Origin: Psammoneis japonica
Taxonomy: Eukaryota
Length of the DNA stretch: 64,000 nt
Direction of reading: 5' to 3'
Assembly: GCA_008632985.1 (NCBI GenBank)
Contig: QPGO01000002.1
Coordinates: 620,001-684,000 of the forward strand
Part shown: positions 1-64,000 of the stretch, piece after piece
How the letters are laid out: each line of letters starts with the position of its first letter
Position numbering within the stretch: position 1 is the first letter of the stretch
Program-made: the position numbers and the translations under genes
Notes under the pieces: generated by a model
Told to the model about the DNA's origin: nothing
Seen by the model: only the letters and a program-made list of their open reading frames with translations
Databases searched by the model: none

Positions 1-3000
1 CATTCTTCTGCAGGGTGCATTGGTCCCTGGGGAATTGACATGAGAGCCACTTTGTCACACACATGCTGCAGGCATGCATGTGCAAAAATTGACACATTGG
101 GGATTTCCCATGCTTCCCCTGTGCTCTCCACTGTGAGCTGCAAACCTGGGTCAAGAAAAAAATGTGCCAGTCACATGATGGCAATTGACTGCATCATCCC
201 ATTTATGCCACAGCCTTGCACCATCCAACCACCATTTTCACACTTGTCATGGAAGCATGTTGTGGCATTGGAGAGTGGAAAAAAATGGCAGTGAGTTGCT
301 TCACTCATTTGCACATGAGACTGAGCAAGTGCTGTGCAAAACACTTCACTTTTTCTGGTTGGTGCTGACTTGTGCCATTGACTGTTGCTGTCTGATGCCA
401 CCTGCTGCACCTTGCAAGCAACAGTGTGGAAACTCCTTGCTGTGCATCTTTTCATTGTGGTTGTCTTGCACACAATGTTGTTGTCCAAGGATCTTTTGGG
501 TGCACTGTGCACAGCCAACACCTTGGCTCACATGCCAGAACCTCCCCCCCCCATTCAACTGGGTGCCTGGCCCACAGGCCAGGGCTTCATGCAACCAGAA
601 AGCCTCCTGCTGTGTGTCTCACTGTGCACCACTTGCTGGGCTCCCCTGTGGCACATGGGGTCAGCCATCACACTCCCCTCATCACAGCCTTTGATGTCTG
701 CCACTCCAACTGGCCTGGTCTGACCCAGTGTGGCACCCTCTGCTGCCATTGTTGAGACCACCACCAACTCTTTCCGCAATCACAAAGTGGCAGTCACCTG
801 GCTGTGGCTCCAACCACAGTGTTTGCAGCCACACTGGCTGGCATCATGTTGTGAGTGCAGCATGGGTTGTGATGGCATTGGCTGCTGTTGACTGCAAGAG
901 CACAGTGGCTGAGCAGCAGTGTGACAGCACTTGTGCTTGCAAATGATGGACATTGCTTGAGATGGAGCTGTGGTGCTCAAAAGAGAGCACAGCAGTGCAG
1001 CCACTGCAGTGACTGCTGCAGAGCATGTGACAATGACTGCGTGACATGAGGTGCACTGACAACTCCCACAATGCTCAGCTGTGCTGCCTCCTCAAGTCAG
1101 TGCAACTCCTTTTGACTGATGCAGGTTCCTTTTTTGATGCACTCCCTGAGATGATTGGCGGGATGATGTGTGCACTGTGCTTCATCTGCAAAGCCCAGCA
1201 GATGGGGTCCAACTCCAAGAGCTGCTGCTCACGCAAGCTCTGGTGAGTGGGATGATGAAGTGGTGACTTCACTTTCTTGTTTGTCTTTGACTGCTTGTCC
1301 TGGCGTGGTGGGGGGCAGTGCAGGGTCCATCTTCAAGATCTGTGGTGCTCCAAGAGCATCATGTGGAGCAAGGTCACATGCAGTGTCCTTTGGTCAGCAT
1401 TTGCCCAGAACAGTTTATTCTGGTGGGAACTGGATCAAACTTGGGTTGCCATCAGACACTCTCTCTCCCCTTTGAAGAGGCCAGTGACCCCATGACTCAG
1501 GACATTGCTGTGGCAATTGCCAGCCTTGCAGATCCTGCTTGGCTTGCTGTTGGTCAATGGAAGTTTGTGATTGACTCTTGGCTGCTGACTGATCAAGTTG
1601 TGTCCTCACCTGCACCATCACCTGCCACTCCAAACAAGAGTCAAAGTGCAAGAGTTGTGCCCTGACCTGCATCAGGACCTGCCACTCTGGAAGAAGAGTC
1701 AAAGCAAGGTGCTGACCCTCAAGTTGAAGATGGATTTTGGGTGCCTTTTGGCACATGGCAGAGGAGACCAACAAGGATGCTGGCTCACTTTGGTGGCCTG
1801 TCAGACCCTTTTTGCCCTCTCTCCCTGCCAAGAACTGGAAAAGATTGTCAGATGGATGCAAGGAGATCTTGACCATCTCCACCACAAGAGTTCATCCCCA
1901 CACAACTTGTGGCACCAAGAGATTGAGAAGAGCACAGATGTTGCCATGCACATCTTGGATGTCAAATCAACTGCTCCCAACTCTGATGCCAACATGCTCT
2001 TGTGGATTGACGAACATGTCCAAGAAGCCCAAACTTGGGTGGTTGAGCTGGTTGTGGAGGTTCAAGCACAAGTTGAACATCCTGCTGGTGCCCCCCAGTC
2101 TTTAAAAAGGAAAGTGGGCACCCTCAAAAGTCAAGCATCTGTTGGTTGAGGTGTCTCAGGCTCACAGAGTCTTGCTCAAGGCAACAGTCCCTTGGAAATC
2201 AGGGCTTGGCTTCTTCATCTGGCTGAGAACTGAGTGGCAACATTCCATGATGCTGTGTCCTTGTTGTGCTCTGTTGGGCCAGCAACCTCATCTCATGAGA
2301 GTGCCGTTGCAACAGCAAAGGCACAATGAGACGTCAAAATCTCCAGCAAGGGCAGTTGCTTCCTTTGAACTGGTCCACCCTGGATCCTCTTCAACACTTC
2401 CACAGAAGGAGACACAGTGGAAGAACGCCAATGCTTGTCCACTCAGTTGAAGAAATGTTCTGACTGGCGTGCTGAAAATGGCATTTTGGGTGTGTCACAG
2501 TGAATCCCAAGGGGTGCACTTGAAGTTCAAAATTGCACGACAGTTTTGGCACATCAGACAACTGCTGATCCTTGTGTGCTCTGGTTGAGTCAAGGCATGC
2601 TCACAGATTCTCTGAACTTTGTGCAGCACTTTGCATCCTTTGCTGACTGCTGGATCATTGATCTCAAGACCAGAAGTCATTTCAGAGATGCTGAAGGATG
2701 GGAGGTGGCAGCAGCATCAATCAAGAAAATCTTTGAGGACATGCACCATGGTGCTCAATCCCTTGTTCAAGATGTGTCTGACATGGACAAGTTGGTTGTG
2801 GTCTGGAGATTGCTCAAGAGTCATGAAGTCATGCAAAACTGGGGCTTGCATTCATTGTCTTTTGCAACAAGATGCCATTGATCAAAGGATGGCATTTTTT
2901 TTAAGTCATGAGGTTGACAGCTGTGGAGAAAACTGCCAACGCCAATCATGCTGCCCTGGCCAATGTCAAGCCTGGGGTGTTGGCTTTGGAGGCCAAATCC

Positions 3001-5580
3001 AAATGACCCAGTTCTTTTGCTGGTGATGATGTGCCTTTCTCCCCTCTCCTGTCCACTGGGTTGCATTCAGGTGTGCCACTGCCCAGTGCATGTGCCTGTG
3101 GACAAGAGTTGGACATTGCACATTTGACAAAACCTCCAAATGCTTTCAAACATGTGAAGGTCTGTGTCATGTCTAGTTCTTTTTGGACATGGGCAATTGT
3201 GGGTCATCAAGTTGGCAAAACCTCCATGTGTTTTCTTCCGGTCACAGTGGAAGCAAGAACAAACCTGAAGGAGTTTTGTCAGAATGACCACTTCACATGC
3301 ATGCAGGGGTCCATCATTGAGCATTGGCAGTTGGCTGAGTTGTCTTTTTGCTGATCTGGCTTTTTTCAACACATCTCAACTTGCCCACATCCCCACATCC
3401 CTTGCCCTTTGACTGCATCCTTCCCAGCTGCTCTGCAGGTCTTTGTTGCCCTGTCTGAGATTCGCAATGTCTTGCACCCCTTGACCTCCTCCACATGGAG
3501 CCAACACATGCCCCACAGGAGCAGATTGGGGGGCATTGCCATTTGTGCTGTTCTTGTCACTTGCATTGGAGTGGAGGAAACAAGGTTCAGTCAAACAGGG
3601 TGCACTGCCCTCAGCGACCCTCCAACTCTTTTGCAAACCTCACAGTCCCTCTGCTCTTTGAGGCAGCACAACATTCCACCATCAAAGCCACCCAACCATG
3701 CTGGATGAGCTCTGTGGATGCTCCCAATCCTTGGCCTCTTCCAACTTCTGTTGTCCCTGTCCTTGCCCCTTCTTCAGTGTTTTTGAAAGGCAAGAAGGTG
3801 GCACAGTTGTTGACACTGGGAAACAAAGTCAAATTCTGTGCCTTCCTCCTGATTGGAAACACTCAATGGTGGCACACACATTTAGACTTGGGACAATGGA
3901 CATGTGGTGCTGCTTTGGACGCACATTGAATTTCTCATGTGTGCATCTGCTTCATGGATCAGTGTGCAGTCACCTGCCAATGGTGGTTCTCTGTCTTGGT
4001 TGTCTGTTGACAAGAGCCACCTTGATGGGTGTTTGAACAATGACCTCACACATGTTGTCCTCCATGTGAAAGCTGGCCAATCAGTGGGAGATGCATTGTG
4101 TTGTGCATCCCATTTTCTCTGGGTGCAGGAGCCAAGCAGTGCAAGCAATGTCTCAACAGCCACCAAGGCAGACAATGACTGCAGTCAACTCAGGGAAAGC
4201 ATCTCAGATGATGGAGAAGAGATTGCAGCACAAATCAGCAAAACACGCAACCCCAAACCTTGCATCCAATGCAACCTCTTTTGGTGTCTCAGAAAAGACC
4301 AATCTCAGGGAAGTGGGTGATGCAGAGAGAGCACCTGTGCACAGCCTGACAAGTGCTGAGGTGTGGGAAACATGGAAGTCATGGCAAGGACCCCTCAAGG
4401 TGACTGTCACACATCTGATGAAGACCCTGATGACGCCAGCCATGGGCAAAGCAGAAGCATTGATGACTTCCCCTGCCCCCCTGCCACTGTGTCAAGCAAG
4501 CCTCAATCTCTGTGGAAAGGAAACATTGATGATGGTGGCATGCAGCCTTGTGTTCCATCTCACAGCACCTCAAGATCAACAAGGCTTGATCAAGACATTT
4601 TGCTGCCTGTTGGCCATGCAAGAATCTCTGACTGGAATGGGAGCATGGCCTTCATGGAGTGCATCTTCACAGATGATGTGGCCAGATCACCACAAAACAT
4701 CAGGCATGACCAAAAGCAAGTCTGCCGCAGTTCACAAAAAAGCCAGTGGAGTGCAGTCAAGGCTTCCCAGCAACTGCTCTGGAAGAGCAGACAGATGAAA
4801 AGAGCACAGCTGGAGCCACCATGACAGAAATTGACAACAAGAATGGACAAAAGCGAAAGACTGAAACTCTGATGCAAAACAGAAATGAAGAGAGCAAGAA
4901 CAGAGACGACACAAAAAAGCATTGGCGCCGTGGCCTTCGCCAAGCATGCCCATGCTGGTGCCTGTGACAGCAAACCATGATCATGCACTTCTTGGCCTTG
5001 TTGTCACAATCGGGGGGGGGGGGGGGCAAACACACATGTTCTGGCAAAGCACACTTCTCATTCTTGGCATCATCAGCCTGCCATCATGATGCCGCTCAGT
5101 TTGCACGACACCCCGGGGTGACACCAGAGCGCCAAAACATGACCCCCAGGTTTAAAAGGAGCCCCAACAAAGTGGCACTGGTCACCTGCTCGGGGTCCAA
5201 GAGGAAAATCTCGACAAGTCTTTGCACCACATCCAAAACATTGCTGCTTGCTCATGTCGTGATCCAAGGACACTTGGTCTTTCAAAAAAATTCGCTGGCA
5301 GCCAAAGGCAGATCGACAGAAAGCCTTGATCTTCACCACAGCAAAATGGGATTTTCTCTGGATGGCCCTTTAGGGCCTTTTGTATCAAGGCTGTCATGGC
5401 TGCATTGTGCCTGTCTGGAAGTCCTCGTCTCATGGAAAAAGTCCTTGCTTTGACGGAATGCTGAGGATGATCTCTCATGGTGTCGATCAACTTGCTGCCG
5501 GTATCATCTATGGACGACTGTGCTTTTTCTAGCTCAATTTCAAAGCAAGAACAACGCAAACCACACCAAACGCAGCAGCG
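1..5580. mobile_element. TpA/CpG-depleted degenerate repeat domain 1 (transposon relics, runs off the window start)
   Basis: About one TA and no CG seen in the first 600 bp, with strong CA/TG excess. ORFs in all six frames are nearly Tyr-free and rich in Cys/His/Trp/Met. CpG reappears from about 4900 while TA stays rare until about 5580. Confidence 0.75.
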
Positions 5581-5631
5581 CAACAAAGCAACGTGACAAG
5601 AACAACTTCTCTGTTATCTATCAATCATACA

Positions 5632-8187
5632 ATGTTAGATTCTTCCTCGTCATGTTCTGCAGTGGGATTGTTGAAATCGAATTACCGCAGTCTCGGAGAG
5701 CCTCATTCGGTCCGGAACCGGTTCGTGTCGTATCTGCTGTCAAATCCACGGAGTTCGGCAATTCTCAAGAGCATTATTCATGAAACCATAGAGCACCACG
5801 AAAACAACAAACGACAAAGCAACGATATGAATAACAGTGCTTCTCTGCAGATTCAAGTCTTTTCCGTGTTACAGTTTGATCCCGTTCTGGGACATATGCT
5901 ACTGAGATACCCCTCGACGTTGCTTCCTCTATTTGAAGACGCTGCGGTACAAGCGCAAGAAGAACTGCTTTCCAATCATGCCACCGACAGAAGACTTGAT
6001 ATTGCGTCATGTTGTCGTCGATTTCGTATTCGCTTGACACACTTGCCACCAAATTATTGTTGCAAATCAACGTCTGCGTCCAATGTCGGTCGCATTTTGC
6101 AAACGAGCGGAACCGTGGTGCGAGCAACACCAACGTGCATGATGGAATACTCGAGAACCTATGTGTGCCAAAAATGCAATTATGAAACGGTAGCTCAAGT
6201 CGATTTGTCAACACCTGCCTTGGCTATTCCACAGCCATCAAACAAGTGTCCCGAATGTGGAAAGGCAAATTCGCTAGAAAAGAAATTACAAAATGGATCG
6301 ACGCACGCGGATTACCAACAAGTCAAGATTCAAGAATCCAAATCCAAGTCGGACGACCAGAGTGCCATTCCGCGATCGATCCTGTTGCAACTGACGCACG
6401 ATTTGGTCGACACGTGCAAACCAGGAGACGAAATCGTCGTGGTGGGGACTCTTCAGGCGCAATGGCCTGCGCCCTCGTCACAGCTTGTGCCGCAGGTTGA
6501 TTATCACATTACCACCAGTCTCTTGGTACATTCGATTCGAGTCATGCACAAACAAGACTTGTATTCCGAGTGGATGACACCCAGTGATGAGACGTCTGCT
6601 GAAGCTGAAAATGATCCAAACAATAGTAACAAAAACAACAATAACAATCCCCGAGACAAGTATCCTCAGGAGTTTGAAGAATTCTGGAATGCAGCTACGA
6701 AACCAATAGAGGCGCGAAATTTTATTGTGGGAGCCATGTGTCCCAAGCTGTATGGACTATTCACCGTGAAACTTGGACTCTTGATGGCTCTAATTGGTGG
6801 TTCGTCTCTGTCCAGTATTCAACAGCAGCAAGAATCTTCTCAAGATGGCAACAGTAGCGGACGAGCGCGAAAGCGATCCAAACATCGCGAGAATGAGCCA
6901 GAACAGTTTTCTCTTGGAACAAGTCGACGCTCGGGTAGTGGACAGGAGCAGCAACAAGGAACTACAGGATGGTCCACCACAGGTACAGCCACGACCAAAC
7001 GATCAGGGCAGGAAAGCATTCAAACAAAACGTCGTGCACAGTCGCATATTTTATTGGTGGGTGAAGCCGGCCAGGGCAAATCCCAGCTACTCAAGTTTGC
7101 AGCCGCACTCTCTCCACGATCCGTTTTGACCACAGGAACGGGTTGTTCTTCGGCTGGACTCACGGCAGCGGCGGTTCGGGATCCGTCCAAAACGGGTGGA
7201 AGCAATGAGTTTACACTTGAGGCGGGAGCACTCGTGTTGGCCGATATGGGAGTGTGCTGCATTGACGAGTTTGGATGCATTCGTCAAGAGGATCGTACCA
7301 CTATTCATGAAGCCATGGAACAGCAAACCATTTCTGTGGCAAAGGCTGGGATTGTGTGTAAGTTGAACGCACGCGCCACCATTGTCGCCGTGATGAATCC
7401 TTGTGGTGGTCATGGACGCAGTTCGGTTGGAAAGTATGACTTTCAACAATCGCTTGCTGACAATACCAATTTGGCATCGCCGCTCTTGTCGAGATTTGAC
7501 TTGATTTTCCTACTCTTGGACGCTGCCACGGCAGAACGAGACGACAAGATTGCTACCTTTCTTTTGAACCACGCCATTCAACCCGACGGAGCAACAACAA
7601 GTAGCAATGCAGGCGCACAGATTACGAGTCAGCATTGGAGTATGGATAAACTGCGAGCGTATATTGCTATAGTGAGGAGCAAGTTTCACCCCACGCTGAC
7701 TACCGAAGCCGCAACGCTGTTGCAGAAGTATTACCAAGTCGTGCGCAACACGCCATCGTCGTGTCAGTTACCAATTACGGTTCGATTTCTGGAATCCCTC
7801 ATTCGCTTGTCCCAGGCACATGCCAGACTCATGTATCGAAATATCGTCACCGAGGTGGATGCCATAGCCGTGATTGGAGTGATGGAGCAGTCGTGCGCTT
7901 CGACAACCTCTCATCACCCTCATTTCCTCGCAGAAGATGGGCCTGACGACGCCGATATGGATTTTCAAAGAATGAAGGCTGCAGTTCTTGCGAAATTTGG
8001 AATGGGAGGTCCAGCGCAAGGATATGGAGCTATGAATAGCATGGGAAACAACACGCCTACACTGCCCCCGGCCCCGCACGAGCAACCACAAGCACCTTCG
8101 GGTTGGGACCAGTACAAACCTGATAATAATGGTTATGGGCATATTCAAAACACCGCAAGTCGCCGTGGTGTGAATCCGTGGGATTGA
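5632..8187 (+). CDS. MCM9: DNA helicase MCM9
   Basis: Zn finger CQKC..CPEC, DYQQVKIQE, Walker A GEAGQGKS, LEAGALVLAD, Walker B CCIDEF, IHEAMEQQTISVAKAG, Arg finger LLSRFDL. The motifs PRSVLTTG and ITVRFLESLIRLSQAHARL are MCM9-like. Start codon uncertain. Confidence 0.88.
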   Translation: MLDSSSSCSAVGLLKSNYRSLGEPHSVRNRFVSYLLSNPRSSAILKSIIHETIEHHENNKRQSNDMNNSASLQIQVFSVLQFDPVLGHMLLRYPSTLLPLFEDAAVQAQEELLSNHATDRRLDIASCCRRFRIRLTHLPPNYCCKSTSASNVGRILQTSGTVVRATPTCMMEYSRTYVCQKCNYETVAQVDLSTPALAIPQPSNKCPECGKANSLEKKLQNGSTHADYQQVKIQESKSKSDDQSAIPRSILLQLTHDLVDTCKPGDEIVVVGTLQAQWPAPSSQLVPQVDYHITTSLLVHSIRVMHKQDLYSEWMTPSDETSAEAENDPNNSNKNNNNNPRDKYPQEFEEFWNAATKPIEARNFIVGAMCPKLYGLFTVKLGLLMALIGGSSLSSIQQQQESSQDGNSSGRARKRSKHRENEPEQFSLGTSRRSGSGQEQQQGTTGWSTTGTATTKRSGQESIQTKRRAQSHILLVGEAGQGKSQLLKFAAALSPRSVLTTGTGCSSAGLTAAAVRDPSKTGGSNEFTLEAGALVLADMGVCCIDEFGCIRQEDRTTIHEAMEQQTISVAKAGIVCKLNARATIVAVMNPCGGHGRSSVGKYDFQQSLADNTNLASPLLSRFDLIFLLLDAATAERDDKIATFLLNHAIQPDGATTSSNAGAQITSQHWSMDKLRAYIAIVRSKFHPTLTTEAATLLQKYYQVVRNTPSSCQLPITVRFLESLIRLSQAHARLMYRNIVTEVDAIAVIGVMEQSCASTTSHHPHFLAEDGPDDADMDFQRMKAAVLAKFGMGGPAQGYGAMNSMGNNTPTLPPAPHEQPQAPSGWDQYKPDNNGYGHIQNTASRRGVNPWD

Positions 8188-8196
8188 AATTGCCTC

Positions 8197-8790
8197 CATT
8201 CTAGTCATAGATATCGCCGTTGGACGAAAAGAGGACCTAGATCGTCTCTACTGTATAGTTTGGGTTTATTGCCTTTTTCTGGATGTAGAAGTAGAAACCT
8301 ATGTACATGAGCACCACGCCGAAATCGTTGTTGTCGGGCTTTGTCGACGTCCCGCTCTGGAATTCATTGAATCAAAATCGTCCTTCACACAAAGTATCGA
8401 CGTCGTCCGCAAACATACAATCCCAAATCGTCGCAACCAGAAAACCTGAGTACGAAGCACCGCTGAAGCTCCCTTTATTTTTGTTGTGCATTCTAGTCAC
8501 AGATATCGCCGTTGGACGAGAAGAAGAAACCTTAGATCATCTCTACTGCTTTAGTTTGGGTCTTATGGCCTTTTTTTTCTGGATGTAGAAACCTATGCAC
8601 ATGTGGACCACGTCGAAACCGTTGTTGTCGGGCTTTGTCAATGTCCCGCTCTGGAACACATTGAATCAAAGCCGTCATTCACAAAAATTATCGACGTCGT
8701 CCGCAAAACATACAATCTGGAAATCGTCGAAACCAGAAAAAAACTGAGTACGAAGCACCGCTGAAGCTCCATTTATTTCTGTTGTGCATT
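8197..8790. repeat. Tandem duplication of about 292 bp (8197-8488, 8489-8790) covering the stop codon and 3' UTR of the DsbA-like gene
   Basis: Both units begin cattctagtca.agatatcgccgttggacga and end gagtacgaagcaccgctgaagctcc.tttattt.tgttgtg. Confidence 0.9.
8610..8697 (-). promoter_or_regulatory. SECIS-like element in the 3' UTR of the DsbA-like selenoprotein gene
   Basis: Minus strand reads acgtcga..ATGAc-GGCTTTG-attcAAtgtgttccagagcgggacattga-CAAAGCC-cGAc..tcgacgt. It has the ATGA/GA core, a perfect 7-bp helix, AA 12 nt after ATGA and an outer helix. Confidence 0.7.
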
Positions 8791-9918
8791 TTTCAGAAAG
8801 TCAGCGGCATGGTGGCTTCCTCGTTCGACTACTTCTTGTGGCACTCCCAGGATTTCACCAAACACTGGTCCATTTTCGACGTAGCCACGCCTTTCAATTT
8901 CGCGAAACACTCGCACAAAGACGCTGGATTCAGCTGCGCCGTCCACTACGGTCCGTCCTTCGATAATGAACTTTGGAATTCCATGAATACCCAATTCAGA
9001 GAGCGTCCGAATCGCCGATTCAATTTCCACTCGACCCTCGTTGCCATTCAAGAAATCCAAAATGTCCTGTTCCGAAGGTATCCTCGATGAAAAGGATTCG
9101 TTTTGTTTCAGCAGCTCGTTGAGTTTGCCGGCCACGACCTTTGCCAGCCGAGATCTGTCATTCAGGGAATGCCCATCCACAAAGTAGTAACTACAAAGGC
9201 GCGAACGGTAAATCCAAAGTAAGTCTCAATGACAACACAATCTGTGTAAACAAAACACGTTGTCAACTTACACATTGAGTAAATCATAAACTGCTTCGCT
9301 GATATCAAGGCCATACGTTTTCCCAATGTGCTGAATCAATCGATGGGACGCCATTGTATTTGCTGCCAATCTATCTAGATTGAAATGCGGGATACCAGCT
9401 TGCTGCCCGCGTCCTTTGAGGTCATGCCGCAACTTCTGCGCTTCCCACCCCTTTTGGCCACCCCACTTTTTGACGAGTCGTTCCCGGTTACTCTCCTCGT
9501 AAAGTTTCGATTCATCATAGTGGGGTTCTAAAAAGAAGGGAACACGAATCACCGAAAAAGCAACTGGCCGAGGCGCATCGGGCAATGGAGAAGAAAGTAC
9601 TTGATCCATGGCACGATTCAAATACTTCTTTCCAATGTACCCGTCTGCAAAGTTGAGTGGGAGAGGGGTGCGTGAAACGAGTGCATGAGAAATATTCCAC
9701 ATGAGAACAGCGAACTATAAAAGTTCTGCAGCAAACTTACTTGGTCACAGAGTGTCAGAGACGAGCTCAACAGGAATCACGAGCGGTGATAATGGCGAAG
9801 ACGATGTTGAGAACATAAAAGCAGAACTCGGTAGGGGCGCCTTTGTCAACGTTCGTGTCGCCAGAGCCTTCGCGACGGCTACCGGTACACGCACTGGTTG
9901 CCGTACCAGTGCCATCAT
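8773..9918 (-). CDS. DsbA/FrnE-like thioredoxin-fold selenoprotein (exons 9918-9741, 9644-9272, 9190-8773; Sec UGA at 9747-9745)
   Basis: Splicing at GT-AG sites gives VELVSDTL-U-PNGYIGKKYL..PFFLEP..ANTMASHRLIQ..YYFVDGHSLND..GIHGIPKFII..DGA, which matches the FrnE family. The UGA falls at the first Cys position of CxxC. Confidence 0.85.
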
Positions 9919-10103
9919 GGTTTCTCCTTTCAGTCTACAGAGATAACACACTACTTTGATTCGTCGTTGGTCGATGGTTAAACTAACGGTAGCAAAGTAC
10001 CGGTAGGGGAGGTTGGGCTGCAGCGAGCGATAGATGCGGCTGAGTAATAGAGAGATCGATGGACAACAGGTAACAGCAGCAGCTGTATCAATAGAGTGGG
10101 TAT

Positions 10104-10283
10104 CACGTCATCCTGAGATTTCAATATGTGTATGTACTGTACCACTCTCTACTGTACCGTAGACGATCTGGGATTGGATGTGACGCATAAAATTTTAGTA
10201 CATTGAAGTTGAATGACGTGGACTTCTGCTTCAAAAAATATAAGTGATGACGCTCCAAATTGAATTCAAGTTGCATGACGTGG
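10104..10283. promoter_or_regulatory. Cluster of five TGACG/TGACGT (CRE/bZIP-type) motifs in a divergent promoter
   Basis: cacgtca at 10104, tgacgc at 10181, atgacgtgg at 10213, atgacgc at 10247, atgacgtgg at 10275. Confidence 0.5.
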
Positions 10284-10539
10284 CCTTGAGGTTTTCAGCT
10301 ATTTAACAGGTTAATCTTGATATTACATAACCAAGACGTTGACCTCTTCCACCAACTTGAAGTTGCGTGGAGGTCGTTCTGAAGCCGTGTCTCAACGTCC
10401 GCATTCCATCGGCAATCGCGGCACAAACCACAGTGAAAACTAGGTGATAACATAACGAACGCGAGGGCAGGACGACTGAAACAAAAGAGATATTGTGCGT
10501 ATAGACAAAGAGTTGTGGAGCCCGGGGATACAGACCAAA

Positions 10540-12051
10540 ATGAAGGGTGAAAAAGACGGAGATGAGGACGAGAATTCTGGCAATCCCGAGGGTTCTCAAG
10601 CAAGAGGACCATCGTCTTCACTCCTTTCGATTCTGCTTTCGACATCGCCTCATCATGATCCACGAAACGCACCTACGGACGAAAAGGATTCCAATAAAGA
10701 GCAACAGGAAGTGCCACCAGCTGCATCAGCCTCTGGTGCTGACGAGGTTCCAATCAGTCCTCAGCCAGCAATTGCATCTTCCGAGTCGCAGCAACCTGAA
10801 TCATCTGAAACAAGAACAGCAGAAGGGAATGAACGTATTAGCGGACTGCAAATATATGACGTAGAAGGAGGAACTGATATACCGCGTTATGTTCAGCAGC
10901 ACAATGCAACCCTCTCCTTTCCCGAAAAGGTGCGTATGAGACAATACGGAGACAGGTCGTTACCAGAACAATTGAAACATTGATGTAACCCTTGTCTCAC
11001 CTTCCTGAATAAATGTTTCTTTTCTATCATTCCGTAGCTCATGCTTATGCTGACCCACGTTGAAAAAACCTTCCAAAATGATCCTCCAGTGGGATGGGTA
11101 CTTGAAGGTCGAGCTTTCTCAATCTTCGATAAGGACCGACTCACCAACGAGATCCTCCCCGAGTTTTTTGGACCGGGACAATTCAAAAGCTTCACGCGTA
11201 AGCTATACAGATGGGGCTTTCGACAAATTGCAATTCCTACCTCCCCTTCGCATCCAAAACATTCCATAAATTTCGGAAACGAGCATTTTCAAAGGGACGA
11301 TAAGGAGCGAATGATGTATATGAGAAGTGTGACAGCGGCCGGGAGAAGAAGGAAAGAACAACGACAACGAAATACTGGAATCTCATCAAGTAGTGCTTCT
11401 GGGCAGATTCAATACGATCAACAGCAAAGCGAGGGAAACACTGAGGTCGACACTAGAAAGCGGCCCGCGATCCACGAACATGAGACCGCCAGCGAACTGA
11501 GACGGGCAGCAATTATTGCATCCAATCGACGCTTTTCAATGGAAACGTCTGAAGCTGAGCATACCACGACCACGAACCCCGCTTCTGCGGTTCCTTTCTC
11601 GAGGCCATATCAAACGAATCCTTCGTGGGTAATGCAACAAGCCGCCTTAGCAAATCAAAACCAACTCCAAACGAATCCAGTGCTTTCTCTCATGAACCTC
11701 TTAAGTCAACAGCAAGGCATATCACTTCCACTCGATCAACAAGCTCTTCAATACCACGCCGGGCAACAAATGCTCAATCCTACAGCTTCTCTTCAACAAC
11801 AGCAACAGCCACAGGCGTTAGGGGGACAGGGTCATAACCTGCAACAGGGTCAAGCTAGTATCCTGTCATCTGTGGCAGGTGCAATCAACGTGAATCAGCC
11901 TATAGCACCGCAACCTGCAACGGTACAGGTGGTGGCAAATTTAGGACAAGAGGATCGCACTTCTGCGCCCACTTCCGAACAGGAAGGCGCCGAGGACGAT
12001 GAAATGGGAAGAAAGCCCGCTGCAGCACCCGGGGACGGTCGCAGCAGGTAA
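10540..12051 (+). CDS. Heat-shock-factor-type transcription factor (intron 10930-11037)
   Basis: Spliced FPEK|LMLML, W..EGRAFSI, FKSFTRKLYRWGFRQI, FGNEHFQRD form an HSF DNA-binding domain, followed by a Gln-rich tail. Confidence 0.9.
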
Positions 12052-12595
12052 ATGCTGAAGAACCACAATTTTTGAAGCAGTTCACACGTCAGGGGCTCGT
12101 TCCTAATTCATTTATTCGTACTGGGCAGTAGTTATGCAATTTAATCGACCTCTACTCTCTTATAGAGACGGCACTGGTGTGTCAGCATGGGCATTGCCTT
12201 CATTCAGGGATTCCGGTAGATCAATCATACACCGGTAAATAAATAAGGCGACTAGAGACTAACTCTTCCGTCTGTCCATCCATTAGAGTCGTACACCTGC
12301 CTTAGTCGTGAACCCGTCGATGCTACGACGGTGCTCAATGCGCTCTCTAGAGGTTCAGCATCCTATCTTACAAGTAGAAACTTCACCCTCTACTCTCACG
12401 AGTACCTCTACTGTAGCTACTCTAGCTAGAGAGTATATGATAGAGACTATGCTGCGTTGTGCTGAACTACAACGAGATTGTAACACAAATCTGAAGTTAT
12501 GTAGAACGCTTTCCTCTAACAAGCTACGAAAGGTACAGAAACTTGTGCAAGACTAAACTGAGCAAGAATCACAGCCCCGCCACAACATTGTCTCT

Positions 12596-14749
12596 TTAGG
12601 CCGCTGCCTCGGCTTCGTCGACCGCTTGCTTCGCAGCCTCGGCTGCCTCTGCGGCGGCTTTAGCAGCCGTGGCTGCCTCTTCCGCAGCCGTCTCCGCCGC
12701 TTTGGCTTCTTCTTGGGCAGCCTTCGACGCTTCTGACTTTGTGAACACGTCACGCTTCGCCTCTAAAGATGCTTCTCTGGCATTGGCAGCTTCTTGCTTC
12801 AGATCCTTGAAGTCCACGAGCTGTGGTTTACCATGGACATAGACTTTTCCCATGGCTGGTATTCCGCCTTTCATCAAATCAATCGGCTCGTCCGTCTTGG
12901 CCGCTAAAAACGCATTCAACGACCTTTGGAGCTGACCAAAGTAATCCTTCTTTGTCGTTCCTTCGTCGCTGTCATAGAACGCAATACGAATAGGCATGTC
13001 AAAGTCTCCGTTGCACAGGTCTGAGATATCAATTTCGGCCGTAGACCATACTGGATTGAGATCGTTACTGATAATTGGGGAAGTATAGACAGTTTCACTA
13101 AAGGAAAGAGAAATGCCATTCATCAGTTTCGAGGATGAATACAGTCCAAAGACGAAAGAATGACACACACTGATAACTGATAACTCACCCCTTCGCACCA
13201 AACACTTCAAAGTATGGGTCTGAGAAGTTGGCAAAGCCGTCCTTGTCCTCGAAATTCGAACCACGCAGCGCGAGGTGAAACTTTCCGCTGCACGATTTCA
13301 CCTTGGCATCAGCATCCGCCTGCTTTGCTTTTTCTTCGAGTTCAGTCACCAATTTTTCTGCATCCGTCACCGCTTTGGCTGCCTTTTCTGCTTCGGATTT
13401 TTTGGTATTGGCAGCATTCTTGGTATCATCAGCCTTGGTTTGCGCAGCCGCAGCAGCTAGGCTTTTCTTTTCAGCCGTTTGTTTCAATGCGCGAAGACGG
13501 TTTGCCGCGGCCCAGCGTTCCACTTCAACCGTGGCAACAGCCTCCATTGCCTCCTTTGCTTCTTCAGAAACATCATCCTGGGGTACAAGAGAGGCTCCCA
13601 AGACATGAACATCTCCAGTTTTCTTGCCTCCTTCCTCCTGTTTCATTTCAATGGGTTCACGAGCAGAGAGGAATCCATTGATGCTTAGTTTAAAACTTCC
13701 CATGAAATCTCGCTTTCCATCGAGGCTATCCCTGTCATAAACCATAACTTGAATTGGAGCATCCATATCACCACCGGTCAGGGCTTGGATACTGACGCCA
13801 GCAGCCGGCCATACGGGATTCAGGTTGTTGTCGACCACTTTTGAGCGGTACACAGTTCGGCTGAGAGAACGGAGAGAACTGACTGAGCCGACGATTCCAG
13901 ATGATGAGCGGTACCAAATATTGAGAAACTTACCCATCGACTCCCTTCAGCTCATAATACGGATCCGATTTGTTCATGAAGCCCTCCATATTTTTGAACT
14001 TTTTTCCACGAAGCTGATGCTGTAGCATGCCATTTTCGGTATGTTCTTCAATGTGAACAGCGACACTGAGCAGAAGGACAGAATGAGCGATCGGTCGAGA
14101 GGGCGTATCTAAAACAAAAGCACACCAAAAAATCCAAGCCGGCGAAACAACAGCACTCACGCTCCACCATTTTCCATGGACTTCGCCATAGCCTTTGTTT
14201 CTTGAGCCATTACATCTCCTACACCGAAATCTACAGAGCCAAGTGCATCATCACTGTCGCTCTTTAAAACTTGAACTGAGACCGACTGACTCGGCTCAGC
14301 TTCGAAAACGATAACCTATCAATTAGAAAGCCAAGCAAGTACAAAACAAAGCCGTGAGAAAGTGTTGAAACGAGAAAAACAGAACCGTGAGAAGGGCTTC
14401 TCATATCCTTTCAGCGTTCGGGAAGACACATCAAGATATTATGATCCGAAGTTTACGCTTCTTACCTTGGACCAGCAAGGATCGTCGGTATTCTTTTCCC
14501 TGTTTTGAAATGAGAGATACCAATGCGAGAGTCATAGGTGAGATGTACCACCAATATCCACCGCAGTCACTAAGCCGCAACACCCGCACGCCGAAACTCA
14601 TCATGCACCGTGCAAAGAGAAATCAAGTGGCATGTCGATCGAACTCACACGCCTGTTTTGGCAACATCGACGCCATCTAGTTTGACAATAGCGTATGTAT
14701 CAGCTTGAACTGGTAAGTCTCTGCAACTTAGAGAGAGTTGAACCTTCAT
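12596..14749 (-). CDS. Multi-exon protein with three copine-type C2 domains and Ala/Glu/Lys-rich coiled coils
   Basis: MKVQLSLSCRDL..EKNTDDPCW; KSDPYYEL..VYRSKVVDNNLNPVW..VYDRD; FSDPYFEV..SPIISNDLNPVW..FYDSD. Exons are joined by GT-AG introns. No vWA domain is visible. Confidence 0.8.
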
Positions 14750-14929
14750 CTTGGATCACCGCAGCAGAAGCAAACAGCACCAACACCGCAGTACCGTTTT
14801 GCGAATGCAAGGTGCGTGCAAAGCGATACAGTAGGTGCGAAGGTGAAAGCATCACCGCAAAGAAGAACTCGCCTAGGGGGGGGGGCAGATCTTTCCTTCG
14901 TACCGAAAAAATGTCTGGTAGGTCGCGGA

Positions 14930-15900
14930 TTGCCGCACAGAGAACAGACGATGATGCAGTCGAAGTCGCGCGCATCGCGTCCGTCAGCCAGATCTGCGCC
15001 TGTCAGAGTCAGATCAGACGATGCACCCCAGTGTGTGTGGGCTTGAGATGGATGGCGGTGGTCGAGAGTTGACTAACTGTCATGCACAAAGCACAGCACG
15101 CTCCCTCTGTTTTTTTTTCTTTTTTCTTTTGGACAGTTTGGTCTCCTTTTTTTTGACGTGCTCTCTGGCCAGCTGCTCTCTGGTTGTTCCTTCTTTTTCT
15201 CTTCCCCTGAGCTGGCGCTGCTCCTCTCACCAAGAACAAAAGAGCTCACAGAGAGATCCAGGGTGGGTGCCAACAACCCGGGCAAGCAGGGCTTTCCAGC
15301 TGCTTGTGAAATTTTGCACAACAAACAAAAGAAAAGAAGCACTTGTGCACGTGCCTCACATTGTGGGGTCATTTGGAGCAAACTGCATTTTGCCCAATGT
15401 GACATCAGTGAAGCAGAAAAGCAGAAACAGCAGCACATTGTTGTGGGTCATTTCCAATGGCCTGGCCTTTGAGAGCAGGGCAATGCTGCTGGCACGGAGC
15501 AAGACACCACAGAAAATCTTGGGGATTTGCCTCTTCTCTCTGCTGCTGCTCATGTGTGCCGGCGCACTTGCTGGCAGAAAGAGATCAGTGCCCAAACTCG
15601 GGGGAGAGAGGTGAGTTTGTGTGGTTGTCAGTCTGTCGATGATTCAGGAAGGCAGGGCCACCAGGTGGTGTCGCATCGCACCGGCATCTGTCGTCGCATC
15701 GCCTGTGCAAGCAAAAAAACGGTCTGTCCTCTTCCAACCGGTCTGTCCTCTTGCAAGAGCGAACTGTGTAAAACCACTCTAAGAAGGGCTTCCCGTTGTT
15801 GCACATGCAAACCGTGTCTGCTGGCATCGGTCAGAAGGTCAACAGAGATCTTTGCGAAAACAGCGGGCTAAAAGAGTGTTGCATCATGGCACAATTGGAG
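14930..15900. mobile_element. TpA-depleted domain 2 (repeat relic, overlaps the left end of a MITE)
   Basis: Almost no TA. CpG is retained at the edges and lost around 15150-15500. ORFs here are largely Tyr-free. Confidence 0.65.
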
Positions 15901-16444
15901 GCCAAACGCGGCACATCGCCATTTTCTAAGAAAAATCTACCGTTTGAGAATTTACACAGATTTTCTATCATTAATTATCCTCATTGATGGATGTTTTTTA
16001 GATGTCCATTTCCAATTCGTGACAAATGCCTGCATACGAAATGCGAGTAATAAGGCAAAACAACAACGAATGAGAGCTTATGGACCCGCATTATTCGATA
16101 CGAGTGTGTATTATGGACTTGCCATTCTGCCCTTGCGAGAGATAATGGCTAAGCGATTGACGAAGGATGCAAAAAAAAACTGTGTAAATTTCTCGGTATG
16201 TTGCCACGTAGAAATCTACTGACGACCGGTCTGTCCTCTTGGAACGAAAAAAGGCCCTTCTTGCGATAGTAACAATGGTGTTCAGAACCGTGAACCTGGC
16301 AAATACAGGCATAGGAGCACGTCAATTGACAATGTTAGAAGACGTAAGAAGCATTGCACAGTGAAAAGCGAATCGATTTTGGAAACAAAATCGACTTTTA
16401 CACAGATGCCAAAAGGCAGAGGACAGACCGGTTTTTTACTTGTA
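15706..16444. mobile_element. Non-autonomous TIR element (MITE-like, about 740 bp, probable TA target site)
   Basis: Left end tgcaagcaaaaaaacggtctgtcctct; reverse complement of right end tacaagtaaaaaaccggtctgtcctct. Extra ccggtctgtcctctt copies lie near 15739 and 16226. Confidence 0.7.
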
Positions 16445-16883
16445 CTGTGGTCGACGCAGAGACTTAAGGTTGTATTATGTCTATTGCCTGTACTGTACAT
16501 TTTAAATGGAGAGATAGACGTCCACGAGTCAGACCCGACTAAAGGTGGTCGTGAAAATGTCTGTTGCATGGTACAGACAACCCGTATCCTGCACTGGTGG
16601 TGGCAGATCTATTGCCCAATGTCTAATCGTATTTTGTTATGTGTTCTTTAGAAACGCTGCTCTCTTAACGCCACGTCGGCGCTCAATCGGCAGGACTTAC
16701 TTTCAGTACTGCTCTGTTTGTCGAAGAGTGGACAAATACTTAAAGTCCACCCCTCTCGGAGCTAACGTCTGGACATTTGTCGATACCGGATTCATTCGTG
16801 ATGCTATCCCGCCCAACGGACGGTCGCGACCCCGACCTCTCATTATTTATTGCCGCCAACACCGACAAACCGTTTCGTACTGA

Positions 16884-18146
16884 ATGCGTATGCCACCATC
16901 CATGAGCATGAAGAAAGAGAAAGAACAGGACCCTACAAAGTCCGTCAGTGACTCGTGGCTATCGAGTCCTGAAGCCCAAAAGCCTTCCACAAAAGCAACT
17001 GCTACGGCCACGGGCGGGGAAGTCATCGATTCGTCCGCTTCAGAAGCTGCCGTCGGCACAATAAATAACCCGGACAATGTTACGACGGCGTGCAAAGATG
17101 TCAATGAACAATTTGAGATTAATGAACAAGTTCGTCCGAAGAAGGAAGGTATCAGTGAATCTCGAAGAGCTTCCAACCGAAGGAGTGCCAAGAGGAGTCG
17201 CGAAAGGCAGAAACAGGAAATGGAAATGCTCCGAAAGAAAGTTGCAAATCTTTCCAAGTCGAACGAGATACTGCAGGAGCAAACCAGGTTTCTTACGCAA
17301 CGCAATCAAGAGGCTATGCTCACAATTCAGCACTTGCAGAATGAATTGAGGTTCGCAAGAGGCAATCATGCAGCTGGAGGGGCAACGCCAGCAATGGCTT
17401 CGATTCATCAGCAGAGCCATCCACATGCACCGAATATTCCACAGATGCCGGGTGGTATGAGGCAAGGTACCGACGAAGGATATCATCGCTTTCCCGGAGT
17501 AGACCTGCGAGGTAGCAATGCCACCACGCATGAGCAATGGAGGGCAGAAAATATGATTGATCCAGGCGTGTTGCCGCACCAAAACCTCCATCCCGTCCAG
17601 GGGCACATCAACCCTCATTTAAGTGAAGCTAGCCTTGGACAACAAATGCAGGATCCATCGGGTGTGCAAGTAAACCCTTCTTCTCAGATGATGACTAGCT
17701 TTCATCAGAATACTCGTCAACGAATGCCAGACTCTGCGTCGGGGATGAATCAGCAAGCAGTAGCGGTCAATCCGGATAGATCTATGAGTCATCACGTGCC
17801 AAGTTTCGGAAGTTATGGTCATTCCATGGGAAGCTTAGATCAAGTGCAACAACAGGGTGCCACGGGTGTTATCGAATCCTCGACCGCTATGCTACCACGT
17901 CCGAGAATGAATCCAAGAGAGCAAGAGCAAGCTAGCTATTTGCAGCAGCAAGGAGGATGGGATCGTGCTCCAGTTCTCGATTCAAACGCGACAACACCAA
18001 TACGACTTCGAGATGACGCATCAGCCACACCAGTTACGCATCTCTACGAAAAGTTCAACGAGAGCGACGGCAGCATTAACTGGGAAGGGATTTTTGGGGA
18101 GACCAAAAGATCGGATGGGGGAAACGATCGTTCTAGAGAAGCATAA
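16884..18146 (+). CDS. bZIP transcription factor
   Basis: Basic region RRASNRRSAKRSRERQK, then a Leu heptad zipper and a Gln/Met-rich tail. Confidence 0.88.
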   Translation: MRMPPSMSMKKEKEQDPTKSVSDSWLSSPEAQKPSTKATATATGGEVIDSSASEAAVGTINNPDNVTTACKDVNEQFEINEQVRPKKEGISESRRASNRRSAKRSRERQKQEMEMLRKKVANLSKSNEILQEQTRFLTQRNQEAMLTIQHLQNELRFARGNHAAGGATPAMASIHQQSHPHAPNIPQMPGGMRQGTDEGYHRFPGVDLRGSNATTHEQWRAENMIDPGVLPHQNLHPVQGHINPHLSEASLGQQMQDPSGVQVNPSSQMMTSFHQNTRQRMPDSASGMNQQAVAVNPDRSMSHHVPSFGSYGHSMGSLDQVQQQGATGVIESSTAMLPRPRMNPREQEQASYLQQQGGWDRAPVLDSNATTPIRLRDDASATPVTHLYEKFNESDGSINWEGIFGETKRSDGGNDRSREA

Positions 18147-18178
18147 ATAAACTCTATACCGCATAATGCGTTTGCTTT

Positions 18179-20573
18179 TTAGTTCAAGAGAGAGTAGATT
18201 TCCTTGGCAACTGCCTTTGCCTTGTCGCCATGAGGCGAAGCGGCTAGTTCAACCTTGGAAACGAGGAATTTCTCTTTTGCTTCTTGCTTGGCATCTTGGT
18301 TGTTGATTAGTGCCGTTCCCAAGGCCACCAAGGCCCGTACCATTGCCTCACTCTCATACGTACCTTGTTCAAAAATGTACGCAATCGCAGATACTAGTCG
18401 TTTGCCACATGATGAAGTACTGGATGGCGTTGCGTTCAACCAGGAAGCGGAATTCAGTAATACCGTCGCTACCGATAAGCGAATGTTTTTATTCTTGGTA
18501 GCAATGAGGGAGTCCACCATGTCAAGGACTCTATCCATTTGTTCCGTAACTGCTTGCTGGGACCCCGGTCCACCACGGAACGAGTTGGCAAACAAGCGGA
18601 GAGTCAGCATGGGAATCGCAACAGCGGCTGTACCTTCCACATTCGCAGCCTTCTCGACTTGCCCAAGTGCCAGTTGAAAAACTTTGAAAGCAAATAGAAA
18701 AAAAAGTATAAGTGAAACGTGCGCATAAAATAAGGAATCAACAAAACGACTGCGACCTAGTGATAGAATTACCTTGTGTCCAGTACGCCGCATTGCTGGC
18801 TGCCATGGGATGCAACACGGTCAGTCGAGCCAAATCCAACGCTGGAAATGCCTGTTCGGGAGACCAATTCTGCAACATGGTAATGATGACTTGTAGTTGT
18901 TCATTTTCAACTCGTGACGAATGATAGCGATTGGTTTCCAACAAGATACTAACCAATGATTCCAAGGCTGACTCATCAATTTTTGTCTCGGCCGAGGCAT
19001 TAAATTCCTTCATTTTGGCCACCATTTTATCCATGGTTGTATTGGCGTTCTTGGCCGACAACTCAAATGTCTTGTATCCCTTCATTGGTAAATGCTCCAA
19101 CATGGGTGTCATTGTGGCGGGTGCAGCTTGCGTCTGCTCACCAAGAGACGGAACAGAATTTCCAACTCGCTGACGAATGTAATCGGCAATCTCTGCCAAG
19201 TGGTGCTGAGGCAAAACGTGGTCATCAATAAAGCGTTGTGCCGCGACAAAGGGGTTCTCGCCATTATTGTATCCAATTTGCAACTTGGCTACTTGTCCCG
19301 ATTCCGTATCTACTTCAATCGGCAAGACATGATCATACTGAACACCGTCAATGGTCTGTGAGGACGAATCGGCAGAGCCCATGACTTGACCAACTTCAAT
19401 CCACGTCTTCGAGGCATCCGACCATTGCGCAGCAATCGCAATACCACCCTTGTTGAACACTTGAACCTGTCCTTCCGACGATCCTGGCTTTTGGGCATTC
19501 ATTTCCCACAGTGGCAGCTTGGAAATCTCTTCGGACGTTGGTCCCTGCGACTGCTTTGCTAGTGCTTGCTGAACCTGATCGGCAAATTGATTACGAATTT
19601 CCAACGCTGCCATGCGATCCGGTACAGTCGTGAAAATGCGTAAAATACCATCTTCACCACACGTGGCAAGGTCGCCATTCGGTAAAGCCACAACCTTCCA
19701 AACACACGAAGCATGTCGCAACAAAGTTTGCTGCTGTCCAGCATTCCAAATGGCAACATGTCCATCTTCAGCCGACGCTGCAATACTTTCATCCACTACA
19801 GCTACAGACAAGAGCATGGGTGGGTGTTGCTGGTGATCACTCATGAGCATGAGCGTCGACAGGCTTTCACCCGTTTCGTGGCTGCGCAATCGCACCGTAC
19901 CATCGTTGGAGCACGAAGCCAGCATTGTGGCGGAAGCCACGACATCGCGAATGGGTCCATCGTGATCTTGAGTCACCTTTTGCAACAATCGAGTCTCACC
20001 CGTGCTTAAGTTGACTTGATGCAACCGTATAGAGTGTCCTGAAATTGAATTCCCCTGAGCAATACCAGCAGAGCCGGTGCAAATTGTTACCGTGTTGCTA
20101 GTAGCACCGAAACAACAGACAGAGACTGTGTTTTCATGTCCACCCAACGTACACACCAAGGAGAAATTGTTTAGGTTCCAGACCTTGGCTGTTCCGTCCC
20201 ACGAACCGCTCACGAGGAAATTTCCTTTGATAAAACTCAGAGACGTCACGGCCTTTTCGTGTCCCTCCAACGAATGTACCAGCGTATGCGTGGAGGCATC
20301 AAAAATTCGAATCACAGAATCTTTACAGCCACTGACGTAAAATTCTTTATCATCGTCTGCGGTATAGCTGACGAGTGCCGTCACGGCATGATTGTGTTGA
20401 TAGGGAACGATTTCGAGGGATCCAGATGGTACTCCATACAAAACCATGGATCCTGCTTGTGTGCCTGTAAGAATTTGATACTCATCCTTATCAGTTCCCT
20501 TTAGTATACAAGCCGCTCGAATCCCCTGACCATCGGACTCGAGAGTCTGCGATAACTCCCATTCGACATTCAT
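18179..20573 (-). CDS. PLAA: Phospholipase A2-activating protein / Doa1/Ufd3 (WD40-PFU-PUL; intron 18772-18682)
   Basis: WD40 repeats (LVSGSWDGTAKVW), PFU (YDHVLPIEV, GYNNGENPFVAAQRFI), PUL (FPALDLARL, RALVALGT). Confidence 0.92.
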
Positions 20574-20862
20574 CGTTGGCTCTTATTGCCGTGTTATGTT
20601 GTGGCTTGGATCGAGCGATTAAAATAGCCAGCAGTGGCGACGAATCGAAAAGATCGAAAATGGAAAAAGAAAAGAGAAAAGTGATTAGTGGATGCAGTTA
20701 TTGTTTGGAACTCGTACCTCGTAAACTCATTTTTCAGTCGTGTGAGTCAGTGATCCAGTCCCGAGTTTGACGCCGCATCCCGCATCGCAGAATGGAAAAT
20801 GGCGACGTGAAGTCGAACGCTTGCGTCGTCAACACAAGCACTCTCTACTAATCTGTTACACC

Positions 20863-21528
20863 ATGGACCATGTCCCCGACCCTAAAGTAGCAGATCCTGT
20901 TCCGGAGGATACTGTAAAGACTGCGTCAAGTCAAGATCAAGCACCGCAGAATCAGAAGGTTTCGAGCAGCAGCAGCAGCGGTATTTTTCAATTGGCTTCA
21001 GAACAATGGCACGTTGCGTTGCTGCTGTTGGTCGTGTCAGTTTACTACCTCTTCAAAAACAAGAGTAAGAATGGTAGGTTTCCTTTATCGTTCTATCACA
21101 AGTCGCATATGATGAATAGACTTATATAACGGTTATGTTTGTACTGATCATACCTTACACAGTCTCGAGTCTCTCTGAAGATTCAACAGCTCGCAGCATG
21201 AATCGCAACGAGGACCTTTTACGTGCACGCGAACGACAGCAGTTGGCTCTAGAAGCCGCTGCAAAAGAAAAGAAAAAGAAGGAATTGGATAGGAAGGTTG
21301 AAAAAGAAACCAAACAAAAGATTGAACAACCGAAAAAGAAGAAAAAGCCCGCAACATCCATGCGACGAGACGGTTACAATCCATTGCAACCATTGCCAGA
21401 AACTAGATACAGGTGAGCTCACGTGTGTCTCTGCTTTGAACATGCACGATATCTTTATCTTATGTATTTTGTATTCTTGTTGTAGACCGCAACGACGCTC
21501 CGCACGGCGAGGCGGGTGAGGACGGTAG
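20863..21528 (+). CDS. SELENOS: Selenoprotein S (VIMP)-like protein (exons 20863-21073, 21163-21412, 21486-21528; Sec UGA 21517-21519)
   Basis: One TM helix, a charged coiled coil (RARERQQ..), GYNPL, and the C-terminus RPQRRSARRGG-U-GR-stop, similar to the metazoan SelS end GYNPL..GGUG. A SECIS lies downstream. Confidence 0.82.
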
Positions 21529-21595
21529 CACAAACCAATGCTATTATTTGGTTTTGTGCGAAGCAAAGAATGGCGAATTACATGAAGGATGACGA

Positions 21596-21653
21596 TGCTG
21601 TGCGTAATGACGTGATTTTGTTTTCTAATGCATACAAGGTCGCTGAAACAGCA
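21596..21653 (+). promoter_or_regulatory. SECIS element of the SelS-like gene
   Basis: tgctgt..ATGAc-GTGATTTTGT-tttctAAtgcat-ACAAGGTCGC-TGAa-acagca. Helix I is tgctgt/acagca, followed by the ATGA/TGA core, a 10-bp helix II with G:U pairs and an apical AA. Confidence 0.8.
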
Positions 21654-22029
21654 CATTGCAAAACAAGAACTAAACTCTAGTAGGAGTAGAACTCTAGCAA
21701 GCGAGAAGAGTTCAATTACTGCAGAACAAAGATGGAGTAGCCTTTCAGCTACCCGTATCTACTACATAGCCAAAAATGATGCGGTAGAGCCTCCAATCTG
21801 AAATCATCTTCAATCGATCAGGAACGCAGTCGTTGGTCATCGACGGACGGACATGTCAAAACGTGAACGAACGAACGCGGTCGCGCGAGTCCAGTCGTGA
21901 GTCACTCACGACAAGTAAGTCACGCGCCATCAACCGTGGACGACACGGGACTTGTGATCCGAACACGCTTGTCAACTCTTATTATTTGACAAAAGATAAT
22001 AAAACAGAACAAACACGACATACATCAGC

Positions 22030-23934
22030 ATGATTATCAGTGCTTTCCTTCTCTTGCTTGCGTGCAGCCTCCCTCGTTTGACCATGGGAAGCGAGACTGA
22101 GTTTCTCCAGCTCGTGAGCTCCGTGGAAGGAGACGTGCTCGAAATGGCACGCGAGGTGGAACGCCTTTACAAGGAACGATGCGCTGATGCGACGTTAAAG
22201 GACTGCTACCAAAACAACTACGAAGAATGTATCAGCGCGTTTCCCGATTCCATTTGCCCGGCGGGTGAGCAACACGCCGACACTGTTTGCGGCGACGGAT
22301 CCGAATGCTCACGTCTCTGGGATTACACTGTCAGCCGTGTCTCCTTGCCGGAAGATATTGCGAATGGGCCCCACGGCAATCCCACGGACAAAGAGGTTAT
22401 CGAAACTATTTGTTTTTCTCAAAAACTTGACGCATGGTTTGTTGACAAAACCGCACAAGTTTCGAACTACTGGGCAAGCTTTGGACTCGAAACACCGCCC
22501 ATGTACTTTGGAGCGCACAATGGGGCATTTCGCATTTATCCCGCACACCGTACGTCACAGTGTGGTGCCTATGATCCTCGGTTGCGCCCGTGGTACATCG
22601 CCGCTAGTTCTGGACCAAAGAACGTGTTGCTAATCCTCGACGTGTCGGGATCCATGAATCAAAGGGGCAAACTTGATAGGTTGAAAACCGCGGCTAAGCG
22701 TGTCATTTCTACTCTCACGGTTGCTGATCGTGTTGCCGTGGTTCCATTCGAGTCACAGCCCACCCAAGTGATTGCACGGGATGACATGTATATGTTCACG
22801 GCCACAGATGAAAACAAGCGTGTGATTTTGGATCGTATTGACAAGCTTATGGCTGGCGGCCAAACCAATTTCTTTGATGCTTTCAGAAAGGGATTCGATA
22901 TCTTCCAATCCACACTTGATCAAGAGTTCAACGTTGACTGTAATTCTGCAGTTTTATTCTTGACTGACGGTAAGATGTCGGATATATCCCGAACAGAACA
23001 GCAAGTCATGGATTACATAAAGGATCGTGCGTCTGGAGTGACTGCGGTGCTTGGACGTCCTCTTCTCATGTTTACTTACAGTGTCTCGGAGGACGCTTTG
23101 GTAGACACGTTTCCCAGAGATCTTGCTTGTGCCGTCGAAAACGGTGTGTGGTCCAAGATTGAAACCGAAGACGAGATTGTTGACAGCCTCTCTAGTTATT
23201 ACCAGTTGCTTGCTTCTGGATTGGGAGCCGATCGTAACGAAGACTTCGTGGCTTGGGTCGAGCCCTACATTTACAGCACGGGTGGTATCCTGGGAACAAC
23301 TGTTGCTGCCCCGGTCTACGATCGTGACAAGGAGCCTCACTTGTTTCTTGGGGTTGTTGGATTTGATTTCCGGCTTAGCGCTGTCAGCATTGCACTTGGA
23401 GGTGACGATAGCGAGAGCCTCGACAGGATTGTTCGTCAGTCCACAGCCAAGTGCCCGGCTCTTGAATTGACAACATGCCAGTTAGAATCCTTTCGTCATC
23501 GCGGAAGTGCAGGAGACGAAGCCCTCTGCACTAGCAATTGCACCCAAGCGGATTTTTATAACATGGAACCAATCAAGTGCAAAGGCCACCATGATTACCC
23601 AGCTGATTTATGGGAAAATACGGATGAAGAAGGACTTTCTTATGAGCACCGTTCTTGCTGCGTTGTGGGAGAAACAACAGCATCGAATGAGTGTCCAGCA
23701 TCCTCTGGCAGTTCTTCTAGTGTTGGTGTGATTATTGGCGTTGTTGCTGGTGCTGCCGTTTGCGTGATTTTGGTGGCAAGCTTCATCATCTGGTACAAGA
23801 GACACTCTGCACGAGGCGCTTCTGCAACGAGTGGCTCCGCACCGATTGAAATCATCACTCCTATCCCACCACCACCCGCTAAGAATCCCGACTTCAAGCC
23901 ATCTGCTCCGATGGAGCAACCGCGTCACAATTAG
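22030..23934 (+). CDS. Secreted/membrane VWA + Cache domain protein (alpha2delta/CACHD1-like)
   Basis: Signal peptide, YDPRLRPWY Cache motif, MIDAS DVSGS, LFLTDG, W.EPY..GVVGFD, C-terminal TM helix and Pro-rich tail. Confidence 0.88.
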   Translation: MIISAFLLLLACSLPRLTMGSETEFLQLVSSVEGDVLEMAREVERLYKERCADATLKDCYQNNYEECISAFPDSICPAGEQHADTVCGDGSECSRLWDYTVSRVSLPEDIANGPHGNPTDKEVIETICFSQKLDAWFVDKTAQVSNYWASFGLETPPMYFGAHNGAFRIYPAHRTSQCGAYDPRLRPWYIAASSGPKNVLLILDVSGSMNQRGKLDRLKTAAKRVISTLTVADRVAVVPFESQPTQVIARDDMYMFTATDENKRVILDRIDKLMAGGQTNFFDAFRKGFDIFQSTLDQEFNVDCNSAVLFLTDGKMSDISRTEQQVMDYIKDRASGVTAVLGRPLLMFTYSVSEDALVDTFPRDLACAVENGVWSKIETEDEIVDSLSSYYQLLASGLGADRNEDFVAWVEPYIYSTGGILGTTVAAPVYDRDKEPHLFLGVVGFDFRLSAVSIALGGDDSESLDRIVRQSTAKCPALELTTCQLESFRHRGSAGDEALCTSNCTQADFYNMEPIKCKGHHDYPADLWENTDEEGLSYEHRSCCVVGETTASNECPASSGSSSSVGVIIGVVAGAAVCVILVASFIIWYKRHSARGASATSGSAPIEIITPIPPPPAKNPDFKPSAPMEQPRHN

Positions 23935-24034
23935 GCCTTTTTTTGTAATTATGTGGACTACGCGTCGGAATGGCTTTTGAGTTCGATCCTACGCCCGAAG
24001 TAAATTTAGCATCATTATACACCGCAAAGCACTC

Positions 24035-24415
24035 TCTAGCTAGAGGCAAGGTGCGGCGTCTGCAGCCTCTAGAGTGTTCTTGTCTCGTCGCTTGTTTCTA
24101 TCTCGAGCTTAATTGGAATTGGGTAGGCCAACACTTGTTAGCTCTCTCTAGTCTAGTAGAGAGAGAGCTACTCTCTACTCTACCGGTAGCTCTATTCCAC
24201 TCTCTAGAGAGTAGCTACTCTCTACTCTAGAGTAGCTGCTAGCTAGCTGCTATTACTCTAGCTAGTAGAGAGGGCTACATGGCTCGATCGCTCTACTCTC
24301 TACTACTCTAGCTCTATTAGTAATAGCTACTCTACTACTCTACTAGCTAGCTACCGGTAGCCCTACTACTCTACTCTAGTAGTAGCTAGCTCTAGTAGAG
24401 AGTACCGGTAGAGAG
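24035..24415. repeat. Low-complexity CTA/TAG tract (ctactct, agagtag, tagcta, taccggta words)
   Basis: Seen directly. Related tracts occur at about 12340-12450, 30580-30610 and 53030-53190. Confidence 0.8.
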
Positions 24416-24592
24416 GCACGGCGGGGGATAGCAGACGTCAACTATAACCCGGATATATATATTACGTCGTCAATCACGCGAGGTGAACTTGCGGGCGGCG
24501 AGGCGCGTGAAGACTGCATGCATCCCGGCTTCGGGTCGCGAGTTTGATGGCGTTTTTCTCGCAGGCATCGGATCTTTTGCCTCCCTTCGAGA

Positions 24593-26104
24593 ATGGCACA
24601 AAATTTTTGTAACACTACTACAATAACAACATTGAAAAAAAACGAAATGAGACTTGAAACTGATAAGCAATCGAGCAGCACCAAAAACAAAAACAGCACC
24701 GACCATCTAGTTGGCGCTGGTGTCATTTGGTCCTTCTGGGAAGGCCCGCCACCGGATTTGGTTTTGCGTTGCTTTGAATCCATTCGCGTTCAAAACCCAT
24801 CGCGTATTTTCATTGTTCTCAGCAAGGACACACTGCCCAAGTATCTCGACAAAGTTGATGACTACCCAATGTTCCACGGGCGCCGCGGAACGGTTGCAGA
24901 TTTTTCCAAAATCCAATACTTGGCTGATTGGGTGCGTCTGACACTGCTGGAAAAGTACGGAGGAATCTGGCTCGACGCTTCGGTGATTTGTACGTCGGCG
25001 GTTGACAATTGGATGGTGACAAAAAAATATAGCGACAAGGATCACGAGGCAACAGAGGAGGTCGACAGAGATATAATCAACATGTTCCCGATGCACGCCA
25101 ACCCCAACATTCATGGGAATTGGGCCATGGCTGCATTGGCTCCAGGGAATCCAGTGATCAAGGCATGGCGAAGGGAAATGAACGATATCTTCAACGAAGC
25201 TGGACCCGACCAAATTCCCACCGAATACATCAACCGCAACATGAATGAGAATCCTACTATCCGCAATCGCTGGAACCATCCTACGGCTCCGCCCCTCCCC
25301 TACTTGTGGGTCTACCTGGCCCTCCAGGTCATTTTGGACCGCCAGCCTACACTGCACTCGCACATTTGCTTGCATTCATGCACAGACGGCCCCATGTATC
25401 GTCGCTTCCAGTACAATATTGTGCAAGGCATTCAAGATGACAGGAAAGTTTCTCAAAAGACAGCGGACCACTTGGCTCTGGAGCCATTTAATCTCGACGG
25501 ACCTGACCGCTGGTTTATCAAGTTGGTCGGCACGGACCGACAACCCGTGCAGGAACACTTGGATAAGAAAACATTCAAGGAAAACAGCGGCATTGCAACG
25601 CTTAGCCAGCTTCGTGCCAGAACGGTCGTTTACGGTACCAATATGCGGACCCTGGCCAATTTGGATCGCGTCCGCGCAGCCGTCCACCTTATCGTCGCCA
25701 CTCGGGCGTTTGAAGAAAAATTACACAAAGACAAAGTTGCTTCTCCAGAAGCTGCTACAAATCTGCGTCGTCCTTCAAGACGCGAGAGCGTCATTATCAA
25801 CTTTGAAATCGAAGATACCTCCATTACAAATGGTTATATGGATGAAGAGAAGGAACAAGATAATTATCAGAAACGCTATCTGAGTAAACGCGACAGCATT
25901 CTGGTAGATTTTGATATTGTTGATGATGACGAGCCTCTCAACGGACCAAAAATGAAGCGCGAAAACATCTGTTTTGATTTCTGCACGAGCCACTCATTGT
26001 TAGAAGACAACAATGACGCATCTTCTACAGAATCTCCTTTAAGGAGCGAGAGCATTTACTCGGACTTTGATGGAGAATCCCCGAACCTGATTACCATTTT
26101 GTAA
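24593..26104 (+). CDS. Glycosyltransferase of the DxD sugar-binding / capsular polysaccharide synthesis type
   Basis: IWSFWEG.PP.LV..C..S and LADWVRLTLLEKYGGIWLDAS. The start may instead be at 24647. Confidence 0.82.
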   Translation: MAQNFCNTTTITTLKKNEMRLETDKQSSSTKNKNSTDHLVGAGVIWSFWEGPPPDLVLRCFESIRVQNPSRIFIVLSKDTLPKYLDKVDDYPMFHGRRGTVADFSKIQYLADWVRLTLLEKYGGIWLDASVICTSAVDNWMVTKKYSDKDHEATEEVDRDIINMFPMHANPNIHGNWAMAALAPGNPVIKAWRREMNDIFNEAGPDQIPTEYINRNMNENPTIRNRWNHPTAPPLPYLWVYLALQVILDRQPTLHSHICLHSCTDGPMYRRFQYNIVQGIQDDRKVSQKTADHLALEPFNLDGPDRWFIKLVGTDRQPVQEHLDKKTFKENSGIATLSQLRARTVVYGTNMRTLANLDRVRAAVHLIVATRAFEEKLHKDKVASPEAATNLRRPSRRESVIINFEIEDTSITNGYMDEEKEQDNYQKRYLSKRDSILVDFDIVDDDEPLNGPKMKRENICFDFCTSHSLLEDNNDASSTESPLRSESIYSDFDGESPNLITIL

Positions 26105-26239
26105 CTCTGTAGAGTAAGAGGTAACAGGCCAAAAATTGTAGAGAACTTTTTTGAGATAGTAACTTTGAGGCTTGAAGCAAAACTACTGCGTCCCTAGTTT
26201 CGAAGCGCTAGAGAAGTTTCTTCAGGAAGTATGACTTGT

Positions 26240-28200
26240 TTCTTGTGATGGTGTTGTTCGCTTTTGCTGTTTGTTGTTGCCGTTCTCCAGTTCATGGTTC
26301 ATGTCATCGTCGATCGTCGAAAGGCGTGTGAGAGTGACGCACAAACACACAGGGAGTTGCATGAAATGTCAAAATTTTCATTTTTCCCTGCAAAAACGCA
26401 CAGAATGTCAGAGAGACCTGCCTGCACGTGAGTGCCGCCACAGTCTGCACGATGCTGCGAAAGTTTGTGCACTTGCCACCAAAACGCTGCTCGCACTTTT
26501 TGCCAGGGGACATGCCACAGACACACAATGTTGCATTTGGCTGCAGGACAAATCCTGTGTTTTTGGGGCTCTGTTTGATTTGACAAAATGTCGAAATTCC
26601 ATGGAAGGTTTCTCAACAATTGCCTTTTTTCCCAACCAGTGCTGAGACAAAATGCCCCCAGAAATGCAGGTGGTTGTGTCTTCACCAGACCCCGCCAAAA
26701 TTTCTCGTTGAGAAGACAACCCACTGGATGGAATGAGAATGTTTAAATGATGTTGCACAGTGCGTGAAAAATGACAACCTGCACTCACTCAATTGGGTTG
26801 GCATGGTGACATCAAGCACTGAAATGAACGACAAAACGGTGCGACAATCGATGATGACGACACCTTCTATCGGTGCCTGCCTGTGCGCTCATTTTCCACT
26901 GCACTCAAATTTGTACATCCACACATACATCATAAGCAGTTGCCATGAGCACATCACGTTGTCGGTCACGGCGTTTCTGCACGCATGATGATGCGCATGG
27001 CACCGCACGACTGCAAGAGACGCCGTTGAGTTCCCTTCTCGATCCCGAACTCCGATTTGAACCAGTCACGACTGTCTCAACCTCATCGCTTCGTGCGATG
27101 GTACAATTTCAAATTCAAACCCGCCAAATAGCTCCAACCGCCAAAACCAAAAAAGGCCTCTTGGGGGGGACTGGGGCTGGAGACTATTTTGGATTGTTGT
27201 CGTTCAAGATTCCCTTGCATGCCGTTCCAAAAGCGTTCCAAAAGCGTTCCAAAAGCGTTCCGAGAACGTTCTCATGTGCACTAATTCACGCGGAAATCAA
27301 ACTTTGGAGCCGGTCAATTCGCCAATGAGACATGTGATGCATTGCAATCAGTGCACTGTTGTTAGAACCATTTGAGTGTGGCACAACAGTGTAAAAGTTT
27401 AACAGATTATATGGATTTATTGCAAAAAGGTGCACCCGTCAAAACAGGTTTCTATTTTCTCTAAGAAAAAGAACGGCTGGCAGAAGTCTCAACAATTTTG
27501 AGTTGCAGTGGCTGTGAGTTGAACTGCGAGGGTGTGTTGTAACTGCCAGTGTTGTTTGACAACAAACCACATCTACAACAACCGCCAACAGCTCCAACAC
27601 GGAAATGCCATTCGACGAAATGGGCATTTCGTCATTCCCGTGTTTCCACCGTTCCGGGACCGCACCAAAAGCGTTCCGAAACCGCACCAAAAGCGTTCCC
27701 GAAGGGAATCTCTCTAAAAGGCCTAACATCAAAACATTGTTTTTAGACGTTGGAAACGAATGAGAACCCTGCCCGATGATGCATGGAACCATCAATCCAC
27801 CTGCGGCAACAAAAACACTGCTGTGTGGCAACAGCGCGGCATCAATCATTTTAGCACAGTGCAAAATGTCAAATGCGCAACACACGACTGCACTGCTCAC
27901 CATGCAAATGCGCCTGCCCAGAGCCACAGTAGATTGTCTTGCAAGGACAGTCATTCAGAGGCAGACAAGATCGGAATGGATTTGGAACCAATGGGTTCGC
28001 GTCACACTTGAGCACTTTGCAGGACACACAGCAGTGTGCGAGTTGTGGGGCCTTCTTCAAGATGAAGGCAACCTTTCTCATGGGTTCCTGCCCACTCACT
28101 TGTTGTGTGCCCTTGTTTTCTGAATCTGCATTGTTCTGAAACCATTTTGCCGGGAATCTGTGGTGGAGCACACGAAGACACGACAAGAAAATGGTTTTGT
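26240..28200. mobile_element. TpA-depleted domain 3 with short internal repeats (repeat/TE relic)
   Basis: TA is rare and CpG partly retained. An 11-bp unit ccaaaagcgtt is repeated at 27223-27261 and again at 27650-27700. Confidence 0.6.
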
Positions 28201-28715
28201 GTCGGAGTGGAGTTAATTGTAAATCTGGACTTGTTGCGTACCATCATTCCAATCTCTTTTTGAAAATCAACGTACTGGCATTAGCTTCACCATCTTATCA
28301 TCTTAGATTGACTGGTAACACAGGTTTATGGATGATAATGGCATGCACGGTGACGGTGGACGGCACTGACTTTCGCTTCGCATCAACGAACCATCGCCGC
28401 GTTCGCCGTTCGACCCCATCTTCTATCTGGTGTCTGGTGTTCGCATAGCCCAAAATGCAACGTTTTAGGGGATGTGTAAAATGAATTATCGTCACGAAAA
28501 AACACGAAAAACCACGAAAAACAGGGAAAAACGAAAATTTCGACATTTCATGCAACTCCCAGACAAAATTTGGCGCATGCGTCATCCCACCTTTTATTTT
28601 CGCGCGGGAAAAGATGACGTGAGATTTCCCACCGACATCACGACCAAAAGCAACAGCATCTTTCTCGTTGATGCGGCTGGATAGGCAAAAGGAGGCAGAC
28701 AATTGGCAATTGACA

Positions 28716-30495
28716 ATGATAGCACGATCCATATTACCTCAGGGCGCCACGCTTGGGTCGTTTTCTCGACGTGCCTTTAGTTCCCGCAATGTCCTGCGCC
28801 TGAATCCTGTTCCCATCACTGGAACACGGACCAAAATCGTGTGCACACTTGGACCCGCCTCGGACAGTGCGGAAAAAGTTGGAGAACTCATCTCCAACGG
28901 CATGCACGTGGCTCGTCTCAATTTTTCTCATGCCGGGACGGACTACACCTATCCCGAAACACTCTTGGATCTAGTGAGAAACACTCGAGGTCGGCATGAA
29001 GAACTCAATACGGGAGCAACGAGCAATGTGAAAATGCCCAAGAACTTGAGAGCCATCTTGGTGGATACCAAGGGCCCAGAGATTCGTACAGGCCCATTGC
29101 AGGGAAATGCTGAGGTTGCTGAAATTGGTATTGATGCTCAAGTCGAGTTGACAATTCTAGACGTATCATCCGACGAGGCACCCGAAACGCCTCAAGGACC
29201 ACACCGTATTCAAGTTGACTACAAGTCGATTGCCAAAACACTACAAGAGGGCAGTGTCGTTTTACTAGATGACGGATTACTCGCTTTGGAAGTCACTGAC
29301 GTTGATCCAAATCAAGAATTTGTGACTTGCAGAGCCATGAATGCTGGACCAATCAAGAAAAACAAGGGTGTAAACTTGCCAGATGCCGAACTAGATTTAC
29401 CGGCGCTCACCGAGAAGGACAAGGCTGATTTAAAGTGGGCGTGTAAGGCCGGTGCCGATTTTGTCGCTGCAAGTTTCATTCGTACCGCTGGAAACGTTCG
29501 TTCCGTGATTAGCTTTTTGGATCGTTGTGTAGCTGAACTACCGCCGGCCGCCGATGGTAAACATCCGATCCGACCGTTGGTAGTGTCAAAGATAGAATCA
29601 AAAGAAGGGGTGGACAACTTCATGGAGATTCTCGAAGAAAGTGACGGCATCATGGTTGCTCGTGGAGATTTAGGTAAGTCTAGTCCGCGGCATTGTCATT
29701 CTATCATCCATTGATAGCCATTCTCACGCATGCTTGCTCGCATCGATAAAAACTTGCTCGACTGCAGGTGTTGAGATTCCCTATAGCAAGGTGTTTGCAG
29801 CTCAAAAGAATATGGTGAAAGCTTGCAACAGTGTTGGCAAGCCCGTCATTGTAGCAACGCAAATGTTGGACTCGATGCAACGAAATCCAAGACCAACTCG
29901 AGCAGAAGTGACAGATGTAGGTACCGCGGTGCTAGATGGAACTGACGCCGTCATGTTGAGTGGCGAAAGTGCGGCCGGAGCATATCCTATTGAAAGTCTC
30001 AAAGCAATGGGGAGCATCGTTGTCGATGCCGACAAGATTTACGACGCCTTGGAACTCAGCATTGAGAAGAAAAAGCCCCATATCGGTCCAATGGATGAAG
30101 AACTGGAAGCTATTTGCGCTTCAGCTGTTCGGAGTGCCAAGGATATGAATGCAAAGCTCATTATTACCATTACCACCTCGGGAAAGACAGCAAAAGCTCT
30201 CGCACTCCAAAAACCCACCGTCCCAGTACTTGCGTTCTGTACAGATGCACAAGTAGGTAGGCGCTTACAGTTACACCGTGCTATCCACCCAATCATGCTC
30301 CAGGGTGATGTGAAACCCCTATCATCCAAAACAATAATGAGCCATCTTCGCGCAGAGGCAATTCGGACGGCAAAGGAGCTTGGGTTCGTCAAAGCCGGCG
30401 ACCGTATCGTAGCGGTTGACCGAACCAAGGGAAAGCCACACGAGCCTCACCAGTATGCTCACAACATGCAAGTGGCAACAATCAAGGATATGTAA
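28716..30495 (+). CDS. PK: Pyruvate kinase, predicted mitochondrial (intron 29674-29767)
   Basis: [64 protein letters not shown]. The N-terminus is Arg/Ser-rich and acid-free (RRAFSS). Confidence 0.95.
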
Positions 30496-30742
30496 TTTAC
30501 ATGCAATAAAGTGTTTTCAGTTTCTACTAGGGGACCAATAATGCTCATATCTTGGGTACTATCATAGTATATTTCTGTCTCTCTCACTCTCTAGTAGAGA
30601 GTAGAGAGCGAGCGGTTTCAAAGTCTAACTACTTTTCGGTTCATTCCCGAGTCCGACTCGTGCAATCGAATGAGTCAATAGCCATTTCCGCTTTCCGCTA
30701 CTATCTCTCTCATTATTTGAGTCAGCATACCATAGGGCGACC

Positions 30743-31669
30743 ATGACAACAACAACAGCGGCAGCAGCAGCGGAAGCATCCGAGAAGCAGCAACCTGGCC
30801 AGTCCAATGAATCTGAAACAAAAGTACTCAGTATCAATGTAGATTGTGATGATTTGGGACACCGACATGGAAACTTTCATAAATACTATGACTTTCACCC
30901 ACCCTCGACGCGGATGGAATTGCTGCACAACACTGGGGTCTTTGAATTCATTGCCAAGCGGTGGAAAGAGCAACATCAGGGTAACAAAAATAATAAACGT
31001 CGTCGCCTTGAGAAGAATTCTTTGAAGAAAGTTCAGGGAAAAGATGCAGATGGGCCGGTATTTTCATATGGAGACGTTGGATGCAACGAGGGAGCTTTGA
31101 CGATTGAAATTGCTAGTGCCATTCATAAAGCACTAGACGAAGAACCGGTGGAGTTTACAGGCATTGATATTGATGACGTTCTCATATCGCGTGCAAAAAG
31201 TAATCTCAGTACTCACAATATCAAAGGGAAATTCATGTTGGCAGATGTTTGTAATCCAAACGAGTTTGATTGCGCATTTCCGAAAATGGTAGATTTCATG
31301 TCAGTTTTGAGCACAACCATGTGGATTCATGTACACGGCGGCGATGAGGGCTTGCGCAATGCGTTACAACGGATATGTTCAAAGACACGGTATTTCTTGT
31401 TGATTGAGCCGCAGCCGTCGAAATGTTATCGAAAGGCAGTAGTTCGGTTGCGAAAACTGGGGCGGCCACAGCTTGACGTATCTGAGGCTCGCCTCAAGAT
31501 GCGTCCAAAGATTGAAGAGGAAATTCAGACAATGTTAAATGAATTCGGATTTCAACCCGTTAACAGCTGTGGGAAGGAATCAGAGGGCATGGCAGCCAGT
31601 ACCAAACGAACCAAATGGAATCGTGCCTTGCAACTTTATGAGCGAGTGTCTCCTTCGCCATCTGTGTAA
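30743..31669 (+). CDS. Bin3/BCDIN3D-type RNA methyltransferase
   Basis: GNFHKYY.F, DVGCNEG.LT, GIDID..LI.RA, LSTTMWIH..GDEGL, IEPQP.KCY. Confidence 0.88.
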   Translation: MTTTTAAAAAEASEKQQPGQSNESETKVLSINVDCDDLGHRHGNFHKYYDFHPPSTRMELLHNTGVFEFIAKRWKEQHQGNKNNKRRRLEKNSLKKVQGKDADGPVFSYGDVGCNEGALTIEIASAIHKALDEEPVEFTGIDIDDVLISRAKSNLSTHNIKGKFMLADVCNPNEFDCAFPKMVDFMSVLSTTMWIHVHGGDEGLRNALQRICSKTRYFLLIEPQPSKCYRKAVVRLRKLGRPQLDVSEARLKMRPKIEEEIQTMLNEFGFQPVNSCGKESEGMAASTKRTKWNRALQLYERVSPSPSV

Positions 31670-31762
31670 ACGTAATCCCATAACCATAAGCCAAGGCTAT
31701 ACACACTCGCCTCCTTCCTCACGATCCTTGGCGCATGCATCAGAGTGAGAATCAAACACACC

Positions 31763-32992
31763 TTACCGGTCAGACTCTTGCCGCCGCACCACTTTGCTCT
31801 CATTTAGGCTATTCATTGCTTTCGAAATCTCTGCAGTTTTTTTATTTTCCGCACTGTGAACATCGTCCTTATTCTCGTCAATATCAATTCTCAGAGCGTT
31901 GGTGTGTCTCAATTCATTGTACAGGTAATAGGCAAAGCCACTCGTGGAGTGGATGACAGCGTCGCACCGCCTGACCAAACGAAAAATGGAGAGAATAACA
32001 ATCACTTCCAGTTTTGGATTATTGGATGGCGTTTGGTTTTCAAAACCACCTTGTGAACCTCGATGTCGCGGTCGATCCAAGTAGACCCACTTGAATTCCG
32101 GGAATTGTGATGTCGCTTCATCAATGGCATTCTGATCATCCGTCAAGAGGAAAATGGAGCGGTTCGATAAGGAATGGTTGTGCTCCTGGGCTGCGTCGAC
32201 GTATTCTTGAATGGCATGGTATTTACGCGCTTGACCCCTTGGATGCAACACCACGTCGCTTCTGCGAACATGAATGGCTGTACAAGGCGAAGTCAAGTTC
32301 ACCGTTTTGGAGTACTCGTAGATGGCTCGTCTCAACCAGGTCTGAGGACGGGACGCATATTCGTAAGCCCACGCTGCTCGCAAGTTAACAATATGAGCGA
32401 CTTCCTTGGAAGCTAGTCCGTGAATAATCCTTTCTTTTTTAGGTTCTTTTGGAACAACGCATGCGGAGATTGGAAGGAAAAAGCAACTCATGTCTTTTTT
32501 CGGACACACCGGATGGTCCCCCTTTTTTGTTGCTGCGTAGTGCCAATGTCTCTTTTTGTATATATCCACGGGCTCATTGCTCTCGAGAGCATACAGTAGA
32601 CCATCAACGACGTTGAAGTAATCCGCTCCCCATCCTGACGACCACAACTGCTTGAAAGTCATGTTTTGGCAGTTTCCCTCAAACTGGACCTTGTACAAGT
32701 CACGAAAAAATGTAGCTTTTTCTGTATTATCCATGCGAGAAAAACAATAATGCGTATCGTTTTCATAAGAAGCGGACCAGTCAGCATTATGAGTCCACCA
32801 ACAGTCTAAATTGACGTCCCATTCGACACAGAACGACGAGTTGTTGTGGGCGACATTACAGACTGCGTGTTGAGGATCGAGGTATGGAGCTGTATACTCT
32901 GATACTGTAATTCTTATGCCGTTGAGTTGAACCAGAAACAGAATTCCAGCTAGAATCGATGCGGTACGAATAGCGCATCGTATCGAAACCAT
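31763..32992 (-). CDS. Alpha-1,6-fucosyltransferase-like (GT23-type) membrane protein, paralogue 1
   Basis: N-terminal anchor, SSGWGAD, AIHVRRSD, IFLLTDD, HSTSGF. Confidence 0.75.
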   Translation of the reverse strand: MVSIRCAIRTASILAGILFLVQLNGIRITVSEYTAPYLDPQHAVCNVAHNNSSFCVEWDVNLDCWWTHNADWSASYENDTHYCFSRMDNTEKATFFRDLYKVQFEGNCQNMTFKQLWSSGWGADYFNVVDGLLYALESNEPVDIYKKRHWHYAATKKGDHPVCPKKDMSCFFLPISACVVPKEPKKERIIHGLASKEVAHIVNLRAAWAYEYASRPQTWLRRAIYEYSKTVNLTSPCTAIHVRRSDVVLHPRGQARKYHAIQEYVDAAQEHNHSLSNRSIFLLTDDQNAIDEATSQFPEFKWVYLDRPRHRGSQGGFENQTPSNNPKLEVIVILSIFRLVRRCDAVIHSTSGFAYYLYNELRHTNALRIDIDENKDDVHSAENKKTAEISKAMNSLNESKVVRRQESDR

Positions 32993-33440
32993 TGTCGAGG
33001 GCCCACTGGAGATTTGCCTATCGCTCTCCCATTTTCAATCTCCTCATCTCTCCCGCACCTCGCATTTTATTACTTCGTGTAGGCCCTAGGAACCTATCAC
33101 GATGCTGTGTGCCTACAACGACGGATTTCATCGATTTTGGGGTTGAACTTGTGAAAACGGAGATAAACGACAGAAACCCAAAATTGAAAATCACCAAAAC
33201 GCCCGGCCGAGACCTCTGAGCGAGACACCAGAACAAAAAAAAGATACGGTAGCAGATAGTCGTACGGTAGCTGGTAGTGGAAGTGAAGCTACTTGCTAAT
33301 CTAGAGACAGGCCTGACAATGGGTGTTGTCGGATCAACCGTCAAGACATGTATTGAATGCTATAGGTTAAGAATAGCTATCAGGGACAGGAGAAAGGACA
33401 AGATGGATATGCTTGACATTTGAAGACGAACCATGCGCTG

Positions 33441-34640
33441 TTAATTCGGCGTGGTGGCATTTATGGAATTGTTGAAACTGCGCACGCCTTCTTTCCCGTT
33501 GTCAATATTGATTTGCATAGAGTCGCTCATATAGTGCCAGATGTAGCTGGCAAAGTTACTGGTAGAGTGAATGAGTGTATCACATTTTTGAACCAGACGA
33601 AAAATGGATAGCATGACGATCACCTCCAGTTTCGGATCCTTGGATGGGGTCTGGTTTTCCCATCCTCCTTCAGTGCCACGATGGCGTGGTCTATCCAAAT
33701 AGACCCACTTATAATCAGGATATCGAGAATGTGCTTCTTCGATTGCATTTTGATCGTCGGTCAGCAGAAAAATGCTTCGATCATTTCTGTGTAAAGAACG
33801 ATTTCGTTCCGTAGCTGCCTCAATGTACTCTTGAATCTCGTGGTACTTTCGTGAAAACTTGCCGTGCAGGACCACATCAGCTCGACGGACATGAATGGCC
33901 GCACACGGTGAGGGTAGATTTACGGAATTGGTGGAGTATTCATAAACGGCGCGTCTCAACCAGGTTTGTGGGCGGGTAGCATACTCGTATACCCAGCCCG
34001 CCATGGGCTGCTGAATACGCGGGGAATGATTTTTCGCAAGAAGATCATTCACCACTTTCTCTCTAGGAATATCATCTGGTACCTCACAAGATGATATATT
34101 CAGAAAGTAACATGACATATCCTTTCTCGGGCACACCGGGTTGCTACCATCCTGTTTGTTTGCCGCATAATGCCAGTGCTGTATGTCATGCAATTCTACA
34201 GGTTGCTTCGTTTCGAAGGCAAAGAGAAGTCCATCGTTCACATTTAAAAAGTCAGCTCCCCACCCCGACGACCACATCTGTTTGATTACAAGTGTAGAAC
34301 AGTTCCCGTTGTGTTGAATGTCGTGCAGTTCCCGCATGAAACTTGCTTTGGCTTCGTCTTCCATGGGCGATAAGCAATAGTGCGTGTCGTTCTCCAACGA
34401 TACAAACCAGTCAGGATTGCTGGTCCACCAGCCATCAATGTTCTTTTCCCACTCTACACAGAAAGCCGTTGTTTGATTTCCTTTTGGCATTTGATTGATG
34501 ATGGCGGAAAATTCACGGTCGCCACTGGATGCAAAGACTGCAAAGATGTGACGCGCTCTCGTGTTGATAAGAGTCGAAAGACTGATCACAACGACAACAG
34601 CAGCTATCAAGATTGCTGTCTTTGGTGATGATAATGGCAT
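33441..34640 (-). CDS. Alpha-1,6-fucosyltransferase-like protein, paralogue 2
   Basis: Same motifs (AIHVRRAD, IFLLTDD, HSTSNF). The likely start MPLSSPK precedes a TM helix. Confidence 0.75.
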   Translation of the reverse strand: MPLSSPKTAILIAAVVVVISLSTLINTRARHIFAVFASSGDREFSAIINQMPKGNQTTAFCVEWEKNIDGWWTSNPDWFVSLENDTHYCLSPMEDEAKASFMRELHDIQHNGNCSTLVIKQMWSSGWGADFLNVNDGLLFAFETKQPVELHDIQHWHYAANKQDGSNPVCPRKDMSCYFLNISSCEVPDDIPREKVVNDLLAKNHSPRIQQPMAGWVYEYATRPQTWLRRAVYEYSTNSVNLPSPCAAIHVRRADVVLHGKFSRKYHEIQEYIEAATERNRSLHRNDRSIFLLTDDQNAIEEAHSRYPDYKWVYLDRPRHRGTEGGWENQTPSKDPKLEVIVMLSIFRLVQKCDTLIHSTSNFASYIWHYMSDSMQINIDNGKEGVRSFNNSINATTPN

Positions 34641-35147
34641 GATGATGAATGGAAGGTACAGTTGGTATGCGGTGGATGCGGGTTTTGCCTGTTGCGCCTG
34701 TTGCGTGTGTTTGCTTGAGCGCCCCCCGATGATGAGGGGTGCGGTGCTGATGCCTGCCGTGATGGCGGCTCTAGACTCTATGTAGAGTGAAGCAACGATA
34801 ACAACGCGTTTATGTGAAACCACATGTTTGAAGGCTTTCATAATTGGCCACATCTATGTCTTCGAATGTTTTGATGTATTGTAAGAAGAAACGACAACGG
34901 CAATTGTTTGGATCGCGGAATATAATTTAGCTACAGAACTTATAAATAAAAAATTCAAGGCGAATCACGTTTGGAAGATCATTGTCACATTCAGAGATGA
35001 TGAAATGAATAAATGACCCGTGGGTCAATCGCTCACAAAATCGTAACACCGCGAAACAATGATGACTGACTCCGTTGTTGTGAATCGTACCATTGCACCT
35101 CAAAGAACGTAATATGGTTTTTCAAAAGCCATTTGAGAACAATAAAT

Positions 35148-36344
35148 ATGAAAACTTCCTTGCGCCACACTCTGATCATGTTAATCACGTTAAATGTCAT
35201 CCCTGTGGTGAGATTGATAAGATTGATGCGGCTTCATACCAATACCGAGTTCAAGGAGGAAACGGAAATGATGGAACCTGCTGAGAGAGTCACAACCAAG
35301 CCGGTTGTTAATGACACGCCTTCAATATGTGCATCATGGGACCAAAACATGGATAAGTGGTGGGGCAGCCACCCTGATTGGAGTCTGACGTTTGAAAATG
35401 ACACGCACTACTGTTTTGCTCCGATGGAAGACAAGGCCAAGGCAAAGTTCTTTCGAAGACTGCATGACGTCCAGCAAAATGGAAACTGCTCTAGACTGAT
35501 TGTAAAAGAAATGTGGTCCTCGGGATGGGGTGCAGATTTTGGTAACGTAAACGATGCCCTTCTTTTTGCGCTCGAGTCGAAATTTCCAGTCCAGATGCAT
35601 ACATTGAACCAATGGCATTATGCAGCAAACAAAAAGGATGGCAGCCGACCCGTATGCCCTAGAAAAGATCTGTCATGCTATTTCCTAAACATTTCTGCTT
35701 GCGAGGTACCAGCTGATATCCATATTACCAGAGAAAATTTTGTCAACGGAATGATTGCGAGGAAGCGCTCTTTCTATTTCAGGAGACGTAAAGCAAGATG
35801 GGCATACGAATATGCTACCCGGCAGCAAACATGGCTTCGACGTGCTGTTTACGAGTACTCTGCCAAAATCAAACTGTCGTCACCATGTGCTGCGATGCAT
35901 GTGCGTAGAAGCGATGTTGCGTTACACGGCAATTGGTCAAGGAAGTATCACGAGATTCAAGAATACGTTGATGCTGCCGCGCAACACAACCTTTCTTTAC
36001 ACAATCGATCCATCTTTCTTCTGACAGACGATCAAAATGCCGTCGATGAAGCAATATCGCAATTTCCGTACTACAAGTGGGTTTATCTTGATAGACCGCG
36101 TCACCGTGGTGCCGAGGGAGGGTGGGAAAACCAAATCCCTTCCAACGATCCGAAACAGGAGGTTCTAGCGATTCTTGCGACGTTTCGTCTTGTCCAACAA
36201 TGCGATGCGCTCATCCACTCCACCAGTAGCTTTTCTCATTTTCTCTGGCACTACATGAAAGATCCTGTGCGCATCAACCTTGATCTAGGAAAAGAAGACG
36301 AGGTTGTGTACAACTCAAAGTATTCCAAAAAGCGGCCAACCTAA
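35148..36344 (+). CDS. Alpha-1,6-fucosyltransferase-like protein, paralogue 3
   Basis: Same motifs (AMHVRRSD, IFLLTDD, HSTSSF). Confidence 0.75.
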   Translation: MKTSLRHTLIMLITLNVIPVVRLIRLMRLHTNTEFKEETEMMEPAERVTTKPVVNDTPSICASWDQNMDKWWGSHPDWSLTFENDTHYCFAPMEDKAKAKFFRRLHDVQQNGNCSRLIVKEMWSSGWGADFGNVNDALLFALESKFPVQMHTLNQWHYAANKKDGSRPVCPRKDLSCYFLNISACEVPADIHITRENFVNGMIARKRSFYFRRRKARWAYEYATRQQTWLRRAVYEYSAKIKLSSPCAAMHVRRSDVALHGNWSRKYHEIQEYVDAAAQHNLSLHNRSIFLLTDDQNAVDEAISQFPYYKWVYLDRPRHRGAEGGWENQIPSNDPKQEVLAILATFRLVQQCDALIHSTSSFSHFLWHYMKDPVRINLDLGKEDEVVYNSKYSKKRPT

Positions 36345-36397
36345 CAAGCGTGAAAGAATCGCAGGCGACTGAATCAAATGCATATATGATATTATCT

Positions 36398-38708
36398 TTA
36401 TAGTATGATCACAGACGAGACCTTCATAAAGGAATCCGGTGCATGAATGTGAGCGGTCACTCGATATTGTCCATGGTCGTCCGCTCGCCATGAAAATCCG
36501 TGCTTCCCCTTTAGTAAAAAGCAACCGCTGATTGGAGTTGCCTCTACTGATGGTTCGCCATTGACTTTAAACGTCACGTTGCCACTATTGACGTCCTCCC
36601 ATAGCAATGTTCCAGGGTCACACCTTCCCTGTCTGCACCTTGCCAAGCATAAAACAACTAGCCCTTCTGCTTCTTTGCTTTGCGAAAGGTACACGTCTCT
36701 TTCGGCGTCGTTCGGGATCGTCATTTCGGTTTCGCCATTTCGAGCCTGAATAAAGAACCAATCCTTAAAGTCGATTAGTTCAGTCGTTGGGCATTGATTA
36801 TTCTTGTAGTGCCATAACGGATCATAGACAAGGCTCCAGCTGTCTCTCGATTGTGTGTCACTTCGATAGTCAATTCCCCTCTTGAACTGTTCGAAACTCG
36901 GTCCCCCACGAGAATCCGTCAAGATTCCACGGTAGCGTGTTTCGGAGGGCAACAACGCGGTGTGACAAACCGCAGGATTCCGAAACAAGGCGGTCACATT
37001 CAGACTACCGGCAGTGTCTTTTGGAATAAAGCCGGGATCGACGTCGTCAATAGTCCAGTTATAGAAGGACTTGTAATTCTCATCCTCCTGTGCTTTCAGG
37101 CGGTCGAATACCGACTGCGGAGTCGTCGTTGTGTGATTTTCAAAGATTCCAGCCAGCTTATCGAGAGCTTCAAGAAGCATATCCATCATGAACAACGCCA
37201 CTGCACAAAAGAGAGACAACAAAGATCGTTCAACGTAAACATTTATCAAAAGCACAAGCGAGACAACGCCACAGGTTCGACTTACTTAAGTTGCCGCTAA
37301 ATGCGTGGACTTTCCTACGCCAAATTGATACCATACATAGCCAATGGTTAGTTTGCGCCTGGAAATAGGGATGCTCTGCGGCACCAGTACAAAGAAACCC
37401 ACTCGATGTAAGCCTCACCATCCTGGATGCCATCCAACGCGGTGACTCATCCTGCACTCGGTCTCGGTGAATTTGTTTGCGCCACAGGTTGGATCGCCTT
37501 TTTCAAGCTCTTCTCCACATCTAAAGTGCCTCAGAAACTCCGGGACCGCGTCTATTTCGTCTTGCGACTTGCAACTCTGCATATCAGGAAACTTGTTCTT
37601 GATGCTTGGATCTTCATGCAAGCCATATCGTTGATACAAACCCGTCAAGCCCATTTCCTGTAACCTTGTCAGTTGTCTCAACCGAGGACCTGCAATTTCA
37701 GCACGTCCATCCGTGACACCGAATTCAACAATAGCCGGACGGTTTCGATGCACGCCAATGCGATTGCCGTAGAAAAACTTTCTCCACCAACTTCGTCCAT
37801 CCGTCATACCTTGGTAGAGGAGAAAGAAAAAAGCGACGATGCGAAATGGCATAAGAGAAAGTACAGAGCATACATAGGTCGAGAAAGAACTGAAGTTTTT
37901 CACTGACCAAAGTCCCATGAGATAATATCGGCATCCAAGCCATAAACAGCCTCGGTACAGAGAGCCAATTCCGGAGCGGAATCCATGGCTCCCATGGCAT
38001 AGTTTCGTCCTTCCAAATCAATACCCACCGCGGCAAAGACGGCCTTGGAGGTGCGCTCCATGACGGCCGTGTAAGCTTCGTGATGAAAATTACCGTGCCC
38101 CGCCGCAGCCGAATGACCGCCCGTAGCCCAAACCAAGCGAGTCGGAGCTTGTTGCATGGAAACTTCCGAATGACAGTTACATTGTTGGTACTTTAATAGT
38201 ACCGTCAGAATCTTGAGCATTAGCTTTTGCACGAAACGATCCTTTGAAATGTTTTCGTTTCTTGTGTTGTCTGGATTGTATTTGGGGAAACAAAAGCGGT
38301 CTTGCCAATCGATTCACCGCTTTCTGTAGTAAATATATCATTGTAGTACTGCTCTCCGTACAATACCTTTAGCTTTGTAATTTCTTTGTCTCTGGCGACT
38401 TGGGCACGTTGTAGCAGTTTTCGAGTTGCTTCGTGATACGAAGCTGTGTTTTGAAGGGGCGGGCAAAGAGTAGAACACGTATCCAGAGGATTGGAAGCTT
38501 TCCTGCGCTCCTGCTGATATTTTGCAGATATGTCTTGAGTTGCAAATTCCTCGTATTGTTGAGCAAAGAAGAAAAGAGCAAACAAGCAAGCTCCGACAAC
38601 ACCCAACAACCACCTGAAACATTGATTTCGAAACATGCTCTTCTTTGAGCTACGATTCTTCATCTCGACTATTTCGTCACTGTCATAAATCTCATCTTCG
38701 AGTGGCAT
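36398..38708 (-). CDS. Multi-exon type II membrane protein, SGNH-hydrolase-like; apparent frameshift near 38250-38290
   Basis: TM helix, WATGGHSAAAGHGN, RNYAMGA, DIISWDFG|MTDG, WHPGW. GT-AG introns lie near 37900 and 37420. Confidence 0.65.
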
Positions 38709-39882
38709 GCTGATTTTGGGTGGTGTGGGAACGATAGTATTGTCATTGCAACGGGTTCACACACTGTACTTGTCAAAACAACGGCACACCCAGAAACTCG
38801 CCAATCATGGCTCCGCGCCTCTCATGCTTTTTTTTTTTGCGGCGAGAACTAGAGAAAAGATGTTTTGACGTTTTTCCCCCTAAATCTGACGAAACCATGA
38901 CGGTCAGACTTCCACGTAGGATTTGTACAGCATTCTACGCAATGCGATCAACATTCAACATGGACCATGACGGCGGCGGATGCGTGCTGTCGTTTGTGCT
39001 TTGATGCTGAAAGTTTGATGCGTTGTCGTCATTACACGCTAGCTGCAGCGTGCCAATGTCATCGCATGTCGAAAGCACAGTGAAACTCGCAAAGATAGTG
39101 CACACGCTCTGAATGTCAAGACAGAAACAACGACAGCAATTTTTTCTCAGAAGAGAGCTCAAGACGAACTGTTTTTGAGCCCAGGCAGTTGCAACAAGTT
39201 CTAGAGAGAGATTCCGGCGCAGCTCTTTTTCTTCGACAATCCCAAAGATTTAAATTCCATTACATCCATCAGCTCGGTGAATGTTTCTGCAGAGCGTTTG
39301 GAAAATGCAAAAGACGAGGTCCGACACAATCACAAAAGAGCCTCATGGATGGAGCGGATTTGCGCGTGGCAGGTTTTGAGCACGAGAACTCTTGATCCCG
39401 CTTTCTGCAGTCATTGGCAGCAACATTGATGAAAGGTTTATCTTTTCATTAGGGTGCTCGATGTTGTATTGTTGTTTGATCCCTTGTTGGACATCGAGGT
39501 GTGGACAGTCAGTGTCGACACAGCAGGTGCACATGGTGGTCTCGCGTCAAAATAGACGGGAAAAAAGCGCTCTTTAGCACAATGGTACGAAGGGTCGACA
39601 AGCTTTCCATTTGTTTACTCCTAAATAGCTTGGAATCATTAGCTGATTGCGATGATCCCGAATAAGTTGGACTTGGGCATTGCGGCGATAAGTCGTAGCG
39701 ACATGGCGACGGCCAGTCGCCCAATTGTGAATCATTCGACACGACTCCAATTTGCGAACCCTTCAAAACGCGAAGCGCATCGGCGGTGGCCACGGCGCGT
39801 GGACACTCTCCTTGCGGCACGACTGTTATTGTCACGATACACAGTAATACCAATCAAAAATCCAAGAAATGCATTTGGACCT

Positions 39883-42145
39883 ATGAGCAACATGAAGCCA
39901 GCCTTGTTATTAAAGGATAGACAAAAAAGCAGCAAACCCTTTGTGTCTATCAATCCCTTCGAGCCTCGACCGGGGCATTATCTGTCTTGGAACGGTGTTG
40001 ACGTGAAGGTTTCACGCCGGCAAAAGCACCAGCATGACACATTGCACATTCTTTGTAACCTTTCAGGGGTGACAAAACCTAGCGAGCTTACTTGTATCAT
40101 GGGGGAGAGTGGCTCAGGCAAGACAACGCTGCTAGACTTCTTGGCGGGGAGGCTCGCATCATCCGTCAGCAAGAGGGGTATGGATGTCAAAGGAGATATT
40201 TACATGGATGGTGAGAAGATCGATCCAACATCAATAGCTTTCCAGAGAAAGGTAGCCTACACGGAACAGCATGATAACATATTTGCCACTGCAACTCCCC
40301 GCGAAGCCATCTACTTTGCTGCAAGGTTGAGACTTTCTCGTACGATAGGTGACGAGGACATTGCCGTACTGACGGACTCGATTCTCGACGAACTGCATCT
40401 GTCCGAAGTGGCTGACTCACTCATTGGAGGAGATCACCTCAGAGGATTGAGTGGAGGAGAGAAACGCCGTGTCGCGTTAGGTGTTCAGCTGGTTATCCGT
40501 CCCAGTATGCTACTCCTGGACGAGGTGACGTCTGGTCTTGATAGTAAAAATGCCGCTTCAGTGATCATGTCCTGTAAGAAAGTAGCGGAAAGTGGCGCCA
40601 CAGTCATCATGGTGATCCATCAGCCGAGCAGCGATATATTCAGTATGATGGACAAACTTATCCTACTGGAACGAGGACGCTGCATGTACAATGGGGCAAC
40701 CTCGGACGTTCCTGCATATTTTGAACTTAGAGGTTTCCCCGTCCCGGCTCACTACAATCCTGCAGATTGGATTATCAAGGTGCAGCTCGAGATTGAAGCA
40801 TCAGGCTACCTTTCCGTTCAATTAGGAAGTGACGACAATACTGCTGTATCAATGACAAGAAGAACTGGGAGCTCAAGTGACACTGAAGAGTTTCAGCGCG
40901 TCTCTCTTTGGAAGGAGACAGCCGAACAGGTCCGTCGAGACACCAAGAATCTTACTCGAGACGGCATGGGTCTGCTGATCCGATTTGGGACACTTACTGC
41001 CGGATCGGCGCTTCTTGCAATAGCGTACGCAGGTGTCGGGTCGGACTCTCTGGATAGTGTGTTGAGTTTCTCTTCCCATGTTGGAGCACTCTTTCTGGTT
41101 CTTGTTAGCAGCCTCATCATTCTGCAGCTCACGATCGTGGACTTCAGCTTGGTTCGCGAAGTGTATGTCAAAGAGCTGAAGACCGACCACTATCGTATTT
41201 TCTCACGTACGTCAAACTCTCATCGCTTTCTCTTTCTTGTACAATCTCTCGTCTAACGATTCTTTCTATCCACTTTCTCCTTCAGTCGGTCTCACGAAGA
41301 CTTTGTACGAGGCATGGTCGACCTTTTTGCAATGCCTTATGGTTATGCTTGTCATATATTGGAGCTTAGATCTCAATGGACGGTTCTGGTACTTACTTCT
41401 CGTCCTTTATGCTGTTACTATGGCGAACCTGTCTTCCGCCATTGCTGCAGGTTGTGTGACGTCGGTAAGTGAACCGCATGAGGCTGTCAGAATCAGATGA
41501 AAATTGCTTTCCATGTCAAAACTAAACGATTTCTTGCATGTAAGTTAGAACCCCGCAGATGCCAAGGAGCTAATGCCGATGGTCCTTTTTCCCCAGCTTC
41601 TCTTTTCCGGCTTTTTCGTCAACATTGAAGATATGCCAAAATGGATAGCGTGGATGCAGTACTTGATGCCTATGACCTATGCTTTCCGGCTCGCCATTGC
41701 CGAGGAGTTTGCCGATTGTTTTGACGTCGGTTCCGTCTTTTGTATCGAATACCTTGAGTCACAGGATGCAACTGGCTCCGAGGACGCGGAATACTGGATG
41801 GCCTTGCTAATCTTATTCGCAGGAGTCCGGTGCCTGGCCTTTTGTTGCTGCGTCGCCGCGCAAGGTGCAGCAAGATCTTGGGGCACTTCAACAAATGGAG
41901 ACAATAAAAAAATAGTAAGCAAGCCGAGGCAAACATGCAAGAATGAAACGAACTGTTATTTTCCTCGTAGGATGAAAGATATAGAAAGAAGTAAGAAACG
42001 TCCTATGGCGCGCTATACGACTCCCGCTCTTTTTGTTTGCTACGTTGTGCCAATTGCTACACGTATGCATTTGCACTGGTCGCTTACTTTTGAGGACATG
42101 GAGACCGTCATCAACGTTTCGAAAGTCACTTCCCCATCCTTATGA
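39883..42145 (+). CDS. ABCG (White-type) half transporter (introns 41207-41285, 41465-41548; 3' end uncertain)
   Basis: Walker A GESGSGKT, LSGGEKRR, LLLDEVTSGLDS, IHQPS, NPADW, and an ABC2 membrane domain (PQLLFSGFF, W..W..Y). Confidence 0.9.
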
Positions 42146-42599
42146 CCACATCTCCTTTACGATCATGCTTGAATGGTTTCCGTTGTGTAGAATGTTATGC
42201 AGTTCCCTGGGGGAAAAGAAATTTGCGTTGGTCTCGTTTTTCCATGGGCTCGGGCTCCGACGACACAATTCCAGTCAGGATAGCTCGTCCACCATGCATC
42301 CATGTGTTTTTGTTCCACTCAAAACAGGCAATTGATTTATTGATGATGACAGACAGTTCAGAGCAGTCATTGGATTCATGCAGCAGGTGTGCCGCCGCAT
42401 GCTGTCATGTTGTCATGTTGATGAGGGTCGAAAGACTGATGATTCGTTCGGGCAACAATGGCAGTTGTCAGTGCACTGCAGTTTCTGGTGGCCAGAACGG
42501 CGTGACGGTGAGTTGCTCATTGGACAATGCTTGTGAAGACACGTTTGGCAAGAGCAACAGGTGACACAAGCTGCTGTGACATCCAGAGAGTGGAGGGAT

Positions 42600-43240
42600 G
42601 GAAGTGTTGTCCCCCCAACAGCAGCAGACTTGAGCTTCCAAACTCCAGAGTGAAACGACCCTGTGATGGCACCAACCAACCTGACAACTGCAAACTGAGG
42701 GCACTGGTGGTGTCTGGTGGACCCCAGGCAACACTTTGAGAACTGTGGTTGAGCATTGCAAGGTCTGTCTTGTGGTGTTGTGGCCCCATGTCACCTCATC
42801 TCCAACTGCACAGTGGGAGCAGACTTCTTGACTTTCCCAACTCCAGAGTGCAGGGACCCCATGTGGAACCAACCAACCTGACAGCAGCAAGAACAAGGGC
42901 ATTGGTGGTCTCTGGTGAGCTCTTGACACTTTGGCAACTGTGGTTGGATCATGCAAGGTTGATGTTGTGGTGTTGTGGCCCCATGTCACCTTGTCCCCAA
43001 CAGGAGAAGACCAAAAGAATGCCTTGCAGTGAAAGGCTCCCATGATGGCACCAACCAACCTGACAGCTGCAAGCTGAAGGTGTTGGTGGTCTTTGGTGGG
43101 CCCCAGGTGCAACTTCAAGAGCTGTTGTTGTGCATTGCAAGGTTGATCTTGGGGCATTGTGGGCCCATGATGTTGTCTTGTCCCTCGTCTCCAACAGCAG
43201 CAGACTTGAGCTTCCAATCTTGAGAGTCAAAGGATCTTGT
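42600..43240. repeat. Tandem array of about 190-200 bp units (about 3 copies)
   Basis: Recurring gcagactt..ccaaactccagagtg..catgatggcaccaaccaacctgaca..ccccagg..cattgcaagg..gccccatgtcacc. Confidence 0.85.
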
Positions 43241-43344
43241 GACAGCGCCAGTCAACAACTGTGTGCTCCGAAGATGCCAAGACAAGAAAATGTGACAGCA
43301 CTTTTCTCAAGAGCTTGAGACCAGTTGTTTGGCAGTTGCAGCGA

Positions 43345-44135
43345 ACCAAAAATCCAAGAAGCGCGCCTTTTAGCTTGGTGCCATCATGGCCACGCTGCAA
43401 GAAAAGCCAGCAGGGGCTTTTTGCTGTCAAAGGACAAAAGAGACAAAAGGGCAACACAAACCCTTTTTGTGTCTGCCAGCCCCTTTGAGCCTTGACTGCT
43501 GGGGCAGCACCATCTGTCTTGAGAGTGACGGTGTTGACAAACAGATTTCACACTGGCAAAAGCACCAGCACCAAACATTGCACACACGTTCTTTGCAGTC
43601 TTTCAGGGTCAGGAGGAGGGGCAACACCCAGCAAGCTCTTGCTTGTGTCATGGAAGAGAGTGGCCCAGAGAGACAAGACAATGCTGCCTGGCTTGTCAGC
43701 AGGGCCACACTCCCACATCATCCACTGCAAGAGAAGTGCGGACATCTGGAGAGACACCATTTGTGCAAATGGTGAGAAGATCAACCCAAAATGCAGCAGC
43801 GCTTTCCAAAGAAAGGCAGCCTGCACCATGGAACAGCATGACAACATGCTTGCCACTCCTGCCCCAATCCCCACAAAGCCACTTGCTTTGCAGCAAAGTT
43901 GAGACTTTCCTGCACAACAGGTGATGACAAGAATGTTGCCAAACTGGCAGATTTGATGCTTGATGTGAGCTGCACAATCTGCCTGAAGTGGCTGACTTGC
44001 TCATTGGGGGGGAGACCAAACCTCAGAGGATTGAGAGGAGGAGAGAAACACTGCACCACATCAGGTGCATGGCTGGCTGTCTGCTCCAACATGCTCCTCC
44101 TTCTAGATGAGGTGATGTCTCTGGTCTTGACAGTG
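43345..44135 (+). pseudogene. Hypermutated partial copy of the ABCG gene (matches about 39853-40545)
   Basis: Shared anchors: aaaaatccaagaa, ggcaaaagcaccagca, ggtgagaagatc, ggaacagcatga, gttgagacttt, cctcagaggattgag, tctggtcttga. It has many frameshifts. Confidence 0.9.
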
Positions 44136-45599
44136 CAGCACATCTGGAACCAAGAGGCTGCACATGCAGCAGAACAACCATGGATGTTCTTGAACATTTT
44201 GAGTGGAGAGGTTTCCCTGCCCCAGCTCACTGCAGTCCACAGCTGCTCTCATTTGGAACTGAAAGTTGCTGAACAAGAAGCCTGTGTTCTTGTCAAGTGC
44301 TCATTCATGGTGAACAAATGGATTTCAATGATCAACCAAATTGGCAAAGCAGGAAACCAGACTCAAGGAAATTTGGTCTCTCACAGCACATGGGCTCTTG
44401 AAAAGATTTGTTTTGAACCAGGCCACAGCACAACAACCACGAAGGTTGGGACATCAATGGTCAACAAGTTGGCAAAGTGAAAAACCACAATGAATGCAAC
44501 ACATGGCTCATTTCTGTGCACCCACACCCACAAGTTGATCCAACCAATTGTTGTTGTTTGTTGGGACTGTGGAGTGTGTCAACAATTTGAAAGTTCTTCA
44601 TTCATCAGTTGGCTTGCATTTTGCACCTTTGGTTTCCAACAATGTTTGCTTTCTGCTCATGCAATGTTTGACAACATTTGGCACATGCTCTCATGCTCTC
44701 ACTCCATTCTGTCATTTCATTGCCTTTGCTCCAACTGTTCTTCAAGCTGCCACCCCATTGTCTGCTGCCCCGTTGTCTCTTGGCTGCAGTTTGTCTTGCA
44801 TCTTGGTGTTCTTGGCTGTGCTGGCACTGGGCAGTGTTCCAATCTTTTGTGTTTCAAAGAGAGTCAATTTTTGTGACAGATTTTCATTGCAGGATGTGAC
44901 AGCAAAATCCCTGCCAGAAGACAACAGAGAAGTTGTTGGAGGTTGGCATGTTTTCTTTGGCAAGTGTGATGGCACAATGCTGCTGTTTTTGCCCACCTGT
45001 GTGCAGTGTTGAAGCGCACTTTGTTTCTCATCCTTGGCTGTTTTTGTCAACTTGTCTGAGGTTCAAGAAATGAAAAAGCACAAAAGGAAAAGCTGCCTGC
45101 TCCTGCATCACTCTTTTGACTTGTTGCCCCCCTTGTCACTCTTGTTGCCTTTCCCAAAGCATTTTTTGTTGGCATGTGCAGAGTCTTGGTGGATGCTGCT
45201 GGCATCTTCCTTCGATGTTGTCATTGTTCGTGTGCTGCTTGGGTGCATCCTGTGTTTTGTGCTCTTTTGTGTGGCAGTGATGTGCATTTTTGGTGCTGTG
45301 CTGAGCCAGTTGGCCTGGCAATCATTGCTTGCATCATTTGCAAGTTGTCAATTTTTTTGCTTTTTGTTGCAGCATTCATTTCAAAGTTTTGTGTTGTTTG
45401 AATCAACTTCAGTGAGTCATTTTGTTGGCATGCATTGCCAACACATTTTGCTTGTGAGTTTTCTTTCATTTTGCAGCTTTGCATGTTGAGTGGTCTTTCA
45501 ATCAGATGCAGTGCACCTGTTTTCAAAGAAGGTTTGTGTCTCAGTTTTTGTGATCTCAGTTGGCTCTCTCATCAAAAATGAATTTTCACATGTGTGCAT

Positions 45600-46620
45600 G
45601 GCAGTGCCAACAACCAACCCAATGAGCAATGGCAGAGGACATTGGTGGTCTCCTCTGGCAGGCCCCAGGCAACACTTTGAGAACTGTGGCTGGGTGTTGC
45701 AGGTTGACCTTGTGGCCTGGTGTTGTGGCTCCAAATTGCTCTGTGTCCAACAGCAACAGAAATGACCCCATGACAGCACCAATCAACTTGACAACAGCAA
45801 GCAGACCGAGGGCACTGGTGGTGCATCTGGCAGACCCCAGGCAAGAACACTTTTAGAGCTGTGGCTCTGAGCATTGCAAGGCTGATGTTGTGACCCTGGC
45901 CCGTGTCACTTTGTCCTCCCCAACAGGAGCAGACTTGAGCCTCCAAACTCCGGAGTGAAAGGAGCCCATGATGGCACCAACCAATCCACAACTGCCAGCC
46001 AGCAAAGAACACTTTTGGTTTTTCATGGCCCCAGGTGACACTTCAAGAACAGTGACTGGACATTGCAAGGACTGTCTTGTGGCATTGTGGCCCCATGTCA
46101 CCTTGTCCTCCTGCCTCAACTGGAGCAGACTTGAACTTCCAAACTCCAGAGCAAAAGGATCCCATGATGGCACCAACTGGCCTGGCAACTTCCAGCAGAT
46201 GATGCTGTTGGGCCCCAGGTGACACTTTGAGAACTGCTGTGGCTGGAGATTGCAAGGTTCATCTTGTGGCACTGTGACCCCATGTCACCTTGTCCCTGGC
46301 TGGAGCAGACTTGAATGTCTTCCCAACTCCAGAGTGAGAGGATCCCATGGTGGCACCAGCCAACAACCCAACGTCAGTGTCTGGTGCTCCCCAGGTGCAA
46401 CCTTGAGAACTGTGGTTGAGCATTGCAAGGTTGGTCTTGTGGCATTGTGTGGACCCAAGTCTCCTCACTCTGAACAGCATTGGCAGATTTGCCTTCCCAG
46501 CTCTAGAGTGCAGGGGTTCCCAATGACAGCAGTGCCAAGTGCCAACCAACCCAACAACTGCCAGCAGAGGACACTCGCTGGTGGCCTCTGGTGGCCCCAG
46601 GCAACAGACTTGTTCCAGAC
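45600..46620. repeat. Second array of the same 190-200 bp unit (about 5 copies)
   Basis: Same anchors as 42600-43240, in the same orientation. Confidence 0.85.
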
Positions 46621-47926
46621 TCAGGTGAGCACACATGTGAAAAAATGCCCATTTTTGCATGAAAAGCACTGTCCAAACTTTCAGTGCTGCCATTTCAACA
46701 TTTGTGTTGTTGTGAGTGGCGCAAATGATCCCATGCATGCATGTGCCCATGCATTCAAAGCTGATAATGGGCCAAGTTGATGATTGTTGGGTGGCACCAC
46801 AAGATGAGAGCTTGGTTTTCCAATGAGCAATTCATGATCACAGTCATGTGCAAATGAAAACACACAAAGCAAACATTCTCATGTGCAAATTTGCTCTTGA
46901 ATGGGCAATGAATTGCACTTTGTTTTTGCACATCAACACAAGTTGCTCTGAACAGATTGAACAAAACATTTGTTGATGACACAGTGCAAGAAGACATGAG
47001 AAGCAATGAAACTCTGCCCACACAATGGTGTGTTGACTTCAAACCCTTTTTCACTGCTTTGTCAACATGACAAACAACTGAAACACTTGCTTCAGTTGAG
47101 GCCATGGAGGGAGTGCACATGGCAATGGAAAAGAGCTTGTCCTTGGAGGCAAACTGTCAATGAAATGAGGCTCACTTGTTGTTGCTGACAGGTCAGTCTT
47201 CTTGTGCTGTGCTGCAGCCTGTGCCAACAATTGTCTTCATTGTCGTCATCAATGACACAGACTGTGTGAAATGCTGTGGTCATGATTGTCGTGTCATTCA
47301 ATTTCCCACAAGGTTGAAGAAAGTGGGCTGTCATGGTCACTTGAAGCCAAGGCTGTTTTGGTGATCAGTTGGCTTGAATTTCATTGACTCATTTGATCCA
47401 TGAACATGACAACTCTAACAAGGTGTCAATGAAGTTGAATGAAAAGCACAAAACAGTTGTTTTTTGTTTAAAAAGGCATGTTTTTCCCACCCCAACAAGG
47501 GGGGAATGGGGGCTGTGCAGCCAATGCCTTGCTGTGGCCAAAGTTGTGAGAGGCATCAACAAAAAATGACTTTGACAAGCTGTGCACAAATCCAGGTGCA
47601 AAACATGTGCCCTTTGACATCCCCACAATTGCTTGCATGAGGGTGCAAATGTGCCACACTTCACAAAAGTCCACTTTTTTGACTTGTGCATGAAGACACA
47701 TGACAGTCATTGTGACAACTTTTTTCTGGTCTGTTGAACTCCTTTTTCTCTGTCAGGCATGATCGGCAGTTCCAAGAACTTTTGCTCGGTGTTTGAATTT
47801 TGAGTCCGAGCTTCCCAAACACATTCCTGTTGTGCACGCCACCATTGCAGGATGCCAATTTGCAAGGAGCACCACGGTTTTGCAGGATGCCGATTTGCAG
47901 GACGCACCACGGTTGGAAATTGCTGT

Positions 47927-48390
47927 GGCCTCTTGGCCCCAATGCAATGACGGACATTGAGCTCCAACATTTGCGCAACACCTTGCCAGATGTGGCTGTC
48001 ATTCAGCAGATCAAAGAGCATCTCTGGCTCTTGGAAACATCATTGCAACCAATGCACATGGCTCTTGTTCATCCTGATGTAGACCGAGAGACAGAAGATG
48101 TGATTTTGGATGTTTTGGGTGCAGAAGTCTTTCAACAGACAGTTGGTGGGCAAGCGCTTGTGGGGAGTTGTTCAAAATTTTCAAACCAAGGCGGCATGGT
48201 GCATCCTCAAACAACTGTGGAAGACATTGAAAAGCTTGGTTCACTGTTGCAGGCACCACTTGCAGCAGGAACTGTAAATCGTGGGTCAGATGTGTTGGGT
48301 GGAGGCATGGTGGTCAATGATTGGTCTGCTTTTGTGGGGTTGGACACTGCCAGAACAGAAATTTCTGTCATTGAGAGCATCTTCAAGCTT
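47927..48390 (+). pseudogene. EIF6: 5'-truncated, hypermutated eIF6 gene fragment
   Basis: [64 protein letters not shown]. There are compensating frameshifts in the SALGN segment. Confidence 0.9.
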
Positions 48391-50430
48391 TTGGGACAGA
48401 GGACAACAGCGCCAACAATTGAGCATTGTTTCAAATGTGAGGAGCTCTCTGATCGATCAGCTTTCGCAAGTGACGAACACGGTGATGCAAAAAGAGCACT
48501 TTAGAATGATCAAAAACACTGAGTTTAAGTGCAGTTTTGCAGCACCAAATTGCACTTCACAACCATGCATCAATTGATGCAACCATTCAAACTGAGGCCC
48601 TTTCAACAGAGAGCAGTGCCAAGCCTTCATCCAGAGAGCAGTGCAGATGTTGTTGAGGAGCAGGAACTGACTGACTTTTTTGCTCCCCCCATTGAGCTGC
48701 ACACCATGATCACAGCTGCAAAAAGGAACTCTGGAGAGGAGTTTAAACTGTGATGTTGTCAGTTTTCTTCTTGTGGTTTCTGGCTTTTACTTCATCGCAG
48801 CTTTTTGGAGCCTGTCTGGTGAGCACTGGCATGCAGTGACTCATTCCCTCAGCAATCTCTTTTGTCCAATCTCACTTCATGCTGCATGCTCAAAAATTGC
48901 TCCAGACATTTCCAGTGCTTCATCGTTGGTCTTCTCAGTCACCTCACACCATTTGACAAGAGCAACAATGCAGCATTTTGAATTGCATCACCCCGGCTTG
49001 AGCAGGACCTCTCTGACTTGGAATCACTGTTCACCTGCTCGTGTTCGTTGTCAAGAATCTGCGTCTTGTTAAAGACCAAATCAAGAACTCTCTCAATCCA
49101 CTGCTTGATGGAGATTGTGCCTTCTTCAGCCCCCACACCAAAATTCTGTCCCATGACTTGATTGAAGGCGAGTTCGCAGCATTCATTCATTGTGTTGAAA
49201 ATCTTCTTTTGCCACACTCGTCCTTAAATTCGTTGTTGGTCAGCTTCCGTCCACTCGATTCCCTGAGTGCCGCTTGGAGCACGAGTGTGGTGACAGTCTC
49301 TTGGTTGCTCTTGTTGCCATCAACCTCACACTGCAGAGAGAATGGTGTGACGTGATCTCAGATGTTGACTTCAAAGTGGCTTCGAACGCCCTTTGCCCCG
49401 CCAAGTTCAACAACAATGTGTGACTTCCATGTCCAGGTCGCCACTGAAAAGCGGGAGAGTTCTTGTGCCCACAATGTGCTGCAGCCCAATCTCAACGTCA
49501 TCCACATCTTCACTGACCAGGCGTTGCAGAACTGCAAGGAGAAGTGGCTTGACCATGACTTCGGCGACTCTGCTTGATTGTCAACTGGCGACGGTCCTCA
49601 TTCTTGATGGCCTCATGCACACCTGCTGCCTTTGCAATGTCCACAACCAAGAGAAAAAAATTAGCAAATGAATCATCCCAATCCCTGCCAGTGCAATCTC
49701 GCGGTGCCCACCATTGAGATTTTGAGACAGTTTCCGGCCCTTTCGCTTTCCTTTGAACTTGGCTGTTTTTGGCTCTTTTTTGCTTCCTGTGCCTTCGTTG
49801 AGTTTCTTGTGGAAACAAATGGTCTTCATTCAGCTGGCTAAAATCAGTTGCATTGCAGAGTCCTGCTTTTGCTTTTCTCTCCTGTGCCAACGGCGCCAGT
49901 TTGTCTCGGCTTCTGTGCGCCTGTTTTTGTTGTCGTCGCTTTTCTCTTTTCTGCAGTCGTCTTCAGTGTTTGCACCTGGCTGCTGGGGCCCTCTGCTCTA
50001 GAGCAGCCACTCTCTGTTCTCTCTCCAGGTGCCAGCGTGGGGCAGAAAGGAGTTTGTTTCTACCGCAAGCTGCCGAAGAGCACACCTGAGACCCAACAGC
50101 TGAAACAGCGCGTGATCCCAGCGTGATCAACGCACGTTACCGGTAAAATTCTTTGAAAAACTGATTCCATCCAATGGTGGCGATGTGTATCAACTAAACA
50201 GAGCTTATTCGCCACCAACTTTTCTGCTCAAGACTGAACATAAAATATATTCAAGCATGAATACAAATGAAATGGTTGAAACGTCACGGTGTATCTTCTT
50301 CGTGTCAAGATCCGAAGGCAAAAAGAACAAAGAAGCCCAACAAGTTGAATGAGTGCGGCATCTCTTGTTGGTGCTACGAACAATTCGACGCTTGGATCAC
50401 ATAAAGAATCTGTTGAGAGGTCTGGGTAGT

Positions 50431-52952
50431 ATGAGTCCTATGAAGTGGCTTGTTTTGGTAGTATCCGTTCATCTCTTTCTAAGAGTCGACGGATTCTCTC
50501 CGAGGACTGCCATCCAAGAACTGAAACCGTCTCACTCGTCAGGGACGAGATATGCGACGGGTTACGACACGGACGCAGAATATTCTCGTTGCCTCACTCC
50601 TAAACAGGAACGTGAACAAGTTATGCACGATGGTTTCCAGCTAGTCGACGAGCGACCAGTTTGGCAGAGAGCCATTGTGGATTCATTTAAAGCTGTCAGA
50701 GGCAAAGTTTTGCCGTCGAAAGTGACTCAGCCGGGCAATCTCATCATGGTGAGCTGCGGAGAATCCTGGTCCAGGCAAAATCTCACCTTCACGGGGTGGT
50801 CTGATCCCGATCTTACCCCAAAAGGTTTGCAGCAGTGTGAACATGCCGCTCGGTAAGTGAAATGGTGGTGTTCCAGTTCGTCGTGTTGGTCACTCCATAT
50901 TTATTCAATGCATCTATGCCTTTTCTTTATCCAGCCTTTTGCTCGAATCCGGTTACGAGCCAGATGTTGTTTTCACGTCCCGTCTAACACGAGCCATCCA
51001 CTCTGCATGGTCCATCCTTGGAGAGCTCAATTGTGATTATCTTCCGATTTACAAGTCTTGGCGTCTCAACGAAAGAATGTACGGTGCACTTCAAGGACTT
51101 AACAAGTTCGAAACCGCAAAGAAATTAGGCTCCGATGTAGTCCAAGCATGGTAAGGACGCCATCATGTTCTTGAGATACTCACACTTGTAGAATCGTTCC
51201 TCACTGTCATCAATCGCGTTCACGAAACTCTGTAGGCGTACCAACCCAAATTCTCGTCCTCCAGCAGTAAAGACGGACGATCCACATTTTCCAGGAAACG
51301 ACCGTCGTTATTTTGACCTTGAGGAAGAGCAAATCCCGAAAACCGAATCCTTGAACGAATGCATGGAGCGGACAAAACCTTTGTGGGAGTATCGGATATC
51401 GAAAGAGCTTCAGCGGGGAAACAACGTAATGGTTGTTGGACACATTAACTCCCTTCGTGGTCTTGTAAAGAATATCGATGGTAAGATGCACTTGCATGAT
51501 CTGGTATGAATGGGCAGAAGTCATACTCATCGCTTGCGTACGGATTTGTAGGAATTGCTGGCAAAGATATAGTCGGTGTTGATATTCCTCAAGGGATTCC
51601 TTTTGTTTACAAGTTTGATAAGGAAATGAATCCAGTTCCACCAAAAGAGGGTAGTCTTGTCGTGAAGCACTCGTCTGCTACGTTCTTGGAAAAGCCTGGT
51701 CTGTTGGAAGAAGCTTTGGAGCGACACATTAATTGGAAAGAACGCATTCCGGGGTCATCGGGCGATGACATCAAGGTGAAGCGCATGACGACTCTCGAAA
51801 AGTCACTTCTAACGCTCAAGGAAGAGCAGAAAGAGTTTTCTCGCATTGCTCCAAACGGTGATAACAAGGCGGGGGAGGAGGAGGAGAGTGACGATGGGAG
51901 CGAATTCGAAGAAGCCACCGGGGCACAGGTGGCAGACGACGTGGTGCCCAACATGATTGAAATTGACGGAAAGAAAGACCCAGTGGTTGTTTTCATTCGA
52001 CATGGTCGGACGCCTCATAATCAGCTTGCTCTCTTCACTGGCTGGGAGGATCCACCGTTGGCCAAGGACGGAGTTACCGATGCGAAGAGGGCGGGACAGC
52101 TTCTAAAGCAGCATGGGTTTGAGTTTGACGTAGTGTACTCCAGTTGGCTTAGCCGTGCGATTGAAACTGCCCATTATGTGCTTGATGAGCTCGACATGCA
52201 GTGGTTGCCTATAGTCAAGAGCTGGAGACTGAATGAACGGCATTATGGAGAACTCACTGGGAAAAGCAAAAAGATGGTTGGAAATATCTACGGAGAGGAT
52301 CAGTTAATAAAATGGCGACGCGGCTTCAACATTCCGGTAATCACTCCCTATTTTCCTAGTCTTGTGATGCCCGTCTCATTGTTTCTGTCAACTGACGCTA
52401 CCGCTTCTCCCTGCATTCTTCTCTACGTTATAACAGCCGCCGCAGACATCATCCTATTCATTCAGCTATCCCGGAAACGACTACAGAAGGACCAAATATG
52501 TAAAGGACATTCGAGTTTCGTTGAGAGAGACTCTCTTTCGTTCATTGGAGAAGGGAAAGCTTGAGATCCACAGAAAGTTTCCCAAGTCAGAATCGCTTAA
52601 AATGTGCATGGAGAGGACAATTCCCTTTTTCACAGAGCGGATAGTTCCAGAAGCTGTTGCCAAAGGGAAACGAGTCTTGATTACCAGCCATGAGAACGCT
52701 ATTCGAGGAATTCTCATGCATCTGTGCGAAATTCCCGAAGAGAATATGAATGATCTTCACCTACCCAACGGGTTGCCTCTGGTTTACAATGTGAAAAGAA
52801 AGTGCATTAGTTTGTTAGATGACGGCAGGGATCCAAAGGATATGCACGATTTTGGCTCTGCTGCGGAGTATCTGTTCAAACCTTGTGAGCTCCTCGAAGA
52901 AGATTTTATTGTGGAAGAGGAGGAGAAAGAAGAAGCTCTTGTAAAGGGATAG
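50431..52952 (+). CDS. Cofactor-dependent phosphoglycerate mutase with two PGAM domains, predicted plastid-targeted (six exons)
   Basis: Signal peptide followed by VDG-FSP. FTGW.DP.L, KSWRLNER.YG.L.G and P..ESL..C.ER each occur twice, but only domain 2 has RHG. GT-AG introns begin near 50853, 51151, 51481 and 52337; exon count is approximate. Confidence 0.88.
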
Positions 52953-53526
52953 GGAGAATCTAAAGCATTCCATTTACTACTACTTGAGACAGAGGGTATA
53001 ACGTTTCATAGCTACACAAAGAGTGTCACTGTGCTCTACCAGGTAGCACTCTCTTCCTCTATCTAGAGTAGAGCTGTAGAGAGGCTAGAGAGCAGCTACT
53101 ATTGTAGTGGAGCTACTCTAGTAGGAATACAAGCTGCAGTACTACTCTCTACTAGAGCCAGAGAGATAAGCTAGAGTAGTACAGTAGAGTCAGTGAACCA
53201 CATAACGTGCTGCAGCTCATCGGGGCAAAAAACGGCATTGGCCGGAAACTATCGTCTGTCTCCACTCTTCTGTGCAGTAGACAGTAGAGAACAATGGTGA
53301 GAAGCGAGCGCGCGAAGCAATGCGTCGCATTCGTCTGTGCAGTTTTTGTCGTGCGAAACGTCTGACATCGCTCCGCGTTTCGCGTTGGCCAGTCTTTCGA
53401 ATTTGATCCTGTTTGCTCGTCACTTTTTCACAAATTCATATCACAACCAAACTGTTCTCAATCCGCACCATCAGGTTGACACAAAAAATCGAGTTGCACG
53501 AGAAAGTGGAAACGAGAAAGATTTCA

Positions 53527-54192
53527 ATGGCTCCGAATGAAAAGATCACCTTTGCCACTGAACAATTCAATAGAGAACCTCCCGAAGAAACACCCACATT
53601 GGCGAAAGACCATGCCAATGGGCCAAGCAAGAGTAGAAGGGTGCGTTTTACTAACATGCCGCCAGAAATCAAAATATTCGATTCAATGATGGCAGCCAAA
53701 AATAGCATCTCCAGTCTGAAAAAACAAAGTCAGGTGTTGTTGTCGTCGGCGCCAGAAATGCTGATTCACGAGCCACGTTACAATCGATCGTGCCAACGAC
53801 TTGATGACGGCACAGCACAAGGGCTGTCTCGTTCTCCCAGCCATACTCGATCTCATCGAAGGGACCAGTCAGTCCGGGTTGTTTTTGACCCTTTTGGCGA
53901 GAGGCAAAGAATTGACACTTTGGGTTCAGGCATCAATCAAGGGGTGCTGTTCTTGGAAGATGTCCAGCAAGAGCTTCAAGGAATGAAACTTTTTGCCATG
54001 TTGACAAAAGACGAGGAACAAACAACTCCTTTTCCAAAAACGTACACGCAAAAGCGGCGCGGTGCTATAGTTCGCCATGCGTCAAACAAACGGCAGCGCC
54101 AAAACTCGTGGTCGCCTTATTCGCGGAATGAAAAAGTGGCAAGGACGGCCTATAGAGAAGCAAAGTATCGCAGTGCCACATTTCGACCATAA
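53527..54192 (+). CDS. Hypothetical protein
   Basis: ORF of about 220 aa in normal-composition DNA, with an RRVRF motif and no recognised domain. Confidence 0.5.
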   Translation: MAPNEKITFATEQFNREPPEETPTLAKDHANGPSKSRRVRFTNMPPEIKIFDSMMAAKNSISSLKKQSQVLLSSAPEMLIHEPRYNRSCQRLDDGTAQGLSRSPSHTRSHRRDQSVRVVFDPFGERQRIDTLGSGINQGVLFLEDVQQELQGMKLFAMLTKDEEQTTPFPKTYTQKRRGAIVRHASNKRQRQNSWSPYSRNEKVARTAYREAKYRSATFRP

Positions 54193-54509
54193 AGGGTTTC
54201 TGTAAGGCATGGTTTGAGGCTTTAACCGCGCAAAGAGCATGCAAATGCGTGCCGGTTGGCCGGTTGGAAGAAATAACTATACATAACTCGCTAAATAGCC
54301 ACCACACATTATTGCTGACGAAACTCGTGCCAAAGATTTTTTAAAACCTAACAATCCTTAGCAACACTCAACGATCGATGCTTTCGTTGAACTTCTTTCA
54401 ACACTGGCTCTCCTTTTCCTTCAGCGAAATGCGTTAATCTAAATGTCGGCCGCGTTCATCCTTACAGGGGATCTGGCGTCATAGTTGACGTGGTTTTATT
54501 GGATTTGCA

Positions 54510-55751
54510 TCATATTAATGGAGTTTCAGTGCGATATGAACTAGGCCGACCTCGCACGAGGACACAGCATGTGCTACTTGCAATATTGCACAAGTCGCTT
54601 ACTCTGTTCATCAGAATCGGAGCTTTAGGAGATGTCCAAATCTTATATGTACTTACTAACCTGGGGTTCTTAAGGGGTTCGTGCATTTTAACCCACTTCT
54701 GGAACCATGAAGCAGGCTCAAAGTTTTTGGGAAGTTTATCTTTCCAAGCACTAAAGATCACGTCCTTCAATGTGAATCGTGAATACTCGTTGATCAGTTC
54801 CATCGTGTCGGTGCTCGCGAATTCACTGTCAAGCAATCTATCGTGCAATTCGTCAGGAAAGTGCAAAGCTTGTTTCACCAACGCTTCGGTCTTTTTCGGT
54901 TTGGCTTGCAATTTGGATTCGGTCCGTCTCATCTCGTCTTCCAATTCGCTGATTTTGCGTTTCTGACGTGCATTCCTTCTCCTCATTTCCACTCCAGCAT
55001 AGAAAAGATGTGAAATAATATCACCACCGTTTGCAAACAGAGCTTCAACGTTGGTATCGCGGCGAGTCTCTGGCAACAAGAGGAACTTGACCGACCCCCA
55101 AATTCTCGATTTCGCAACGGCTTCTTTCTTCAGCAATGGAACCATCTTTGAGATTAAGTCCAAATCAAACAAATCTGGGAAAAGGCTAAGCAATTCTGCC
55201 AATTTGCGGAAAGCGACTCTTCGCGTGTTTGGGAGATTGTACAAGTCGCTTGAAGCTAGGCTGGAAGCAAATGTTTGGAAAATCCGACGATTTGCTTCCT
55301 TATGTGACACCACTGGTGAACGTTTAGCCCCAATGGGCGGAGGCTGGGTATTGTACTTGATAGACCTCAGATAGGTAGCAAGGACTTTGTCACATTCGTC
55401 CAACATAGTCTTCATTTGGAATTCGTGAAACCACGGAATCAGAACTTCAACATTGTCGCTTGTGATCTTTGCCGCGCCCGCCGTCTCGGGATTAATGAAG
55501 GAATAAAAGAGCTTCCACTCCTCGGGGTCCTTGTCGGGGAAGGCAATCCTCGATTCTTCGCTCTCCTTCATACCGCTGGCGAGCATCGTGTCAAAGTATT
55601 CGCTGGCATAACTCAAGACTACTTTGTAACACGGAAATTCGGTGGCATCTTTTCCGACAACAACCACAACGTCGGGATCCTGGATACGGAGCCGTTTTGC
55701 CGGTGGAGGATTACCTGTTTGATCGTCTGTGTTGGGATTCTCTGTGTCCAT
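54510..55751 (-). CDS. BTB/POZ domain protein
   Basis: PDVVVVVG..EFPCYKVVLSYASEYFDTMLASGMKES..I.FPDKDPEEW..F. Confidence 0.85.
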   Translation of the reverse strand: MDTENPNTDDQTGNPPPAKRLRIQDPDVVVVVGKDATEFPCYKVVLSYASEYFDTMLASGMKESEESRIAFPDKDPEEWKLFYSFINPETAGAAKITSDNVEVLIPWFHEFQMKTMLDECDKVLATYLRSIKYNTQPPPIGAKRSPVVSHKEANRRIFQTFASSLASSDLYNLPNTRRVAFRKLAELLSLFPDLFDLDLISKMVPLLKKEAVAKSRIWGSVKFLLLPETRRDTNVEALFANGGDIISHLFYAGVEMRRRNARQKRKISELEDEMRRTESKLQAKPKKTEALVKQALHFPDELHDRLLDSEFASTDTMELINEYSRFTLKDVIFSAWKDKLPKNFEPASWFQKWVKMHEPLKNPRLVSTYKIWTSPKAPILMNRVSDLCNIASSTCCVLVRGRPSSYRTETPLI

Positions 55752-56101
55752 GTTGCGTTTAACGATGGGGAGAGTAATGACAGCGACGAAGACTTTGCCA
55801 TGTCGCTCTTCAGAAATACTGTAGATCTTCGCAACGGCAAGCAACAACTGAAAAAATCTTTTGTGCGATCTTTACAAGCCTGTCCGCCCGCCCCTCCCCT
55901 CGGCCCTTGGGTGCAAGTGCAGTGAGTGTTAGCGCGACTGGATGATTCTGTTCGCGAACACGACTGAAGAATCCGTCCGTCCTTCGCTTCGTACGTACCA
56001 GTTCCACAAAAATCGGCCATGAGCCATGACCCATTGAACATCATCTGAAGGCAGCGGCTACTCTAGAGAGAGCTCACAGTATGGAATGCCGAACAATAGC
56101 G

Positions 56102-58035
56102 ATGAAAGCACCCGTGTTCTTACAGTCAAAGAAGACTGGAAATACTTGGCGAAAATTGAGAGAAGCTGTCATCTTTTGTCTTGTTCTCGTTGTGTCGTTG
56201 GGTGCTACCGACGGATATTCGGAGGAAACAGGAAAAGGAGAGTCGTCTTCTGCTGAAAAGAGGGTTGCCATTATTGGTGGCGGTGTAGCCGGAACGTTTG
56301 CATCAAAGTACCTTACTGATTACGATGATGATTGCGCTCTGGCATCTGTAGACATAATCGATCCGAATCCGATCAGTCAATACACCCCGTTGAATCACAA
56401 CAAAAACATTGAAGAAGCGGGCGCGGATTACTGGCAGGGTTCTCGAGTAGCTTCAATACAACTAGGAGACGGAAGTCTAGTGGAACTGGGAGCGTCGATT
56501 GCTTACAAGGGCTTTCTTCACTTTCTTGAAATGATGGCTGGCGATGATACTCTGGAGGAAGGAAAACCCTTCTATACCGGAAAGGAAACGGGGTCGCTCA
56601 ACACGGGATTTGGGATTTACAATGGCAAAGGTCACTTTTCATTGCTCACGTCGAATTCGACGCCACTATGGTCCAAACTGAAAATGTTTTACCGTTACAA
56701 TGTTGATTTCATTCGTCTTTCGCGGGCCGCAAGCACAACCGAAGCCTCCTTTTCGCAACTATTCGAGCAACTCAAACGACAGGATGAAGAAACCTATTTT
56801 GAATCACCGGATGCAATGTGGGATGCGGTGGGTCTCCTACATTTGACCCGAATGTCCTTTGATGAGTATTTGGATTCGATTGGTGTGCTACGTGAATTGT
56901 CTTGGTGGAGAAAATATCTGCCCTATCAAGGTTCCTTGCGAGATGAGCTTGTCGCTGCGTTCAACTTTTGCAACTACAACCAGGACAACTCTCAGTTGAA
57001 CGGTAAGAGTGTGATTGGTTCAAGTCTTATCTGTATTGTAAAAGCGTGTTATTCTCATTACTCCCTTTGCGTTTCCTATGCTAATCTTGAATCGGATATG
57101 CAGCCCTGGTCGGTCTCGGGTCTTTTGCAACAGTCAAGGGTGGACTATTCAGCATTGTCGGAGGCAACCACAAGATACTTGGATCGGCTGTAGCCCAGGC
57201 CAATATGAATCATAAAGCTAAATGTGGTAGCAAACATGTGGTGCAGCACGTGCAAGAACGTGTGTCATCTGTGGTGGGTGGCTTGGACCGTCCGTTACAG
57301 GTATATGGTGCTTCGGGGGATCTGTTGGGCGATTATGACGTCGTCATTTTGGCAGCACCCATCCAACAAGCTCGGATATCCTTTCTGGTTGAGAGTCACA
57401 TGGATGGAGCCGTGCTTCAGCCAATGCCTTTGAATGGAATGATTGACGCAGATTCGGAAGATCATGATCCGCCGAAAGAGGGACACAATGTCCTCCCAGA
57501 CCCCCTTCCATCATTTGCGACTCGCACATATACCAGTGTTGTCACCACGGTTGTCAGTGGAGTGAACATGGAGGCGCTTGCTCAACACTTCTCACTTTCA
57601 GTCACTAGTCTCCCTAGATCAATATTGGCGACAGAGAAAGGAAAGGCTGCGGAAAACAACATTACTGCCATAACGCAGTTGTCGTCCACGGTGTACAAAA
57701 TGTTCAGTACCAATCAGCTCGATGAGAAAACATTGCTCGACTTGTTTGGCAAGGGCATTGTCGTGGAGCATGTGCAAATATGGGGTGGTCCGCATGGAGG
57801 AGCAACACCGGACTATCAAGGCGAAGGGTTGTCGATGAATTATCAACTTTATGATGCCGCACAGGGTCTGGATGGTCATCGGTCAGGCGCTCTATACTAT
57901 GCCAATGCTATCGAAAGCTCCTTTGCATGCATGGAACTAAGTGCGATTGGAGCCAAATCGGTTGCCAAGCTTGCAGCCAGGAAATTGGAGCTGGTTCGTC
58001 CGATGAAAACGGAGTTTCATTCCGATGAACTCTAG
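56102..58035 (+). CDS. Prenylcysteine oxidase / farnesylcysteine lyase (intron 57003-57103)
   Basis: RVAIIGGGVAG FAD motif, VELGASI, NYNQD..LN|ALVGL, FSIVGGN, LYYANAIES...CMELSAIGAK.VA.L. Start codon uncertain. Confidence 0.88.
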
Positions 58036-58771
58036 AGAGGTATCCAAATTCCATCAGATTCAATCCATACATTGCCACAGATGCTGCACTGTTAAACTCG
58101 CCTCAAAGACTTCCGTTTGGCGACCACTACAGTAGCTCGACCATTTCTCCATGGTATGACCAATGCTTAGGATGAAGCTAATCGGCTACGCGAGAGGGCC
58201 GACCGATTGACGCAGTTTGTGCAATGACAAGGTTTAGCCTACAAGCATCCTTAAAATACTTCGGATCTATAGTGCTGGTCTAGTTTCCCATCGAGTTTTG
58301 GAATCGTCACTATGAGAAACATTGTTCCGTCGGTCGACTTCCTAAATCATGCTTATCACTGCACTTTGCTACAATCCAAAACTCGCGTTCGAGATGGAGA
58401 TAGCTCTCGAGAGACTGGCAGGGCATGCGACAAACAGAAATTGTTGTGAGAGCCATTGGAGCCAGTGGCACCGAAAGTGTGTCGCTGTTGATTTTTTTGC
58501 TGAAAGTTGCTTCTGAAAAGTTTATCGGAATTTCGTCGTCTGAACCAGGTCAGCGTTCTGAAATGCGGAGAAAACTTCCTGGAAGACTCGTCATTTAGAC
58601 TCTGGGAAGGTCGCACTAGATTCAAGTGTTTCTCCCATGGCCCGTGGAACTACAGCAACGTGTAATTTATGTTAATTGCTTCTCTCGGATAAGCGGGATG
58701 TGGAGGAAAGAGTTTTTGGGTTGCAATGTATGGCACAAGGGTGATTTCTCGATATTAGAGTGTTACCGGTA

Positions 58772-59788
58772 CTAGTATCCCTGACGTTGATTGCGTTCGC
58801 GCTCAAGCCGCAAGCGATACCATTCATCAGGCTCAAAGTATTCGGGAAGCTTATCTTTCCAGTCAGTAAAGATGACGTCCTGCAATTTATCTCGTGAATG
58901 CTCGTCGATCTTTTTCGTCGTGGAGTCGCTGCCCATAGATTCCTTGAAGGCAGTTCACTGTACAATTCGTATGGAAACCGGAAAGCTCGTTTCACTAACG
59001 ATTCGGCCTTTTCCGCCTTTGCTTGCAAAAACCGGTTTTGTTTGGCCTTGTGATTCACTTTCACAGCAGCATGGAGAAGATGTGAAATCATACTACTGTT
59101 GGCAAACACAGCGTCAACGTCGGTAGTATCGAGAGTCCTTGGTAAGAGGGATTTGGCCGACTTCCAAGTAGTCGATTTCGCTACGGCTTCTTCCCTCAGA
59201 AATGGAACCATCGTCGAGATTATGTCGAAATCAAACAAATCCGGGTAAAATTGCAGCATTTGTACCAATTTGCCGAGAGCGGCTCTTTGCGTGTGTCGGA
59301 GATTGTACAAGTCGCTTGAAGACAAATGTTTGTAGAAAGTGCGCATTGACCTTGACGAAGAATTGAGAAAATCGATAGACCTCAGAGAGTCAGCAAGGAC
59401 TTTGTCACATTCGTCCAACATTGTCTTCATTTGGAATTCGTGAAACCACGGTGTGAGAACTTCAACATTGTCCTTTGTGATCTTTGCCGTGCGCGCCGTG
59501 TCGGGATCAATGAAAGAATGGAAAGAGCTTCCACTCTTTCGGATCCTTGTCGGGGAATGCAATCCTGGATTCTTCGCTCTCCTTCATGCCGCTGGCGAAC
59601 ATCGTGTCAAAGTATTCGCTGGCGCAACTCAACACTACTTTGTAACACGGAAATTCGGTGGCATCTTTTCCCACAGCAACCACAACGTCGGGATCCTGGC
59701 TGCGAAGGCGTTTTGCAGGTAGAGGATCACCTGTGTGATCCTTTGAGCTTGGATTTTCCGCTTTTCTTTTTAAATTATCCGCCTCCAT
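58772..59788 (-). pseudogene. BTB protein paralogue with two frameshifts (about 59520 and 58945)
   Basis: Homologous to 54510-55751 along its length, but the homology switches frame twice (KEWKLF / HSFIDP; YSELP / KIDEHSRDKLQDVIFTDWKDKLPEYFEP). Confidence 0.8.
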
Positions 59789-59834
59789 CGTGAAATCCGT
59801 GGGAAGCCTCCTGTCAACTGGAGAGTTGTTGTGA

Positions 59835-60020
59835 CAATTTGAGAGAGCTGCTTCGAAGAATCGCACCGAAACCAAAGAACAATCGTGTCACCCTCAGATT
59901 TTGACGCGACTCACCCTTCCACGCGCAGGCACTGAACAATTTGAGAGAGCGGCTTCGAATTACACTAAAACCAAAGAACAATCGTGTCACCTTGAGGTTT
60001 TGACGCGACTCCTCGCCTTT
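59835..60020. repeat. Two tandem copies of a unit of about 100 bp
   Basis: acaatttgagagagc.gcttcgaa..aaaccaaagaacaatcgtgtcacc..ttttgacgcgactc occurs twice. Confidence 0.85.
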
Positions 60021-60029
60021 TCCTGCAGA

Positions 60030-62030
60030 CGCCACCAGCAATCGGCTTCATGCCAGAGTGCACGGTGCAGGGCCCTGCACACTCCAGGGCACCAGGGCCT
60101 GGGGCTCTGATGCCACTCACTCACTCACTCACTCACTCACTCACTCACAAGTCCTCTCAAGAAAAAAGCAGGGCTGCCATCTTGGCAGTTGATGAGAGGA
60201 GAAGACTGCGATGTTTTTTGCAAGTTGCACAGTGTCTTTCGGTGTTGCTGCAGAGACTCAACACTGGATCTGAGATTCCACCCAGCTCACAAACTCCTTT
60301 TAATTCCGATCTTGAACGAGCACTTCGCAGTTCTCTGCTCTCGTGACCGACTGTGCAACACGTGGTTGACAGTCGCAAACGTTCTGACGAACGGCGCGCG
60401 CTTCGTCACCAGACCCAGAATTGAGCTTTCGGCATGCTGGCGACTCTTCATTTGGGGAGCCTGTCAAGGGCACACATGACAGCTCCAAAAGGTTGTCCAC
60501 CGCTCAGAAAGAGCTGCAGTGCCACGAATTGCAAGACAATTGCGCGATTCACGTGCCCGAAGGGTGATTGTTGAAATTCGAGCTTCGCGCACGTAGAGCC
60601 TGTAGAAAATGCACCAGCCAGCCCGAAGCTCCGATTTTCGTAGATCACGCAGGAGAGCACCACAAGGTCATTTGATGAAATGACTGGGACCAAAATGAAA
60701 ATTTTGACACCACATCACACGCAGAATTGACATCTGCGCGAAGGGAGAATGTTGCTTCGGGCAACGACATTCCACCTTCGGGCACGTGAATCGCGCAATT
60801 GTCTTGCAATTTGTAGCATCTCATCGTCGATGGCATTGGTTGGTGCTTGGTGCACGTTAATGGTGGTCGTGCGCGCGGTCGATGGTCGCGTTTTAGTCTT
60901 GGATGCGACACGAAGCGGAAAACAAAAAAAACGCACGCGGTGCATGCTGGCGCTGTTACATTGTTGCTGGGTGTTGTTGTCTCCTGCGATGGCATGGAGG
61001 CATGCACAATCTTGTAACCACAGAATCAGCCCCAAAAGAGTCGGCCATCACAGGCTACAATCGCCACTGTCAGGGCCCTGTGTGCCGAAACTCCGAGGTC
61101 TGATCTTGCTTTCCGGATGGACAGCTTGCCAAGTTTCATTTTTGGCATGCCAGCAGAAAGTCAACATGCTTCTACATGCGACAGTTTCTCACACATGCAT
61201 GCGAACATCACGAACTCTGCGAGCTCCAACACGAGAACAACACAAAGCACGAAGAGTTTGCGAGAGAGCGAATGGCGTTGCTGACACACTGTGAATGTAA
61301 AGTAAAAATGCCAAAACATTGTTGTTGCACAACATGTGGATGGTTGGTCTGTTGGCAGACAAAATGTGTCGCCTTCAAAGCTGGTCAGAAGCTTCAACAG
61401 ACTGCACAGCTGTTTGCATGTTGTTGGGTCGTAACAGAGGCCTGCGTCCCCCACTTTGAATCATTCTCAAATGATGACCACAGCCAACTCCTCCACCAAT
61501 GTTGCTGTCATCTCCTGTGTCAAGTTGCTGTTCAATTCACACAATGCTCTCTGCAGCAGGAGAGCAAATGACGAGACTTCTAGCTCGTCCAACAAGAGGA
61601 CAATGCCACCGACTCAACAACTCTCCAGCATTTCTATCTCAGTCATAGATTTGTCATGTGACTGGTCAACATCCACAACCACAAATGTTTTTGGAAGTGT
61701 TGCTTGTTTGCACCCACAAAGCAGAGCCCTCCAAACTGCTGCTGCATGGAGAAAAGGACGACAAAGCAGCCAGTCACAGTTCCTGGATGAGCGACCTTTT
61801 CAGAACAAGTCCTCCTTGGGATCAGGCTGAATTCACTGTCATGCCACCAATTTGAGCTCTGCTGAGTCGTCCATGCCGGTTGTGTTTGCCACAGTGCTGC
61901 TTGAGTAACTTCCAATGGGGCCAACGCGTCATTTGCGGTTCTTGCATCCACAGAAACACATTCGGGGTGAGTCCTCCTTGGCCTCCAGCTAACTCCACCG
62001 TCATGCCACCACATTGAGAACTGCTGAGTC
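60030..62030. mobile_element. TpA-depleted domain 5 (CpG largely retained); contains a (CTCA)n microsatellite at about 60114-60148
   Basis: TA is scarce, ORFs are Tyr-poor, and the domain contains a mutated MITE. Confidence 0.65.
60520..60818 (-). mobile_element. MITE copy A (TpA-mutated)
   Basis: TIRs of about 44 bp (aattgcaagacaattgcgcgattcacgtgcccgaagg); inverted homologue of 62625-62935. Confidence 0.9.
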
Positions 62031-62364
62031 TTCCATGCTGAATGCTAACGTCGTAACACCGCTAAGGATGCTTCAAATGGGATCAACACATTGTCGCAAT
62101 TCCAACACCGACCATTGTGCGTCATGTTGATGGGTCCAACGGCGTCTTTTTATGGCGAAACAAAACCCCTGTAACTCGGTCACGACCGGCCATTGCTGAG
62201 TCTTCCATGCTGCATACTAACGCATAATAGCGCTAAAGACACTTCAAATAGGGTCAACATATCGTCTCAATGTCAACACCGACCATTGTACGTCACGTTG
62301 ATGGGTCCAACGGCGTCTTTTCATGGCGAAACAAAACCCCTGTAACCCGGTCACGACCGGCCAT
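62022..62364. repeat. Tandem duplication of about 171 bp, with more degenerate units toward 61830
   Basis: tgctgagtcttccatgctg..caacaccgaccattgt..gatgggtccaacggcgtcttt..cggtcacgaccggccat occurs twice. Confidence 0.85.
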
Positions 62365-62624
62365 TTTCTTGAAGCGATTGTCAGTTACATTCTTGAACTC
62401 CACGGTAAGGGAGATATGATGTGGAGAGGTAGCGTCAGAGTACAAACAACGCCGTCGTATCATCACCATTGTGAGTGCGGCATGCACGGGTAGGTCGCCG
62501 TACAAATTTGAATGAGCTGATGGGTCCAACTGCCATTGCACTACAAACGTACGTAGAAACTGGTATGTACAGATCTACACAACTTTGTACTGGCATACCA
62601 AAAATGAACTCGGCAAGCTGTCCA

Positions 62625-62935
62625 TACTACAAATTGCAAGACAATTGCGCGATTCACGTGCCCGAAGGTGGAATATCGTTGCCCGAAGCAACATTCTCCC
62701 TTCGCGCAGATGTCATTTCTACGTATGATGTGGTATCAAAATTTTCATTTTGGTCGTCTAAATCGTCCCAGTCATTTCATCAAATGACCTTGTGGTACTC
62801 TCCTACGTGATCTACGCAAATCGGAGCTTCGGGCTGGCTGGTACATTTTCTACAGGCTCTACGTGCGCGAAGCTCGAATTTCAACAATCACCCTTCGGGC
62901 ACGTGAATCGCGCAATTGTCTTGCAATTCGTAGTA
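62625..62935 (+). mobile_element. MITE copy B (unmutated; TA at both ends, as for a Tc1/mariner target site)
   Basis: tactacaaattgcaagacaattgcgcgattcacgtgcccgaagg ... ccttcgggcacgtgaatcgcgcaattgtcttgcaattcgtagta. Confidence 0.9.
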
Positions 62936-63109
62936 CAAGTAGTAGCCTACGGTACGCACGCACGCTACGCACGCACGAGGGGAGCAGGCAGGAGGCCTTT
63001 TATTTTGTCGAGCCTCCTCCGTCACAATAGTCACAACATGCCATCAATCTCATAGCCATCATTCACTCTTGAATTCTGTACCAGCGAAGTCCTTGGTTGC
63101 TGATTGGCA

Positions 63110-63505
63110 ATGAGCAATAACACACCACAAGTCGAGAACCAGGCTATACTTTCTTCCATGGCAAATCCGCAAGCGGCAGATCGATTGAAAAATCGCAGTA
63201 GACAGCGGCTCGTCCAGTTTGGGCCGTTTTACGTTTACTTTAATAACTGGTTCCTGTGTGTTCCAACTGCTCATCCTCAAGAAAATCACAATGAAAACAA
63301 TGACAGGAGAAGAGAACTACCAAGCGATGACAATGATGATGGTTCTGAAGACGAAGAGGCGAATGATCCAGACGACATGGAGCATGATCCGTATGCCGAC
63401 ATGCCCGATTTACAGGACAGCGACGGTCATATTGTTCACTATCACTCTAACCCCCAAGGGGATGAAAAATTTGATTCCTTGGAAGGGACGCCCTGTACGT
63501 GGTGA
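63110..63505 (+). CDS. Hypothetical acidic protein
   Basis: ORF of about 130 aa with a D/E/N-rich tract and no recognised domain. Confidence 0.35.
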   Translation: MSNNTPQVENQAILSSMANPQAADRLKNRSRQRLVQFGPFYVYFNNWFLCVPTAHPQENHNENNDRRRELPSDDNDDGSEDEEANDPDDMEHDPYADMPDLQDSDGHIVHYHSNPQGDEKFDSLEGTPCTW

Positions 63506-63716
63506 GGAAAACTTCGCTGGACAAACTACAGCATATAAAACTAGAGCTGGAAGCAGCCGAAGGATGCCTTAAACATAGCCCACATCATTCGGGGCGAATA
63601 CAACAAGTTCGAAGTTTTCACTTGTTGTTGTTATTGTTGTTGTATCTACGATGTTTTTATAGTAAAAAACCTTGCATCATGGACTTCTTGTTTGTGTCGT
63701 AGTCTTATCGTAGCTA

Positions 63717-63998
63717 TCATTTAGGGGAAGGCTCCATCCTTGGCAGGGTGTGAGGCATGCCCCATTTGTTGGTAACAATGGCAGTGGTCTCCTTGTCGGC
63801 ATCTTGTTCGGCCAAAAGGAGGCAACGACACTCGGGGGTGGCGCACCATGAGAACCCAGGAGTGGCTTTAGGATCTTGTTGTTTCAACAAGGTCATGCAT
63901 TGGCAAGGATCACGGCTGCATCGTTCGCAACCCGTGAAGGCCTGCACGCTGGCGGCCAACATGGAGGCGACTAGTAGAAACAAAAAGGTGCGGCTCAT
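63717..63998 (-). CDS. Small Cys-rich protein with a signal peptide
   Basis: Leader MSRTFLFLLVASMLAASVQA-FT, then CERC..PCQC..C..ECRC. Confidence 0.55.
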   Translation of the reverse strand: MSRTFLFLLVASMLAASVQAFTGCERCSRDPCQCMTLLKQQDPKATPGFSWCATPECRCLLLAEQDADKETTAIVTNKWGMPHTLPRMEPSPK

Positions 63999-64000
63999 TG

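Follow-up and report, generated by a model that had tools for sequence, protein, structure and literature searches.

Region-restricted conversion of TpA to TpG and CpA in a 64-kb window of a diatom genome

Background

In fungal RIP, duplication itself is the trigger and C>T mutation at CpA raises the frequency of TpA, and in diatoms the transposons are CpG-methylated. The C>T nature of RIP mutation is documented, in the part of the source consulted (PMC7296669). The closest described system is that of the alga Bigelowiella natans, for which the consulted part of a preprint by Mettrop et al. 2026 reports de novo TpA>TpG/CpA mutation in integrated viral DNA (bioRxiv 10.64898/2026.01.13.699255). 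According to the same part of that preprint, 230 of the 231 single-nucleotide mutations in two regions were A>G or T>C, all at TpA, arising at about 6e-7 per site per generation and in some lines only. It also describes TpA-depleted clusters enriched in CpA and TpG, some of them in transposon-like genes, and proposes an ADAT2-like deaminase as the candidate enzyme (bioRxiv 10.64898/2026.01.13.699255).

Here we present an analysis of a window of 64,000 nucleotides, the whole stretch of Psammoneis japonica DNA under study. An initial annotation had claimed that five repeat-rich domains lack TpA, that their cores also lack CpG, that CA/TG is in excess, and that a second, A:T>G:C process acts at TpA beside 5mCpG decay. 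It knew of no earlier description; this holds for diatoms, since our literature search for diatom TpA hypermutation found no report, but the TpA signature as such has its precedent in B. natans.

Results

Composition of the window. Observed/expected (o/e) ratios in sliding 1-kb windows confirmed the depletion. Across positions 1-4500 and about 42500-47000, TpA o/e is 0.00-0.05 and CpG o/e 0.01-0.13, with CA/TG o/e averaging 1.7-2.15; the corresponding values in the remaining window are approximately 0.45-0.85, 0.8-1.3 and 1.0-1.4. In the two cores taken together (1-4750 plus 42500-47750, 10,001 bp, with expected counts from background density), 13 TpA were observed against 405 expected (Poisson log10 P = -152) and 47 CpG against 561 (log10 P = -174). 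Relative to background, the cores have lost 90.6 TA+CG per kb and gained 89.6 CA+TG per kb, a balance that bears out the claimed CA/TG excess, and the total of pyrimidine-purine steps is 241.1/kb in the cores versus 242.2/kb in the background. Such a balance at a constant number of pyrimidine-purine steps is expected of conversion, rather than of deletion or foreign composition.

All five domains were recovered as TpA-poor (1-5450, 15075-15768, 26231-26743, 42339-50000 and 60001-62000; Table 1), summing to 16,319 bp or 25.5% of the window and holding 46 TpA where 661 were expected. The longest TpA-free runs measure 1750, 1270, 1212 and 1033 bp, and the edges are sharp: no TpA occurs within the 26230-26744 island, and 16 occur in the preceding 230 bp. 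TpA-free stretches continue from the cores into flanks that retain CpG, and also form three small islands. Within this one 64-kb window the change is thus confined to discrete regions and the remainder is normal; as a control, the same filter was passed by 2 of 2526 windows from 656 kb of unrelated metagenome loci. Two parts of the earlier description had to be narrowed. Repeat richness was seen only for D4, and truly CpG-free cores exist only in D1 and D4, whereas D2, D3, D5 and the flanks at 4751-5500 and 47751-50000 keep a CpG o/e of 0.40-0.72.

Table 1. Depleted domains and other features of the window, with o/e ratios (TA, CG, CA, TG) where determined
Feature	Position	Strand	Description
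D1 core	1..4750		6 TpA, 19 CpG; TA o/e 0.02, CG 0.06, CA 1.84, TG 1.94
D1 flank	4751..5450		TpA-poor, CpG partly retained; TA o/e 0.07, CG 0.40
D2 island	15075..15768		695 bp, intergenic; TA o/e 0.02, CG 0.42
D3 island	26231..26743		514 bp; TA o/e 0.03, CG 0.65
Terminal-inverted-repeat (TIR) element	26352..28560		39-nt terminal inverted repeats, arms 95% complementary
Intact ABCG half-transporter gene, first large open frame	39643..41256	+	ABC_tran E=4e-22; ABC2_membrane_7
D4 core	42339..47750		TA o/e 0.02, CG 0.09 (measured on 42500-47750)
Broken ABCG copy	43441..44238	+	within D4; 70% identity to 39919-40545, plus 40666-40760
D4 flank	47751..50000		TpA-poor, CpG half retained; TA o/e 0.07, CG 0.44
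eIF6 pseudogene copy	47797..48504	+	Pfam eIF-6, E=9.6e-33, profile positions 68-196 only
D5	60001..62000		TA o/e 0.16, CG 0.72, CA 1.58, TG 1.55
MITE-like repeat, palindromic ends, mutated partner	60519..60819	+	inside D5
Same MITE-like repeat, unmutated partner	62624..62936	-	outside domains; TpA retained

The D1 core extends past the left edge of the window, and its ORFs gave no family in a Pfam search. In its flank TpA is found at 5153, 5371 and 5383 only and becomes dense again from 5502, so that the flank stops just upstream of the start of an MCM ORF (5533-8187). TpA is absent from D2 between 15074 and 15769 and dense on either side, with CpG partly lost. D3 overlaps the left end of the TIR element, which is partly TpA-depleted over its whole length (TA o/e 0.24-0.36, CG 0.74-1.0 across 26001-28500); the left arm, lying within D3, reads CA at two positions that are CG in the right arm. 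The D4 core is multi-copy, with a summed k-mer depth of 200-2687 against approximately 59 in flanking sequence (single copy, ~59), and contains a 195-bp tandem repeat at 42629-42991. Its depleted flank is single- or low-copy (k-mer depth 64-139) and ends some 300 bp short of the spliced, RNA-derived contig of the next gene (run X2), which starts at 50332. D5 is a young or partial domain, in which TpA is strongly reduced and CpG mostly retained. Altogether the sequences hit comprise the TIR element, the MITE-like repeat, a high-copy repeat and host pseudogenes (ABCG and eIF6); no viral or transposon protein domain was found in 142 ORFs searched with Pfam or 57 searched with PHROGs.

Direction of change. 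The intact ABCG gene, which was taken as a proxy for the ancestral state, is 69% identical to P0060 and 64% to P0061; its identity to many named ABCG proteins of diatoms is 35-39%. Its copy in D4 carries stop codons. None of 36 ancestral TA steps is retained in the copy, 15 having become TG and 13 CA, and the 38 ancestral CG steps yield 19 CA and 16 TG, with one retained. The paired strings quoted in the initial annotation (ggtagcctac/ggcagcctgc and gataacata/gacaacatg) are present in this alignment, and the direction that it had read from them, TA to TG/CA, stands against outgroups: of 124 codons conserved between the intact gene and each of two outgroup proteins, 48 differ in the copy, and the reverse case occurs at 2. 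The predicted destruction of tyrosine codons is complete, as all seven aligned TAY codons are gone, five to TGY and two to CAY. Counted per base, A:T>G:C changes affect 21/50 positions at TpA versus 41/276 elsewhere (p=4e-5). The corresponding comparison for CpG is 29/65 versus 31/253 (p=4e-8), the pattern of CpG decay, in which CG becomes TG/CA and other C changes far less. Two further classes of change are also raised and have no explanation here: A>G where the preceding base is A (10/47), and T>C where the following base is C (13/45). By a runs test, the order of TG and CA outcomes along the copy is not strand-coordinated (TA, p=0.84; CG, p=0.16).

The eIF6 pseudogene, which has an internal 35-bp tandem duplication at 47845-47914, agrees on direction. 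A second eIF6 contig, present in the public run X1 and in the RNA-like run X2, differs from the window at 52-53 letters between 47880 and 48336. Among the 23 differences listed, 11 are CG>TG/CA and three TA>CA/TG towards the window copy, the expressed paralogue thus retaining CG or TA at 14 of these 23 sites.

A young repeat pair. The two copies of the MITE-like repeat, in inverted orientation, share 92.9% identity (60519-60819 versus 62624-62931), and TA o/e around the unmutated copy is 0.68-0.75. In the well-aligned core of the pair, the D5 copy shows T>C at 8 of 12 TpA and no change at 132 other A/T bases or 136 C/G bases; on a per-base count, A:T>G:C stands at 8/24 for TpA versus 0/132 elsewhere (p=1e-7). 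All eight transitions, each counted as T>C, lie on the same strand (8 versus 0). With every change at TpA and 0/22 at CpG, the TpA process is separate from CpG decay, as the initial annotation had supposed, and faster. Rates of T>C are therefore unequal across dinucleotide contexts here as in the ABCG pair, so the proposal does not fall to the equal rates that had been named as its refutation. The likeness to RIP does not extend to induction by repeats: the repeat copy outside the domain is unmutated, and single-copy flanks within a domain are mutated.

The young pair is not strictly polarised, and the reversed reading of its changes would be C>T at 8/28 CpA, which is RIP-like. The four element arms polarise one terminal position only, with T in three and C in the D5 arm; TA>CA is also the likelier direction for this pair given how little TpA is left in D5.

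Trinucleotide target. The target is 5'-TAY-3', the preferred base being its A, equivalent to the T of 5'-RTA-3' on the opposite strand; this specificity is new in this analysis. Among surviving TpA, YTAR accounts for 10/13 in the cores and 25/60 in the partial domains, against 15.7% in the background as a whole and 18.5% in background sequence outside ORFs (p between 1e-6 and 3e-5), and RTAY accounts for 0/13 and 6/60, respectively, versus 25-29% in the background. Where the ancestor of a mixed context is known, 16/19 changes are as the TAY rule predicts (p=0.004). Conversion in the young pair affected 6/6 RTAY and 2/6 RTAR. Gains in the cores run the same way, with YTGY+RCAR at 30.0/kb versus YCAY+RTGR at 13.9/kb.

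Discussion

The signature, its direction, its di- and trinucleotide specificity and its independence from CpG loss are observations, direction and specificity resting on alignments that could be polarised over about 1.6 kb of this single window, with no de novo event among them. Equally observed is the restriction to domains and not to repeats as such. We consider it quite likely that two separate transition processes act in place on silent intergenic, repeat and pseudogene DNA, one of them a TpA mutator like that of B. natans. The first would be a very fast, region-restricted A:T to G:C change made only at TpA, preferentially at TAY, which given time would clear essentially all TpA. The second would be a slower conversion of CpG to TpG/CpA, bearing the signature of 5-methylcytosine deamination; only in the older, multi-copy cores would it have run to completion. 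The joint effect would be to turn all pyrimidine-purine steps into CA/TG, destroying tyrosine codons and TAA/TAG stops and leaving sharp edges near neighbouring genes. Targeting would probably be by chromatin state or small RNAs.

As for the agent, a DNA adenine deaminase acting on one exposed strand is the most likely candidate, although we put its chances at no better than even. In nature TadA targets U-A-C within a tRNA loop, and YAC, a motif similar to TAY, was preferred by the early adenine base editors; we know of no natural genomic DNA adenine deaminase characterised in such a role. The sequence by itself does not separate a deaminase from a modification of thymine.

Such a thymine lesion is a rather unlikely source of the pattern. 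A TET/JBP-type dioxygenase would mark the T of 5'-RTA-3' in silenced DNA (as 5hmU, 5fU or a base-J-like product), and the modified T would then mispair with G, or undergo error-prone repair, giving T>C. The motif fits this scheme equally well, TAY on one strand being RTA on the other, and T>C is the change that oxidised thymines promote. A TET/JBP enzyme of another SAR lineage produces 5hmU that is concentrated on repeats and silences transposons, according to the consulted part of the source (PMC11572971). However, no modified base in diatoms was found in the literature or data searched, and contigs from accurate reads show plain C/G at the sites, which means a fixed change and not a modification still in place. 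Clustering on one strand, as in the young pair, is also more typical of a deaminase acting on single strands.

That the pattern was produced by sequencing, base-calling or polishing of modified bases in heterochromatin is very improbable. A conversion that is domain-wide and almost 100% complete is unusual for biology, and the supporting run, X1, may share its sample with the assembly. Nevertheless the TG/CA bases, whose support by reads had been made a condition of the proposal, are backed by sequencing: contigs built from exact 31-mers of X1, with a mean depth of ~59x equal to that of flanking single-copy sequence, agree with the depleted sequence to within 0-5 differences per piece, although these are contigs rather than raw reads and, coming possibly from the assembly's own sample, are not independent confirmation. 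They exclude random and long-read base-calling error, and their reproduction of the sequence makes a base-calling artefact unlikely. Of 17 differences between window and contigs in D4, two exchange TA and TG/CA, the single hint in these data of change arising de novo. The copies, moreover, differ from their intact partners also by indels, transversions and the 35-bp duplication, the intact partners elsewhere are normal, and partly converted domains occur. The same signature has arisen de novo in Illumina-sequenced B. natans lines, as reported in the consulted part of the preprint (bioRxiv 10.64898/2026.01.13.699255).

Patch repair by an error-prone polymerase such as Pol eta, which the initial annotation had listed as a candidate, now deserves very little credence. 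Triggered by frequent T:G mismatches after 5mC deamination in methylated DNA, it would link both processes, CpG being restored while nearby A:T pairs mutate, and the young-pair changes are indeed A>G after T, all on one strand. The hotspots of Pol eta follow the WA motif, that is TpA and ApA; yet none of 49 ApA/TpT positions in the young pair has changed (0/27 for A after A, 0/22 for T before T), against 8/12 at TpA. The base 3' of the A has a strong effect, which to our knowledge is not a feature of Pol eta, and TpA loss extends into CpG-retaining stretches beside genes.

Weakest is the arrival of copies already mutated, by ADAR-like A-to-I hyperediting of RNA followed by reverse transcription and insertion: gene fragments (ABCG, eIF6) do lie in the domains, but the strands are equal in the ABCG copy (15 TG versus 13 CA), non-genic single-copy flanks are converted too, up to the next genes, and the 3' preference is a pyrimidine where that of ADAR is G. 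ADAR does favour U 5' of the edited A, as stated in the preprint's Discussion (bioRxiv 10.64898/2026.01.13.699255), and ADARs are described as metazoan in the consulted part of Iyer 2011 (PMC3239186).

Returning to the deaminase, we regard it as doubtful, though worth stating, that diatoms and chlorarachniophytes share an ancient genome defence, a guided, TAY-specific adenine deaminase acting on single-stranded DNA in silenced regions. Such a defence, if it exists, would be guided by chromatin or small RNA and would erase every TpA over time; it would mirror fungal RIP and be nature's own equivalent of the engineered adenine base editors. Leads to the enzyme are deaminases specific to stramenopiles and carrying fused SAM and Tudor domains, described in the consulted part of Iyer et al. 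2011 (PMC3239186), and, as an alternative candidate, an ADAT2/TadA paralogue.

Among known systems, the AID/APOBEC enzymes resemble the present process in that the base 5' of the target is strictly required, another neighbouring base also matters and changes cluster on one strand (here 8/8), but they deaminate C and not A. Decay of 5mC gives the same CG>TG/CA change in repeat cores (35/38 CpG in the ABCG copy, CpG o/e 0.06-0.09), although the depletion here is deeper than in typical methylated genomes; it accounts for only half of the pattern, being unable to remove TpA. RIP, too, makes only transitions, and these at a specific dinucleotide; it degrades repeats and duplicated genes, leaves compositional domains and can leak into adjoining DNA. 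It is opposite in direction, C>T at CpA, where here TpA is lost and CpA/TpG gained on outgroup polarisation. Fungal RIP was rejected for this wrong direction, and also because only the in-domain copy, and single-copy flanks as well, were changed.

The differences from B. natans, taken from the consulted part of the preprint, are several. A chlorarachniophyte lies on a different supergroup branch from the diatom; its process was observed de novo, where that of the diatom is read from sequence; and its targets are integrated viral DNA, where those in the diatom window are intergenic islands, pseudogenes of host genes and repeats without coding function, in which the ORF searches gave no viral or transposon protein domain. 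Depletion is near total here (TpA o/e 0.02) against a rho of 0.45 in the giant-virus region of B. natans, near-total CpG loss accompanies it here, where the consulted preprint text mentions "CpG" 0 times, and the 3' pyrimidine preference (TAY) is shown for the diatom window. What the two have in common is a mutation spectrum of almost only A>G/T>C, exclusively at TpA and yielding TpG/CpA, in discrete, transcriptionally quiet regions with a TpA-depleted, CpA+TpG-enriched footprint. We infer that the process in this window is of one kind with the TpA hypermutation that arose de novo in the mutation-accumulation lines of B. natans; the diatom case matches a targeted TpA mutator so far reported only from that one unrelated alga.

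Composition of the TpA-depleted domains

In 1-kb windows and 250-bp bins, TpA was found to be nearly absent from five intergenic stretches (D1 to D5, tabulated below), which together span 25.5% of the window (16,319 bp) and contain 46 TpA, against 661 expected at background density. The two cores within them (10,001 bp) contain 13 TpA against 405 expected (Poisson log10 P = -152) and 47 CpG against 561 expected (log10 P = -174), with CA and TG at observed/expected (o/e) ratios of 1.84-1.94 and the other twelve dinucleotides near background. This sliding-window survey of the 64-kb window bears out the initial annotation, which had described joint TpA and CpG loss with an excess of CA and TG. 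TA plus CG are down by 90.6/kb and CA plus TG are up by 89.6/kb, while pyrimidine-purine steps are constant (241.1/kb in cores, 242.2/kb in background); this mass balance indicates transitions from TA and CG to TG/CA. Domain edges are sharp, with no TpA from 26230 to 26744 and 16 in the 230 bp before.

Several explanations can be set aside on composition. Deletion, simple repeats or foreign composition do not fit the balanced loss and gain, and foreign DNA with a composition of its own does not fit the conversion present in host genes. Selection against TpA is opposed by the mass balance and by the pseudogenes, and GC-biased gene conversion would lack TpA specificity and would not yield CG>TG.

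As a composition control, with no bearing on other diatoms, we used 67 unrelated metagenome loci fetched with the ABCG alignment (656 kb, mostly green-alga-like or high-GC contigs), in which 2 of 2526 windows passed the TpA plus CA/TG filter. Both lie in one environmental contig of 8590 bp (L063), with GC 0.60, TpA o/e 0.33, CpG 0.87 and CA/TG 1.70 along its full length. Within our window, a composition opposite to that of the depleted domains occurs in an intergenic low-complexity block of CTAG-, TAGAG- and CTACT-type words, where one 250-bp bin holds 41 TpA and TpA o/e is 1.2-1.3; the block lies directly upstream of a glycosyltransferase gene.

Coordinates of features in the window
Feature	Coordinates	Remarks
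D1	1-5450	TpA-depleted; edge within ~150 bp of MCM open frame
D2	15075-15768	TpA-depleted
D3	26231-26743	TpA-depleted; left end of 2.2-kb element with 39-nt terminal inverted repeats
D4	42339-50000	TpA-depleted; holds 195-bp tandem repeat
D5	60001-62000	TpA-depleted; holds MITE-like repeat
Core of D1	1-4750	Nearly free of TpA and CpG
Core of D4	42500-47750	Nearly free of TpA and CpG
Flanks	4751-5500, 47751-50000	TpA o/e 0.07, CpG o/e 0.40-0.44; single or low copy
Long ORF	4070-4795	242 aa, in D1
Low-complexity block	24120-24410	Intergenic
Glycosyltransferase gene	24548-26104
FUT8-like cluster	31763-36344	Three paralogues
Intact ABCG gene	39643-41256	Half-transporter
ABCG copy	43441-44238	Broken; in D4
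eIF6 fragment	47797-48504	Pseudogene, in D4
35-bp tandem duplication	47845-47914	In eIF6 pseudogene
Direct duplication	54704-55742, 58819-59758	74% identity
BTB-domain gene	54510-55871	Minus strand; in first duplicate
ORF without Pfam family	58672-59583	Minus strand; in second duplicate
MITE-like repeat copies	60519-60819, 62624-62936	In D5; outside domains
171-bp tandem repeat	62022-62365	Two copies, 88% matches; normal TpA; directly outside D5

Support for the bases

Contigs built from exact 31-mers of a public sequencing run (X1) cross the depleted region at a mean depth of ~59, equal to that of the flanking genes, and differ from the assembly at 0-5 positions per piece. Such a depth of exact 31-mers is incompatible with error-prone long reads. 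These contigs remove base-calling error as an explanation of the TG/CA bases, although they do not count as independent replication, since the assembly and X1 may stem from one sample. Across D4 there were 17 differences from X1, comprising 16 transitions, seven of them CG<->TG/CA and two TA<->TG/CA. Furthermore, indels, transversions and a 35-bp duplication also set the mutated copies apart from their partners.

TpA loss separate from CpG decay

The clearest separation comes from two copies of a MITE-like repeat at 92.9% identity, one in D5 and one outside the domains. In their well-aligned core, T>C is seen at 8 of 12 TpA, with no change at 132 other A/T positions or at 136 C/G positions, including 22 CpG; all eight changes lie on one strand. 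TpA is thus lost while CpG is kept, and much more quickly; the copy inside the domain is affected and the one outside is spared. The flanks, nearly free of TpA with CpG kept in part, agree with this separation. By itself the pair is not strictly polarisable, the reversed reading being C>T at 8 of 28 CpA. TA>CA is preferred because TpA o/e in D5 is 0.16 and because, at one terminal position, three of four element arms carry T and only the D5 arm carries C. Two processes are therefore at work, a domain-limited change at TpA and a slower CpG>TpG/CpA decay, and the initial annotation's second, A:T>G:C process is supported.

Direction of change

The older ABCG copy shows the same direction. At the 36 TpA of the intact gene it reads TG 15 times, CA 13 times and TA never, and at the 38 CpG it reads TG/CA 35 times; it is unchanged at 41 of 61 TG and 44 of 61 CA. 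Aligned codons at which the intact gene and two outgroup proteins (P0060 and P0061) share one residue number 124; the copy departs from that residue at 48 of them, against two codons of the opposite kind. The predicted destruction of tyrosine codons is complete, all seven aligned ones having become TGY (5) or CAY (2). Per base, A:T>G:C occurred at 21/50 positions in TpA vs 41/276 elsewhere (p=4e-5), so that rates are unequal across contexts, and C:G>T:A at 29/65 positions in CpG vs 31/253 elsewhere (p=4e-8).

A separate asymmetry was noted in this pair (39800-40800 vs 43320-44300): A>G stands at 10/47 where an A precedes and T>C at 13/45 where a C follows, each above its reverse-complement context (4/40 and 4/54 for the two contexts). 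At 70% identity, noise in the alignment may account for it.

A paralogue of the eIF6 fragment was recovered as a second X1 contig and as a contig of another public run (X2). From paralogue to window copy, at least 11 CG>TG/CA and at least three TA>CA/TG changes are found among the 23 differences listed. The paralogue contigs skip exactly 35 bases (joint 47844 to 47880) at the tandem duplication in the pseudogene. X2 appears RNA-like because of a spliced GT..AG joint at 50851/50934, where the X1 contig is continuous; none of the listed runs is recorded as RNA. In the terminal-inverted-repeat element, the D3 arm has CA at two positions where the outside arm has CG.

A trinucleotide target

The surviving TpA reveal a context preference. 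YTAR accounts for 10 of 13 survivors in the cores and, where depletion is partial, for 25 of 60, against a background share of 15.7% overall and 18.5% outside ORFs (p from 1e-6 to 3e-5); RTAY accounts for none of the 13 and 6 of the 60, its background share being 25-29%. Survival thus goes with a purine 3' of the A on each strand, which makes 5'-TAY-3' (or, seen from the other strand, the T of 5'-RTA-3') the preferred target. In mixed contexts this rule predicts RTAR to RCAR and YTAY to YTGY, and 16 of 19 such changes with known ancestors went the predicted way (p=0.004). Likewise, the young repeat pair shows RTAY converted at 6 of 6 sites and RTAR at 2 of 6. CpG outcomes follow no such context rule (11 vs 6, p=0.33). 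In the cores, YTGY plus RCAR gained 30.0/kb vs 13.9/kb for YCAY plus RTGR; if CpG splits evenly and the cores once had background composition, nearly all their mixed-context TpA changes went the predicted way.

Genomic setting of the domains

The normal parts of the window encode MCM, HSF, bZIP, a PLAA-like WD40 protein, pyruvate kinase, the ABCG half-transporter, three FUT8-like paralogues and others. Best named relatives are from diatoms, with 77% identity to the Ditylum protein for eIF6 and 35-39% identity to many named diatom proteins for ABCG. Two of the FUT8-like paralogues (alpha-1,6-fucosyltransferase N/catalytic domain) form a diverged inverted pair at ~71-74% identity. D4 is multi-copy, with summed k-mer depth up to 2687 vs ~59 in the flanks.

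A Pfam search of 142 ORFs with a minimum length of 70 aa, drawn from the five depleted stretches and adjoining partly depleted DNA (~18 kb), found no protein family except the eIF6 fragment, plus three sub-threshold chance matches. A PHROGs search of 57 ORFs found no family, a weak test given that this library covers prokaryotic viruses, and Rfam and tRNA scans found nothing. The 242-aa ORF in D1 had a single match among all representative proteins (E=4e-8), to a low-complexity tandem-repeat protein, and we regard it as chance.

D4 is bracketed by RNA-derived contigs, reaching 42008 on one side and starting at 50332 on the other, although such contigs cannot fix transcript ends. X2 has no cover over 42452-43402 and 44354-47523, which we do not count as evidence for silence. 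The domains would appear to be silent chromatin with limits close to neighbouring genes.

Proposed mechanism

The data show an A:T>G:C process that is directed at TAY and acts in place within domains, beside the slower CpG decay. We propose that the agent of the TAY-directed process could be an adenine deaminase working on one exposed DNA strand. This deaminase is tentatively favoured, as a best guess with somewhat less than an even chance of being right, because of the strict 5' neighbour, the added 3' neighbour effect and the location of all eight young-pair changes on a single strand. The same three features resemble AID/APOBEC-type enzymes. The natural TadA site is U-A-C and early adenine base editors prefer YAC, similar to TAY. 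No strand-coordinated runs were found in the old ABCG copy, which after saturation speaks neither for nor against one-strand events.

The main rival is a thymine-modifying dioxygenase acting on RTA; dinoflagellate 5hmU is reported to mark and silence repeats (PMC11572971). Error-prone repair of the Pol eta type, with WA hotspots, had been named as a candidate in the initial annotation and is disfavoured, since none of 49 ApA/TpT bases changed in the young pair. ADAR-like RNA editing is disfavoured as well: both strands are affected in the ABCG copy (15 TG vs 13 CA), a pyrimidine is favoured on the 3' side, and the conversion extends to non-genic flanks.

A candidate lead to a chromatin-guided enzyme may be found in the deaminases with SAM and Tudor domain fusions that Iyer et al. 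2011 (PMC3239186) list as specific to stramenopiles.

Implications

The cores contain 5 TAA, 6 TAG and 273 TGA, in keeping with the foreseen destruction of TAA and TAG stops. This loss leaves long spurious open frames in the domains, and the depleted DNA accordingly has many long ORFs without relatives, such as the 242-aa frame, that gene predictors may call as genes. The domains also inflate divergence-based ages of repeats and pseudogenes, and can mislead composition-based searches for foreign DNA. A near-total footprint in a diatom suggests that such a mutator is widespread among major marine phytoplankton. If the agent were a natural DNA adenine deaminase, it would represent a new class of genome-defence enzyme and would hold practical interest for base editing.

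Comparison with known systems

A TpA-specific, region-targeted A:T>G:C mutator is otherwise known from one 2026 preprint on one rhizarian alga, Bigelowiella natans (bioRxiv 10.64898/2026.01.13.699255). In its mutation-accumulation lines, 230 of 231 single-nucleotide mutations within two regions, one of an integrated giant virus and the other of a virophage, were A>G or T>C, all of these at TpA per the authors, at a rate of ~6e-7 per site per generation. The preprint also reports 124 TpA-depleted, CpA+TpG-enriched clusters in the genome, proposes an ADAT2-like candidate and mentions neither CpG nor diatoms.

Our literature search, in which "TpA" is an ambiguous term and which covered sources other than subscription journals, gave, among the papers listed, none that describes depletion or hypermutation specific to TpA in a diatom. 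The window apparently provides the first evidence for TpA hypermutation in diatoms, not the first description of the phenomenon. The footprint, read here from sequence, is like that of B. natans in kind. Unlike in B. natans, the host is a diatom, depletion is far more complete, erasure of CpG accompanies TpA loss, the targets appear to be non-viral, and a 3' preference is defined here. What is new are the target motif, the rate order relative to CpG decay and the domain anatomy, and the window adds three corresponding testable points to the B. natans precedent: the TAY target, the separation from CpG decay and domains that end close to genes.

Follow-up and report, generated by a model that had tools for sequence, protein, structure and literature searches.

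The left end of a small, many-copy element in the genome of the diatom Psammoneis japonica has lost both of the TA steps that its right end still carries, and the loss is probably the work of a hypermutation from TpA to TpG or CpA that acted after insertion, extended from the neighbouring single-copy island over 8 to about 170 bp of the element and found its target by position, not by repeat identity. The element lies in a stretch of 64,000 nucleotides (contig QPGO01000002.1, positions 620,001 to 684,000), which is called the window throughout. Since the ends of a transposon are identical at landing, the end pair is a built-in before-and-after control, which on this account shows the direction of change from TA to TG or CA, a change made in place after insertion, and the end of the mutated zone within about 170 bp inside the element. 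In an earlier sequence-only reading of this DNA one MITE with a mutated left and an intact right terminal inverted repeat had been described; the observation is real and more than chance, and the interpretation given there is largely right when the edge of the zone is set at about 15770. The element itself is ordinary and the novelty lies in the process.

The element and its two ends

Positions 15706-16444 of the window are occupied by a 739-bp non-coding, non-autonomous, MITE-like element with inverted ends and many copies (Table 1). The left end (15706-15732) reads TGCAAGCAAAAAAACGGTCTGTCCTCT and the reverse complement of the right end (16418-16444) reads TACAAGTAAAAAACCGGTCTGTCCTCT; 24 of the 27 nucleotides are identical and the mismatches stand at positions 2, 7 and 14, while the repeat search returned inverted arms of 31 nt with 87% identity. 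Exactly two TA steps are present in the right end (16443 and 16437), and their left-end counterparts are TG at 15706-7 (site 1) and CA at 15712-3 (site 2). Two of the three mismatches are thus at TpA; the third is C versus A, at 15719. The CpG at 15720-1 has been retained in the left end. These data bear out the previous description of a mutated left and an intact right end, and equally the claim that both TA sites were converted with the CpG kept; the CG-depleted core of the neighbouring island ends before the element. When the two ends of the element were compared past about 30 nt, no homology and no extra polarised sites were found.

Both flanks carry the letters CTG, an identity which is expected by chance once in 64 cases. 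In a possible alternative parse the element comprises 15708-16442 inside a TA duplication, with TA flanking the right side and TG the left, and site 1 would then be the duplicated target TA, outside the inverted end. The two letters outside CAAG...CTTG in other copies are TA, CA or TG, and GA once. Under either parse site 1 is a TA turned TG.

Elements derived from PIF/Harbinger (Tourist) have a 3-bp target duplication, usually of the type TWA, those derived from Tc1/mariner (Stowaway) a TA duplication, and hAT elements an 8-bp duplication. The element resembles Tourist and Stowaway MITEs in being short, non-coding and present in many copies, with inverted ends, subterminal repeats and a short target duplication. 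By the PIF/Harbinger criterion its duplication has the 3-bp length, but the letters are CTG and not the usual TWA (TA on the other parse). A hAT identity was rejected, as the 8-bp flanks ATCGCCTG and CTGTGGTC are unlike. Inside the element the motif CCGGTCTGTCCTCT occurs four times at one mismatch or fewer, against no occurrence expected, and two of the four lie within tandem 19-nt units at the left end. The junction between these units seems to be common to other copies, judging from a contig end at 15749, and the contig of another copy has a single 19-nt unit (joint 16442 to 15736).

Pfam searches of the four open frames overlapping the element (15872-16219 and 16223-16648 among them) gave no family above cut-off; weak matches, all below cut-off (E 0.0045-0.084), occurred only in the frame 15585-15827. 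The scan of 14500-17000 for Rfam families and tRNAs was negative, and no transposase partner for the element is present within the window. A metagenome scan with the element end pattern gave 0 loci, and one with the subterminal 19-mer gave three, none of them homologous to the element: two GC-rich contigs sharing only a 19-20-mer and one 65-bp tandem repeat sharing a 19-24-mer. A scan of viral contigs gave 0 loci. In a literature search at the level of titles no diatom MITE family with these ends was found.

The multiplicity of the element was assessed with Logan contigs from three runs of one public sample, aligned to 14800-17000 at 80% likeness; all runs come from one sample, possibly the assembly's own source, and are not independent support. 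From run X1, 248 contigs were aligned. Summed contig depth is 60 up to 15687, 4326 in the bin 15688-15761, 960-5340 across the element, 735 in the bin 16428-16501 and 58.8 beyond, that is, 700-5300 only across 15688-16501; summed contig depth does not equal copy number, and its steps at both sides delimit the element. As the step runs exactly across the element, a many-copy family is indicated. In other copies the flanks cease to match at 15708 and at 16442, 16443 or 16445.

Table 1. Features of the element and of the zone on its left, in window positions
Feature	Position	Strand	Remarks
TA-depleted zone	14931..15767		1 TA in 162 non-CG pyrimidine-purine steps; island and first 62 bp of element
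CG-depleted core in the TA-depleted zone	15070..15557		Ends before element; right-edge change-point interval 15544-15679
Left target-site duplication CTG	15703..15705		Alternative parse: TA duplication, now TG, at 15706-7
Element, MITE-like, non-autonomous, many copies	15706..16444	+	Ends, repeats, depth step and loose ends on both sides
Left inverted end	15706..15732	+	Site 1 TG 15706-7; site 2 CA 15712-3; A at 15719 private
Two tandem 19-nt subterminal units with (A/C)CGGTCTGTCCTCT	15718..15756	+	Repeat and motif searches
Surviving TAs in left 221 bp	15769..15870		15769 GTAA, 15780 CTAA, 15869 CTAA; all in slowly mutated context classes
Subterminal motif, internal copy	16225..16244	+	Motif and repeat searches
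Right inverted end	16418..16444	-	TA steps at 16437 and 16443 both retained
Right target-site duplication CTG	16445..16447		

The depleted zones, their target rule and the edge

In the genic DNA of the window 16-17% of pyrimidine-purine steps are TA and 23-24% are CG. In the large depleted zones the shares are 0.4-0.8% for TA, 2-3% for CG and 96-97% for CA/TG, and across the zones TA falls to 0-0.8% (versus 16-17%) with CA/TG raised. By a two-state segmentation of the window six TA-depleted segments (1-5363, 14931-15767, 26232-26861, 27751-28208, 42341-49994 and 59786-61986) and five CG-depleted segments (1-5090, 15070-15557, 26494-26825, 42509-49163 and 61279-61863) were called. All five CG-depleted segments are nested inside TA-depleted ones with margins of 36-1493 bp, which at the island locus amount to 139 and 210 bp. 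About 27% of the window is TA-depleted, and the six segments are interspersed with genes of normal composition; its long open frames code for MCM, HSF-type and bZIP factors, pyruvate kinase and FUT8-like transferases. For an eIF6 frame every one of the best named relatives comes from a diatom (Fragilaria, Seminavis, Fistulifera, Nitzschia, Ditylum and Discostella). Zones elsewhere in the window contain dead copies of an eIF6 gene and of an ABC transporter gene, plus a small element.

The zone beside the element includes a TA-free run of 695 bp (15075-15768), to which the left end of the element belongs. The island proper (15075-15705) is single copy: it is covered by one contig of 14,208 nt at depth 60, with no other alignment at a likeness of at least 80%. 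Its neighbours are a C2-domain gene on one side (minus strand) and a bZIP gene on the other (plus strand). Its open frames gave no Pfam family above cut-off, and no convincing inverted or direct repeats were found that would mark it as an old element.

The direction of change is supported by sequence comparison as TA to TG or CA. TA, TG and CA all occur at the terminal site of the copies, and only TA gives both others by one transition, so TA would be ancestral; for 15707 and 15712 in particular, the right end and fragments of other copies point to TA as the ancestral state. Two internal controls from the window can be set beside the end pair. In a second element family one copy (60524-60819) lies in a TA-depleted but CG-normal margin and another (62624-62935) in normal DNA; they differ by ten substitutions, eight of which are TA in the normal and CA in the depleted copy, all on a single strand (8:0, p = 0.008). 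The dead eIF6 copy at 47797-48504, in the 42-50 kb zone, encodes C where seven of seven diatom eIF6 proteins have Y, and Q, Q, Q and H where seven of seven have R; its first ~45 residues are missing and its tail has diverged.

The TA steps that survive in the depleted zones of the window, 48 in number, allow a context rule to be derived. RTAY is represented by 0 of the 48 against 29% in normal DNA (p = 8e-8) and YTAR by 26 of the 48 against 15% (p = 7e-10), the commonest surviving context being TTAA. Relative to normal density, survival is 0% for RTAY, 4-8% for half-sites and 24% for YTAR. Among half-site products the share of RCAR+YTGY is increased by 0.117 in the depleted zones and that of RTGR+YCAY by 0.043, the latter being about half of the CpG share lost and approximately what CpG loss alone would lead one to expect. 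From these shares it follows that almost all half-site TAs changed as if the A of 5'-TAY-3' were the target base; the surviving TAs in the window obey a 5'-TAY target rule. By this rule site 1 of the left end (gTAc) falls into the fastest class, and gCAa is the product predicted for site 2 (gTAa), in agreement with the letters at 15712-3.

The maximum-likelihood change point of TA composition falls at 15767/15769 with a 2-lnL interval of 15712-15927, while the CG edge (15544-15679) lies before the start of the element. Sister contigs are nearly identical to this copy and have no TA differences, and thus in-place TA conversion ended left of 15877. The edge was previously thought to fall inside the element at about 15900; that it is inside stands, but the position is most likely near 15770, between 15713 and 15876. 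Demonstrable in-place conversions are those at 15707 and 15712 only. In the first 8 bp two of two TAs are converted, as against none of the 24 in 15877-16309 that are covered by sister contigs (Fisher p = 0.003). Likewise, TA amounts to 3 of 52 pyrimidine-purine steps in 15706-15926 versus 30 of 125 in 15927-16444 (p = 0.005), and the left 221 bp have a normal CpG content (11 of 52 steps). The first TA of the fast class in the element stands at 15938. The chance that three random mismatches hit both TAs is 0.033, and that both are also transitions 0.004-0.008.

The flanks differ as well: the left one lacks TA over 630 bp, and in the right one TA first occurs at 16465, 20 bp from the junction. 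If the element was already in place, it had shifted the right flank out of reach and this asymmetry is natural, whereas it becomes a coincidence if the element landed later. As a separate observation, half-site products in the left 221 bp were counted at 16 favoured to 4 unfavoured versus 1820 to 1618 in normal DNA (p = 0.012), a hint that the signature may extend towards 15876, either in place or in the history of the family.

The limited reach of the process, which had been asserted together with its spread in cis, is well reflected in the counts above (2 of 2 versus 0 of 24). Spreading itself is one of two possible readings; in the other the whole zone 14931-15767 would be the target and CpG decay would be slower.

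Other copies, competing explanations and the proposed mechanism

The unique 14,208-nt contig enters the element up to 15749, and, the contigs being built of 31-letter words, the words through 15719 appear to be unique to this copy. The unique right-flank contig starts at 16416, and by the same argument at least one other copy should have the TA/TA form of the right end. A sister contig of 324 nt (depth 252.6) matches 15877-16200 with two differences and another of 415 nt matches 15895-16309 with two differences (15899 and 15907), none of them at TA. Ends of the right type occur in other copies as ACTTGTA, ACTTGCA (six contigs) and ACTTGTG (six contigs). At 16051, 16267, 16270 and 16313 the present copy has TA, and CA or TG is found in 66-80% of the aligned depth, from which it appears that most of the family has been converted. 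Among the 40 of 244 rows of sites listed, none in 15762-15926 has TA in most copies and CA or TG here, as would be the case in a family that is largely converted. The conclusion that no in-place TA conversion took place in 15762-15926 was for this reason rejected: such sites would fall below the share required for listing, and conversions in 15762-15876 may be hidden among them. Among the contigs listed none joins 15705 to 16445 as an insertion-free allele would, which does not imply that such an allele is absent.

Letters that differ from the family by something other than TpA change are 15719, 15761 and 15814. The first is a probable change from C to A, judging from the contig end at 15749; the second, at a CpA site, is G here and A in 98% of the aligned depth, and the third is G here and C in 95%. 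Their clustering within the left 109 bp means that another process also raised divergence there. Taken together, the private changes that can be deduced for these 109 bp are A:T to G:C in three of five cases.

Such mixed changes bear on the explanation that the letters were inherited, i.e. that the donor copy already had TG and CA at its left end, by divergence or by hits elsewhere, and that the element landed beside a TA-free patch. The earlier reading had named a left-end sequence common to other copies as the observation that would speak against its own account, and the test was passed only partly: CA at site 2 (in the joint contig) and TG or CA at site 1 do occur in other copies. Landing near a patch is not a rare event when some 27% of the window is TA-depleted, and A:T to G:C accounts for only three of the five private changes. 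Inheritance, however, needs a pre-insertion TA edge no more than about 20 bp away from where the element inserted, in addition to the change of two of two TA sites (p ~0.004-0.03); moreover, the change at site 2 runs in the direction of the context rule, and the private changes gather at the patch-side end. Inheritance of the letters is regarded as unlikely, and the letters shared with other copies at the two sites can be read as recurrent hits within the family.

The mixed type of the private changes is also what would be seen in a composite or refreshed element, one that arose by the joining of two copies or from an old mutated copy that received its right two thirds from a young one through gene conversion or recombination. 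The near-identity of 15877-16309 with sister contigs and the existence elsewhere of contigs joining element ends (16442 to 15736) agree with this proposal, but the CTG/CTG duplication fits a single insertion (with a chance match of 1 in 64), the normal CpG of the left 221 bp argues against an old resident of a methylated patch, and a junction is not visible in the sequence. A composite origin is accordingly rated as improbable, roughly half as credible as inheritance. Slightly less credible still is a role of the element as the trigger, with silencing that begins at the left end and proceeds leftward over single-copy DNA. No other repeat can be recognised near an island that is single copy and without transposon signal, which speaks for such a role; on the other hand, the CG core sits mid-zone with near-symmetrical TA margins (139 and 210 bp) and not against the element, the element is mostly untouched, and the same nesting is seen in all five CG cores of the window. 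A sequencing or assembly artefact, for instance base-calling errors at modified bases, might be suspected from the near-total conversion, the sharp edges and the disagreement of window and contigs at 15899 (G in 20 of 20 contigs) and at 15280 (CG in the window, CA in the contig), but it is very improbable, since contigs of the public run reproduce 14800-15749 with seven differing letters and a 4-letter deletion (six of the letters and the deletion being at a G run, with one letter outside it), the dead eIF6 copy has also lost its first ~45 residues and diverged in its tail, and the signature matches a process measured with Illumina data in another alga.

Under the preferred account, conversion in place, a cut-and-paste, non-autonomous element would have inserted at CTG about 150 bp to the right of the core (15070-15557) of a small silenced island. 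A regional mutator of the diatom would turn 5'-TpA-3' into TpG or CpA, i.e. by A:T to G:C transitions, over a zone that exceeds the CG-depleted core by tens to hundreds of bp per side, here by about 140-210 bp. The left end would have come to lie inside this margin, where its two TAs were presumably rewritten after insertion (gTAc to gTGc, gTAa to gCAa), while the rest of the element, with 30 TAs retained and nearly identical to sister copies, would have stayed out of reach. Sister copies in TA-normal DNA would then be expected to read TACAAGTA at the left end. Since the many-copy repeat is mostly spared and the single-copy island is saturated, position and not homology would set the target, probably through a chromatin or methylation domain. 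Loss of mobility from the rewritten end, which had been suggested earlier, is plausible.

The simplest chemistry would be the deamination of adenine in 5'-T-A-Y-3' on either strand; alternatively, oxidised thymine could mispair with G. The U-A-C of the tRNA anticodon loop, on which enzymes of the TadA type act, resembles TAY. For the chlorarachniophyte Bigelowiella natans an ADAT2-like deaminase has been proposed in the preprint of Mettrop and co-workers (bioRxiv 10.64898/2026.01.13.699255). It can be put forward tentatively, with slightly less than even confidence, that diatoms possess a domain-guided mutator which reads 5'-TAY-3' and changes A to G, finds its target through a chromatin or methylation mark instead of homology, acts a few hundred bp past the marked core and can blunt the ends of transposons in the margin. 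If this is true, the locus would offer a base-resolution, time-stamped view of a domain edge. The edge of the mutated zone can be compared here with methylation or histone marks, and new mutations can be looked for at the TAs that survive (15769, 15780 and 15869). An enzyme-driven A-to-G DNA editor with TAY preference, should it exist, would be of interest to genome-defence biology and to base-editing technology.

Comparison with known systems

CpG decay results from the deamination of 5-methylcytosine in methylated repeats. As in CpG decay, a self-complementary pyrimidine-purine step is turned into TG or CA in marked domains, and here the domain cores do show CpG decay. In contrast to it, TpA is lost too, the TpA zones are wider than the CpG-poor cores, and the left end of the element lost TA and kept CpG. 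Repeat-induced point mutation (RIP) changes C to T at CpA, making TpA, and its trigger is duplicated sequence. RIP was rejected as the process, as TpA is here destroyed and not created; as for its trigger, the single-copy island was converted and the many-copy element was left unconverted over 15877-16444. The pattern is hard to reconcile with a homology-triggered system such as RIP and points to a domain-guided mutator. RIP is nevertheless the analogue in function: the likeness lies in a dinucleotide-specific transition hypermutation that inactivates mobile DNA and spills into adjacent non-repeated sequence; leakage of RIP into neighbouring single-copy DNA is described in the Cladosporium fulvum genome paper (PMC9453070).

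The closest counterpart is Bigelowiella natans, in mutation-accumulation lines of which a TpA-only A:T to G:C hypermutation of chosen regions is reported, its targets being DNA of giant viruses and virophages that is integrated in the genome (Mettrop et al., bioRxiv 10.64898/2026.01.13.699255). In both organisms TpA is turned into TpG or CpA in chosen regions beside normal DNA, and the long-term footprint described in the preprint is likewise TpA depletion with CpA and TpG enrichment; transposon-type domains are stated there to be enriched among TpA-poor coding sequences. The differences are several. The lineages are a chlorarachniophyte and a diatom. Depletion is near total here (1 TA in 162 steps) as compared with the Rho of 0.45 given for the Bigelowiella viral region, and a nested CpG-depleted core is present here, whereas no co-located CpG loss was found in the Bigelowiella text. 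The targets here include one end of a small element and a single-copy island of 0.8 kb, versus viral inserts of 25-186 kb, and the mutation rate was measured across generations in Bigelowiella, according to the preprint, while here the footprint is known from sequence alone. A term search of the preprint's main text gave nothing on diatoms, on flanking bases beyond TpA or on the sharpness of region edges. A literature search, judged by titles and abstracts, yielded beyond the Bigelowiella preprint no publication on TpA loss in diatoms. If the present reading is true, a second, independent lineage would be added to a chemistry of eukaryotic genome defence that has so far come from one preprint, and to this comparison the locus contributes an edge within an element, beside a single-copy island.

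Duplicated genes of normal TA content, and gene copies in depleted zones

The FUT8-like and BTB-domain paralogues of the window are all normal in TA content and therefore gene duplication as such does not draw mutation. Other gene copies are situated in the depleted zones, i.e. segments where TA steps nearly all read TG/CA and which, in five of six cases, enclose a CG-depleted core. The dead eIF6 copy is devoid of the first ~45 residues and has a diverged tail, carries Q or H at conserved R and C at conserved Y, and its identity to the best database relatives, which are diatoms, does not exceed 76%. The partial ABC-transporter copy shares 70% identity with the intact gene (39919-40545) that adjoins it.

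Positions of repeats and gene copies (window coordinates unless the metagenome contig L002 is named)
Feature	Position	Remarks
Tandem duplication, ~300 bp	8197-8790	86% identity; directly downstream of MCM frame
39-nt inverted pair	26352-26390 and 28522-28560	95%; encloses ~2.2 kb
FUT8-like paralogues (3)	31763-36344	adjacent; 67-71% identity at DNA level
Partial ABC-transporter gene copy	43441-44134	hypermutated; in depleted zone
Dead eIF6 copy	47797-48504	within 42-50 kb depleted zone
BTB-domain paralogue pair	54704-59758	74% identity
Second small inverted-repeat element, first copy	60524-60819	
Second small inverted-repeat element, second copy	62624-62935	
65-bp tandem repeat, 3 units	L002 1501-1649	metagenome contig

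Inverted repeats and the subterminal motif

The first copy of the second small inverted-repeat element sits in a TA-depleted, CG-normal margin and the second one in normal DNA. The copies are separated by 10 substitutions, eight of which set TA against CA, all on the same strand, and four GTAG sites are still present in the depleted copy. The interval bracketed by the 39-nt inverted pair is TA-depleted at both ends (26232-26861 and 27751-28208) and only partly depleted in the middle, and might represent a further element in which mutation is graded.

A 19-24-nt string of the subterminal motif of the 739-bp many-copy MITE-like element (15706-16444) is present in each L002 unit. Because the L002 repeat bears no likeness to the element beyond this string, the match is probably a product of chance.

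Mismatches with run contigs

Contigs from public sequencing runs of one sample depart from the window in the G run at 14876-14886 (six letters differ and four are left out), at 15280, where CG of the window, inside the single-copy TA-free island (15075-15705), is opposed by CA, and at 15899, where the window has A and all 20 of 20 run contigs have G. Assembly errors, or differences between alleles, may account for these mismatches.

A TA-rich block

CTAG, GTAG and CTAC words make up a low-complexity block at 24100-24430, e.g. TAGCTACTCTCTACTCTAG, and a glycosyltransferase-like frame is found directly downstream. In 24001-24500 there are 68 TA steps (observed/expected 2.0). CA/TG are depleted in the block, the composition of which is the opposite of that of the depleted zones.

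What the first reader, a model, noticed from the sequence alone, without database searches (positions are those of the whole stretch)
39853..44135. Only one member of each duplicate pair is hit: location, not homology, selects targets
The ABCG gene, MITE copy B, the first BTB gene and three fucosyltransferase-like paralogues keep TA and CG, while copies inside or next to the depleted domains are mutated. Established: RIP usually mutates both linked copies. Inference: targeting follows a chromatin domain rather than homologous pairing. Selection could preserve intact genes but would not explain MITE copy B.
Basis: inference. Interest (0 to 1): 0.7.

Follow-up and report, generated by a model that had tools for sequence, protein, structure and literature searches.

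The report
Neighbourhood decides TA erasure in diatom
In this diatom, a little-known process rewrites TA steps to TG or CA, and whether a piece of inserted DNA is rewritten depends on what lies beside it (ends next to ordinary gene-bearing DNA are spared, ends next to already rewritten DNA are hit) and on how long it has been there, not on having a matching copy.

Summary
The process is not RIP: the genome is a diatom's and the change is TA>CA/TG, then CG>TG/CA, as in a 2026 Bigelowiella preprint. This scan has noted the TA erasure, and edge effects, many times elsewhere in this genome. New here are controls for age and homology. Of 39 near-identical MITE copies only 2 are hit; both have two TA-depleted flanks. 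In a 1.5-kb TIR family, loss of TA at each end follows the flank at that end (rho 0.90, 14 copies; 0 of 200 permutations); both ends share age and copy number. DNA with no other match in the genome is also depleted. But location alone is not enough: fresh 2.2-kb inserts inside old domains are nearly untouched, and two copies between normal flanks are 60-82% hit in the interior. Best model: a cis field in which inserted DNA is mutated with time unless it lies within about 0.2-0.8 kb of gene-type DNA. A chromatin basis is inferred, not shown.

The parts
39883..41860 (+). Intact ABCG transporter gene (end approximate); keeps TA and CG
   Evidence: Pfam ABC_tran and ABC2_membrane; synonymous-TA fraction 0.34 versus 0.318 in control genes
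43346..44240 (+). Broken partial copy of the ABCG 5' part inside the old domain
   Evidence: 0 of 28 TA and 1 of 30 CG kept; 27 insertions, 2 deletions; 4.5% transversions
42250..50000 (.). Old TA+CG-depleted domain with TA-only halos at both edges
   Evidence: TA falls before CG at 42201-42600 and 49001-49800
41950..42620 (-). Old fucosyltransferase-like fragment crossing the domain edge; hit only on its inner half
42607..43259 (.). About 190-bp tandem repeat array, many dispersed relatives
44240..46610 (.). 1.36-kb dispersed repeat plus second 190-bp array; all 10 other copies fetched are TA/CG-depleted
47720..48465 (+). Frameshifted copy of part of eIF6; the intact parent lies on contig C32
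   Evidence: Pfam eIF-6; 0 of 26 TA and 10 of 36 CG kept
31766..36341 (.). Three intact FUT8-like paralogues (two on -, one on +), unhit
54513..55760 (-). BTB gene 1, unhit
58675..59760 (-). BTB gene 2, split between two ORFs; excess TA loss only at its 5' end (59400-59760)
59400..62000 (.). Young domain: TA depleted, CG largely kept; includes 59770-60518, which has no other match in the genome
   Evidence: 5 TA in 749 bases, obs/exp 0.12
60520..60818 (+). MITE A with both target-site TAs mutated (TG left, CA right); 10 of 14 TA hit, no other change from its subfamily; an empty-site form exists
61117..62625 (+). F2, a 1.5-kb TIR element with AT at both ends; hit 8/11 in its left eighth, 0/12 in its right eighth
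62625..62935 (-). MITE B, youngest subfamily, abutting the spared right end of F2; unhit
26352..28560 (+). F3, a 2.2-kb TIR element between two genes; 59 of 98 TA hit, right end 0/10, flanks normal
15705..16445 (+). F4, a 740-bp TIR element; nearly unhit except its left terminus
14950..15700 (.). Small depleted island with no other match in the genome
   Evidence: 1 TA in 751 bases; no hit but itself for this part
1..5400 (.). Old depleted domain ending about 200 bases before the MCM gene
   Evidence: content not analysed

Best explanation
A TpA-specific A:T>G:C mutator (TA>TG or CA; shown) acts according to a local field along the chromosome that ignores element boundaries and copy number (shown). 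Inserted or non-genic DNA collects hits with time, at least about 30 times faster than other substitutions (shown for MITE A and F3), with slower CpG decay in the same copies (shown). A zone of roughly 0.2-0.8 kb next to TA-normal, mostly gene-bearing DNA is protected (shown as a fit; that genes cause it is inferred), with a smaller boost next to already depleted DNA. So one normal flank spares a whole 300-bp MITE, a 1.5-kb element is polarised, and a 2.2-kb element between genes is hit in its middle. The field is most likely a silent-versus-active chromatin boundary, CG methylation marking the silent side (inferred from the co-occurring CpG loss and from P. tricornutum), and the enzyme most likely a DNA adenine deaminase (proposed for Bigelowiella; untested here).
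For: F2: end asymmetry versus flank asymmetry rho 0.90, 14 copies with both ends among 25 loci, 12 of 14 same sign, the other two near zero; flanks not one shared sequence; flank term dLL 77, 0 of 200 permutations. With element-intrinsic end effects fitted, net effect of a normal flank is -5.5 to -7.3 logits and of a depleted flank +2.2 to +3.8 in F2 (0 of 150 permutations), same signs but weaker in F3 (0-1 of 150). Protection term alone fits better than invasion term alone: dLL 64-78 versus 33-64 (F2), 8-19 versus about 0 (F3). MITEs: 2 of 39 hit, both among the 3 with two depleted flanks (Fisher p 0.004, threshold chosen afterwards); a TA/CG-free pattern found no hidden set of mutated copies (57 TIR hits). 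MITE A was mutated in place: its two target-site TAs differ (TG, CA) and a joint 60520>60818 in runs X1 and X2 restores one TA. DNA without a second match is depleted. Pfam host-gene hits in 6 of 23 normal versus 0 of 24 depleted flanks (p 0.009). TA-hit fraction tracks private CpG transitions (rho 0.87). Intact paralogues show no synonymous TA deficit (0.323 versus 0.318).
Against: No chromatin, methylation or small-RNA data. The flank's TA level is itself a read-out of the same process, so the tests show spatial continuity, not cause. Overall F3 hit level (4-85%) is not explained by flanks (rho -0.27, p 0.30) nor demonstrably by a mutator-free clock (rho 0.34, p 0.19). MITE L006 has two depleted flanks and no hit. 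17 of 23 normal flanks gave no Pfam hit. F4 gives only modest support (rho 0.52, mixed subfamilies). Cut-and-paste copies can carry hits from an earlier site (not excluded for F3 L055 and L062). Searches score only 40 candidates and miss diverged copies, so 'no other match' is not proof of single copy. All old domain cores examined are repeats.
Confidence: 0.6

Rival explanations
1. Spreading only: a pre-existing silent domain invades whatever lies in or beside it, and nothing is hit elsewhere.
For: U-shaped profiles in F2 copies with two depleted flanks (L048, L051); positive net effect of a depleted flank; TA-only halos around TA+CG cores.
Against: F3 L055 (59/98) and L062 (80/98) are hit between normal flanks; L057 and L064 are 9% and 8% hit inside fully depleted domains; invasion term adds almost nothing in F3.
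Confidence: 0.15
2. Linked selection: the mutator hits tracts anywhere in or near inserts, and haplotypes whose tracts reach needed genes are purged, which leaves an apparent protected zone.
For: The domain enters the dispensable BTB2 5' end but stops before MCM and ABCG; MITE A's hits look like one burst (9 of 10 on one strand, P about 0.01 given context).
Against: No same-strand runs in 9 heavily hit F3 copies, so hits are mostly independent and neutral ones near genes should survive; synonymous TA is flat along MCM up to the domain edge.
Confidence: 0.1
3. Homology-triggered, RIP-like nucleation at closely linked repeats (190-bp arrays, inverted MITEs, internal repeats of F3) with leakage into single-copy flanks.
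For: Old cores are repeats; RIP leakage gradients are documented (PMC2973834 passages; 10.1101/344036 passages).
Against: 37 of 39 near-identical MITE copies and the partner MITE B are unhit; F2 carries closely linked direct repeats yet L049 is 0/44 over its right five eighths; change is A:T>G:C; the Bigelowiella target was single-copy.
Confidence: 0.08
4. Age only: unmutated copies are simply the newest insertions.
For: MITE B is nearly identical to several other copies; fresh F3 copies in old domains are spared; F3 hits correlate with other substitutions (rho 0.71).
Against: Cannot give opposite ends of one element 8/11 versus 0/12 or 0/11 versus 10/12; MITE A has no non-TA change from its subfamily and has an empty-site form, while siblings with such changes are unhit.
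Confidence: 0.05
5. Sequencing or assembly artefact at modified bases.
For: The assembly method is unknown; the matching runs are one study and may be the source sample.
Against: X1 contigs keep the depleted state (16 differences in 4288 bases); double hits TA>CG and copy-specific mixtures of CA and TG.
Confidence: 0.02

Closest known systems
TpA-restricted hypermutation of integrated viral DNA in Bigelowiella natans (bioRxiv 10.64898/2026.01.13.699255; read parts 1-3 of 5: abstract, results, discussion)
   Same: TA>TG/CA on both strands; regional; clusters of TpA-depleted, CpA+TpG-rich windows; its main target was single-copy; not active in all lines.
   Different: Here a diatom; targets are DNA transposons, gene fragments and intergenic DNA; near-complete erasure followed by CpG decay; a sub-kilobase, flank-dependent boundary is resolved, which the parts I read do not describe.
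Repeat-induced point mutation (RIP) with leakage: Neurospora DIM-2 pathway (10.1101/344036, passages) and Leptosphaeria maculans (PMC2973834, passages)
   Same: Dinucleotide-specific transitions concentrated in repeat-rich blocks; gradients into single-copy neighbours over about 1 kb.
   Different: RIP is C>T and creates TA; this removes TA. RIP needs pairing of repeats; here near-identical dispersed copies are mostly spared.
DNMT5-dependent CG methylation of transposons in Phaeodactylum tricornutum (PMC9998398, passages)
   Same: A diatom silent-chromatin mark on TEs that would explain the CG>TG/CA layer and supplies a candidate domain.
   Different: Explains no A:T>G:C change; methylation was not measured in G000.
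TadA/ADAT2-type adenine deaminases (target preference recalled, not from a call)
   Same: A>G with a strong 5' T requirement and preference TAC > TAT > TAG > TAA.
   Different: Natural substrate is tRNA; no enzyme was tied to the process here (9 deaminase-domain matches in the genome, not analysed).

Membership tests
Fungal RIP | C:G>T:A transitions, usually CpA>TpA | tested here: not met
   Polarised by 29 MITE copies and target sites: TA>CA/TG
Fungal RIP | Both or most copies of a sufficiently similar repeat are mutated | tested here: not met
   2 of 39 MITE copies hit; F3 copies 4-85%. MITEs (300 bp) may be under RIP's usual size threshold (recalled); F2 and F3 are not
Fungal RIP | Leakage gradient into single-copy flanks | tested here: inconclusive
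   Gradients exist but fit protection better than leakage
Fungal RIP | RID/DIM-2 dependence, premeiotic timing | not testable with these tools
   27 C5-methyltransferase matches in the genome, not classified
Bigelowiella-type TpA hypermutation | A>G / T>C almost only at TpA | tested here: met
   MITE A 10 TA changes, 0 others; F3 L055 59 of 98 TA hit, 2 other changes in 1801 sites
Bigelowiella-type TpA hypermutation | Regional, with TpA-depleted and CpA+TpG-rich blocks | tested here: met
Bigelowiella-type TpA hypermutation | Single-copy DNA can be a target | tested here: inconclusive
   59770-60518 and 14950-15700 are depleted and have no other match, but the search misses diverged copies and no ancestral sequence is known
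Bigelowiella-type TpA hypermutation | Rate about 1000-fold above background in mutation-accumulation lines | not testable with these tools
   Only a lower bound from copy comparisons
Bigelowiella-type TpA hypermutation | Targets of viral origin | not tested
   Targets examined here are TIR elements, gene fragments and intergenic DNA; no viral search was run
Chromatin-domain-guided mutation | Mutation boundary coincides with a methylation or histone boundary | not testable with these tools
   Indirect only: TA hits co-vary with CpG transitions (rho 0.87)

The most novel reading that the evidence does not exclude
A homology-independent, default DNA-editing defence in diatoms: an adenine deaminase rewrites TpA in any DNA lying more than a few hundred bases from active genes, so that genes define what is spared rather than repeats defining what is hit. 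It also removes the TA target sites and TA-containing ends that many DNA transposons need.
Probability: 0.35. Interest if true: 0.85.

Novelty: new variant of a known kind. Interest (0 to 1): 0.6.

Why it matters
The Bigelowiella preprint leaves open how targets are chosen. Here, families of young transposons give within-element controls showing that neighbourhood and time, not copy number, set the pattern, with a length scale (0.2-0.8 kb) that can be compared directly with methylation, histone and transcription maps in a lineage with working gene knockouts. If true it is a genome-defence logic opposite to RIP in both chemistry and targeting, and it biases repeat dating and annotation in such genomes, because divergence between copies reflects position as much as age.

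Tried and rejected
RIP reading: rejected on direction of change. Sub-lethal hits in the intact paralogues: none. Processive single-strand bursts as a rule: seen only for MITE A, no runs in 9 F3 copies. Shared mutated ancestor among heavily hit F3 copies: direction agreement mostly 47-68%, not near 100%. A mutator-free clock for F3: too few private changes to resolve age. Promoter-facing side as the hit side: not supported; long ORFs on spared flanks mostly point away from the element (12 of 15). Finding a nucleating repeat for the young domain at 59.4-62 kb: none found; the depleted flank of L049 matched low-copy DNA over its first 600 of 2156 bases only. Machinery: deaminase and methyltransferase searches gave candidates that I did not analyse. 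Expression: no RNA holder listed; X2 shows GT..AG joints but is contigs only, so no use was made of depth. The substitution tally of X2 was not used because positions were not shown. Literature: six full-text searches; none of the listed papers reports TpA erasure in a diatom, and the library lacks most subscription journals. A word search of earlier scan notes on spreading versus homology gave 0 hits. Rows dropped: truncated MITE L030; 13 of 30 F3 loci (older, truncated or redundant) left out of the 17-copy set, and 14 copies used in the fits; 11 of 25 F2 loci lacked two ends; 10 F2 copies in the fits; 15 of 30 F4 loci used. MITE L025 and L027 share flanks and are one insertion counted twice.
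Full report
Setting. The window is G000:C3:620001-684000 of a 91-Mb eukaryote genome. The named homologues of its pyruvate kinase are diatom proteins. Two old domains (1-5.4 kb and 42.25-50 kb) have almost no TA and little CG; a younger one at 59.4-62 kb has lost TA but kept most CG. At the edges of old domains TA falls before CG. Contigs of run X1 match five pieces of the old domain with 16 differences in 4288 bases, against 8 in 7523 in the gene block beside it; 30 of the 32 differences listed for 43.3-50.1 kb are transitions and 19 are CG versus CA/TG (159 further rows were not shown). This argues against an artefact, though the runs are one study and may be the source sample.

The four pairs. 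ABCG: the copy at 43346-44135 keeps 0 of 28 TA and 1 of 30 CG. It is old (4.5% transversions) and the parent is under selection, so it says little about pairing. BTB2 is hit only in its 5' 350 bases (5 versus 1); overall the count is 9 versus 9. The fucosyltransferase fragment is 65-67% identical to the genes and loses TA only on its domain side. The intact paralogues have the same synonymous-TA fraction as twelve control ORFs (0.323 versus 0.318).

The change is not RIP. Against 29 full-length copies of the MITE, copy A shows ten TA>CA/TG changes and no other change from its subfamily. RIP makes TA; this removes it. The match is the TpA hypermutation reported in Bigelowiella natans (bioRxiv 10.64898/2026.01.13.699255; parts 1-3 of 5 read; supplements not seen), whose main target was single-copy. 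In F3 the strand-specific rate runs TAC > TAT > TAG > TAA. Earlier notes of this scan report the erasure, the context and edge effects on other pieces of this genome; they are leads, not support. One of them (an end spared next to a host gene) prompted the protection model tested below.

Homology test. MITEs A and B are not a pair but members of two subfamilies. A pattern free of TA and CG found 57 terminal matches, all but two at copies already listed, so mutated copies were not hidden. With ten copies of a related 323-bp subfamily, 2 of 39 copies are hit (A with 10, L015 with 7). Both are among the three with two depleted flanks; none of 36 others is hit, including seven with one depleted flank (Fisher p 0.004, threshold set after seeing the data). 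A was mutated in place: its two target-site TAs read TG and CA, and contigs of X1 and X2 join 60520 to 60818, which restores a single TA (the tool marks the letters between as not known). DNA with no second match is depleted too: 5 TA in 749 bases at 59770-60518 and 1 in 751 at 14950-15700, with the caveat that the search misses diverged copies.

Age test. MITE B abuts the right end of F2, a 1.5-kb TIR element. In the window copy of F2 the left eighth is hit 8/11 and the right eighth 0/12. Other copies show the mirror image (L045: 0/11 and 10/12) or a U shape (L048, L051), according to which flank is depleted. Across 14 copies with both ends, end asymmetry follows flank asymmetry (rho 0.90; 12 of 14 same sign, the other two near zero). 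The flanks are not one shared sequence, and no permutation of flanks among ten copies reached the observed fit (0 of 200). F3 right ends agree (8/40 beside normal flanks, 30/40 beside depleted ones; sites not independent). F4 gives modest support (rho 0.52, 15 copies, mixed subfamilies).

Against the simple reading. Among 17 young F3 copies the hit fraction runs from 4% to 85% and does not follow the flanks (rho -0.27, p 0.30). L057 and L064 are TA-rich islands inside fully depleted domains: location needs time. L055 (this window) and L062 are 60% and 82% hit between normal flanks, with the right end relatively spared: a pre-existing domain is not needed, unless they were hit at an earlier site. 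The correlation with other substitutions (rho 0.71) falls to 0.34 (p 0.19) when only private changes that the mutator cannot make are counted, while private CpG transitions track TA hits closely (rho 0.87). Age and copy-specific silencing state cannot be separated here.

How it most likely works. Logistic fits with copy and context terms prefer protection by a TA-normal flank over invasion from a depleted flank (F2 dLL 64-78 versus 33-64; F3 8-19 versus about 0). With free end effects, a normal flank lowers the odds strongly and a depleted flank raises them less. The length scale is about 0.2-0.8 kb. Normal flanks are enriched for host genes (Pfam hits in 6 of 23 versus 0 of 24). One rule then covers all families: a 300-bp MITE is spared by one gene-type flank, a 1.5-kb element is polarised, and a 2.2-kb element between genes is hit in its middle. 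Shown: the spectrum, in-place mutation, continuity across element boundaries, insufficiency of homology, a role for time. Inferred: that the field is chromatin (CG methylation of diatom TEs by DNMT5, PMC9998398 passages), that genes cause the protection rather than linked selection, and that the enzyme is an adenine deaminase. The flank's TA level is a read-out of the same process, so cause is not shown. RIP also leaks into single-copy flanks, so gradients alone do not exclude a homology-based trigger for domain cores, all of which are repeats where examined.

Verdict. Observation partly confirmed; interpretation right in its core but incomplete. The mutation type has one precedent in print that I found (six searches) and many earlier notes in this scan; the controlled test of the targeting rule is the added value. 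New variant of a known kind; interest 0.6.

Noticed in passing
window:43346-44135: The ABCG copy has 27 small insertions and only 2 deletions against its parent, many looking like short tandem duplications; the eIF6 copy is 6 to 7. X1 shows only 3 gaps here, so they are not assembly errors. May point to error-prone repair in old domains.
   Followed up: partly
window:60520-60818: Empty-site form with intact TA in runs X1 and X2; whether the flanks of that form are less mutated could not be seen.
   Followed up: partly
window:60520-60818: 9 of 10 hits are T>C on the + strand (P about 0.01 given context), unlike F3 copies, which show no strand runs.
   Followed up: yes
window:26352-26800 and 15705-16035: The left part of F3 has almost no TA even in unhit copies, and young F4 copies have 10-13 TA where an older-type copy (L162) has 27: master elements seem to have been partly erased and then multiplied.
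   Followed up: partly
L043-L054: All 12 F2 copies fetched have at least one depleted flank; reason unknown (insertion preference or survival).
   Followed up: no
L044-L067 and MITE flanks: Long ORFs on spared flanks point away from the element in 12 of 15 cases: elements sit upstream of genes.
   Followed up: partly
   Followed up: partly
L196-L203 (G000): 27 matches to the C5 DNA methyltransferase family in the genome, several broken; a large set, not classified.
   Followed up: no
L187-L195 (G000): 9 matches to the dCMP/cytidine deaminase family; the pair on C41 recurs on C317.
   Followed up: no
window:23500-24400 and 11500-12500: Two TA-rich stretches (TA/AT up to 1.6) among genes.
   Followed up: no
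window:60011-60154: An X2 contig runs from 60011 straight into the CACT microsatellite, suggesting about 96 bases are absent or spliced in that form.
   Followed up: no
L048:3122-4468, L051:3012-4511, L015:2012-3307: ORFs of 430-500 codons without Pfam hits in depleted DNA: loss of TAA and TAG makes spurious long ORFs, a trap for annotation.
   Followed up: partly

Follow-up and report, generated by a model that had tools for sequence, protein, structure and literature searches.

Surviving TA sites in erased DNA of a 64-kb window: probable residue of TpA-directed A:T-to-G:C hypermutation with a 3'-pyrimidine preference

Erased domains of the window

The window, i.e. the whole stretch of 64,000 nucleotides of Psammoneis japonica analysed here, contains domains depleted in TA among ordinary genic DNA, and every count given below was drawn from this one 64-kb window. 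Its features are the following:

1..5100, no strand: second erased domain, extending past the window start
15050..15700, no strand: small erased block with a single TA (CTAA at 15074) and lowered CG
26300..28250, no strand: partly TA-depleted element with a flanking 39-nt inverted repeat (26352-26390 / 28522-28560)
39652..41256, plus strand: intact ABC-transporter ORF (Pfam ABC_tran, E 4e-22), ancestral proxy
42290..50130, no strand: flagged TA- and CG-erased domain, between ordinary genic stretches
42607..43260, no strand: 195-nt repeat family (TRF period 195 at 42629-42991; more copies at about 45600-46600)
43441..44238, plus strand: hypermutated pseudogene copy of the adjoining ABC gene (70-73% identity to 39919-40760)
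47744..48466, plus strand: eIF6 pseudogene (Pfam eIF-6, E 1e-32) with frameshifts and a 35-nt internal duplication, without tyrosine
59400..62000, no strand: partly TA-depleted high-copy repeat region, CG mostly retained
60520..60818, plus strand: MITE copy A with its mutated TA target-site duplications (MITE proper 60522-60816, 52-nt terminal inverted repeats)
62624..62936, minus strand: TA-rich MITE copy B, located in ordinary DNA, 93% identical to copy A, ancestral proxy

In 42290-50130, whose G+C is about 46-51%, TA (n = 20, o/e 0.04) and CG (n = 97, o/e 0.21) are depleted, and CA (n = 839, o/e 1.83) and TG (n = 921, o/e 1.77) are in excess; the borders are abrupt, with a transition within about 200 bp. 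Positions 1-5000 have the same composition (TA n = 6, o/e 0.02; CG n = 24, o/e 0.08; CA and TG o/e 1.80 and 1.95), so that TA o/e is 0.02-0.04 in the three erased domains against 0.56 in ordinary DNA, and CA/TG o/e 1.8-1.95 against 1.2 (roughly doubled in the flagged domain). The loss of TA and CG per kb is matched by the gain of the corresponding CA/TG, flank class by flank class, and the products are equally abundant on both strands: 500 vs 456 for the flagged domain, 327 vs 308 for 1-5100.

The flagged domain is real DNA: contigs of the DNA run X1 span 42000-42669, 43112-44302, 46808-48336, 48521-49167 and 49138-49760 with 2-5 differences each, and their word depth is 54-64 vs 56-60 for the flanking single-copy genes. 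The 195-nt repeat family (71% identity between 42607-43161 and 45911-46449 by self-BLAST) reaches an X1 depth of 1929. Among 111 ORFs scanned against Pfam the only credible domain was eIF6, besides a BTB fragment and three marginal sub-threshold matches, and neither a viral nor a transposase domain was found; eIF6 was likewise the sole credible domain among the 47 ORFs of the flagged domain, and the 44 ORFs of 1-5100 gave a single marginal match (E 0.006, below the cut-off). The BTB fragment lies at the border of the partly TA-depleted 59400-62000 region.

Flanks of the surviving TA sites

A first, sequence-only reading of the flagged domain had estimated by eye about 20 TA, two-thirds of them YTAR and none RTAY. 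The count is indeed exactly 20: 14 YTAR (43371, 44104, 45854, 46504, 47416, 47469, 48502, 48526, 48744, 49070, 49225, 49662, 49839 and 49999), six half-sites (YTAY at 42338, 48788 and 50061; RTAR at 46765, 48080 and 48275) and no RTAY, the seven positions named in that reading all agreeing within 1 nt. The second erased domain retains four YTAR and two YTAY, and the small block one YTAR. Pooled over the erased DNA (13,592 bp), the 27 NTAN sites distribute as 19 YTAR, 8 half-sites and 0 RTAY, against 15%, 55% and 29% in ordinary DNA elsewhere in the window (44.2 kb with 1808 TA: 279, 1000 and 529). Relative to this genic baseline the excess of YTAR and the lack of RTAY have binomial p-values of 2.4e-10 and 8.7e-5 (6.6e-8 and 9.9e-4 for the flagged domain alone). 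Correcting for composition does not equalise the depletion of RTAY and YTAR: with a more conservative baseline, a first-order Markov model built on the dinucleotide frequencies within the erased DNA (0.32/0.49/0.19), the pooled p-values are 6e-5 and 0.004, and those of the flagged domain 8e-4 and 0.019.

Two further observations concern the survivors. All four CTAG lie in TCTAG, two of them sharing the 8-mer CTCTAGAG, and the YTAR at 48502 serves the eIF6-like ORF as its stop codon.

Polarity of the changes

The survivor classes being symmetric, a flank cannot be assigned to a strand from the survivors, and the polarised half-sites alone decide. Of these we have 21, 16 from the ABC pseudogene and the remainder from the eIF6 pseudogene and the MITE: 18 changed from YTAY to YTGY or from RTAR to RCAR, three the opposite way (two-sided p 0.0015). 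The process thus prefers 5'-TAY-3' as the context of A-to-G, which is the same as 5'-RTA-3' for T-to-C. The sequence-only reading was right in seeing an enzyme-like flank preference, with RTAY lost first and YTAR last, but had placed the motif on the wrong flank: its rule, A-to-G in RTA or T-to-C in TAY, is the mirror image of the one obtained here.

The ABC pair carries most of this evidence. None of its 32 aligned TA is still TA and 27 are now CA or TG; the half-sites divide 14:2 in favour of the TAY type (12:1 after a BLAST-based realignment), RTAR giving 5 CA and 1 TG, and YTAY 1 CA and 9 TG (Fisher p 0.008). Counted per adenine on both strands, A-to-G affects 21/36 TAY vs 6/29 TAR (p 0.003), TAG being the least mutated TA context (2/17). 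This older pseudogene is mutated at non-TA A-Y sites as well, with 39/140 VAY vs 12/175 VAR (p 5e-7); changes of the functional copy are read here with reversed polarity, and the 7% of VAR is a bound on that noise. At position -1 of the mutated A there is a strong preference for T alone, not C.

In the eIF6 pseudogene, whose pieces are spread over three frames and which contains a tandem 35-mer at 47845-47914, two tyrosines kept in 10/10 and 9/10 aligned diatom homologues have become cysteine. Both codons were in YTAY context and neither turned to histidine, i.e. TAY-type and opposite outcomes are 2:0; the other replacements are R to Q or H and V to A.

MITE copies A and B differ by 12 substitutions, 10 of which are TA to CA/TG, mostly (9/10) on one strand. 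All seven RTAY were hit vs three of seven half-sites (p 0.07), which makes an additional effect of a purine at -2 possible, and the half-sites are 2:1, the opposite case being CTAC to CCAC. The earlier observation that the four TA surviving in copy A are all CTAC on the edited strand, every GTA or ATA being hit, holds in part: the four are GTAG, whose complement is CTAC; two of six GTAG and the sole CTAC, however, are mutated. As RTAY is a good site on both strands, the contrast between RTAY and half-sites in the MITE fits either rule. The inverted-repeat termini of copy B are TAC at both ends. The target-site duplications of copy A read TG (60520-60521) and CA (60817-60818); in contigs of X1 and X2 that lack the MITE, 60520 is joined straight to 60818 and reads T|A. 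The mutation therefore occurred in place, after the insertion. The MITE is still polymorphic, yet its duplications are already mutated.

The composition of the erased DNA agrees with the polarised sites. In the dinucleotide mass balance, YTGY plus RCAR gained 28.8 per kb vs 11.6 for RTGR plus YCAY, and the ratio of the two product classes is 1.28-2.09 in all six sub-domains (2.09 in 15050-15700) vs 1.15 in genic DNA, significantly so in three; it also exceeds the genic value in two sub-domains with nearly intact CG. A model in which one flank acts, fitted on the survival of YTAR and half-sites with genic DNA as proxy for the ancestral composition, gives a rate ratio of 3.8; it predicts that 0.5 RTAY should survive, where none is present, and that 79% of the outcomes should be of the TAY type, where 86% are. 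A roughly four-fold preference for a 3' pyrimidine thus reproduces the full survivor ranking.

The partly depleted elements show the same gradient at an earlier stage. TA o/e is about 0.28-0.29 in 26300-28250 (YTAR 10, half-sites 12, RTAY 5) and 0.15-0.17 in 59400-62000 (7, 19 and 1), whose X1 word depth is 1300-1900 vs about 59 for single-copy DNA; pooled, RTAY accounts for 6/54 vs 29% in genic DNA. CG o/e is 0.74-0.92, nearly intact, in the former, and 0.92 (60001-61000) and 0.48 (61001-62000) in the latter, so that in these young elements the loss of TA precedes that of CG, or occurs without it. CpG seems to be lost by a process of its own, and a slower one. Of the 34 CG aligned in the ABC pair, 31 are now CA/TG and one is still CG, and the CG half-sites (10:6) have no clear flank bias. 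Comparing X1 with the window over the flagged domain, 17 of the 31 listed differences are CpG transitions, and in 8 of the 9 listed transitions that are neither CpG nor TA the A/T allele lies in A-Y or R-T, although some of these contigs may be paralogous copies.

Discussion

The flank preference of the TA survivors indicates what type of enzyme may be at work. We consider it likely that the survivor bias was left behind by a TpA-directed A:T-to-G:C hypermutation obeying the TAY flank rule, with an adenine deaminase as the suggested agent. Such a hypermutation would nearly saturate silent repeat and pseudogene DNA, acting regionally and in place on element-bearing DNA. On each strand, an A following T would turn to G about four times faster with a 3' pyrimidine than with a purine; RTAY, a good site on both strands, would be lost first, RTAR and YTAY, with one good site, second and on the TAY strand, and YTAR, having none, would remain. 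Adenines outside TA would follow the 3'-pyrimidine preference too, more slowly and weakly. The counts above establish the direction of the changes, TA as the target dinucleotide, the flank rule and the action in place; by its specificity the agent may be a DNA adenine deaminase of the TadA/ADAT2 type recruited to silenced DNA.

Other readings share part of these data. The motif first proposed, A-to-G in 5'-RTA-3', where the deciding base lies two positions upstream of the A on its strand, explains the survivor ranking (19, 8, 0) equally well, suits the MITE classes (7/7 vs 3/7) and its CTAC to CCAC change, and is followed by 2 of the 16 ABC half-sites; we regard it as quite unlikely, since it accounts for 3/21 half-site outcomes (1/13 on the BLAST alignment), its predicted products gained 11.6 per kb vs 28.8 for the mirror class, both YTAY tyrosine codons became Cys and not His, and non-TA adenines obey the 3'-pyrimidine rule as well. 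Thymine hypermodification is associated with TpA in some protists. A thymine modified or oxidised in 5'-RTA-3' (e.g. by TET/JBP-type enzymes, hmU- or fU-like) that pairs with G would yield T-to-C, and all counts suit R-T-A equally, sequence being unable to separate A-to-G from T-to-C on the opposite strand. Our literature search found no evidence of a thymine-modification pathway in diatoms, and the TadA-fold adenine deaminases described in part in PMC12528748 have YAY>YAR or YAC preferences on DNA, so that we hold thymine chemistry to be unlikely.

That TA and CG, both self-complementary, are erased in the same domains, and that the most sensitive class, RTAY, is itself a palindrome, might suggest that TpA is a symmetric adenine-methylation site of silenced chromatin whose N6-methyladenine is lost as hypoxanthine, a single logic of methylation plus deamination then erasing both dinucleotides. 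To our knowledge, eukaryotic 6mA occurs at ApT, not TpA. In 26300-28250 and 59400-62000, both young elements, TA is lost ahead of or without CG, and the defined strand of half-site mutation and the non-TA A-Y hits suit a single-strand context rule better; this scheme is very improbable. Still less probable is that the present TA are not survivors but later C-to-T/G-to-A gains in CA/TG, or selected sites (stops, TTAA/CTAG signals). The stop at 48502, the TCTAG and CTCTAGAG contexts and one X1 difference (TGA vs TAA) go in this direction, but new TA would mirror the CA/TG flanks (YTGR/YCAR about 25%, RTGY/RCAY about 23%; observed 70% and 0%), the pseudogenes in the domain are dead and eIF6 is its only credible Pfam domain (47 ORFs), and the partly mutated elements share the gradient (RTAY 6/54 vs 29%). 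Long reads are known to be systematically miscalled at modified bases, and an assembly or base-calling artefact could arise in this way; we find it extremely unlikely here, because the X1 contigs, possibly from the window's own assembly sample, reproduce the TA- and CG-free sequence of the domain at ordinary depth (54-64 vs 56-60), and the pseudogenes contain indels and frameshifts too.

Comparison with known systems

ADAR edits RNA, on a single strand, and favours G on the 3' side. Hyperediting of repeat-derived dsRNA resembles the present case by the A-to-G change and by the preference for U on the 5' side of the edited A; fixation of such edits by retrocopying does not fit, the two strands being equal (500 vs 456, 327 vs 308) and TAG the least mutated. 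Methylation-driven decay likewise turns CG into TG/CA in silent repeats, and the erased domains have this substitution pattern, for which deamination of 5-methylcytosine would be the simplest origin judging by sequence; it explains only the CG half of the pattern, and CG trails the loss of TA.

Fungal RIP is also regional, saturating and made of dinucleotide-specific transitions in repeats; it kills duplicated host genes too, and the one-strand bias of the MITE changes (9/10) is reminiscent of RIP events. As generally known and in part described in PMC2621366, RIP changes C to T mainly at CpA to give TpA, leaving AT-rich DNA with many stop codons. Here TpA is removed and not made, with a G+C of 0.46-0.51; TAA and TAG stops are not created in the erased DNA, so that long ORFs persist, unlike in RIP.

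The motif hierarchy recalls deaminases of the TadA/ADAT2 fold, which convert A to I on DNA. According to parts of PMC12528748, the TadA-derived editor ABE3.1 prefers YAC, and ABE8e-YA prefers YA with YAY>YAR; a 5' pyrimidine and the same order appear here in TAY vs TAR and VAY vs VAR. These editors are engineered, and the present footprint is known from sequence alone; the predicted enzyme would carry an HxE-PCxxC site, and a Pfam scan of the 20 window ORFs reaching 200 aa or more gave no deaminase domain. Amphioxus BjADAT2 is reported to differ by its preference for GAA when acting on A, and for TCG when acting on C (PMC10354150).

The closest precedent is the TpA hypermutation of Bigelowiella natans, as far as the main text of a 2026 preprint describes it (Mettrop et al., bioRxiv 10.64898/2026.01.13.699255): a T/A-to-C/G change confined to TpA in integrated NCLDV and virophage DNA, for which an ADAT2-like deaminase is proposed. 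B. natans is a chlorarachniophyte, whereas the proteins of our window match diatoms best; its measured regions are mildly depleted (rho 0.45) whereas erasure is here about 98%; and its targets are foreign or selfish DNA such as viral inserts and transposons, where in our window the MITE and high-copy repeats are affected and single-copy host-gene pseudogenes too, no viral genes being found. The Bigelowiella type also involves a de novo mutation rate locally raised across generations in some lines, of which the mutated target-site duplications of the still-polymorphic MITE may be a hint here. The words 'context', 'flanking', 'trinucleotide' and 'CpG' are absent from that main text, where the 3'-pyrimidine rule and the co-erasure of CpG thus appear unreported. 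The likeness nevertheless extends, for the parts described, to the TA to TG/CA transitions (10/12 MITE changes and 27/32 ABC sites here), to kilobase clusters depleted in TpA and enriched in CpA and TpG (TA o/e 0.02-0.04 and CA/TG 1.8-1.95 in our three domains), to the enrichment of transposon-type sequences in silent DNA, and to the adenine deaminase proposed as agent.

Nature of the erased DNA

The window comes from a compact eukaryote; its best protein matches are diatoms, none from a closely related species in the collection searched. Identity is about 40-47% for an MCM-family protein and reaches 73% for pyruvate kinase; eIF6 matches a diatom in every case with a source name. The regions considered here, erased (TA and CG nearly gone, CA and TG about doubled) or only partly depleted, are:

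42290-50130, erased domain, the one flagged at the outset
1-5100, erased domain
15050-15700, erased domain
26300-28250, young, partly TA-depleted element
59400-62000, young, partly TA-depleted element

The observed/expected ratios (o/e) of TA, CG, CA and TG are 0.04, 0.21, 1.83 and 1.77 in 42290-50130 and 0.02, 0.08, 1.80 and 1.95 in 1-5000, against 0.56, 0.98, 1.20 and 1.21 in ordinary DNA. Per kb the loss of TA plus CG equals the gain of CA/TG, flank class by flank class: RTAY and RCGY lose 12.0 and 8.4 for a gain of 21.6 in RTGY/RCAY, and YTAR and YCGR lose 4.9 and 11.9 for a gain of 19.4 in YTGR/YCAR. Both strands are equally affected across the domain; no strand asymmetry was found at domain scale, p falling below 0.05 in 2 of 41 bins of 500 bp.

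The flagged domain contains a 195-nt repeat family, a copy of an ABC-transporter gene with 70% identity to the adjacent gene, and an eIF6 pseudogene that is frameshifted, carries a 35-nt duplication inside it and lacks tyrosine. A Pfam scan of 111 stop-to-stop ORFs of the erased and partial domains recognised eIF6 and, at the edge of a domain, a piece of BTB, but nothing else; three weak matches with E 0.002-0.009, which missed the cut-offs, were disregarded. A Protein Atlas search with the 252-aa ORF 42471-43226(-) gave no usable match, and a representative search with ORF 4070-4795(+) gave a single repetitive one, of E 4e-8 over 10 short stretches, from which nothing can be learned.

In the contigs of X1, a DNA run, the flagged domain has the same sequence, and its word depth equals that of the single-copy genes on either side, which rules out miscalled bases as the cause, though X1 may itself be the sample behind the assembly; in the repeats the depth rises to 20-30x single-copy depth. 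In a second run, X2, depth over 42667-50003 is next to nil and the flanking genes are covered. X2, labelled 'DNA?', behaves like a transcriptome, since its contigs (50852-52435) skip four GT..AG stretches of 82, 85, 71 and 100 nt; the histidine-phosphatase gene at about 50332-52564 thus has short introns.

Paralogues and duplications also occur in the window. Three adjacent paralogous ORFs with weak FUT8-like (alpha-1,6-fucosyltransferase) domains occupy 31763-36344, and a fragment of this family (42029-42327) lies directly at the left boundary of the flagged domain. Two BTB-domain paralogues (54510-55847 and 58672-59887) are 74% identical, the second adjoining the partly TA-depleted repeat region. 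Ordinary DNA has tandem duplications at 8197-8790 (about 300 nt, 86%) and 62022-62365 (about 172 nt, 88%).

Surviving TA sites are mostly YTAR

By count, exactly 20 TA remain in 42290-50130: 14 are YTAR (TTAA 5, TTAG/CTAA 6, CTAG 3), 3 YTAY, 3 RTAR and none RTAY; the example positions given by the sequence-only reading are all correct, to within one base. YTAY and RTAR, mutual reverse complements, are counted as a single class, the half-sites. Domain 1-5100 keeps 6 TA (4 YTAR, 2 YTAY) and the sole TA of 15050-15700 is a CTAA, so that the pooled survivors (n = 27) divide into 19 YTAR, 8 half-sites and no RTAY. By comparison, the 1808 TA of ordinary, mostly genic DNA (44.2 kb of the same window) comprise 279 YTAR (15%), 1000 half-sites (55%) and 529 RTAY (29%), which makes YTAR the rarest class in undisturbed DNA. 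Against this baseline the YTAR excess has a binomial p of 2.4e-10 and the lack of RTAY one of 8.7e-5 (6.6e-8 and 9.9e-4 for 42290-50130 alone); both features, on which the earlier reading was built, thus persist after correction for composition. Even when the expectation is taken from the dinucleotides of the erased DNA (first-order Markov, 0.32/0.49/0.19), p is 6e-5 for YTAR and 0.004 for RTAY. Survivors that were new TA made from CA or TG would mirror the flanks of these dinucleotides (YTGR/YCAR about 25%, RTGY/RCAY about 23%), which does not match. The two young elements are at an intermediate state, with 17 YTAR, 31 half-sites and 6 RTAY among 54 TA. TAC and TAT are equal among half-site survivors (4 and 4; baselines 525 and 475).

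Two of the three CTAG of the flagged domain, at 46504 and 49999, are embedded in identical copies of a palindromic 8-mer, CTCTAGAG; TCTAG is common to all four CTAG survivors of the window.

Which base and which strand

Being symmetric, the survivor classes do not tell on which strand a flank acts; half-sites with a known ancestor do. We aligned the intact ABC ORF 39652-41256(+), as ancestral proxy, with the pseudogene 43441-44238(+), in which none of 32 TA survives.

Present state of ancestral TA sites in the ABC pair, by ancestral context
RTAR: CA 5, TG 1, other 1
YTAY: CA 1, TG 9, other 2
RTAY: CA 3, TG 4, other 1
YTAR: CA 3, TG 0, other 2

At the half-sites the outcome depends on context (Fisher p 0.008), and a BLAST-based realignment of the pair gives 12 versus 1 in favour of the TAY-type change. 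In the eIF6 pseudogene two tyrosines, conserved in 10/10 and 9/10 diatom homologues, are now cysteines, both by TTAY to TTGY; and MITE copy A, compared with copy B as its proxy, shows GTAG to GCAG twice and CTAC to CCAC once. In total 18 of 21 polarised half-sites went from YTAY to YTGY or from RTAR to RCAR (p 0.0015), 16 of the 21 coming from a single pseudogene and every figure from one window. Judged from these alignments, the rule is A to G in 5'-TAY-3', equal to T to C in 5'-RTA-3'. The motif proposed from the sequence alone, A to G in 5'-RTA-3', is its mirror image and has to be turned over.

The bulk composition points the same way. The predicted products, YTGY+RCAR, gain 28.8 per kb and the class expected from the mirror-image motif, RTGR+YCAY, 11.6; their ratio, 1.15 for genic DNA, is 1.28, 2.09, 1.73, 1.44, 1.46 and 1.42 in six sub-domains, with individual significance in three; the six include two that have kept most of their CG.

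A modest preference, extending beyond TA

We modelled the loss of A on each strand at rate k before Y and k0 before R, starting from genic densities, i.e. approximating the ancestral composition of erased DNA by genic DNA. With this start, survival is 22% for YTAR and 2.6% for half-sites, hence k/k0 = 3.8. With this ratio 0.5 RTAY should remain, against none observed, and 79% of half-site changes should be of the TAY type, against an observed 86%. As the model reproduces both survivors and outcomes, a modest, about 4-fold preference for a 3' pyrimidine suffices. The model needs no additional effect of the -2 base; the MITE alone hints at one (RTAY changed 7/7, half-sites 3/7, p 0.07), and we do not claim it.

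Per adenine (strand-symmetrised), A to G changes in the ABC pair amount to 10/19 for TAC, 11/17 for TAT, 4/12 for TAA and 2/17 for TAG; outside TA, VAY changed in 39/140 cases versus 12/175 for VAR (p 5e-7). In bulk, A makes up 0.483 of R[A/G]Y in erased DNA, down from 0.556 (p 4e-13), and the drop is smaller for R[A/G]R, 0.602 to 0.572; the young elements show neither drop. By these counts TA is attacked first and A-Y sites slowly after.

CpG loss, probably a slower process

In the ABC pair CG became CA or TG in 31/34 cases. X1 differs from the window at 31 positions or more inside the domain, and CpG transitions are most (17) of the present-day differences listed; the remainder of those listed are 2 that make up one CA/TG pair, 2 transversions and 10 other transitions, one of which is TG/TA, the A or T allele standing in an A-Y/R-T context in 8 of the other 9. 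These last repeat the 3'-pyrimidine signature of the ABC pair. In young elements TA o/e is 0.15-0.29 while CG o/e is still 0.5-0.9, so that TA loss precedes CG loss, and CG is retained along the margins of the flagged domain. We take the CpG loss to be a separate process that runs more slowly, with 5mC deamination as its simplest explanation. No significant flank bias was found for it (half-sites 10:6; CG survival 14-27% across classes).

Two tandem units at 59825-60025, 86% alike, oppose TA to CG at two places (TTAC/TCGC, CTAA/CCGA). Both bases of TpA are changed there, which may explain the undepleted CG of young TA-poor repeats.

Mutation in situ

Between MITE copy A (60522-60816, terminal inverted repeats of 52 nt) and copy B there are 12 substitutions, 10 of them TA to CA/TG, with T to C 9 times and A to G once on the + strand (strand-bias p 0.02). 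Contigs of the two runs join 60520 straight to 60818, reading T|A: this form, an allele or another copy, lacks the MITE and keeps its TA target intact. As the target copies flanking the MITE in the window are TG and CA, the mutations, at least those two, happened in place once the MITE had inserted. The insertion-free form persists, with its TA unmutated in a G-TA-T context.

Reading, consequences and known systems

We infer an enzyme, its targeting signal and any base modification. A silenced insertion would recruit in cis a DNA adenine deaminase of TadA-like 5'-TAY-3' specificity and be mutated while still polymorphic; together with 5mC decay this would lead to DNA almost without TA and CG, genes being inactivated by missense without any stop codon being made. 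That such a mechanism is an old SAR defence, shared by diatoms and chlorarachniophytes, is a tentative and rather doubtful proposal.

The process removes TAA and TAG and never creates them; Tyr codons come to encode Cys, and GTA/ATA codons Ala/Thr. Long open frames therefore persist in erased DNA (235-252 codons, e.g. 4070-4795, 42471-43226 and 47797-48501), and gene callers may annotate these spurious ORFs. The flank rule could help to recognise and polarise such regions, for instance to 'de-mutate' dead transposons or pseudogenes as is done for RIP.

Our full-text literature search for TpA-directed DNA hypermutation retrieved one relevant report, a 2026 preprint on the chlorarachniophyte Bigelowiella natans (Mettrop et al., bioRxiv 10.64898/2026.01.13.699255), and no account from diatoms. 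It describes TpA-only T/A-to-C/G hypermutation in integrated viral DNA, with clusters poor in TpA and rich in CpA+TpG and 231 de novo TpA mutations, and proposes an ADAT2-like deaminase; its main text is without the words 'context', 'flanking', 'trinucleotide' and 'CpG'. The saturated footprint seen here in a diatom-like genome suggests a process widespread among major marine algae and not a curiosity.

The window differs from RIP, which goes in the opposite direction, and from ADAR, since both strands are mutated here and TAG is the least mutated context. Amphioxus ADAT2 is reported in GAA and TCG contexts (PMC10354150). TAY well above TAR, also at non-TA adenines, constitutes a biochemical fingerprint that narrows the search for the enzyme; TadA-derived DNA editors, for which a preference for YAC, or for YA with YAY>YAR, is reported (PMC12528748), display the same hierarchy as the TAY>TAR of the window.

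Follow-up and report, generated by a model that had tools for sequence, protein, structure and literature searches.

TpA transitions with intact CpG in one copy of a MITE pair from the diatom Psammoneis japonica

Two copies of a MITE lie in inverted orientation in the 64-kb window of the Psammoneis japonica genome that was analysed (contig QPGO01000002.1; coordinates are those of the window), and they differ from each other almost solely at TA dinucleotides. The locus raises the question of which copy has changed, by what kind of process, and whether that process belongs to the element or to the DNA in which it sits.

The MITE pair and the direction of change

The two copies and their parts are as follows.

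60520..60818, + strand: MITE copy A, the mutated copy; target-site duplication (TSD) TG at 60520-60521, element at 60522-60816 (295 bp), TSD CA at 60817-60818
62625..62935, - strand (inverted relative to A): MITE copy B; TSD TA at 62625-62626, element at 62627-62933 (307 bp), TSD TA at 62934-62935
60522..60571, + strand: left terminal inverted repeat (TIR) of A; partner 60767-60816, arms of 52 nt, 90% complementary
62627..62668, + strand: left TIR of B; partner 62892-62933, arms of 44 nt including a TSD base, 98% complementary
62753..62764, + strand: 12-bp segment present in B and not in A

At 295 and 307 bp the element is short, and it is non-coding; it folds across its whole length into a hairpin (-78.5 kcal/mol, z = -11.6). 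TA flanks B on both sides, and the TG...CA around A was read as mutated TA. Summed contig depth over the MITE is 3000-20000 compared with ~50 in unique flank, although depth is not equivalent to copy number. The element resembles Stowaway-like (Tc1/mariner-derived) MITEs in its length of ~300 bp, its TIRs of 44-52 nt, its TA TSD, its hairpin and its many copies, the class being assigned here by structure and TSD. Taken jointly with the account of copy A proposed below, it is probable that A and B represent separate insertions of a diatom MITE that is ~300 bp long, present in high copy number, able to form a hairpin and of the TA-duplicating Tc1/mariner-Stowaway type. Searching metagenome contigs with a TIR 22-mer returned two loci that share the 22-mer alone and are chance matches, a TIR 24-mer had no matches in GTDB genome contigs or IMG/VR, and neither Rfam nor tRNA scanning of the window yielded a match.

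The copies were compared by a MAFFT alignment of 60505-60835(+) with 62610-62950(-), scored by script. Across the element and TSDs there were 12 substitutions and one 12-bp indel. Ten of the 14 TA of B are altered in A when the TSDs are counted, nine to CA and one to TG, while none of the 22 CG in A is altered between the copies. On the + strand of A, C replaces the T of B at 60523, 60612, 60650, 60658, 60708, 60718, 60722, 60768 and 60817; the single G (A) for A (B) change is at 60521, and two transversions separate A 60638 from B 62817 and A 60727 from B 62716. These values reproduce those of an earlier note on this DNA (10/14 TA, 0/22 CpG, two transversions, a 12-bp indel and nine of ten changes T->C). 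All ten transitions are at Y-A steps, which make up 59 of the 274 scorable sites (p = 2e-7), and 10 of the 12 substitutions fall within the 14 TA, 28 bases in all (p = 3e-9). TA bases were altered at 10/28, compared with 0/44 for CpG bases (Fisher 2e-5). Chance is excluded as the source of the TA context of the changes.

The direction of change was read from family contigs obtained in three sequencing runs of one sample (X1, X2 and X3), compared over 62500-63050. Contig 11 of X2 (271 nt, depth 114.6) spans 62639-62921. Its sole differences from B are A for T at 62716, A for C at 62817 and absence of the 12-bp segment, in each of which it agrees with copy A, but it has TA at all seven A-altered sites within its range. 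Contig 17 of X3 (62639-62881) has one difference from B, as does contig 6 of X1 (62676-62755, depth 1315), and contig 7 of X1 (62818-62921, depth 1218) has none. The transversion at 62716 is private to B, with six of six X1 contigs reading A there, and the 12-bp indel is polymorphic in the family (deletion depth 800/3380 in X1 and 114.6/129.4 in X2). A family consensus of CA or TG would have told against the earlier note; it is instead TA at the seven internal sites covered by the contig. Because the family contigs stop at 62625 and 62935, the family TSD is TA as well, and since the TG...CA of A is no direct duplication unless both ends were once TA, the ancestral TSD of A would have been the same. 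TA is the ancestral state, and A is the mutated copy. Compared with X2 contig 11, A carries seven changes in 20 TA bases and none in 251 other bases; changes outside TA are nearly absent from A, and TpA has changed at a rate far above background.

TA-poor blocks and the base that is struck

The surroundings of the two copies, and comparable regions elsewhere in the window, contain the following features.

59966..61906, unstranded: TA-poor block containing copy A; 20 TA in ~2 kb (o/e ~0.16), none of them RTAY
61117..61189, + strand: relative of the repeat that flanks B (62555-62625, inverted); CA at two sites that are TA in the B flank (GTAT, GTAC)
62500..62624, unstranded: member of a second family of multi-copy repeats, forming the left flank of B; summed depth 700-6000 compared with ~50 in unique DNA
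1..5153, unstranded: depleted block; 6 TA, CG o/e 0.01-0.13, CA/TG o/e 1.6-2.2
42338..49662, unstranded: second TA/CG-depleted block, with internal repeats and broken gene copies
43420..44260, + strand: hypermutated copy of part of an ABC-transporter gene (39900-40780), with 59 TA/CG sites converted to CA/TG
47797..48501, + strand: eIF6 pseudo-copy in a depleted block, differing from diatom eIF6 mostly by Y>C, R>Q, V>A, V>M, T>A and G>R

What the earlier note had missed is that the process belongs to a location, a particular block of DNA, rather than to the MITE. The DNA around copy B has a TA o/e of 0.75; within the block of copy A, CG o/e is still 0.92 (60001-61000) and 0.48 (61001-62000). 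Two flank sites, 61146 and 61155, are altered as well. In the left-flank family of B, six of six transitions between copies, among the rows listed, are of the form TA <-> CA/TG. Among further recent repeats of the window (8197-8790, 62022-62365, 59834-60011, 61808-62038 and 61117-61189), 12 of 35 transitions are at Y-A compared with 22% of sites, and as this enrichment is mild, the MITE signal is not general to repeats.

The same form of change was found at greater extent in the large blocks. None of the 24 TA of the ABC gene is still TA in the pseudo-copy, where 20 are CA/TG, and 29 of its 30 CG are also CA/TG; in the parent gene (39652-41256), TA, CG and the open frame are intact. The differences between the eIF6 pseudo-copy and ten diatom eIF6 sequences are mostly those expected from TA and CG loss, and among double differences between repeats inside the depleted block, CA<->TG is the commonest (21/91). 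A Pfam scan of 80 stop-free frames of at least 90 aa in three TA-poor stretches left 76 without a match; the remainder were one eIF6, one end of a BTB paralogue and two weak, sub-threshold matches, and neither transposase nor reverse transcriptase was seen among these frames. The BTB paralogue pair itself (54704-55742 and 58819-59758) has no directional TA loss. Depleted blocks contain duplicated gene pieces and repeats, although block 1-5153 has no duplicate detected in the window, and copy B, which is repeated, is untouched. The process is confined to blocks, and genes and ordinary intergenic DNA are spared. A 170-bp tandem array spans a block edge, and its five aligned units are too diverged for reading.

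The relation between TA and CG loss was examined over 160 windows of 400 bp. Twelve were TA-low with CG not low and one was the reverse; put differently, 27 of 28 CG-low windows were also TA-low, and CG was kept in 12 of 39 TA-low windows. Together with the 0/22 CpG altered in A, this bears out the earlier claim of a TpA process without CpG loss. The TpA process is independent of CpG loss and extends beyond it, or precedes it.

The bases next to TA determine which of its two positions changes: the T of R-T-A, equivalent to the A of T-A-Y on the other strand, is the base struck. TA that is left over in depleted blocks is YTAR at 13/19, compared with 270/1716 in ordinary DNA (p = 4e-7), and RTAY at 0/39, compared with 495/1716 (p = 2e-6). 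The outcome in the ABC copy favoured CA by 5:1 at RTAR and TG by 8:1 at YTAY (Fisher 0.011), and the mutated fraction there was 21/37 for T[A]Y, 6/29 for T[A]R and 35/135 for non-T [A]Y. All seven RTAY of the MITE are altered, compared with three of its seven other TA; among the three MITE half-sites there is one exception to the rule, CTAC -> CCAC at 60523. It follows from the rule that RTAY is lost first and YTAR last. For CpG outcomes, no consistent flank rule was found.

Strand pattern and competing explanations

The 9:1 strand ratio in A (two-sided binomial p = 0.021) had been taken in the earlier note to indicate strand-coordinated bursts, and it could be accounted for by a single-strand editor, i.e., a deaminase working in one burst on A through single-stranded DNA, through an R-loop or through an intermediate made of RNA. 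Part of the bias is caused by the flank rule, as R-T-A gives RCA and T-A-Y gives TGY, and flank context alone predicts 2/9 T>C. At RTAY sites, which are symmetric, the ratio is 6:1 (p = 0.125), rising to 8:1 (p = 0.039) when 61146 and 61155 are added. CA and TG are slightly over-dispersed in 100-bp bins of the A block (chi2/df 1.68, p = 0.03), and the zero background change in A favours an episode over slow decay. Against this, the strand test was picked after the data had been seen, CA/TG counts in the two large blocks are not over-dispersed (chi2/df 0.8-1.3), and the 59 converted sites of the ABC pseudo-copy are divided 30 CA : 29 TG without runs (31 compared with 30.5 expected, P = 0.60), whether they arose from TA (13:13) or from CG (17:16). 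The process acts on both DNA strands. Strand coordination as originally worded was therefore not upheld and such bursts are weakly supported, whereas the direction of TA change, its independence of CpG and its speed stood; a single-strand editor is an unlikely source of the pattern in A.

It is somewhat less likely again that A inherited its CA states from a mutated source copy, as a member of a subfamily, instead of acquiring them at this locus. Eight A>G places reach a share of at least 5% in X1, two of which are among the rows listed, and the other six may fall at the sites of A, in which case some family copies would share its states and part of its changes could have been inherited; however, there is no A>G among the rows listed at 62675, 62721, 62725, 62735, 62797 or 62805. 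The two TSD positions and the flank sites 61146 and 61155 lie outside the element and show the same change, and the whole surrounding 2-kb block is TA-poor.

TpA might also be passively hypermutable throughout the genome, with genes keeping TA by selection and A being either unconstrained or older. Window-wide o/e values of 0.44 for TA and 1.33 for CA/TG, and a genic TA o/e of just 0.52, are compatible with this. However, a TA o/e of 0.64 is retained at codon 3|1 junctions, where T>C is always synonymous (15 Pfam-supported ORFs), and the value for ordinary DNA in 23 inter-ORF gaps taken together is 0.61, single gaps reaching 1.0-1.7. TA is retained in B and in the non-coding DNA around it, yet B has a private substitution and A has none. 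Passive decay is accordingly given little credence.

The direction of change could in principle be the reverse, with RIP-like C-to-T mutation at CpA/TpG in B having made TA, and A being the original. Each of the ten differences is of the CpA<->TpA type produced by fungal RIP, and PMC9998398 describes the DNMT4 enzymes of many diatoms as relatives of the fungal RID family whose role is not established. The high-depth family contigs nevertheless have TA, and independent RIP of many copies would not yield identical sequences. The TG...CA of A would be no duplication, TA is ordinary around B and poor around A, and comparisons of genes with pseudo-copies show TA lost, not gained; this reversal is highly improbable.

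Least credible of all is that the T>C states of A are assembly consensus errors, such as long-read miscalls at a modified base, for although the assembly is imperfect (a 1-bp homopolymer indel at 62979 separates the window from the run's contig) and the best run contains just 63% of the sampled words of 60000-63500, the same pattern recurs in blocks of kilobase size that carry indels and are 30% diverged from their parent genes, where no miscalls are possible, and TA-site variation is also present among run contigs in the flank repeat family.

Proposed explanation and known systems

The probable explanation, as judged from one 64-kb window and the contigs of three runs of one sample, is that copy A, once inserted, underwent a TpA -> CpA/TpG hypermutation directed at its block. 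The same process would have stripped nearly all TA from the two larger blocks, where CpG would in addition have gone to TpG/CpA by a second conversion that was slower or narrower in reach. By analogy with RIP in fungi, the agent may be an enzyme that targets DNA in regions that are silenced or duplicated. Chemically, the simplest version would be hydrolytic deamination of adenine to hypoxanthine, which is read as G, in 5'-T-A-Y-3', with deamination of cytosine or 5-methylcytosine at CpG alongside; a mutagenic modification of thymine at TpA would be an alternative. Copy B probably escaped because it lies outside a targeted block, and not because it is younger. More tentatively, the process is a candidate for a chemically novel type of genome-defence hypermutation, at least in this diatom: within blocks that are silenced or duplicated, adenine in T-A-Y would be converted to a G-read base on either DNA strand, earlier than CpG deamination and independently of it. 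In the literature searched, mostly at the level of titles and abstracts, no account of such TpA>CpA/TpG hypermutation was found, nor one of 5-hydroxymethyluracil in diatoms.

RIP of Neurospora and other fungi has much in common with these observations: its transitions are dinucleotide-specific, affect both strands, are confined to particular stretches (some of which contain duplicated DNA here), gather much faster than background and wreck duplicated genes. However, RIP is C>T mainly at CpA (a preference given in the RIPCAL abstract) and makes TpA, whereas the process seen here removes TpA (AT -> GC) and hits cytosine at CpG. RIP also mutates all copies of a duplication, unlike here, where the parent ABC gene is untouched, and the host here is a diatom. 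RIP-type C>T would give a TpA excess; at 20/24 ABC sites, TA was instead replaced by CA/TG.

Decay of 5-methylcytosine at CpG resembles the CG>TG/CA loss in the large blocks, which affects both strands equally (17:16), and diatom transposable elements are CpG-methylated via DNMT5 according to the part of PMC9998398 cited here. It leaves the TA loss unexplained, and CpG is kept in A and in 12/39 TA-low windows. As an account of the MITE pair it fails at 0/22 CpG, and it applies in the large blocks only.

A-to-I editing by ADAR and ADAT-TadA enzymes has a 5'-U preference, the TadA substrate loop being U-A-C-G, and trypanosome ADAT2/3 also deaminates C in ssDNA. In the A>G changes described here, the A follows a T and precedes a pyrimidine, which matches U-A-C, and the 5' T preference is present both in the ABC copy (T[A]Y 21/37 compared with non-T [A]Y 35/135) and in the MITE (10/10 at TA). 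Hydrolytic deamination would, moreover, unite the A and C changes. These enzymes act on RNA, however, whereas the change described here has become part of the genomic DNA, and on both strands; editing of one RNA strand would be expected to leave strand-specific traces, and the ABC copy is 13:13.

APOBEC editing of retroelements, fixed in genomes and described in the portion of PMC4866542 cited here, is likewise a context-specific hypermutation of mobile elements with a germ-line record. There the change is strand-coordinated G>A on retro-copies; here it affects a DNA transposon and non-mobile pseudogenes, on both strands and at both TA and CG.

No other internal control in the window is as clean as the MITE pair, which has a known ancestor, no background change, intact CpG, and one copy inside a block and one outside. 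If the proposed explanation is true, block-confined hypermutation would be a new eukaryote way of disabling duplicated genes and transposons, would account for a dinucleotide composition that is locally extreme in a diatom genome, would provide a clock-free marker of silenced DNA, and would point to an enzyme possibly useful as a natural DNA adenine editor. The known forms of context-specific repeat hypermutation, RIP, 5-methylcytosine decay and APOBEC editing, are all C-to-T. Block-confined erasure of TpA by AT-to-GC change with a trinucleotide rule would require another chemistry, either adenine deamination or a mutagenic modification of T or A, and it would, if true, be the first AT-to-GC counterpart of RIP, with copy A representing an early stage before CpG loss.

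A many-copy element with one mutated copy

The window has long ORFs of a single exon that encode MCM, HSF, bZIP, BTB, pyruvate kinase and FUT8-like domains. Among named proteins, the closest relatives of its MCM, pyruvate kinase and eIF6 products were all from diatoms (40-76% identity), and the window is nuclear diatom DNA. The two copies of the element, with their target site duplications (TSDs), and the block around copy A are as follows.

Copy A, inverted relative to copy B: TSD 60520-21; element 60522-60816 (295 bp); TSD 60817-18
Copy B, inverted relative to copy A: TSD 62625-26; element 62627-62933 (307 bp); TSD 62934-35
TA-poor block around copy A: ~59966-61906; 20 TA in 2 kb; CG observed/expected (o/e) 0.92 and 0.48

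Both copies have terminal inverted repeats of 44-52 nt; copy B has TA at both ends and is predicted to fold into a single long hairpin (-78.5 kcal/mol, z = -11.6). In three sequencing runs of one sample (X1, X2 and X3), summed contig depth was 3000-20000 over the element and ~50 at the unique right flank, and family contigs stopped precisely at 62625 and 62935. The element is thus a MITE of many copies with duplication of a TA target, a feature that marks MITEs derived from Tc1/mariner transposons. A search by terminal-repeat motifs in metagenome, GTDB and IMG/VR collections returned no copies.

Alignment and scoring of the element and its TSDs reproduced exactly the differences counted in the earlier note: 10 of the 14 TA in B were changed in A, none of 22 CpG was changed, and the only further differences were two transversions and one 12-bp indel. 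On the + strand of A, nine changes read C for T in B and one G for A. All ten transitions fell at pyrimidine-A steps, which comprise 59 of the 274 scorable sites (p = 2e-7). The intact CpG of copy A rule out CpG decay as the cause.

The direction of change was read from contigs of the three runs laid over the copy B region. X2 contig 11 (271 nt, depth 114.6, covering 62639-62921) differed from B by T>A at 62716, C>A at 62817 and the 12-bp deletion, and nothing else; it had copy A's states at both transversions and the indel, and retained TA at all seven sites changed in A within 62639-62921. The TA sites were also as in B in X3 contig 17, X1 contig 6 (depth 1315) and X1 contig 7 (depth 1218), which differed from B at one, one and no positions, respectively. 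Because the family contigs keep TA, the abundant family sequence carries TA. Copy A is the family sequence with T>C at TA only (7 of 20 TA bases versus 0 of 251 others; Fisher 4e-9), and copy B is the family sequence with one private transversion, at 62716 (A in all contigs); B's states at 62817 and the indel are polymorphic in the family. Beyond the variants listed, six A>G places have at least a 5% share in X1, so that some other family copies may share some of copy A's states.

The reverse, RIP-like reading, in which CA became TA in B, is rejected on these family contigs and on the TSD of copy A. The latter reads TG...CA, which is a duplication only if both ends were once TA; its positions lie outside the element, so no source copy could have passed on their states.

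Inside the block around A, 61117-61189 is related to a short repeat adjoining B (62555-62625), and has CA at two more sites where the B side has TA. Among the differences listed for family contigs of B's left flank, all six transitions were between TA and CA or TG. This flank (62500-62624) is itself a member of a second multi-copy family (summed depth 700-6000 versus ~50), and a diverged relative of the flank repeat lies inverted 300 bp to the right of copy A; B may thus have landed in or beside another element. At 62979, the contig of one run is one base shorter in a T run than the window, either a homopolymer error of assembly or an allele.

TA-depleted blocks and copied genes

The window-wide TA o/e of 0.44 is a mean over two very unlike kinds of DNA. 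Blocks 1-5153 and ~42338-49662 had TA o/e of 0.00-0.08, CG o/e of 0.01-0.58 and CA and TG o/e of ~2; the remainder had TA o/e of 0.5-0.7 and CG of ~1. The depleted DNA consists of complex sequence rather than simple repeats, and contains many spurious long ORFs, because TAA and TAG stops are lacking.

Within the second block, 43420-44260 is a ~70% copy of part (39900-40780) of an ABC-transporter gene that is itself intact, 3.5 kb away. None of the gene's 24 TA was kept in the copy, 20 having become CA (11) or TG (9), and 29 of its 30 CG had become CA (16) or TG (13). Per-base transitions were 0.41 at the T of TA, 0.46 at the C of CG and 0.12-0.17 elsewhere. An eIF6 copy lies in the same block (47797-48501, + strand; Pfam 9.6e-33; PDB 6lqm chain 6, 8e-57), its N-terminal ~70 residues absent or garbled. 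Compared with ten diatom eIF6 proteins, its conserved C-terminal 140 residues showed mostly Y>C, R>Q, V>A, V>M, T>A and G>R, which we infer, from protein comparison, to be the changes expected from conversion of codon TA and CG to CA or TG. Among repeats within the block, CA opposite TG was the most frequent double difference (21 of 91; runner-up 6) in two informative pairs, a third, self-overlapping pair being left out. This is as expected of independent conversion of ancestral TA or CG after duplication. Three FUT8-like paralogues lie within 31763-36344 (two -, one +; 67-71% DNA identity), and a further FUT8-like fragment (42029-42327) borders the depleted block.

Loss of TA and loss of CG were compared in 160 windows of 400 bp. 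Both were low in 27; 12 were TA-low with intermediate or normal CG, at block edges and in the block around A, and only one was CG-low without TA loss. Together with the 22 unchanged CpG, these counts support independence of the TpA process from CpG decay, as proposed in the earlier note, with the TpA process either faster or wider.

If TpA were hypermutable throughout the genome to the extent seen in copy A, codon junctions and inter-ORF DNA would have been emptied of TA. Across the 7007 codons of 15 ORFs with Pfam support, the codon 3|1 junction, at which T>C is always synonymous, had a TA o/e of 0.64 and a CG o/e of 0.91. In the ordinary DNA of the window, 23 gaps between ORFs had a TA o/e of 0.61, and some of them had 1.0-1.7. 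TA o/e around copy B was 0.75. As B has a private substitution and A has none, age fails to explain why TA was lost from A and not from B, and the explanation lies in place.

No stretch of the window is richer in TA than the inter-ORF gap 23935-24592 (TA o/e 1.71). TA-free patches that retain CG occur at 15074-15769, 26230-26744 and 27930-28214; adjoining the first of these (695 bp), a pair of inverted repeats of 31-38 nt spaced 620-680 bp apart (15705-16445) possibly marks another small element. A tandem array of ~170-bp units (61808-62365; neighbours 81-89% identical) spans a TA-poor/TA-normal edge, its units too diverged for a clean reading of a gradient. In a ~300-bp tandem duplication in ordinary DNA (8197-8790, 86% identity), transitions were not clustered at TA (3 of 15 at pyrimidine-A steps). 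Two ~78-bp direct repeats (59834-60011) twice have CG versus TA at the same dinucleotide, implying two successive transitions via CA or TG.

Flanking bases and strand

Residual TA was tallied in 1-5100, 42400-48800 and 59950-61950 (R, purine; Y, pyrimidine). Of the 19 TA left in the two large blocks, 13 were YTAR, compared with 270 of the 1716 in ordinary DNA (p = 4e-7), and RTAY made up 0 of 39 in all three versus 495 of 1716 (p = 2e-6); by tetranucleotide, RTAY was lost first and YTAR last. Residual CG showed the opposite trend, with RCGY over-represented (27 of 78), and CG outcomes followed no clear flank rule. In the ABC copy, RTAR went to CA 5:1 and YTAY to TG 8:1 (Fisher 0.011), and T[A]C and T[A]T were mutated at 21 of 37 sites versus 6 of 29 for T[A]R. 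These data indicate that the base hit is the T of R-T-A, equivalent to the A of T-A-Y on the opposite strand; RTAY is thus a good site on each strand and YTAR on neither. In the MITE, RTAY sites were changed in 7 of 7 cases and others in 3 of 7, and all four TA surviving in copy A are GTAG. Across the ABC copy, MITE and flank family, 17 of 20 half-sites obeyed the rule (p = 0.003); the one MITE exception is CTAC>CCAC at 60523.

The rule implies that context dictated two of A's nine T>C changes. At the seven symmetric MITE sites the strand ratio was 6:1 (p = 0.125), and adding two flank sites made it 8:1 (p = 0.039). No strand coordination was found in the ABC copy, where outcomes were 13:13 at TA and 17:16 at CG, and the 31 runs were close to the 30.5 expected (P = 0.60). 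In the large blocks, CA/TG counts in bins of 100-400 bp showed no over-dispersion (chi2/df 0.8-1.3); in the block around A they were slightly over-dispersed at 100 bp (1.68, p = 0.03). Of the strand-coordinated bursts proposed earlier, the burst is supported, many TA having changed with no background change; strand coordination is reduced to a weak post-hoc hint.

Possible chemistry and known systems

Both DNA strands were hit, which rules out RNA editing as the cause, and the change lies in the DNA rather than in a retro-copy of one edited strand. The process has trinucleotide specificity, is limited to blocks, and spared the parent ABC gene. Duplicated or repeated DNA lies in such blocks, but no duplicate of block 1-5153 was detected within the window, and copy B, repeated DNA as well, was not hit. 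From one 64-kb window and contigs of one sample, with the states of copy A taken from the assembly, a block-targeted TpA hypermutation acting after insertion is the probable description, held with some reserve.

Such a process might be an enzymatic activity aimed at chromatin that is silenced or duplicated. No simple chemistry gives T-to-C; A-to-G could arise by hydrolytic deamination of adenine to hypoxanthine, a reaction of the same class as C-to-U, which would also yield CG>TG. The need for a 5'-T and the T-A-C/T context presumably recall deaminases of the ADAT/TadA type. This adenine-deamination version is tentative, and less likely than not. Alternatively, T or A at TpA might carry a mutagenic modification in heterochromatin. 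PMC9998398 describes DNMT4 enzymes in many diatoms, related to the fungal RID family and of function not known; these could bear on the CpG arm of the process rather than the TpA arm.

Searches of the literature, in diatoms or elsewhere, found no description of TpA hypermutation of this sort. Like RIP, the process is targeted, dinucleotide-specific, two-stranded and gene-wrecking. Unlike RIP, it destroys TA rather than creating it and leaves the parent copy intact, and on these defining features, as examined in the window, RIP proper is rejected. Targeted hypermutation of repeated DNA is a known kind of process, and there is a real chance that the chemistry here is new.
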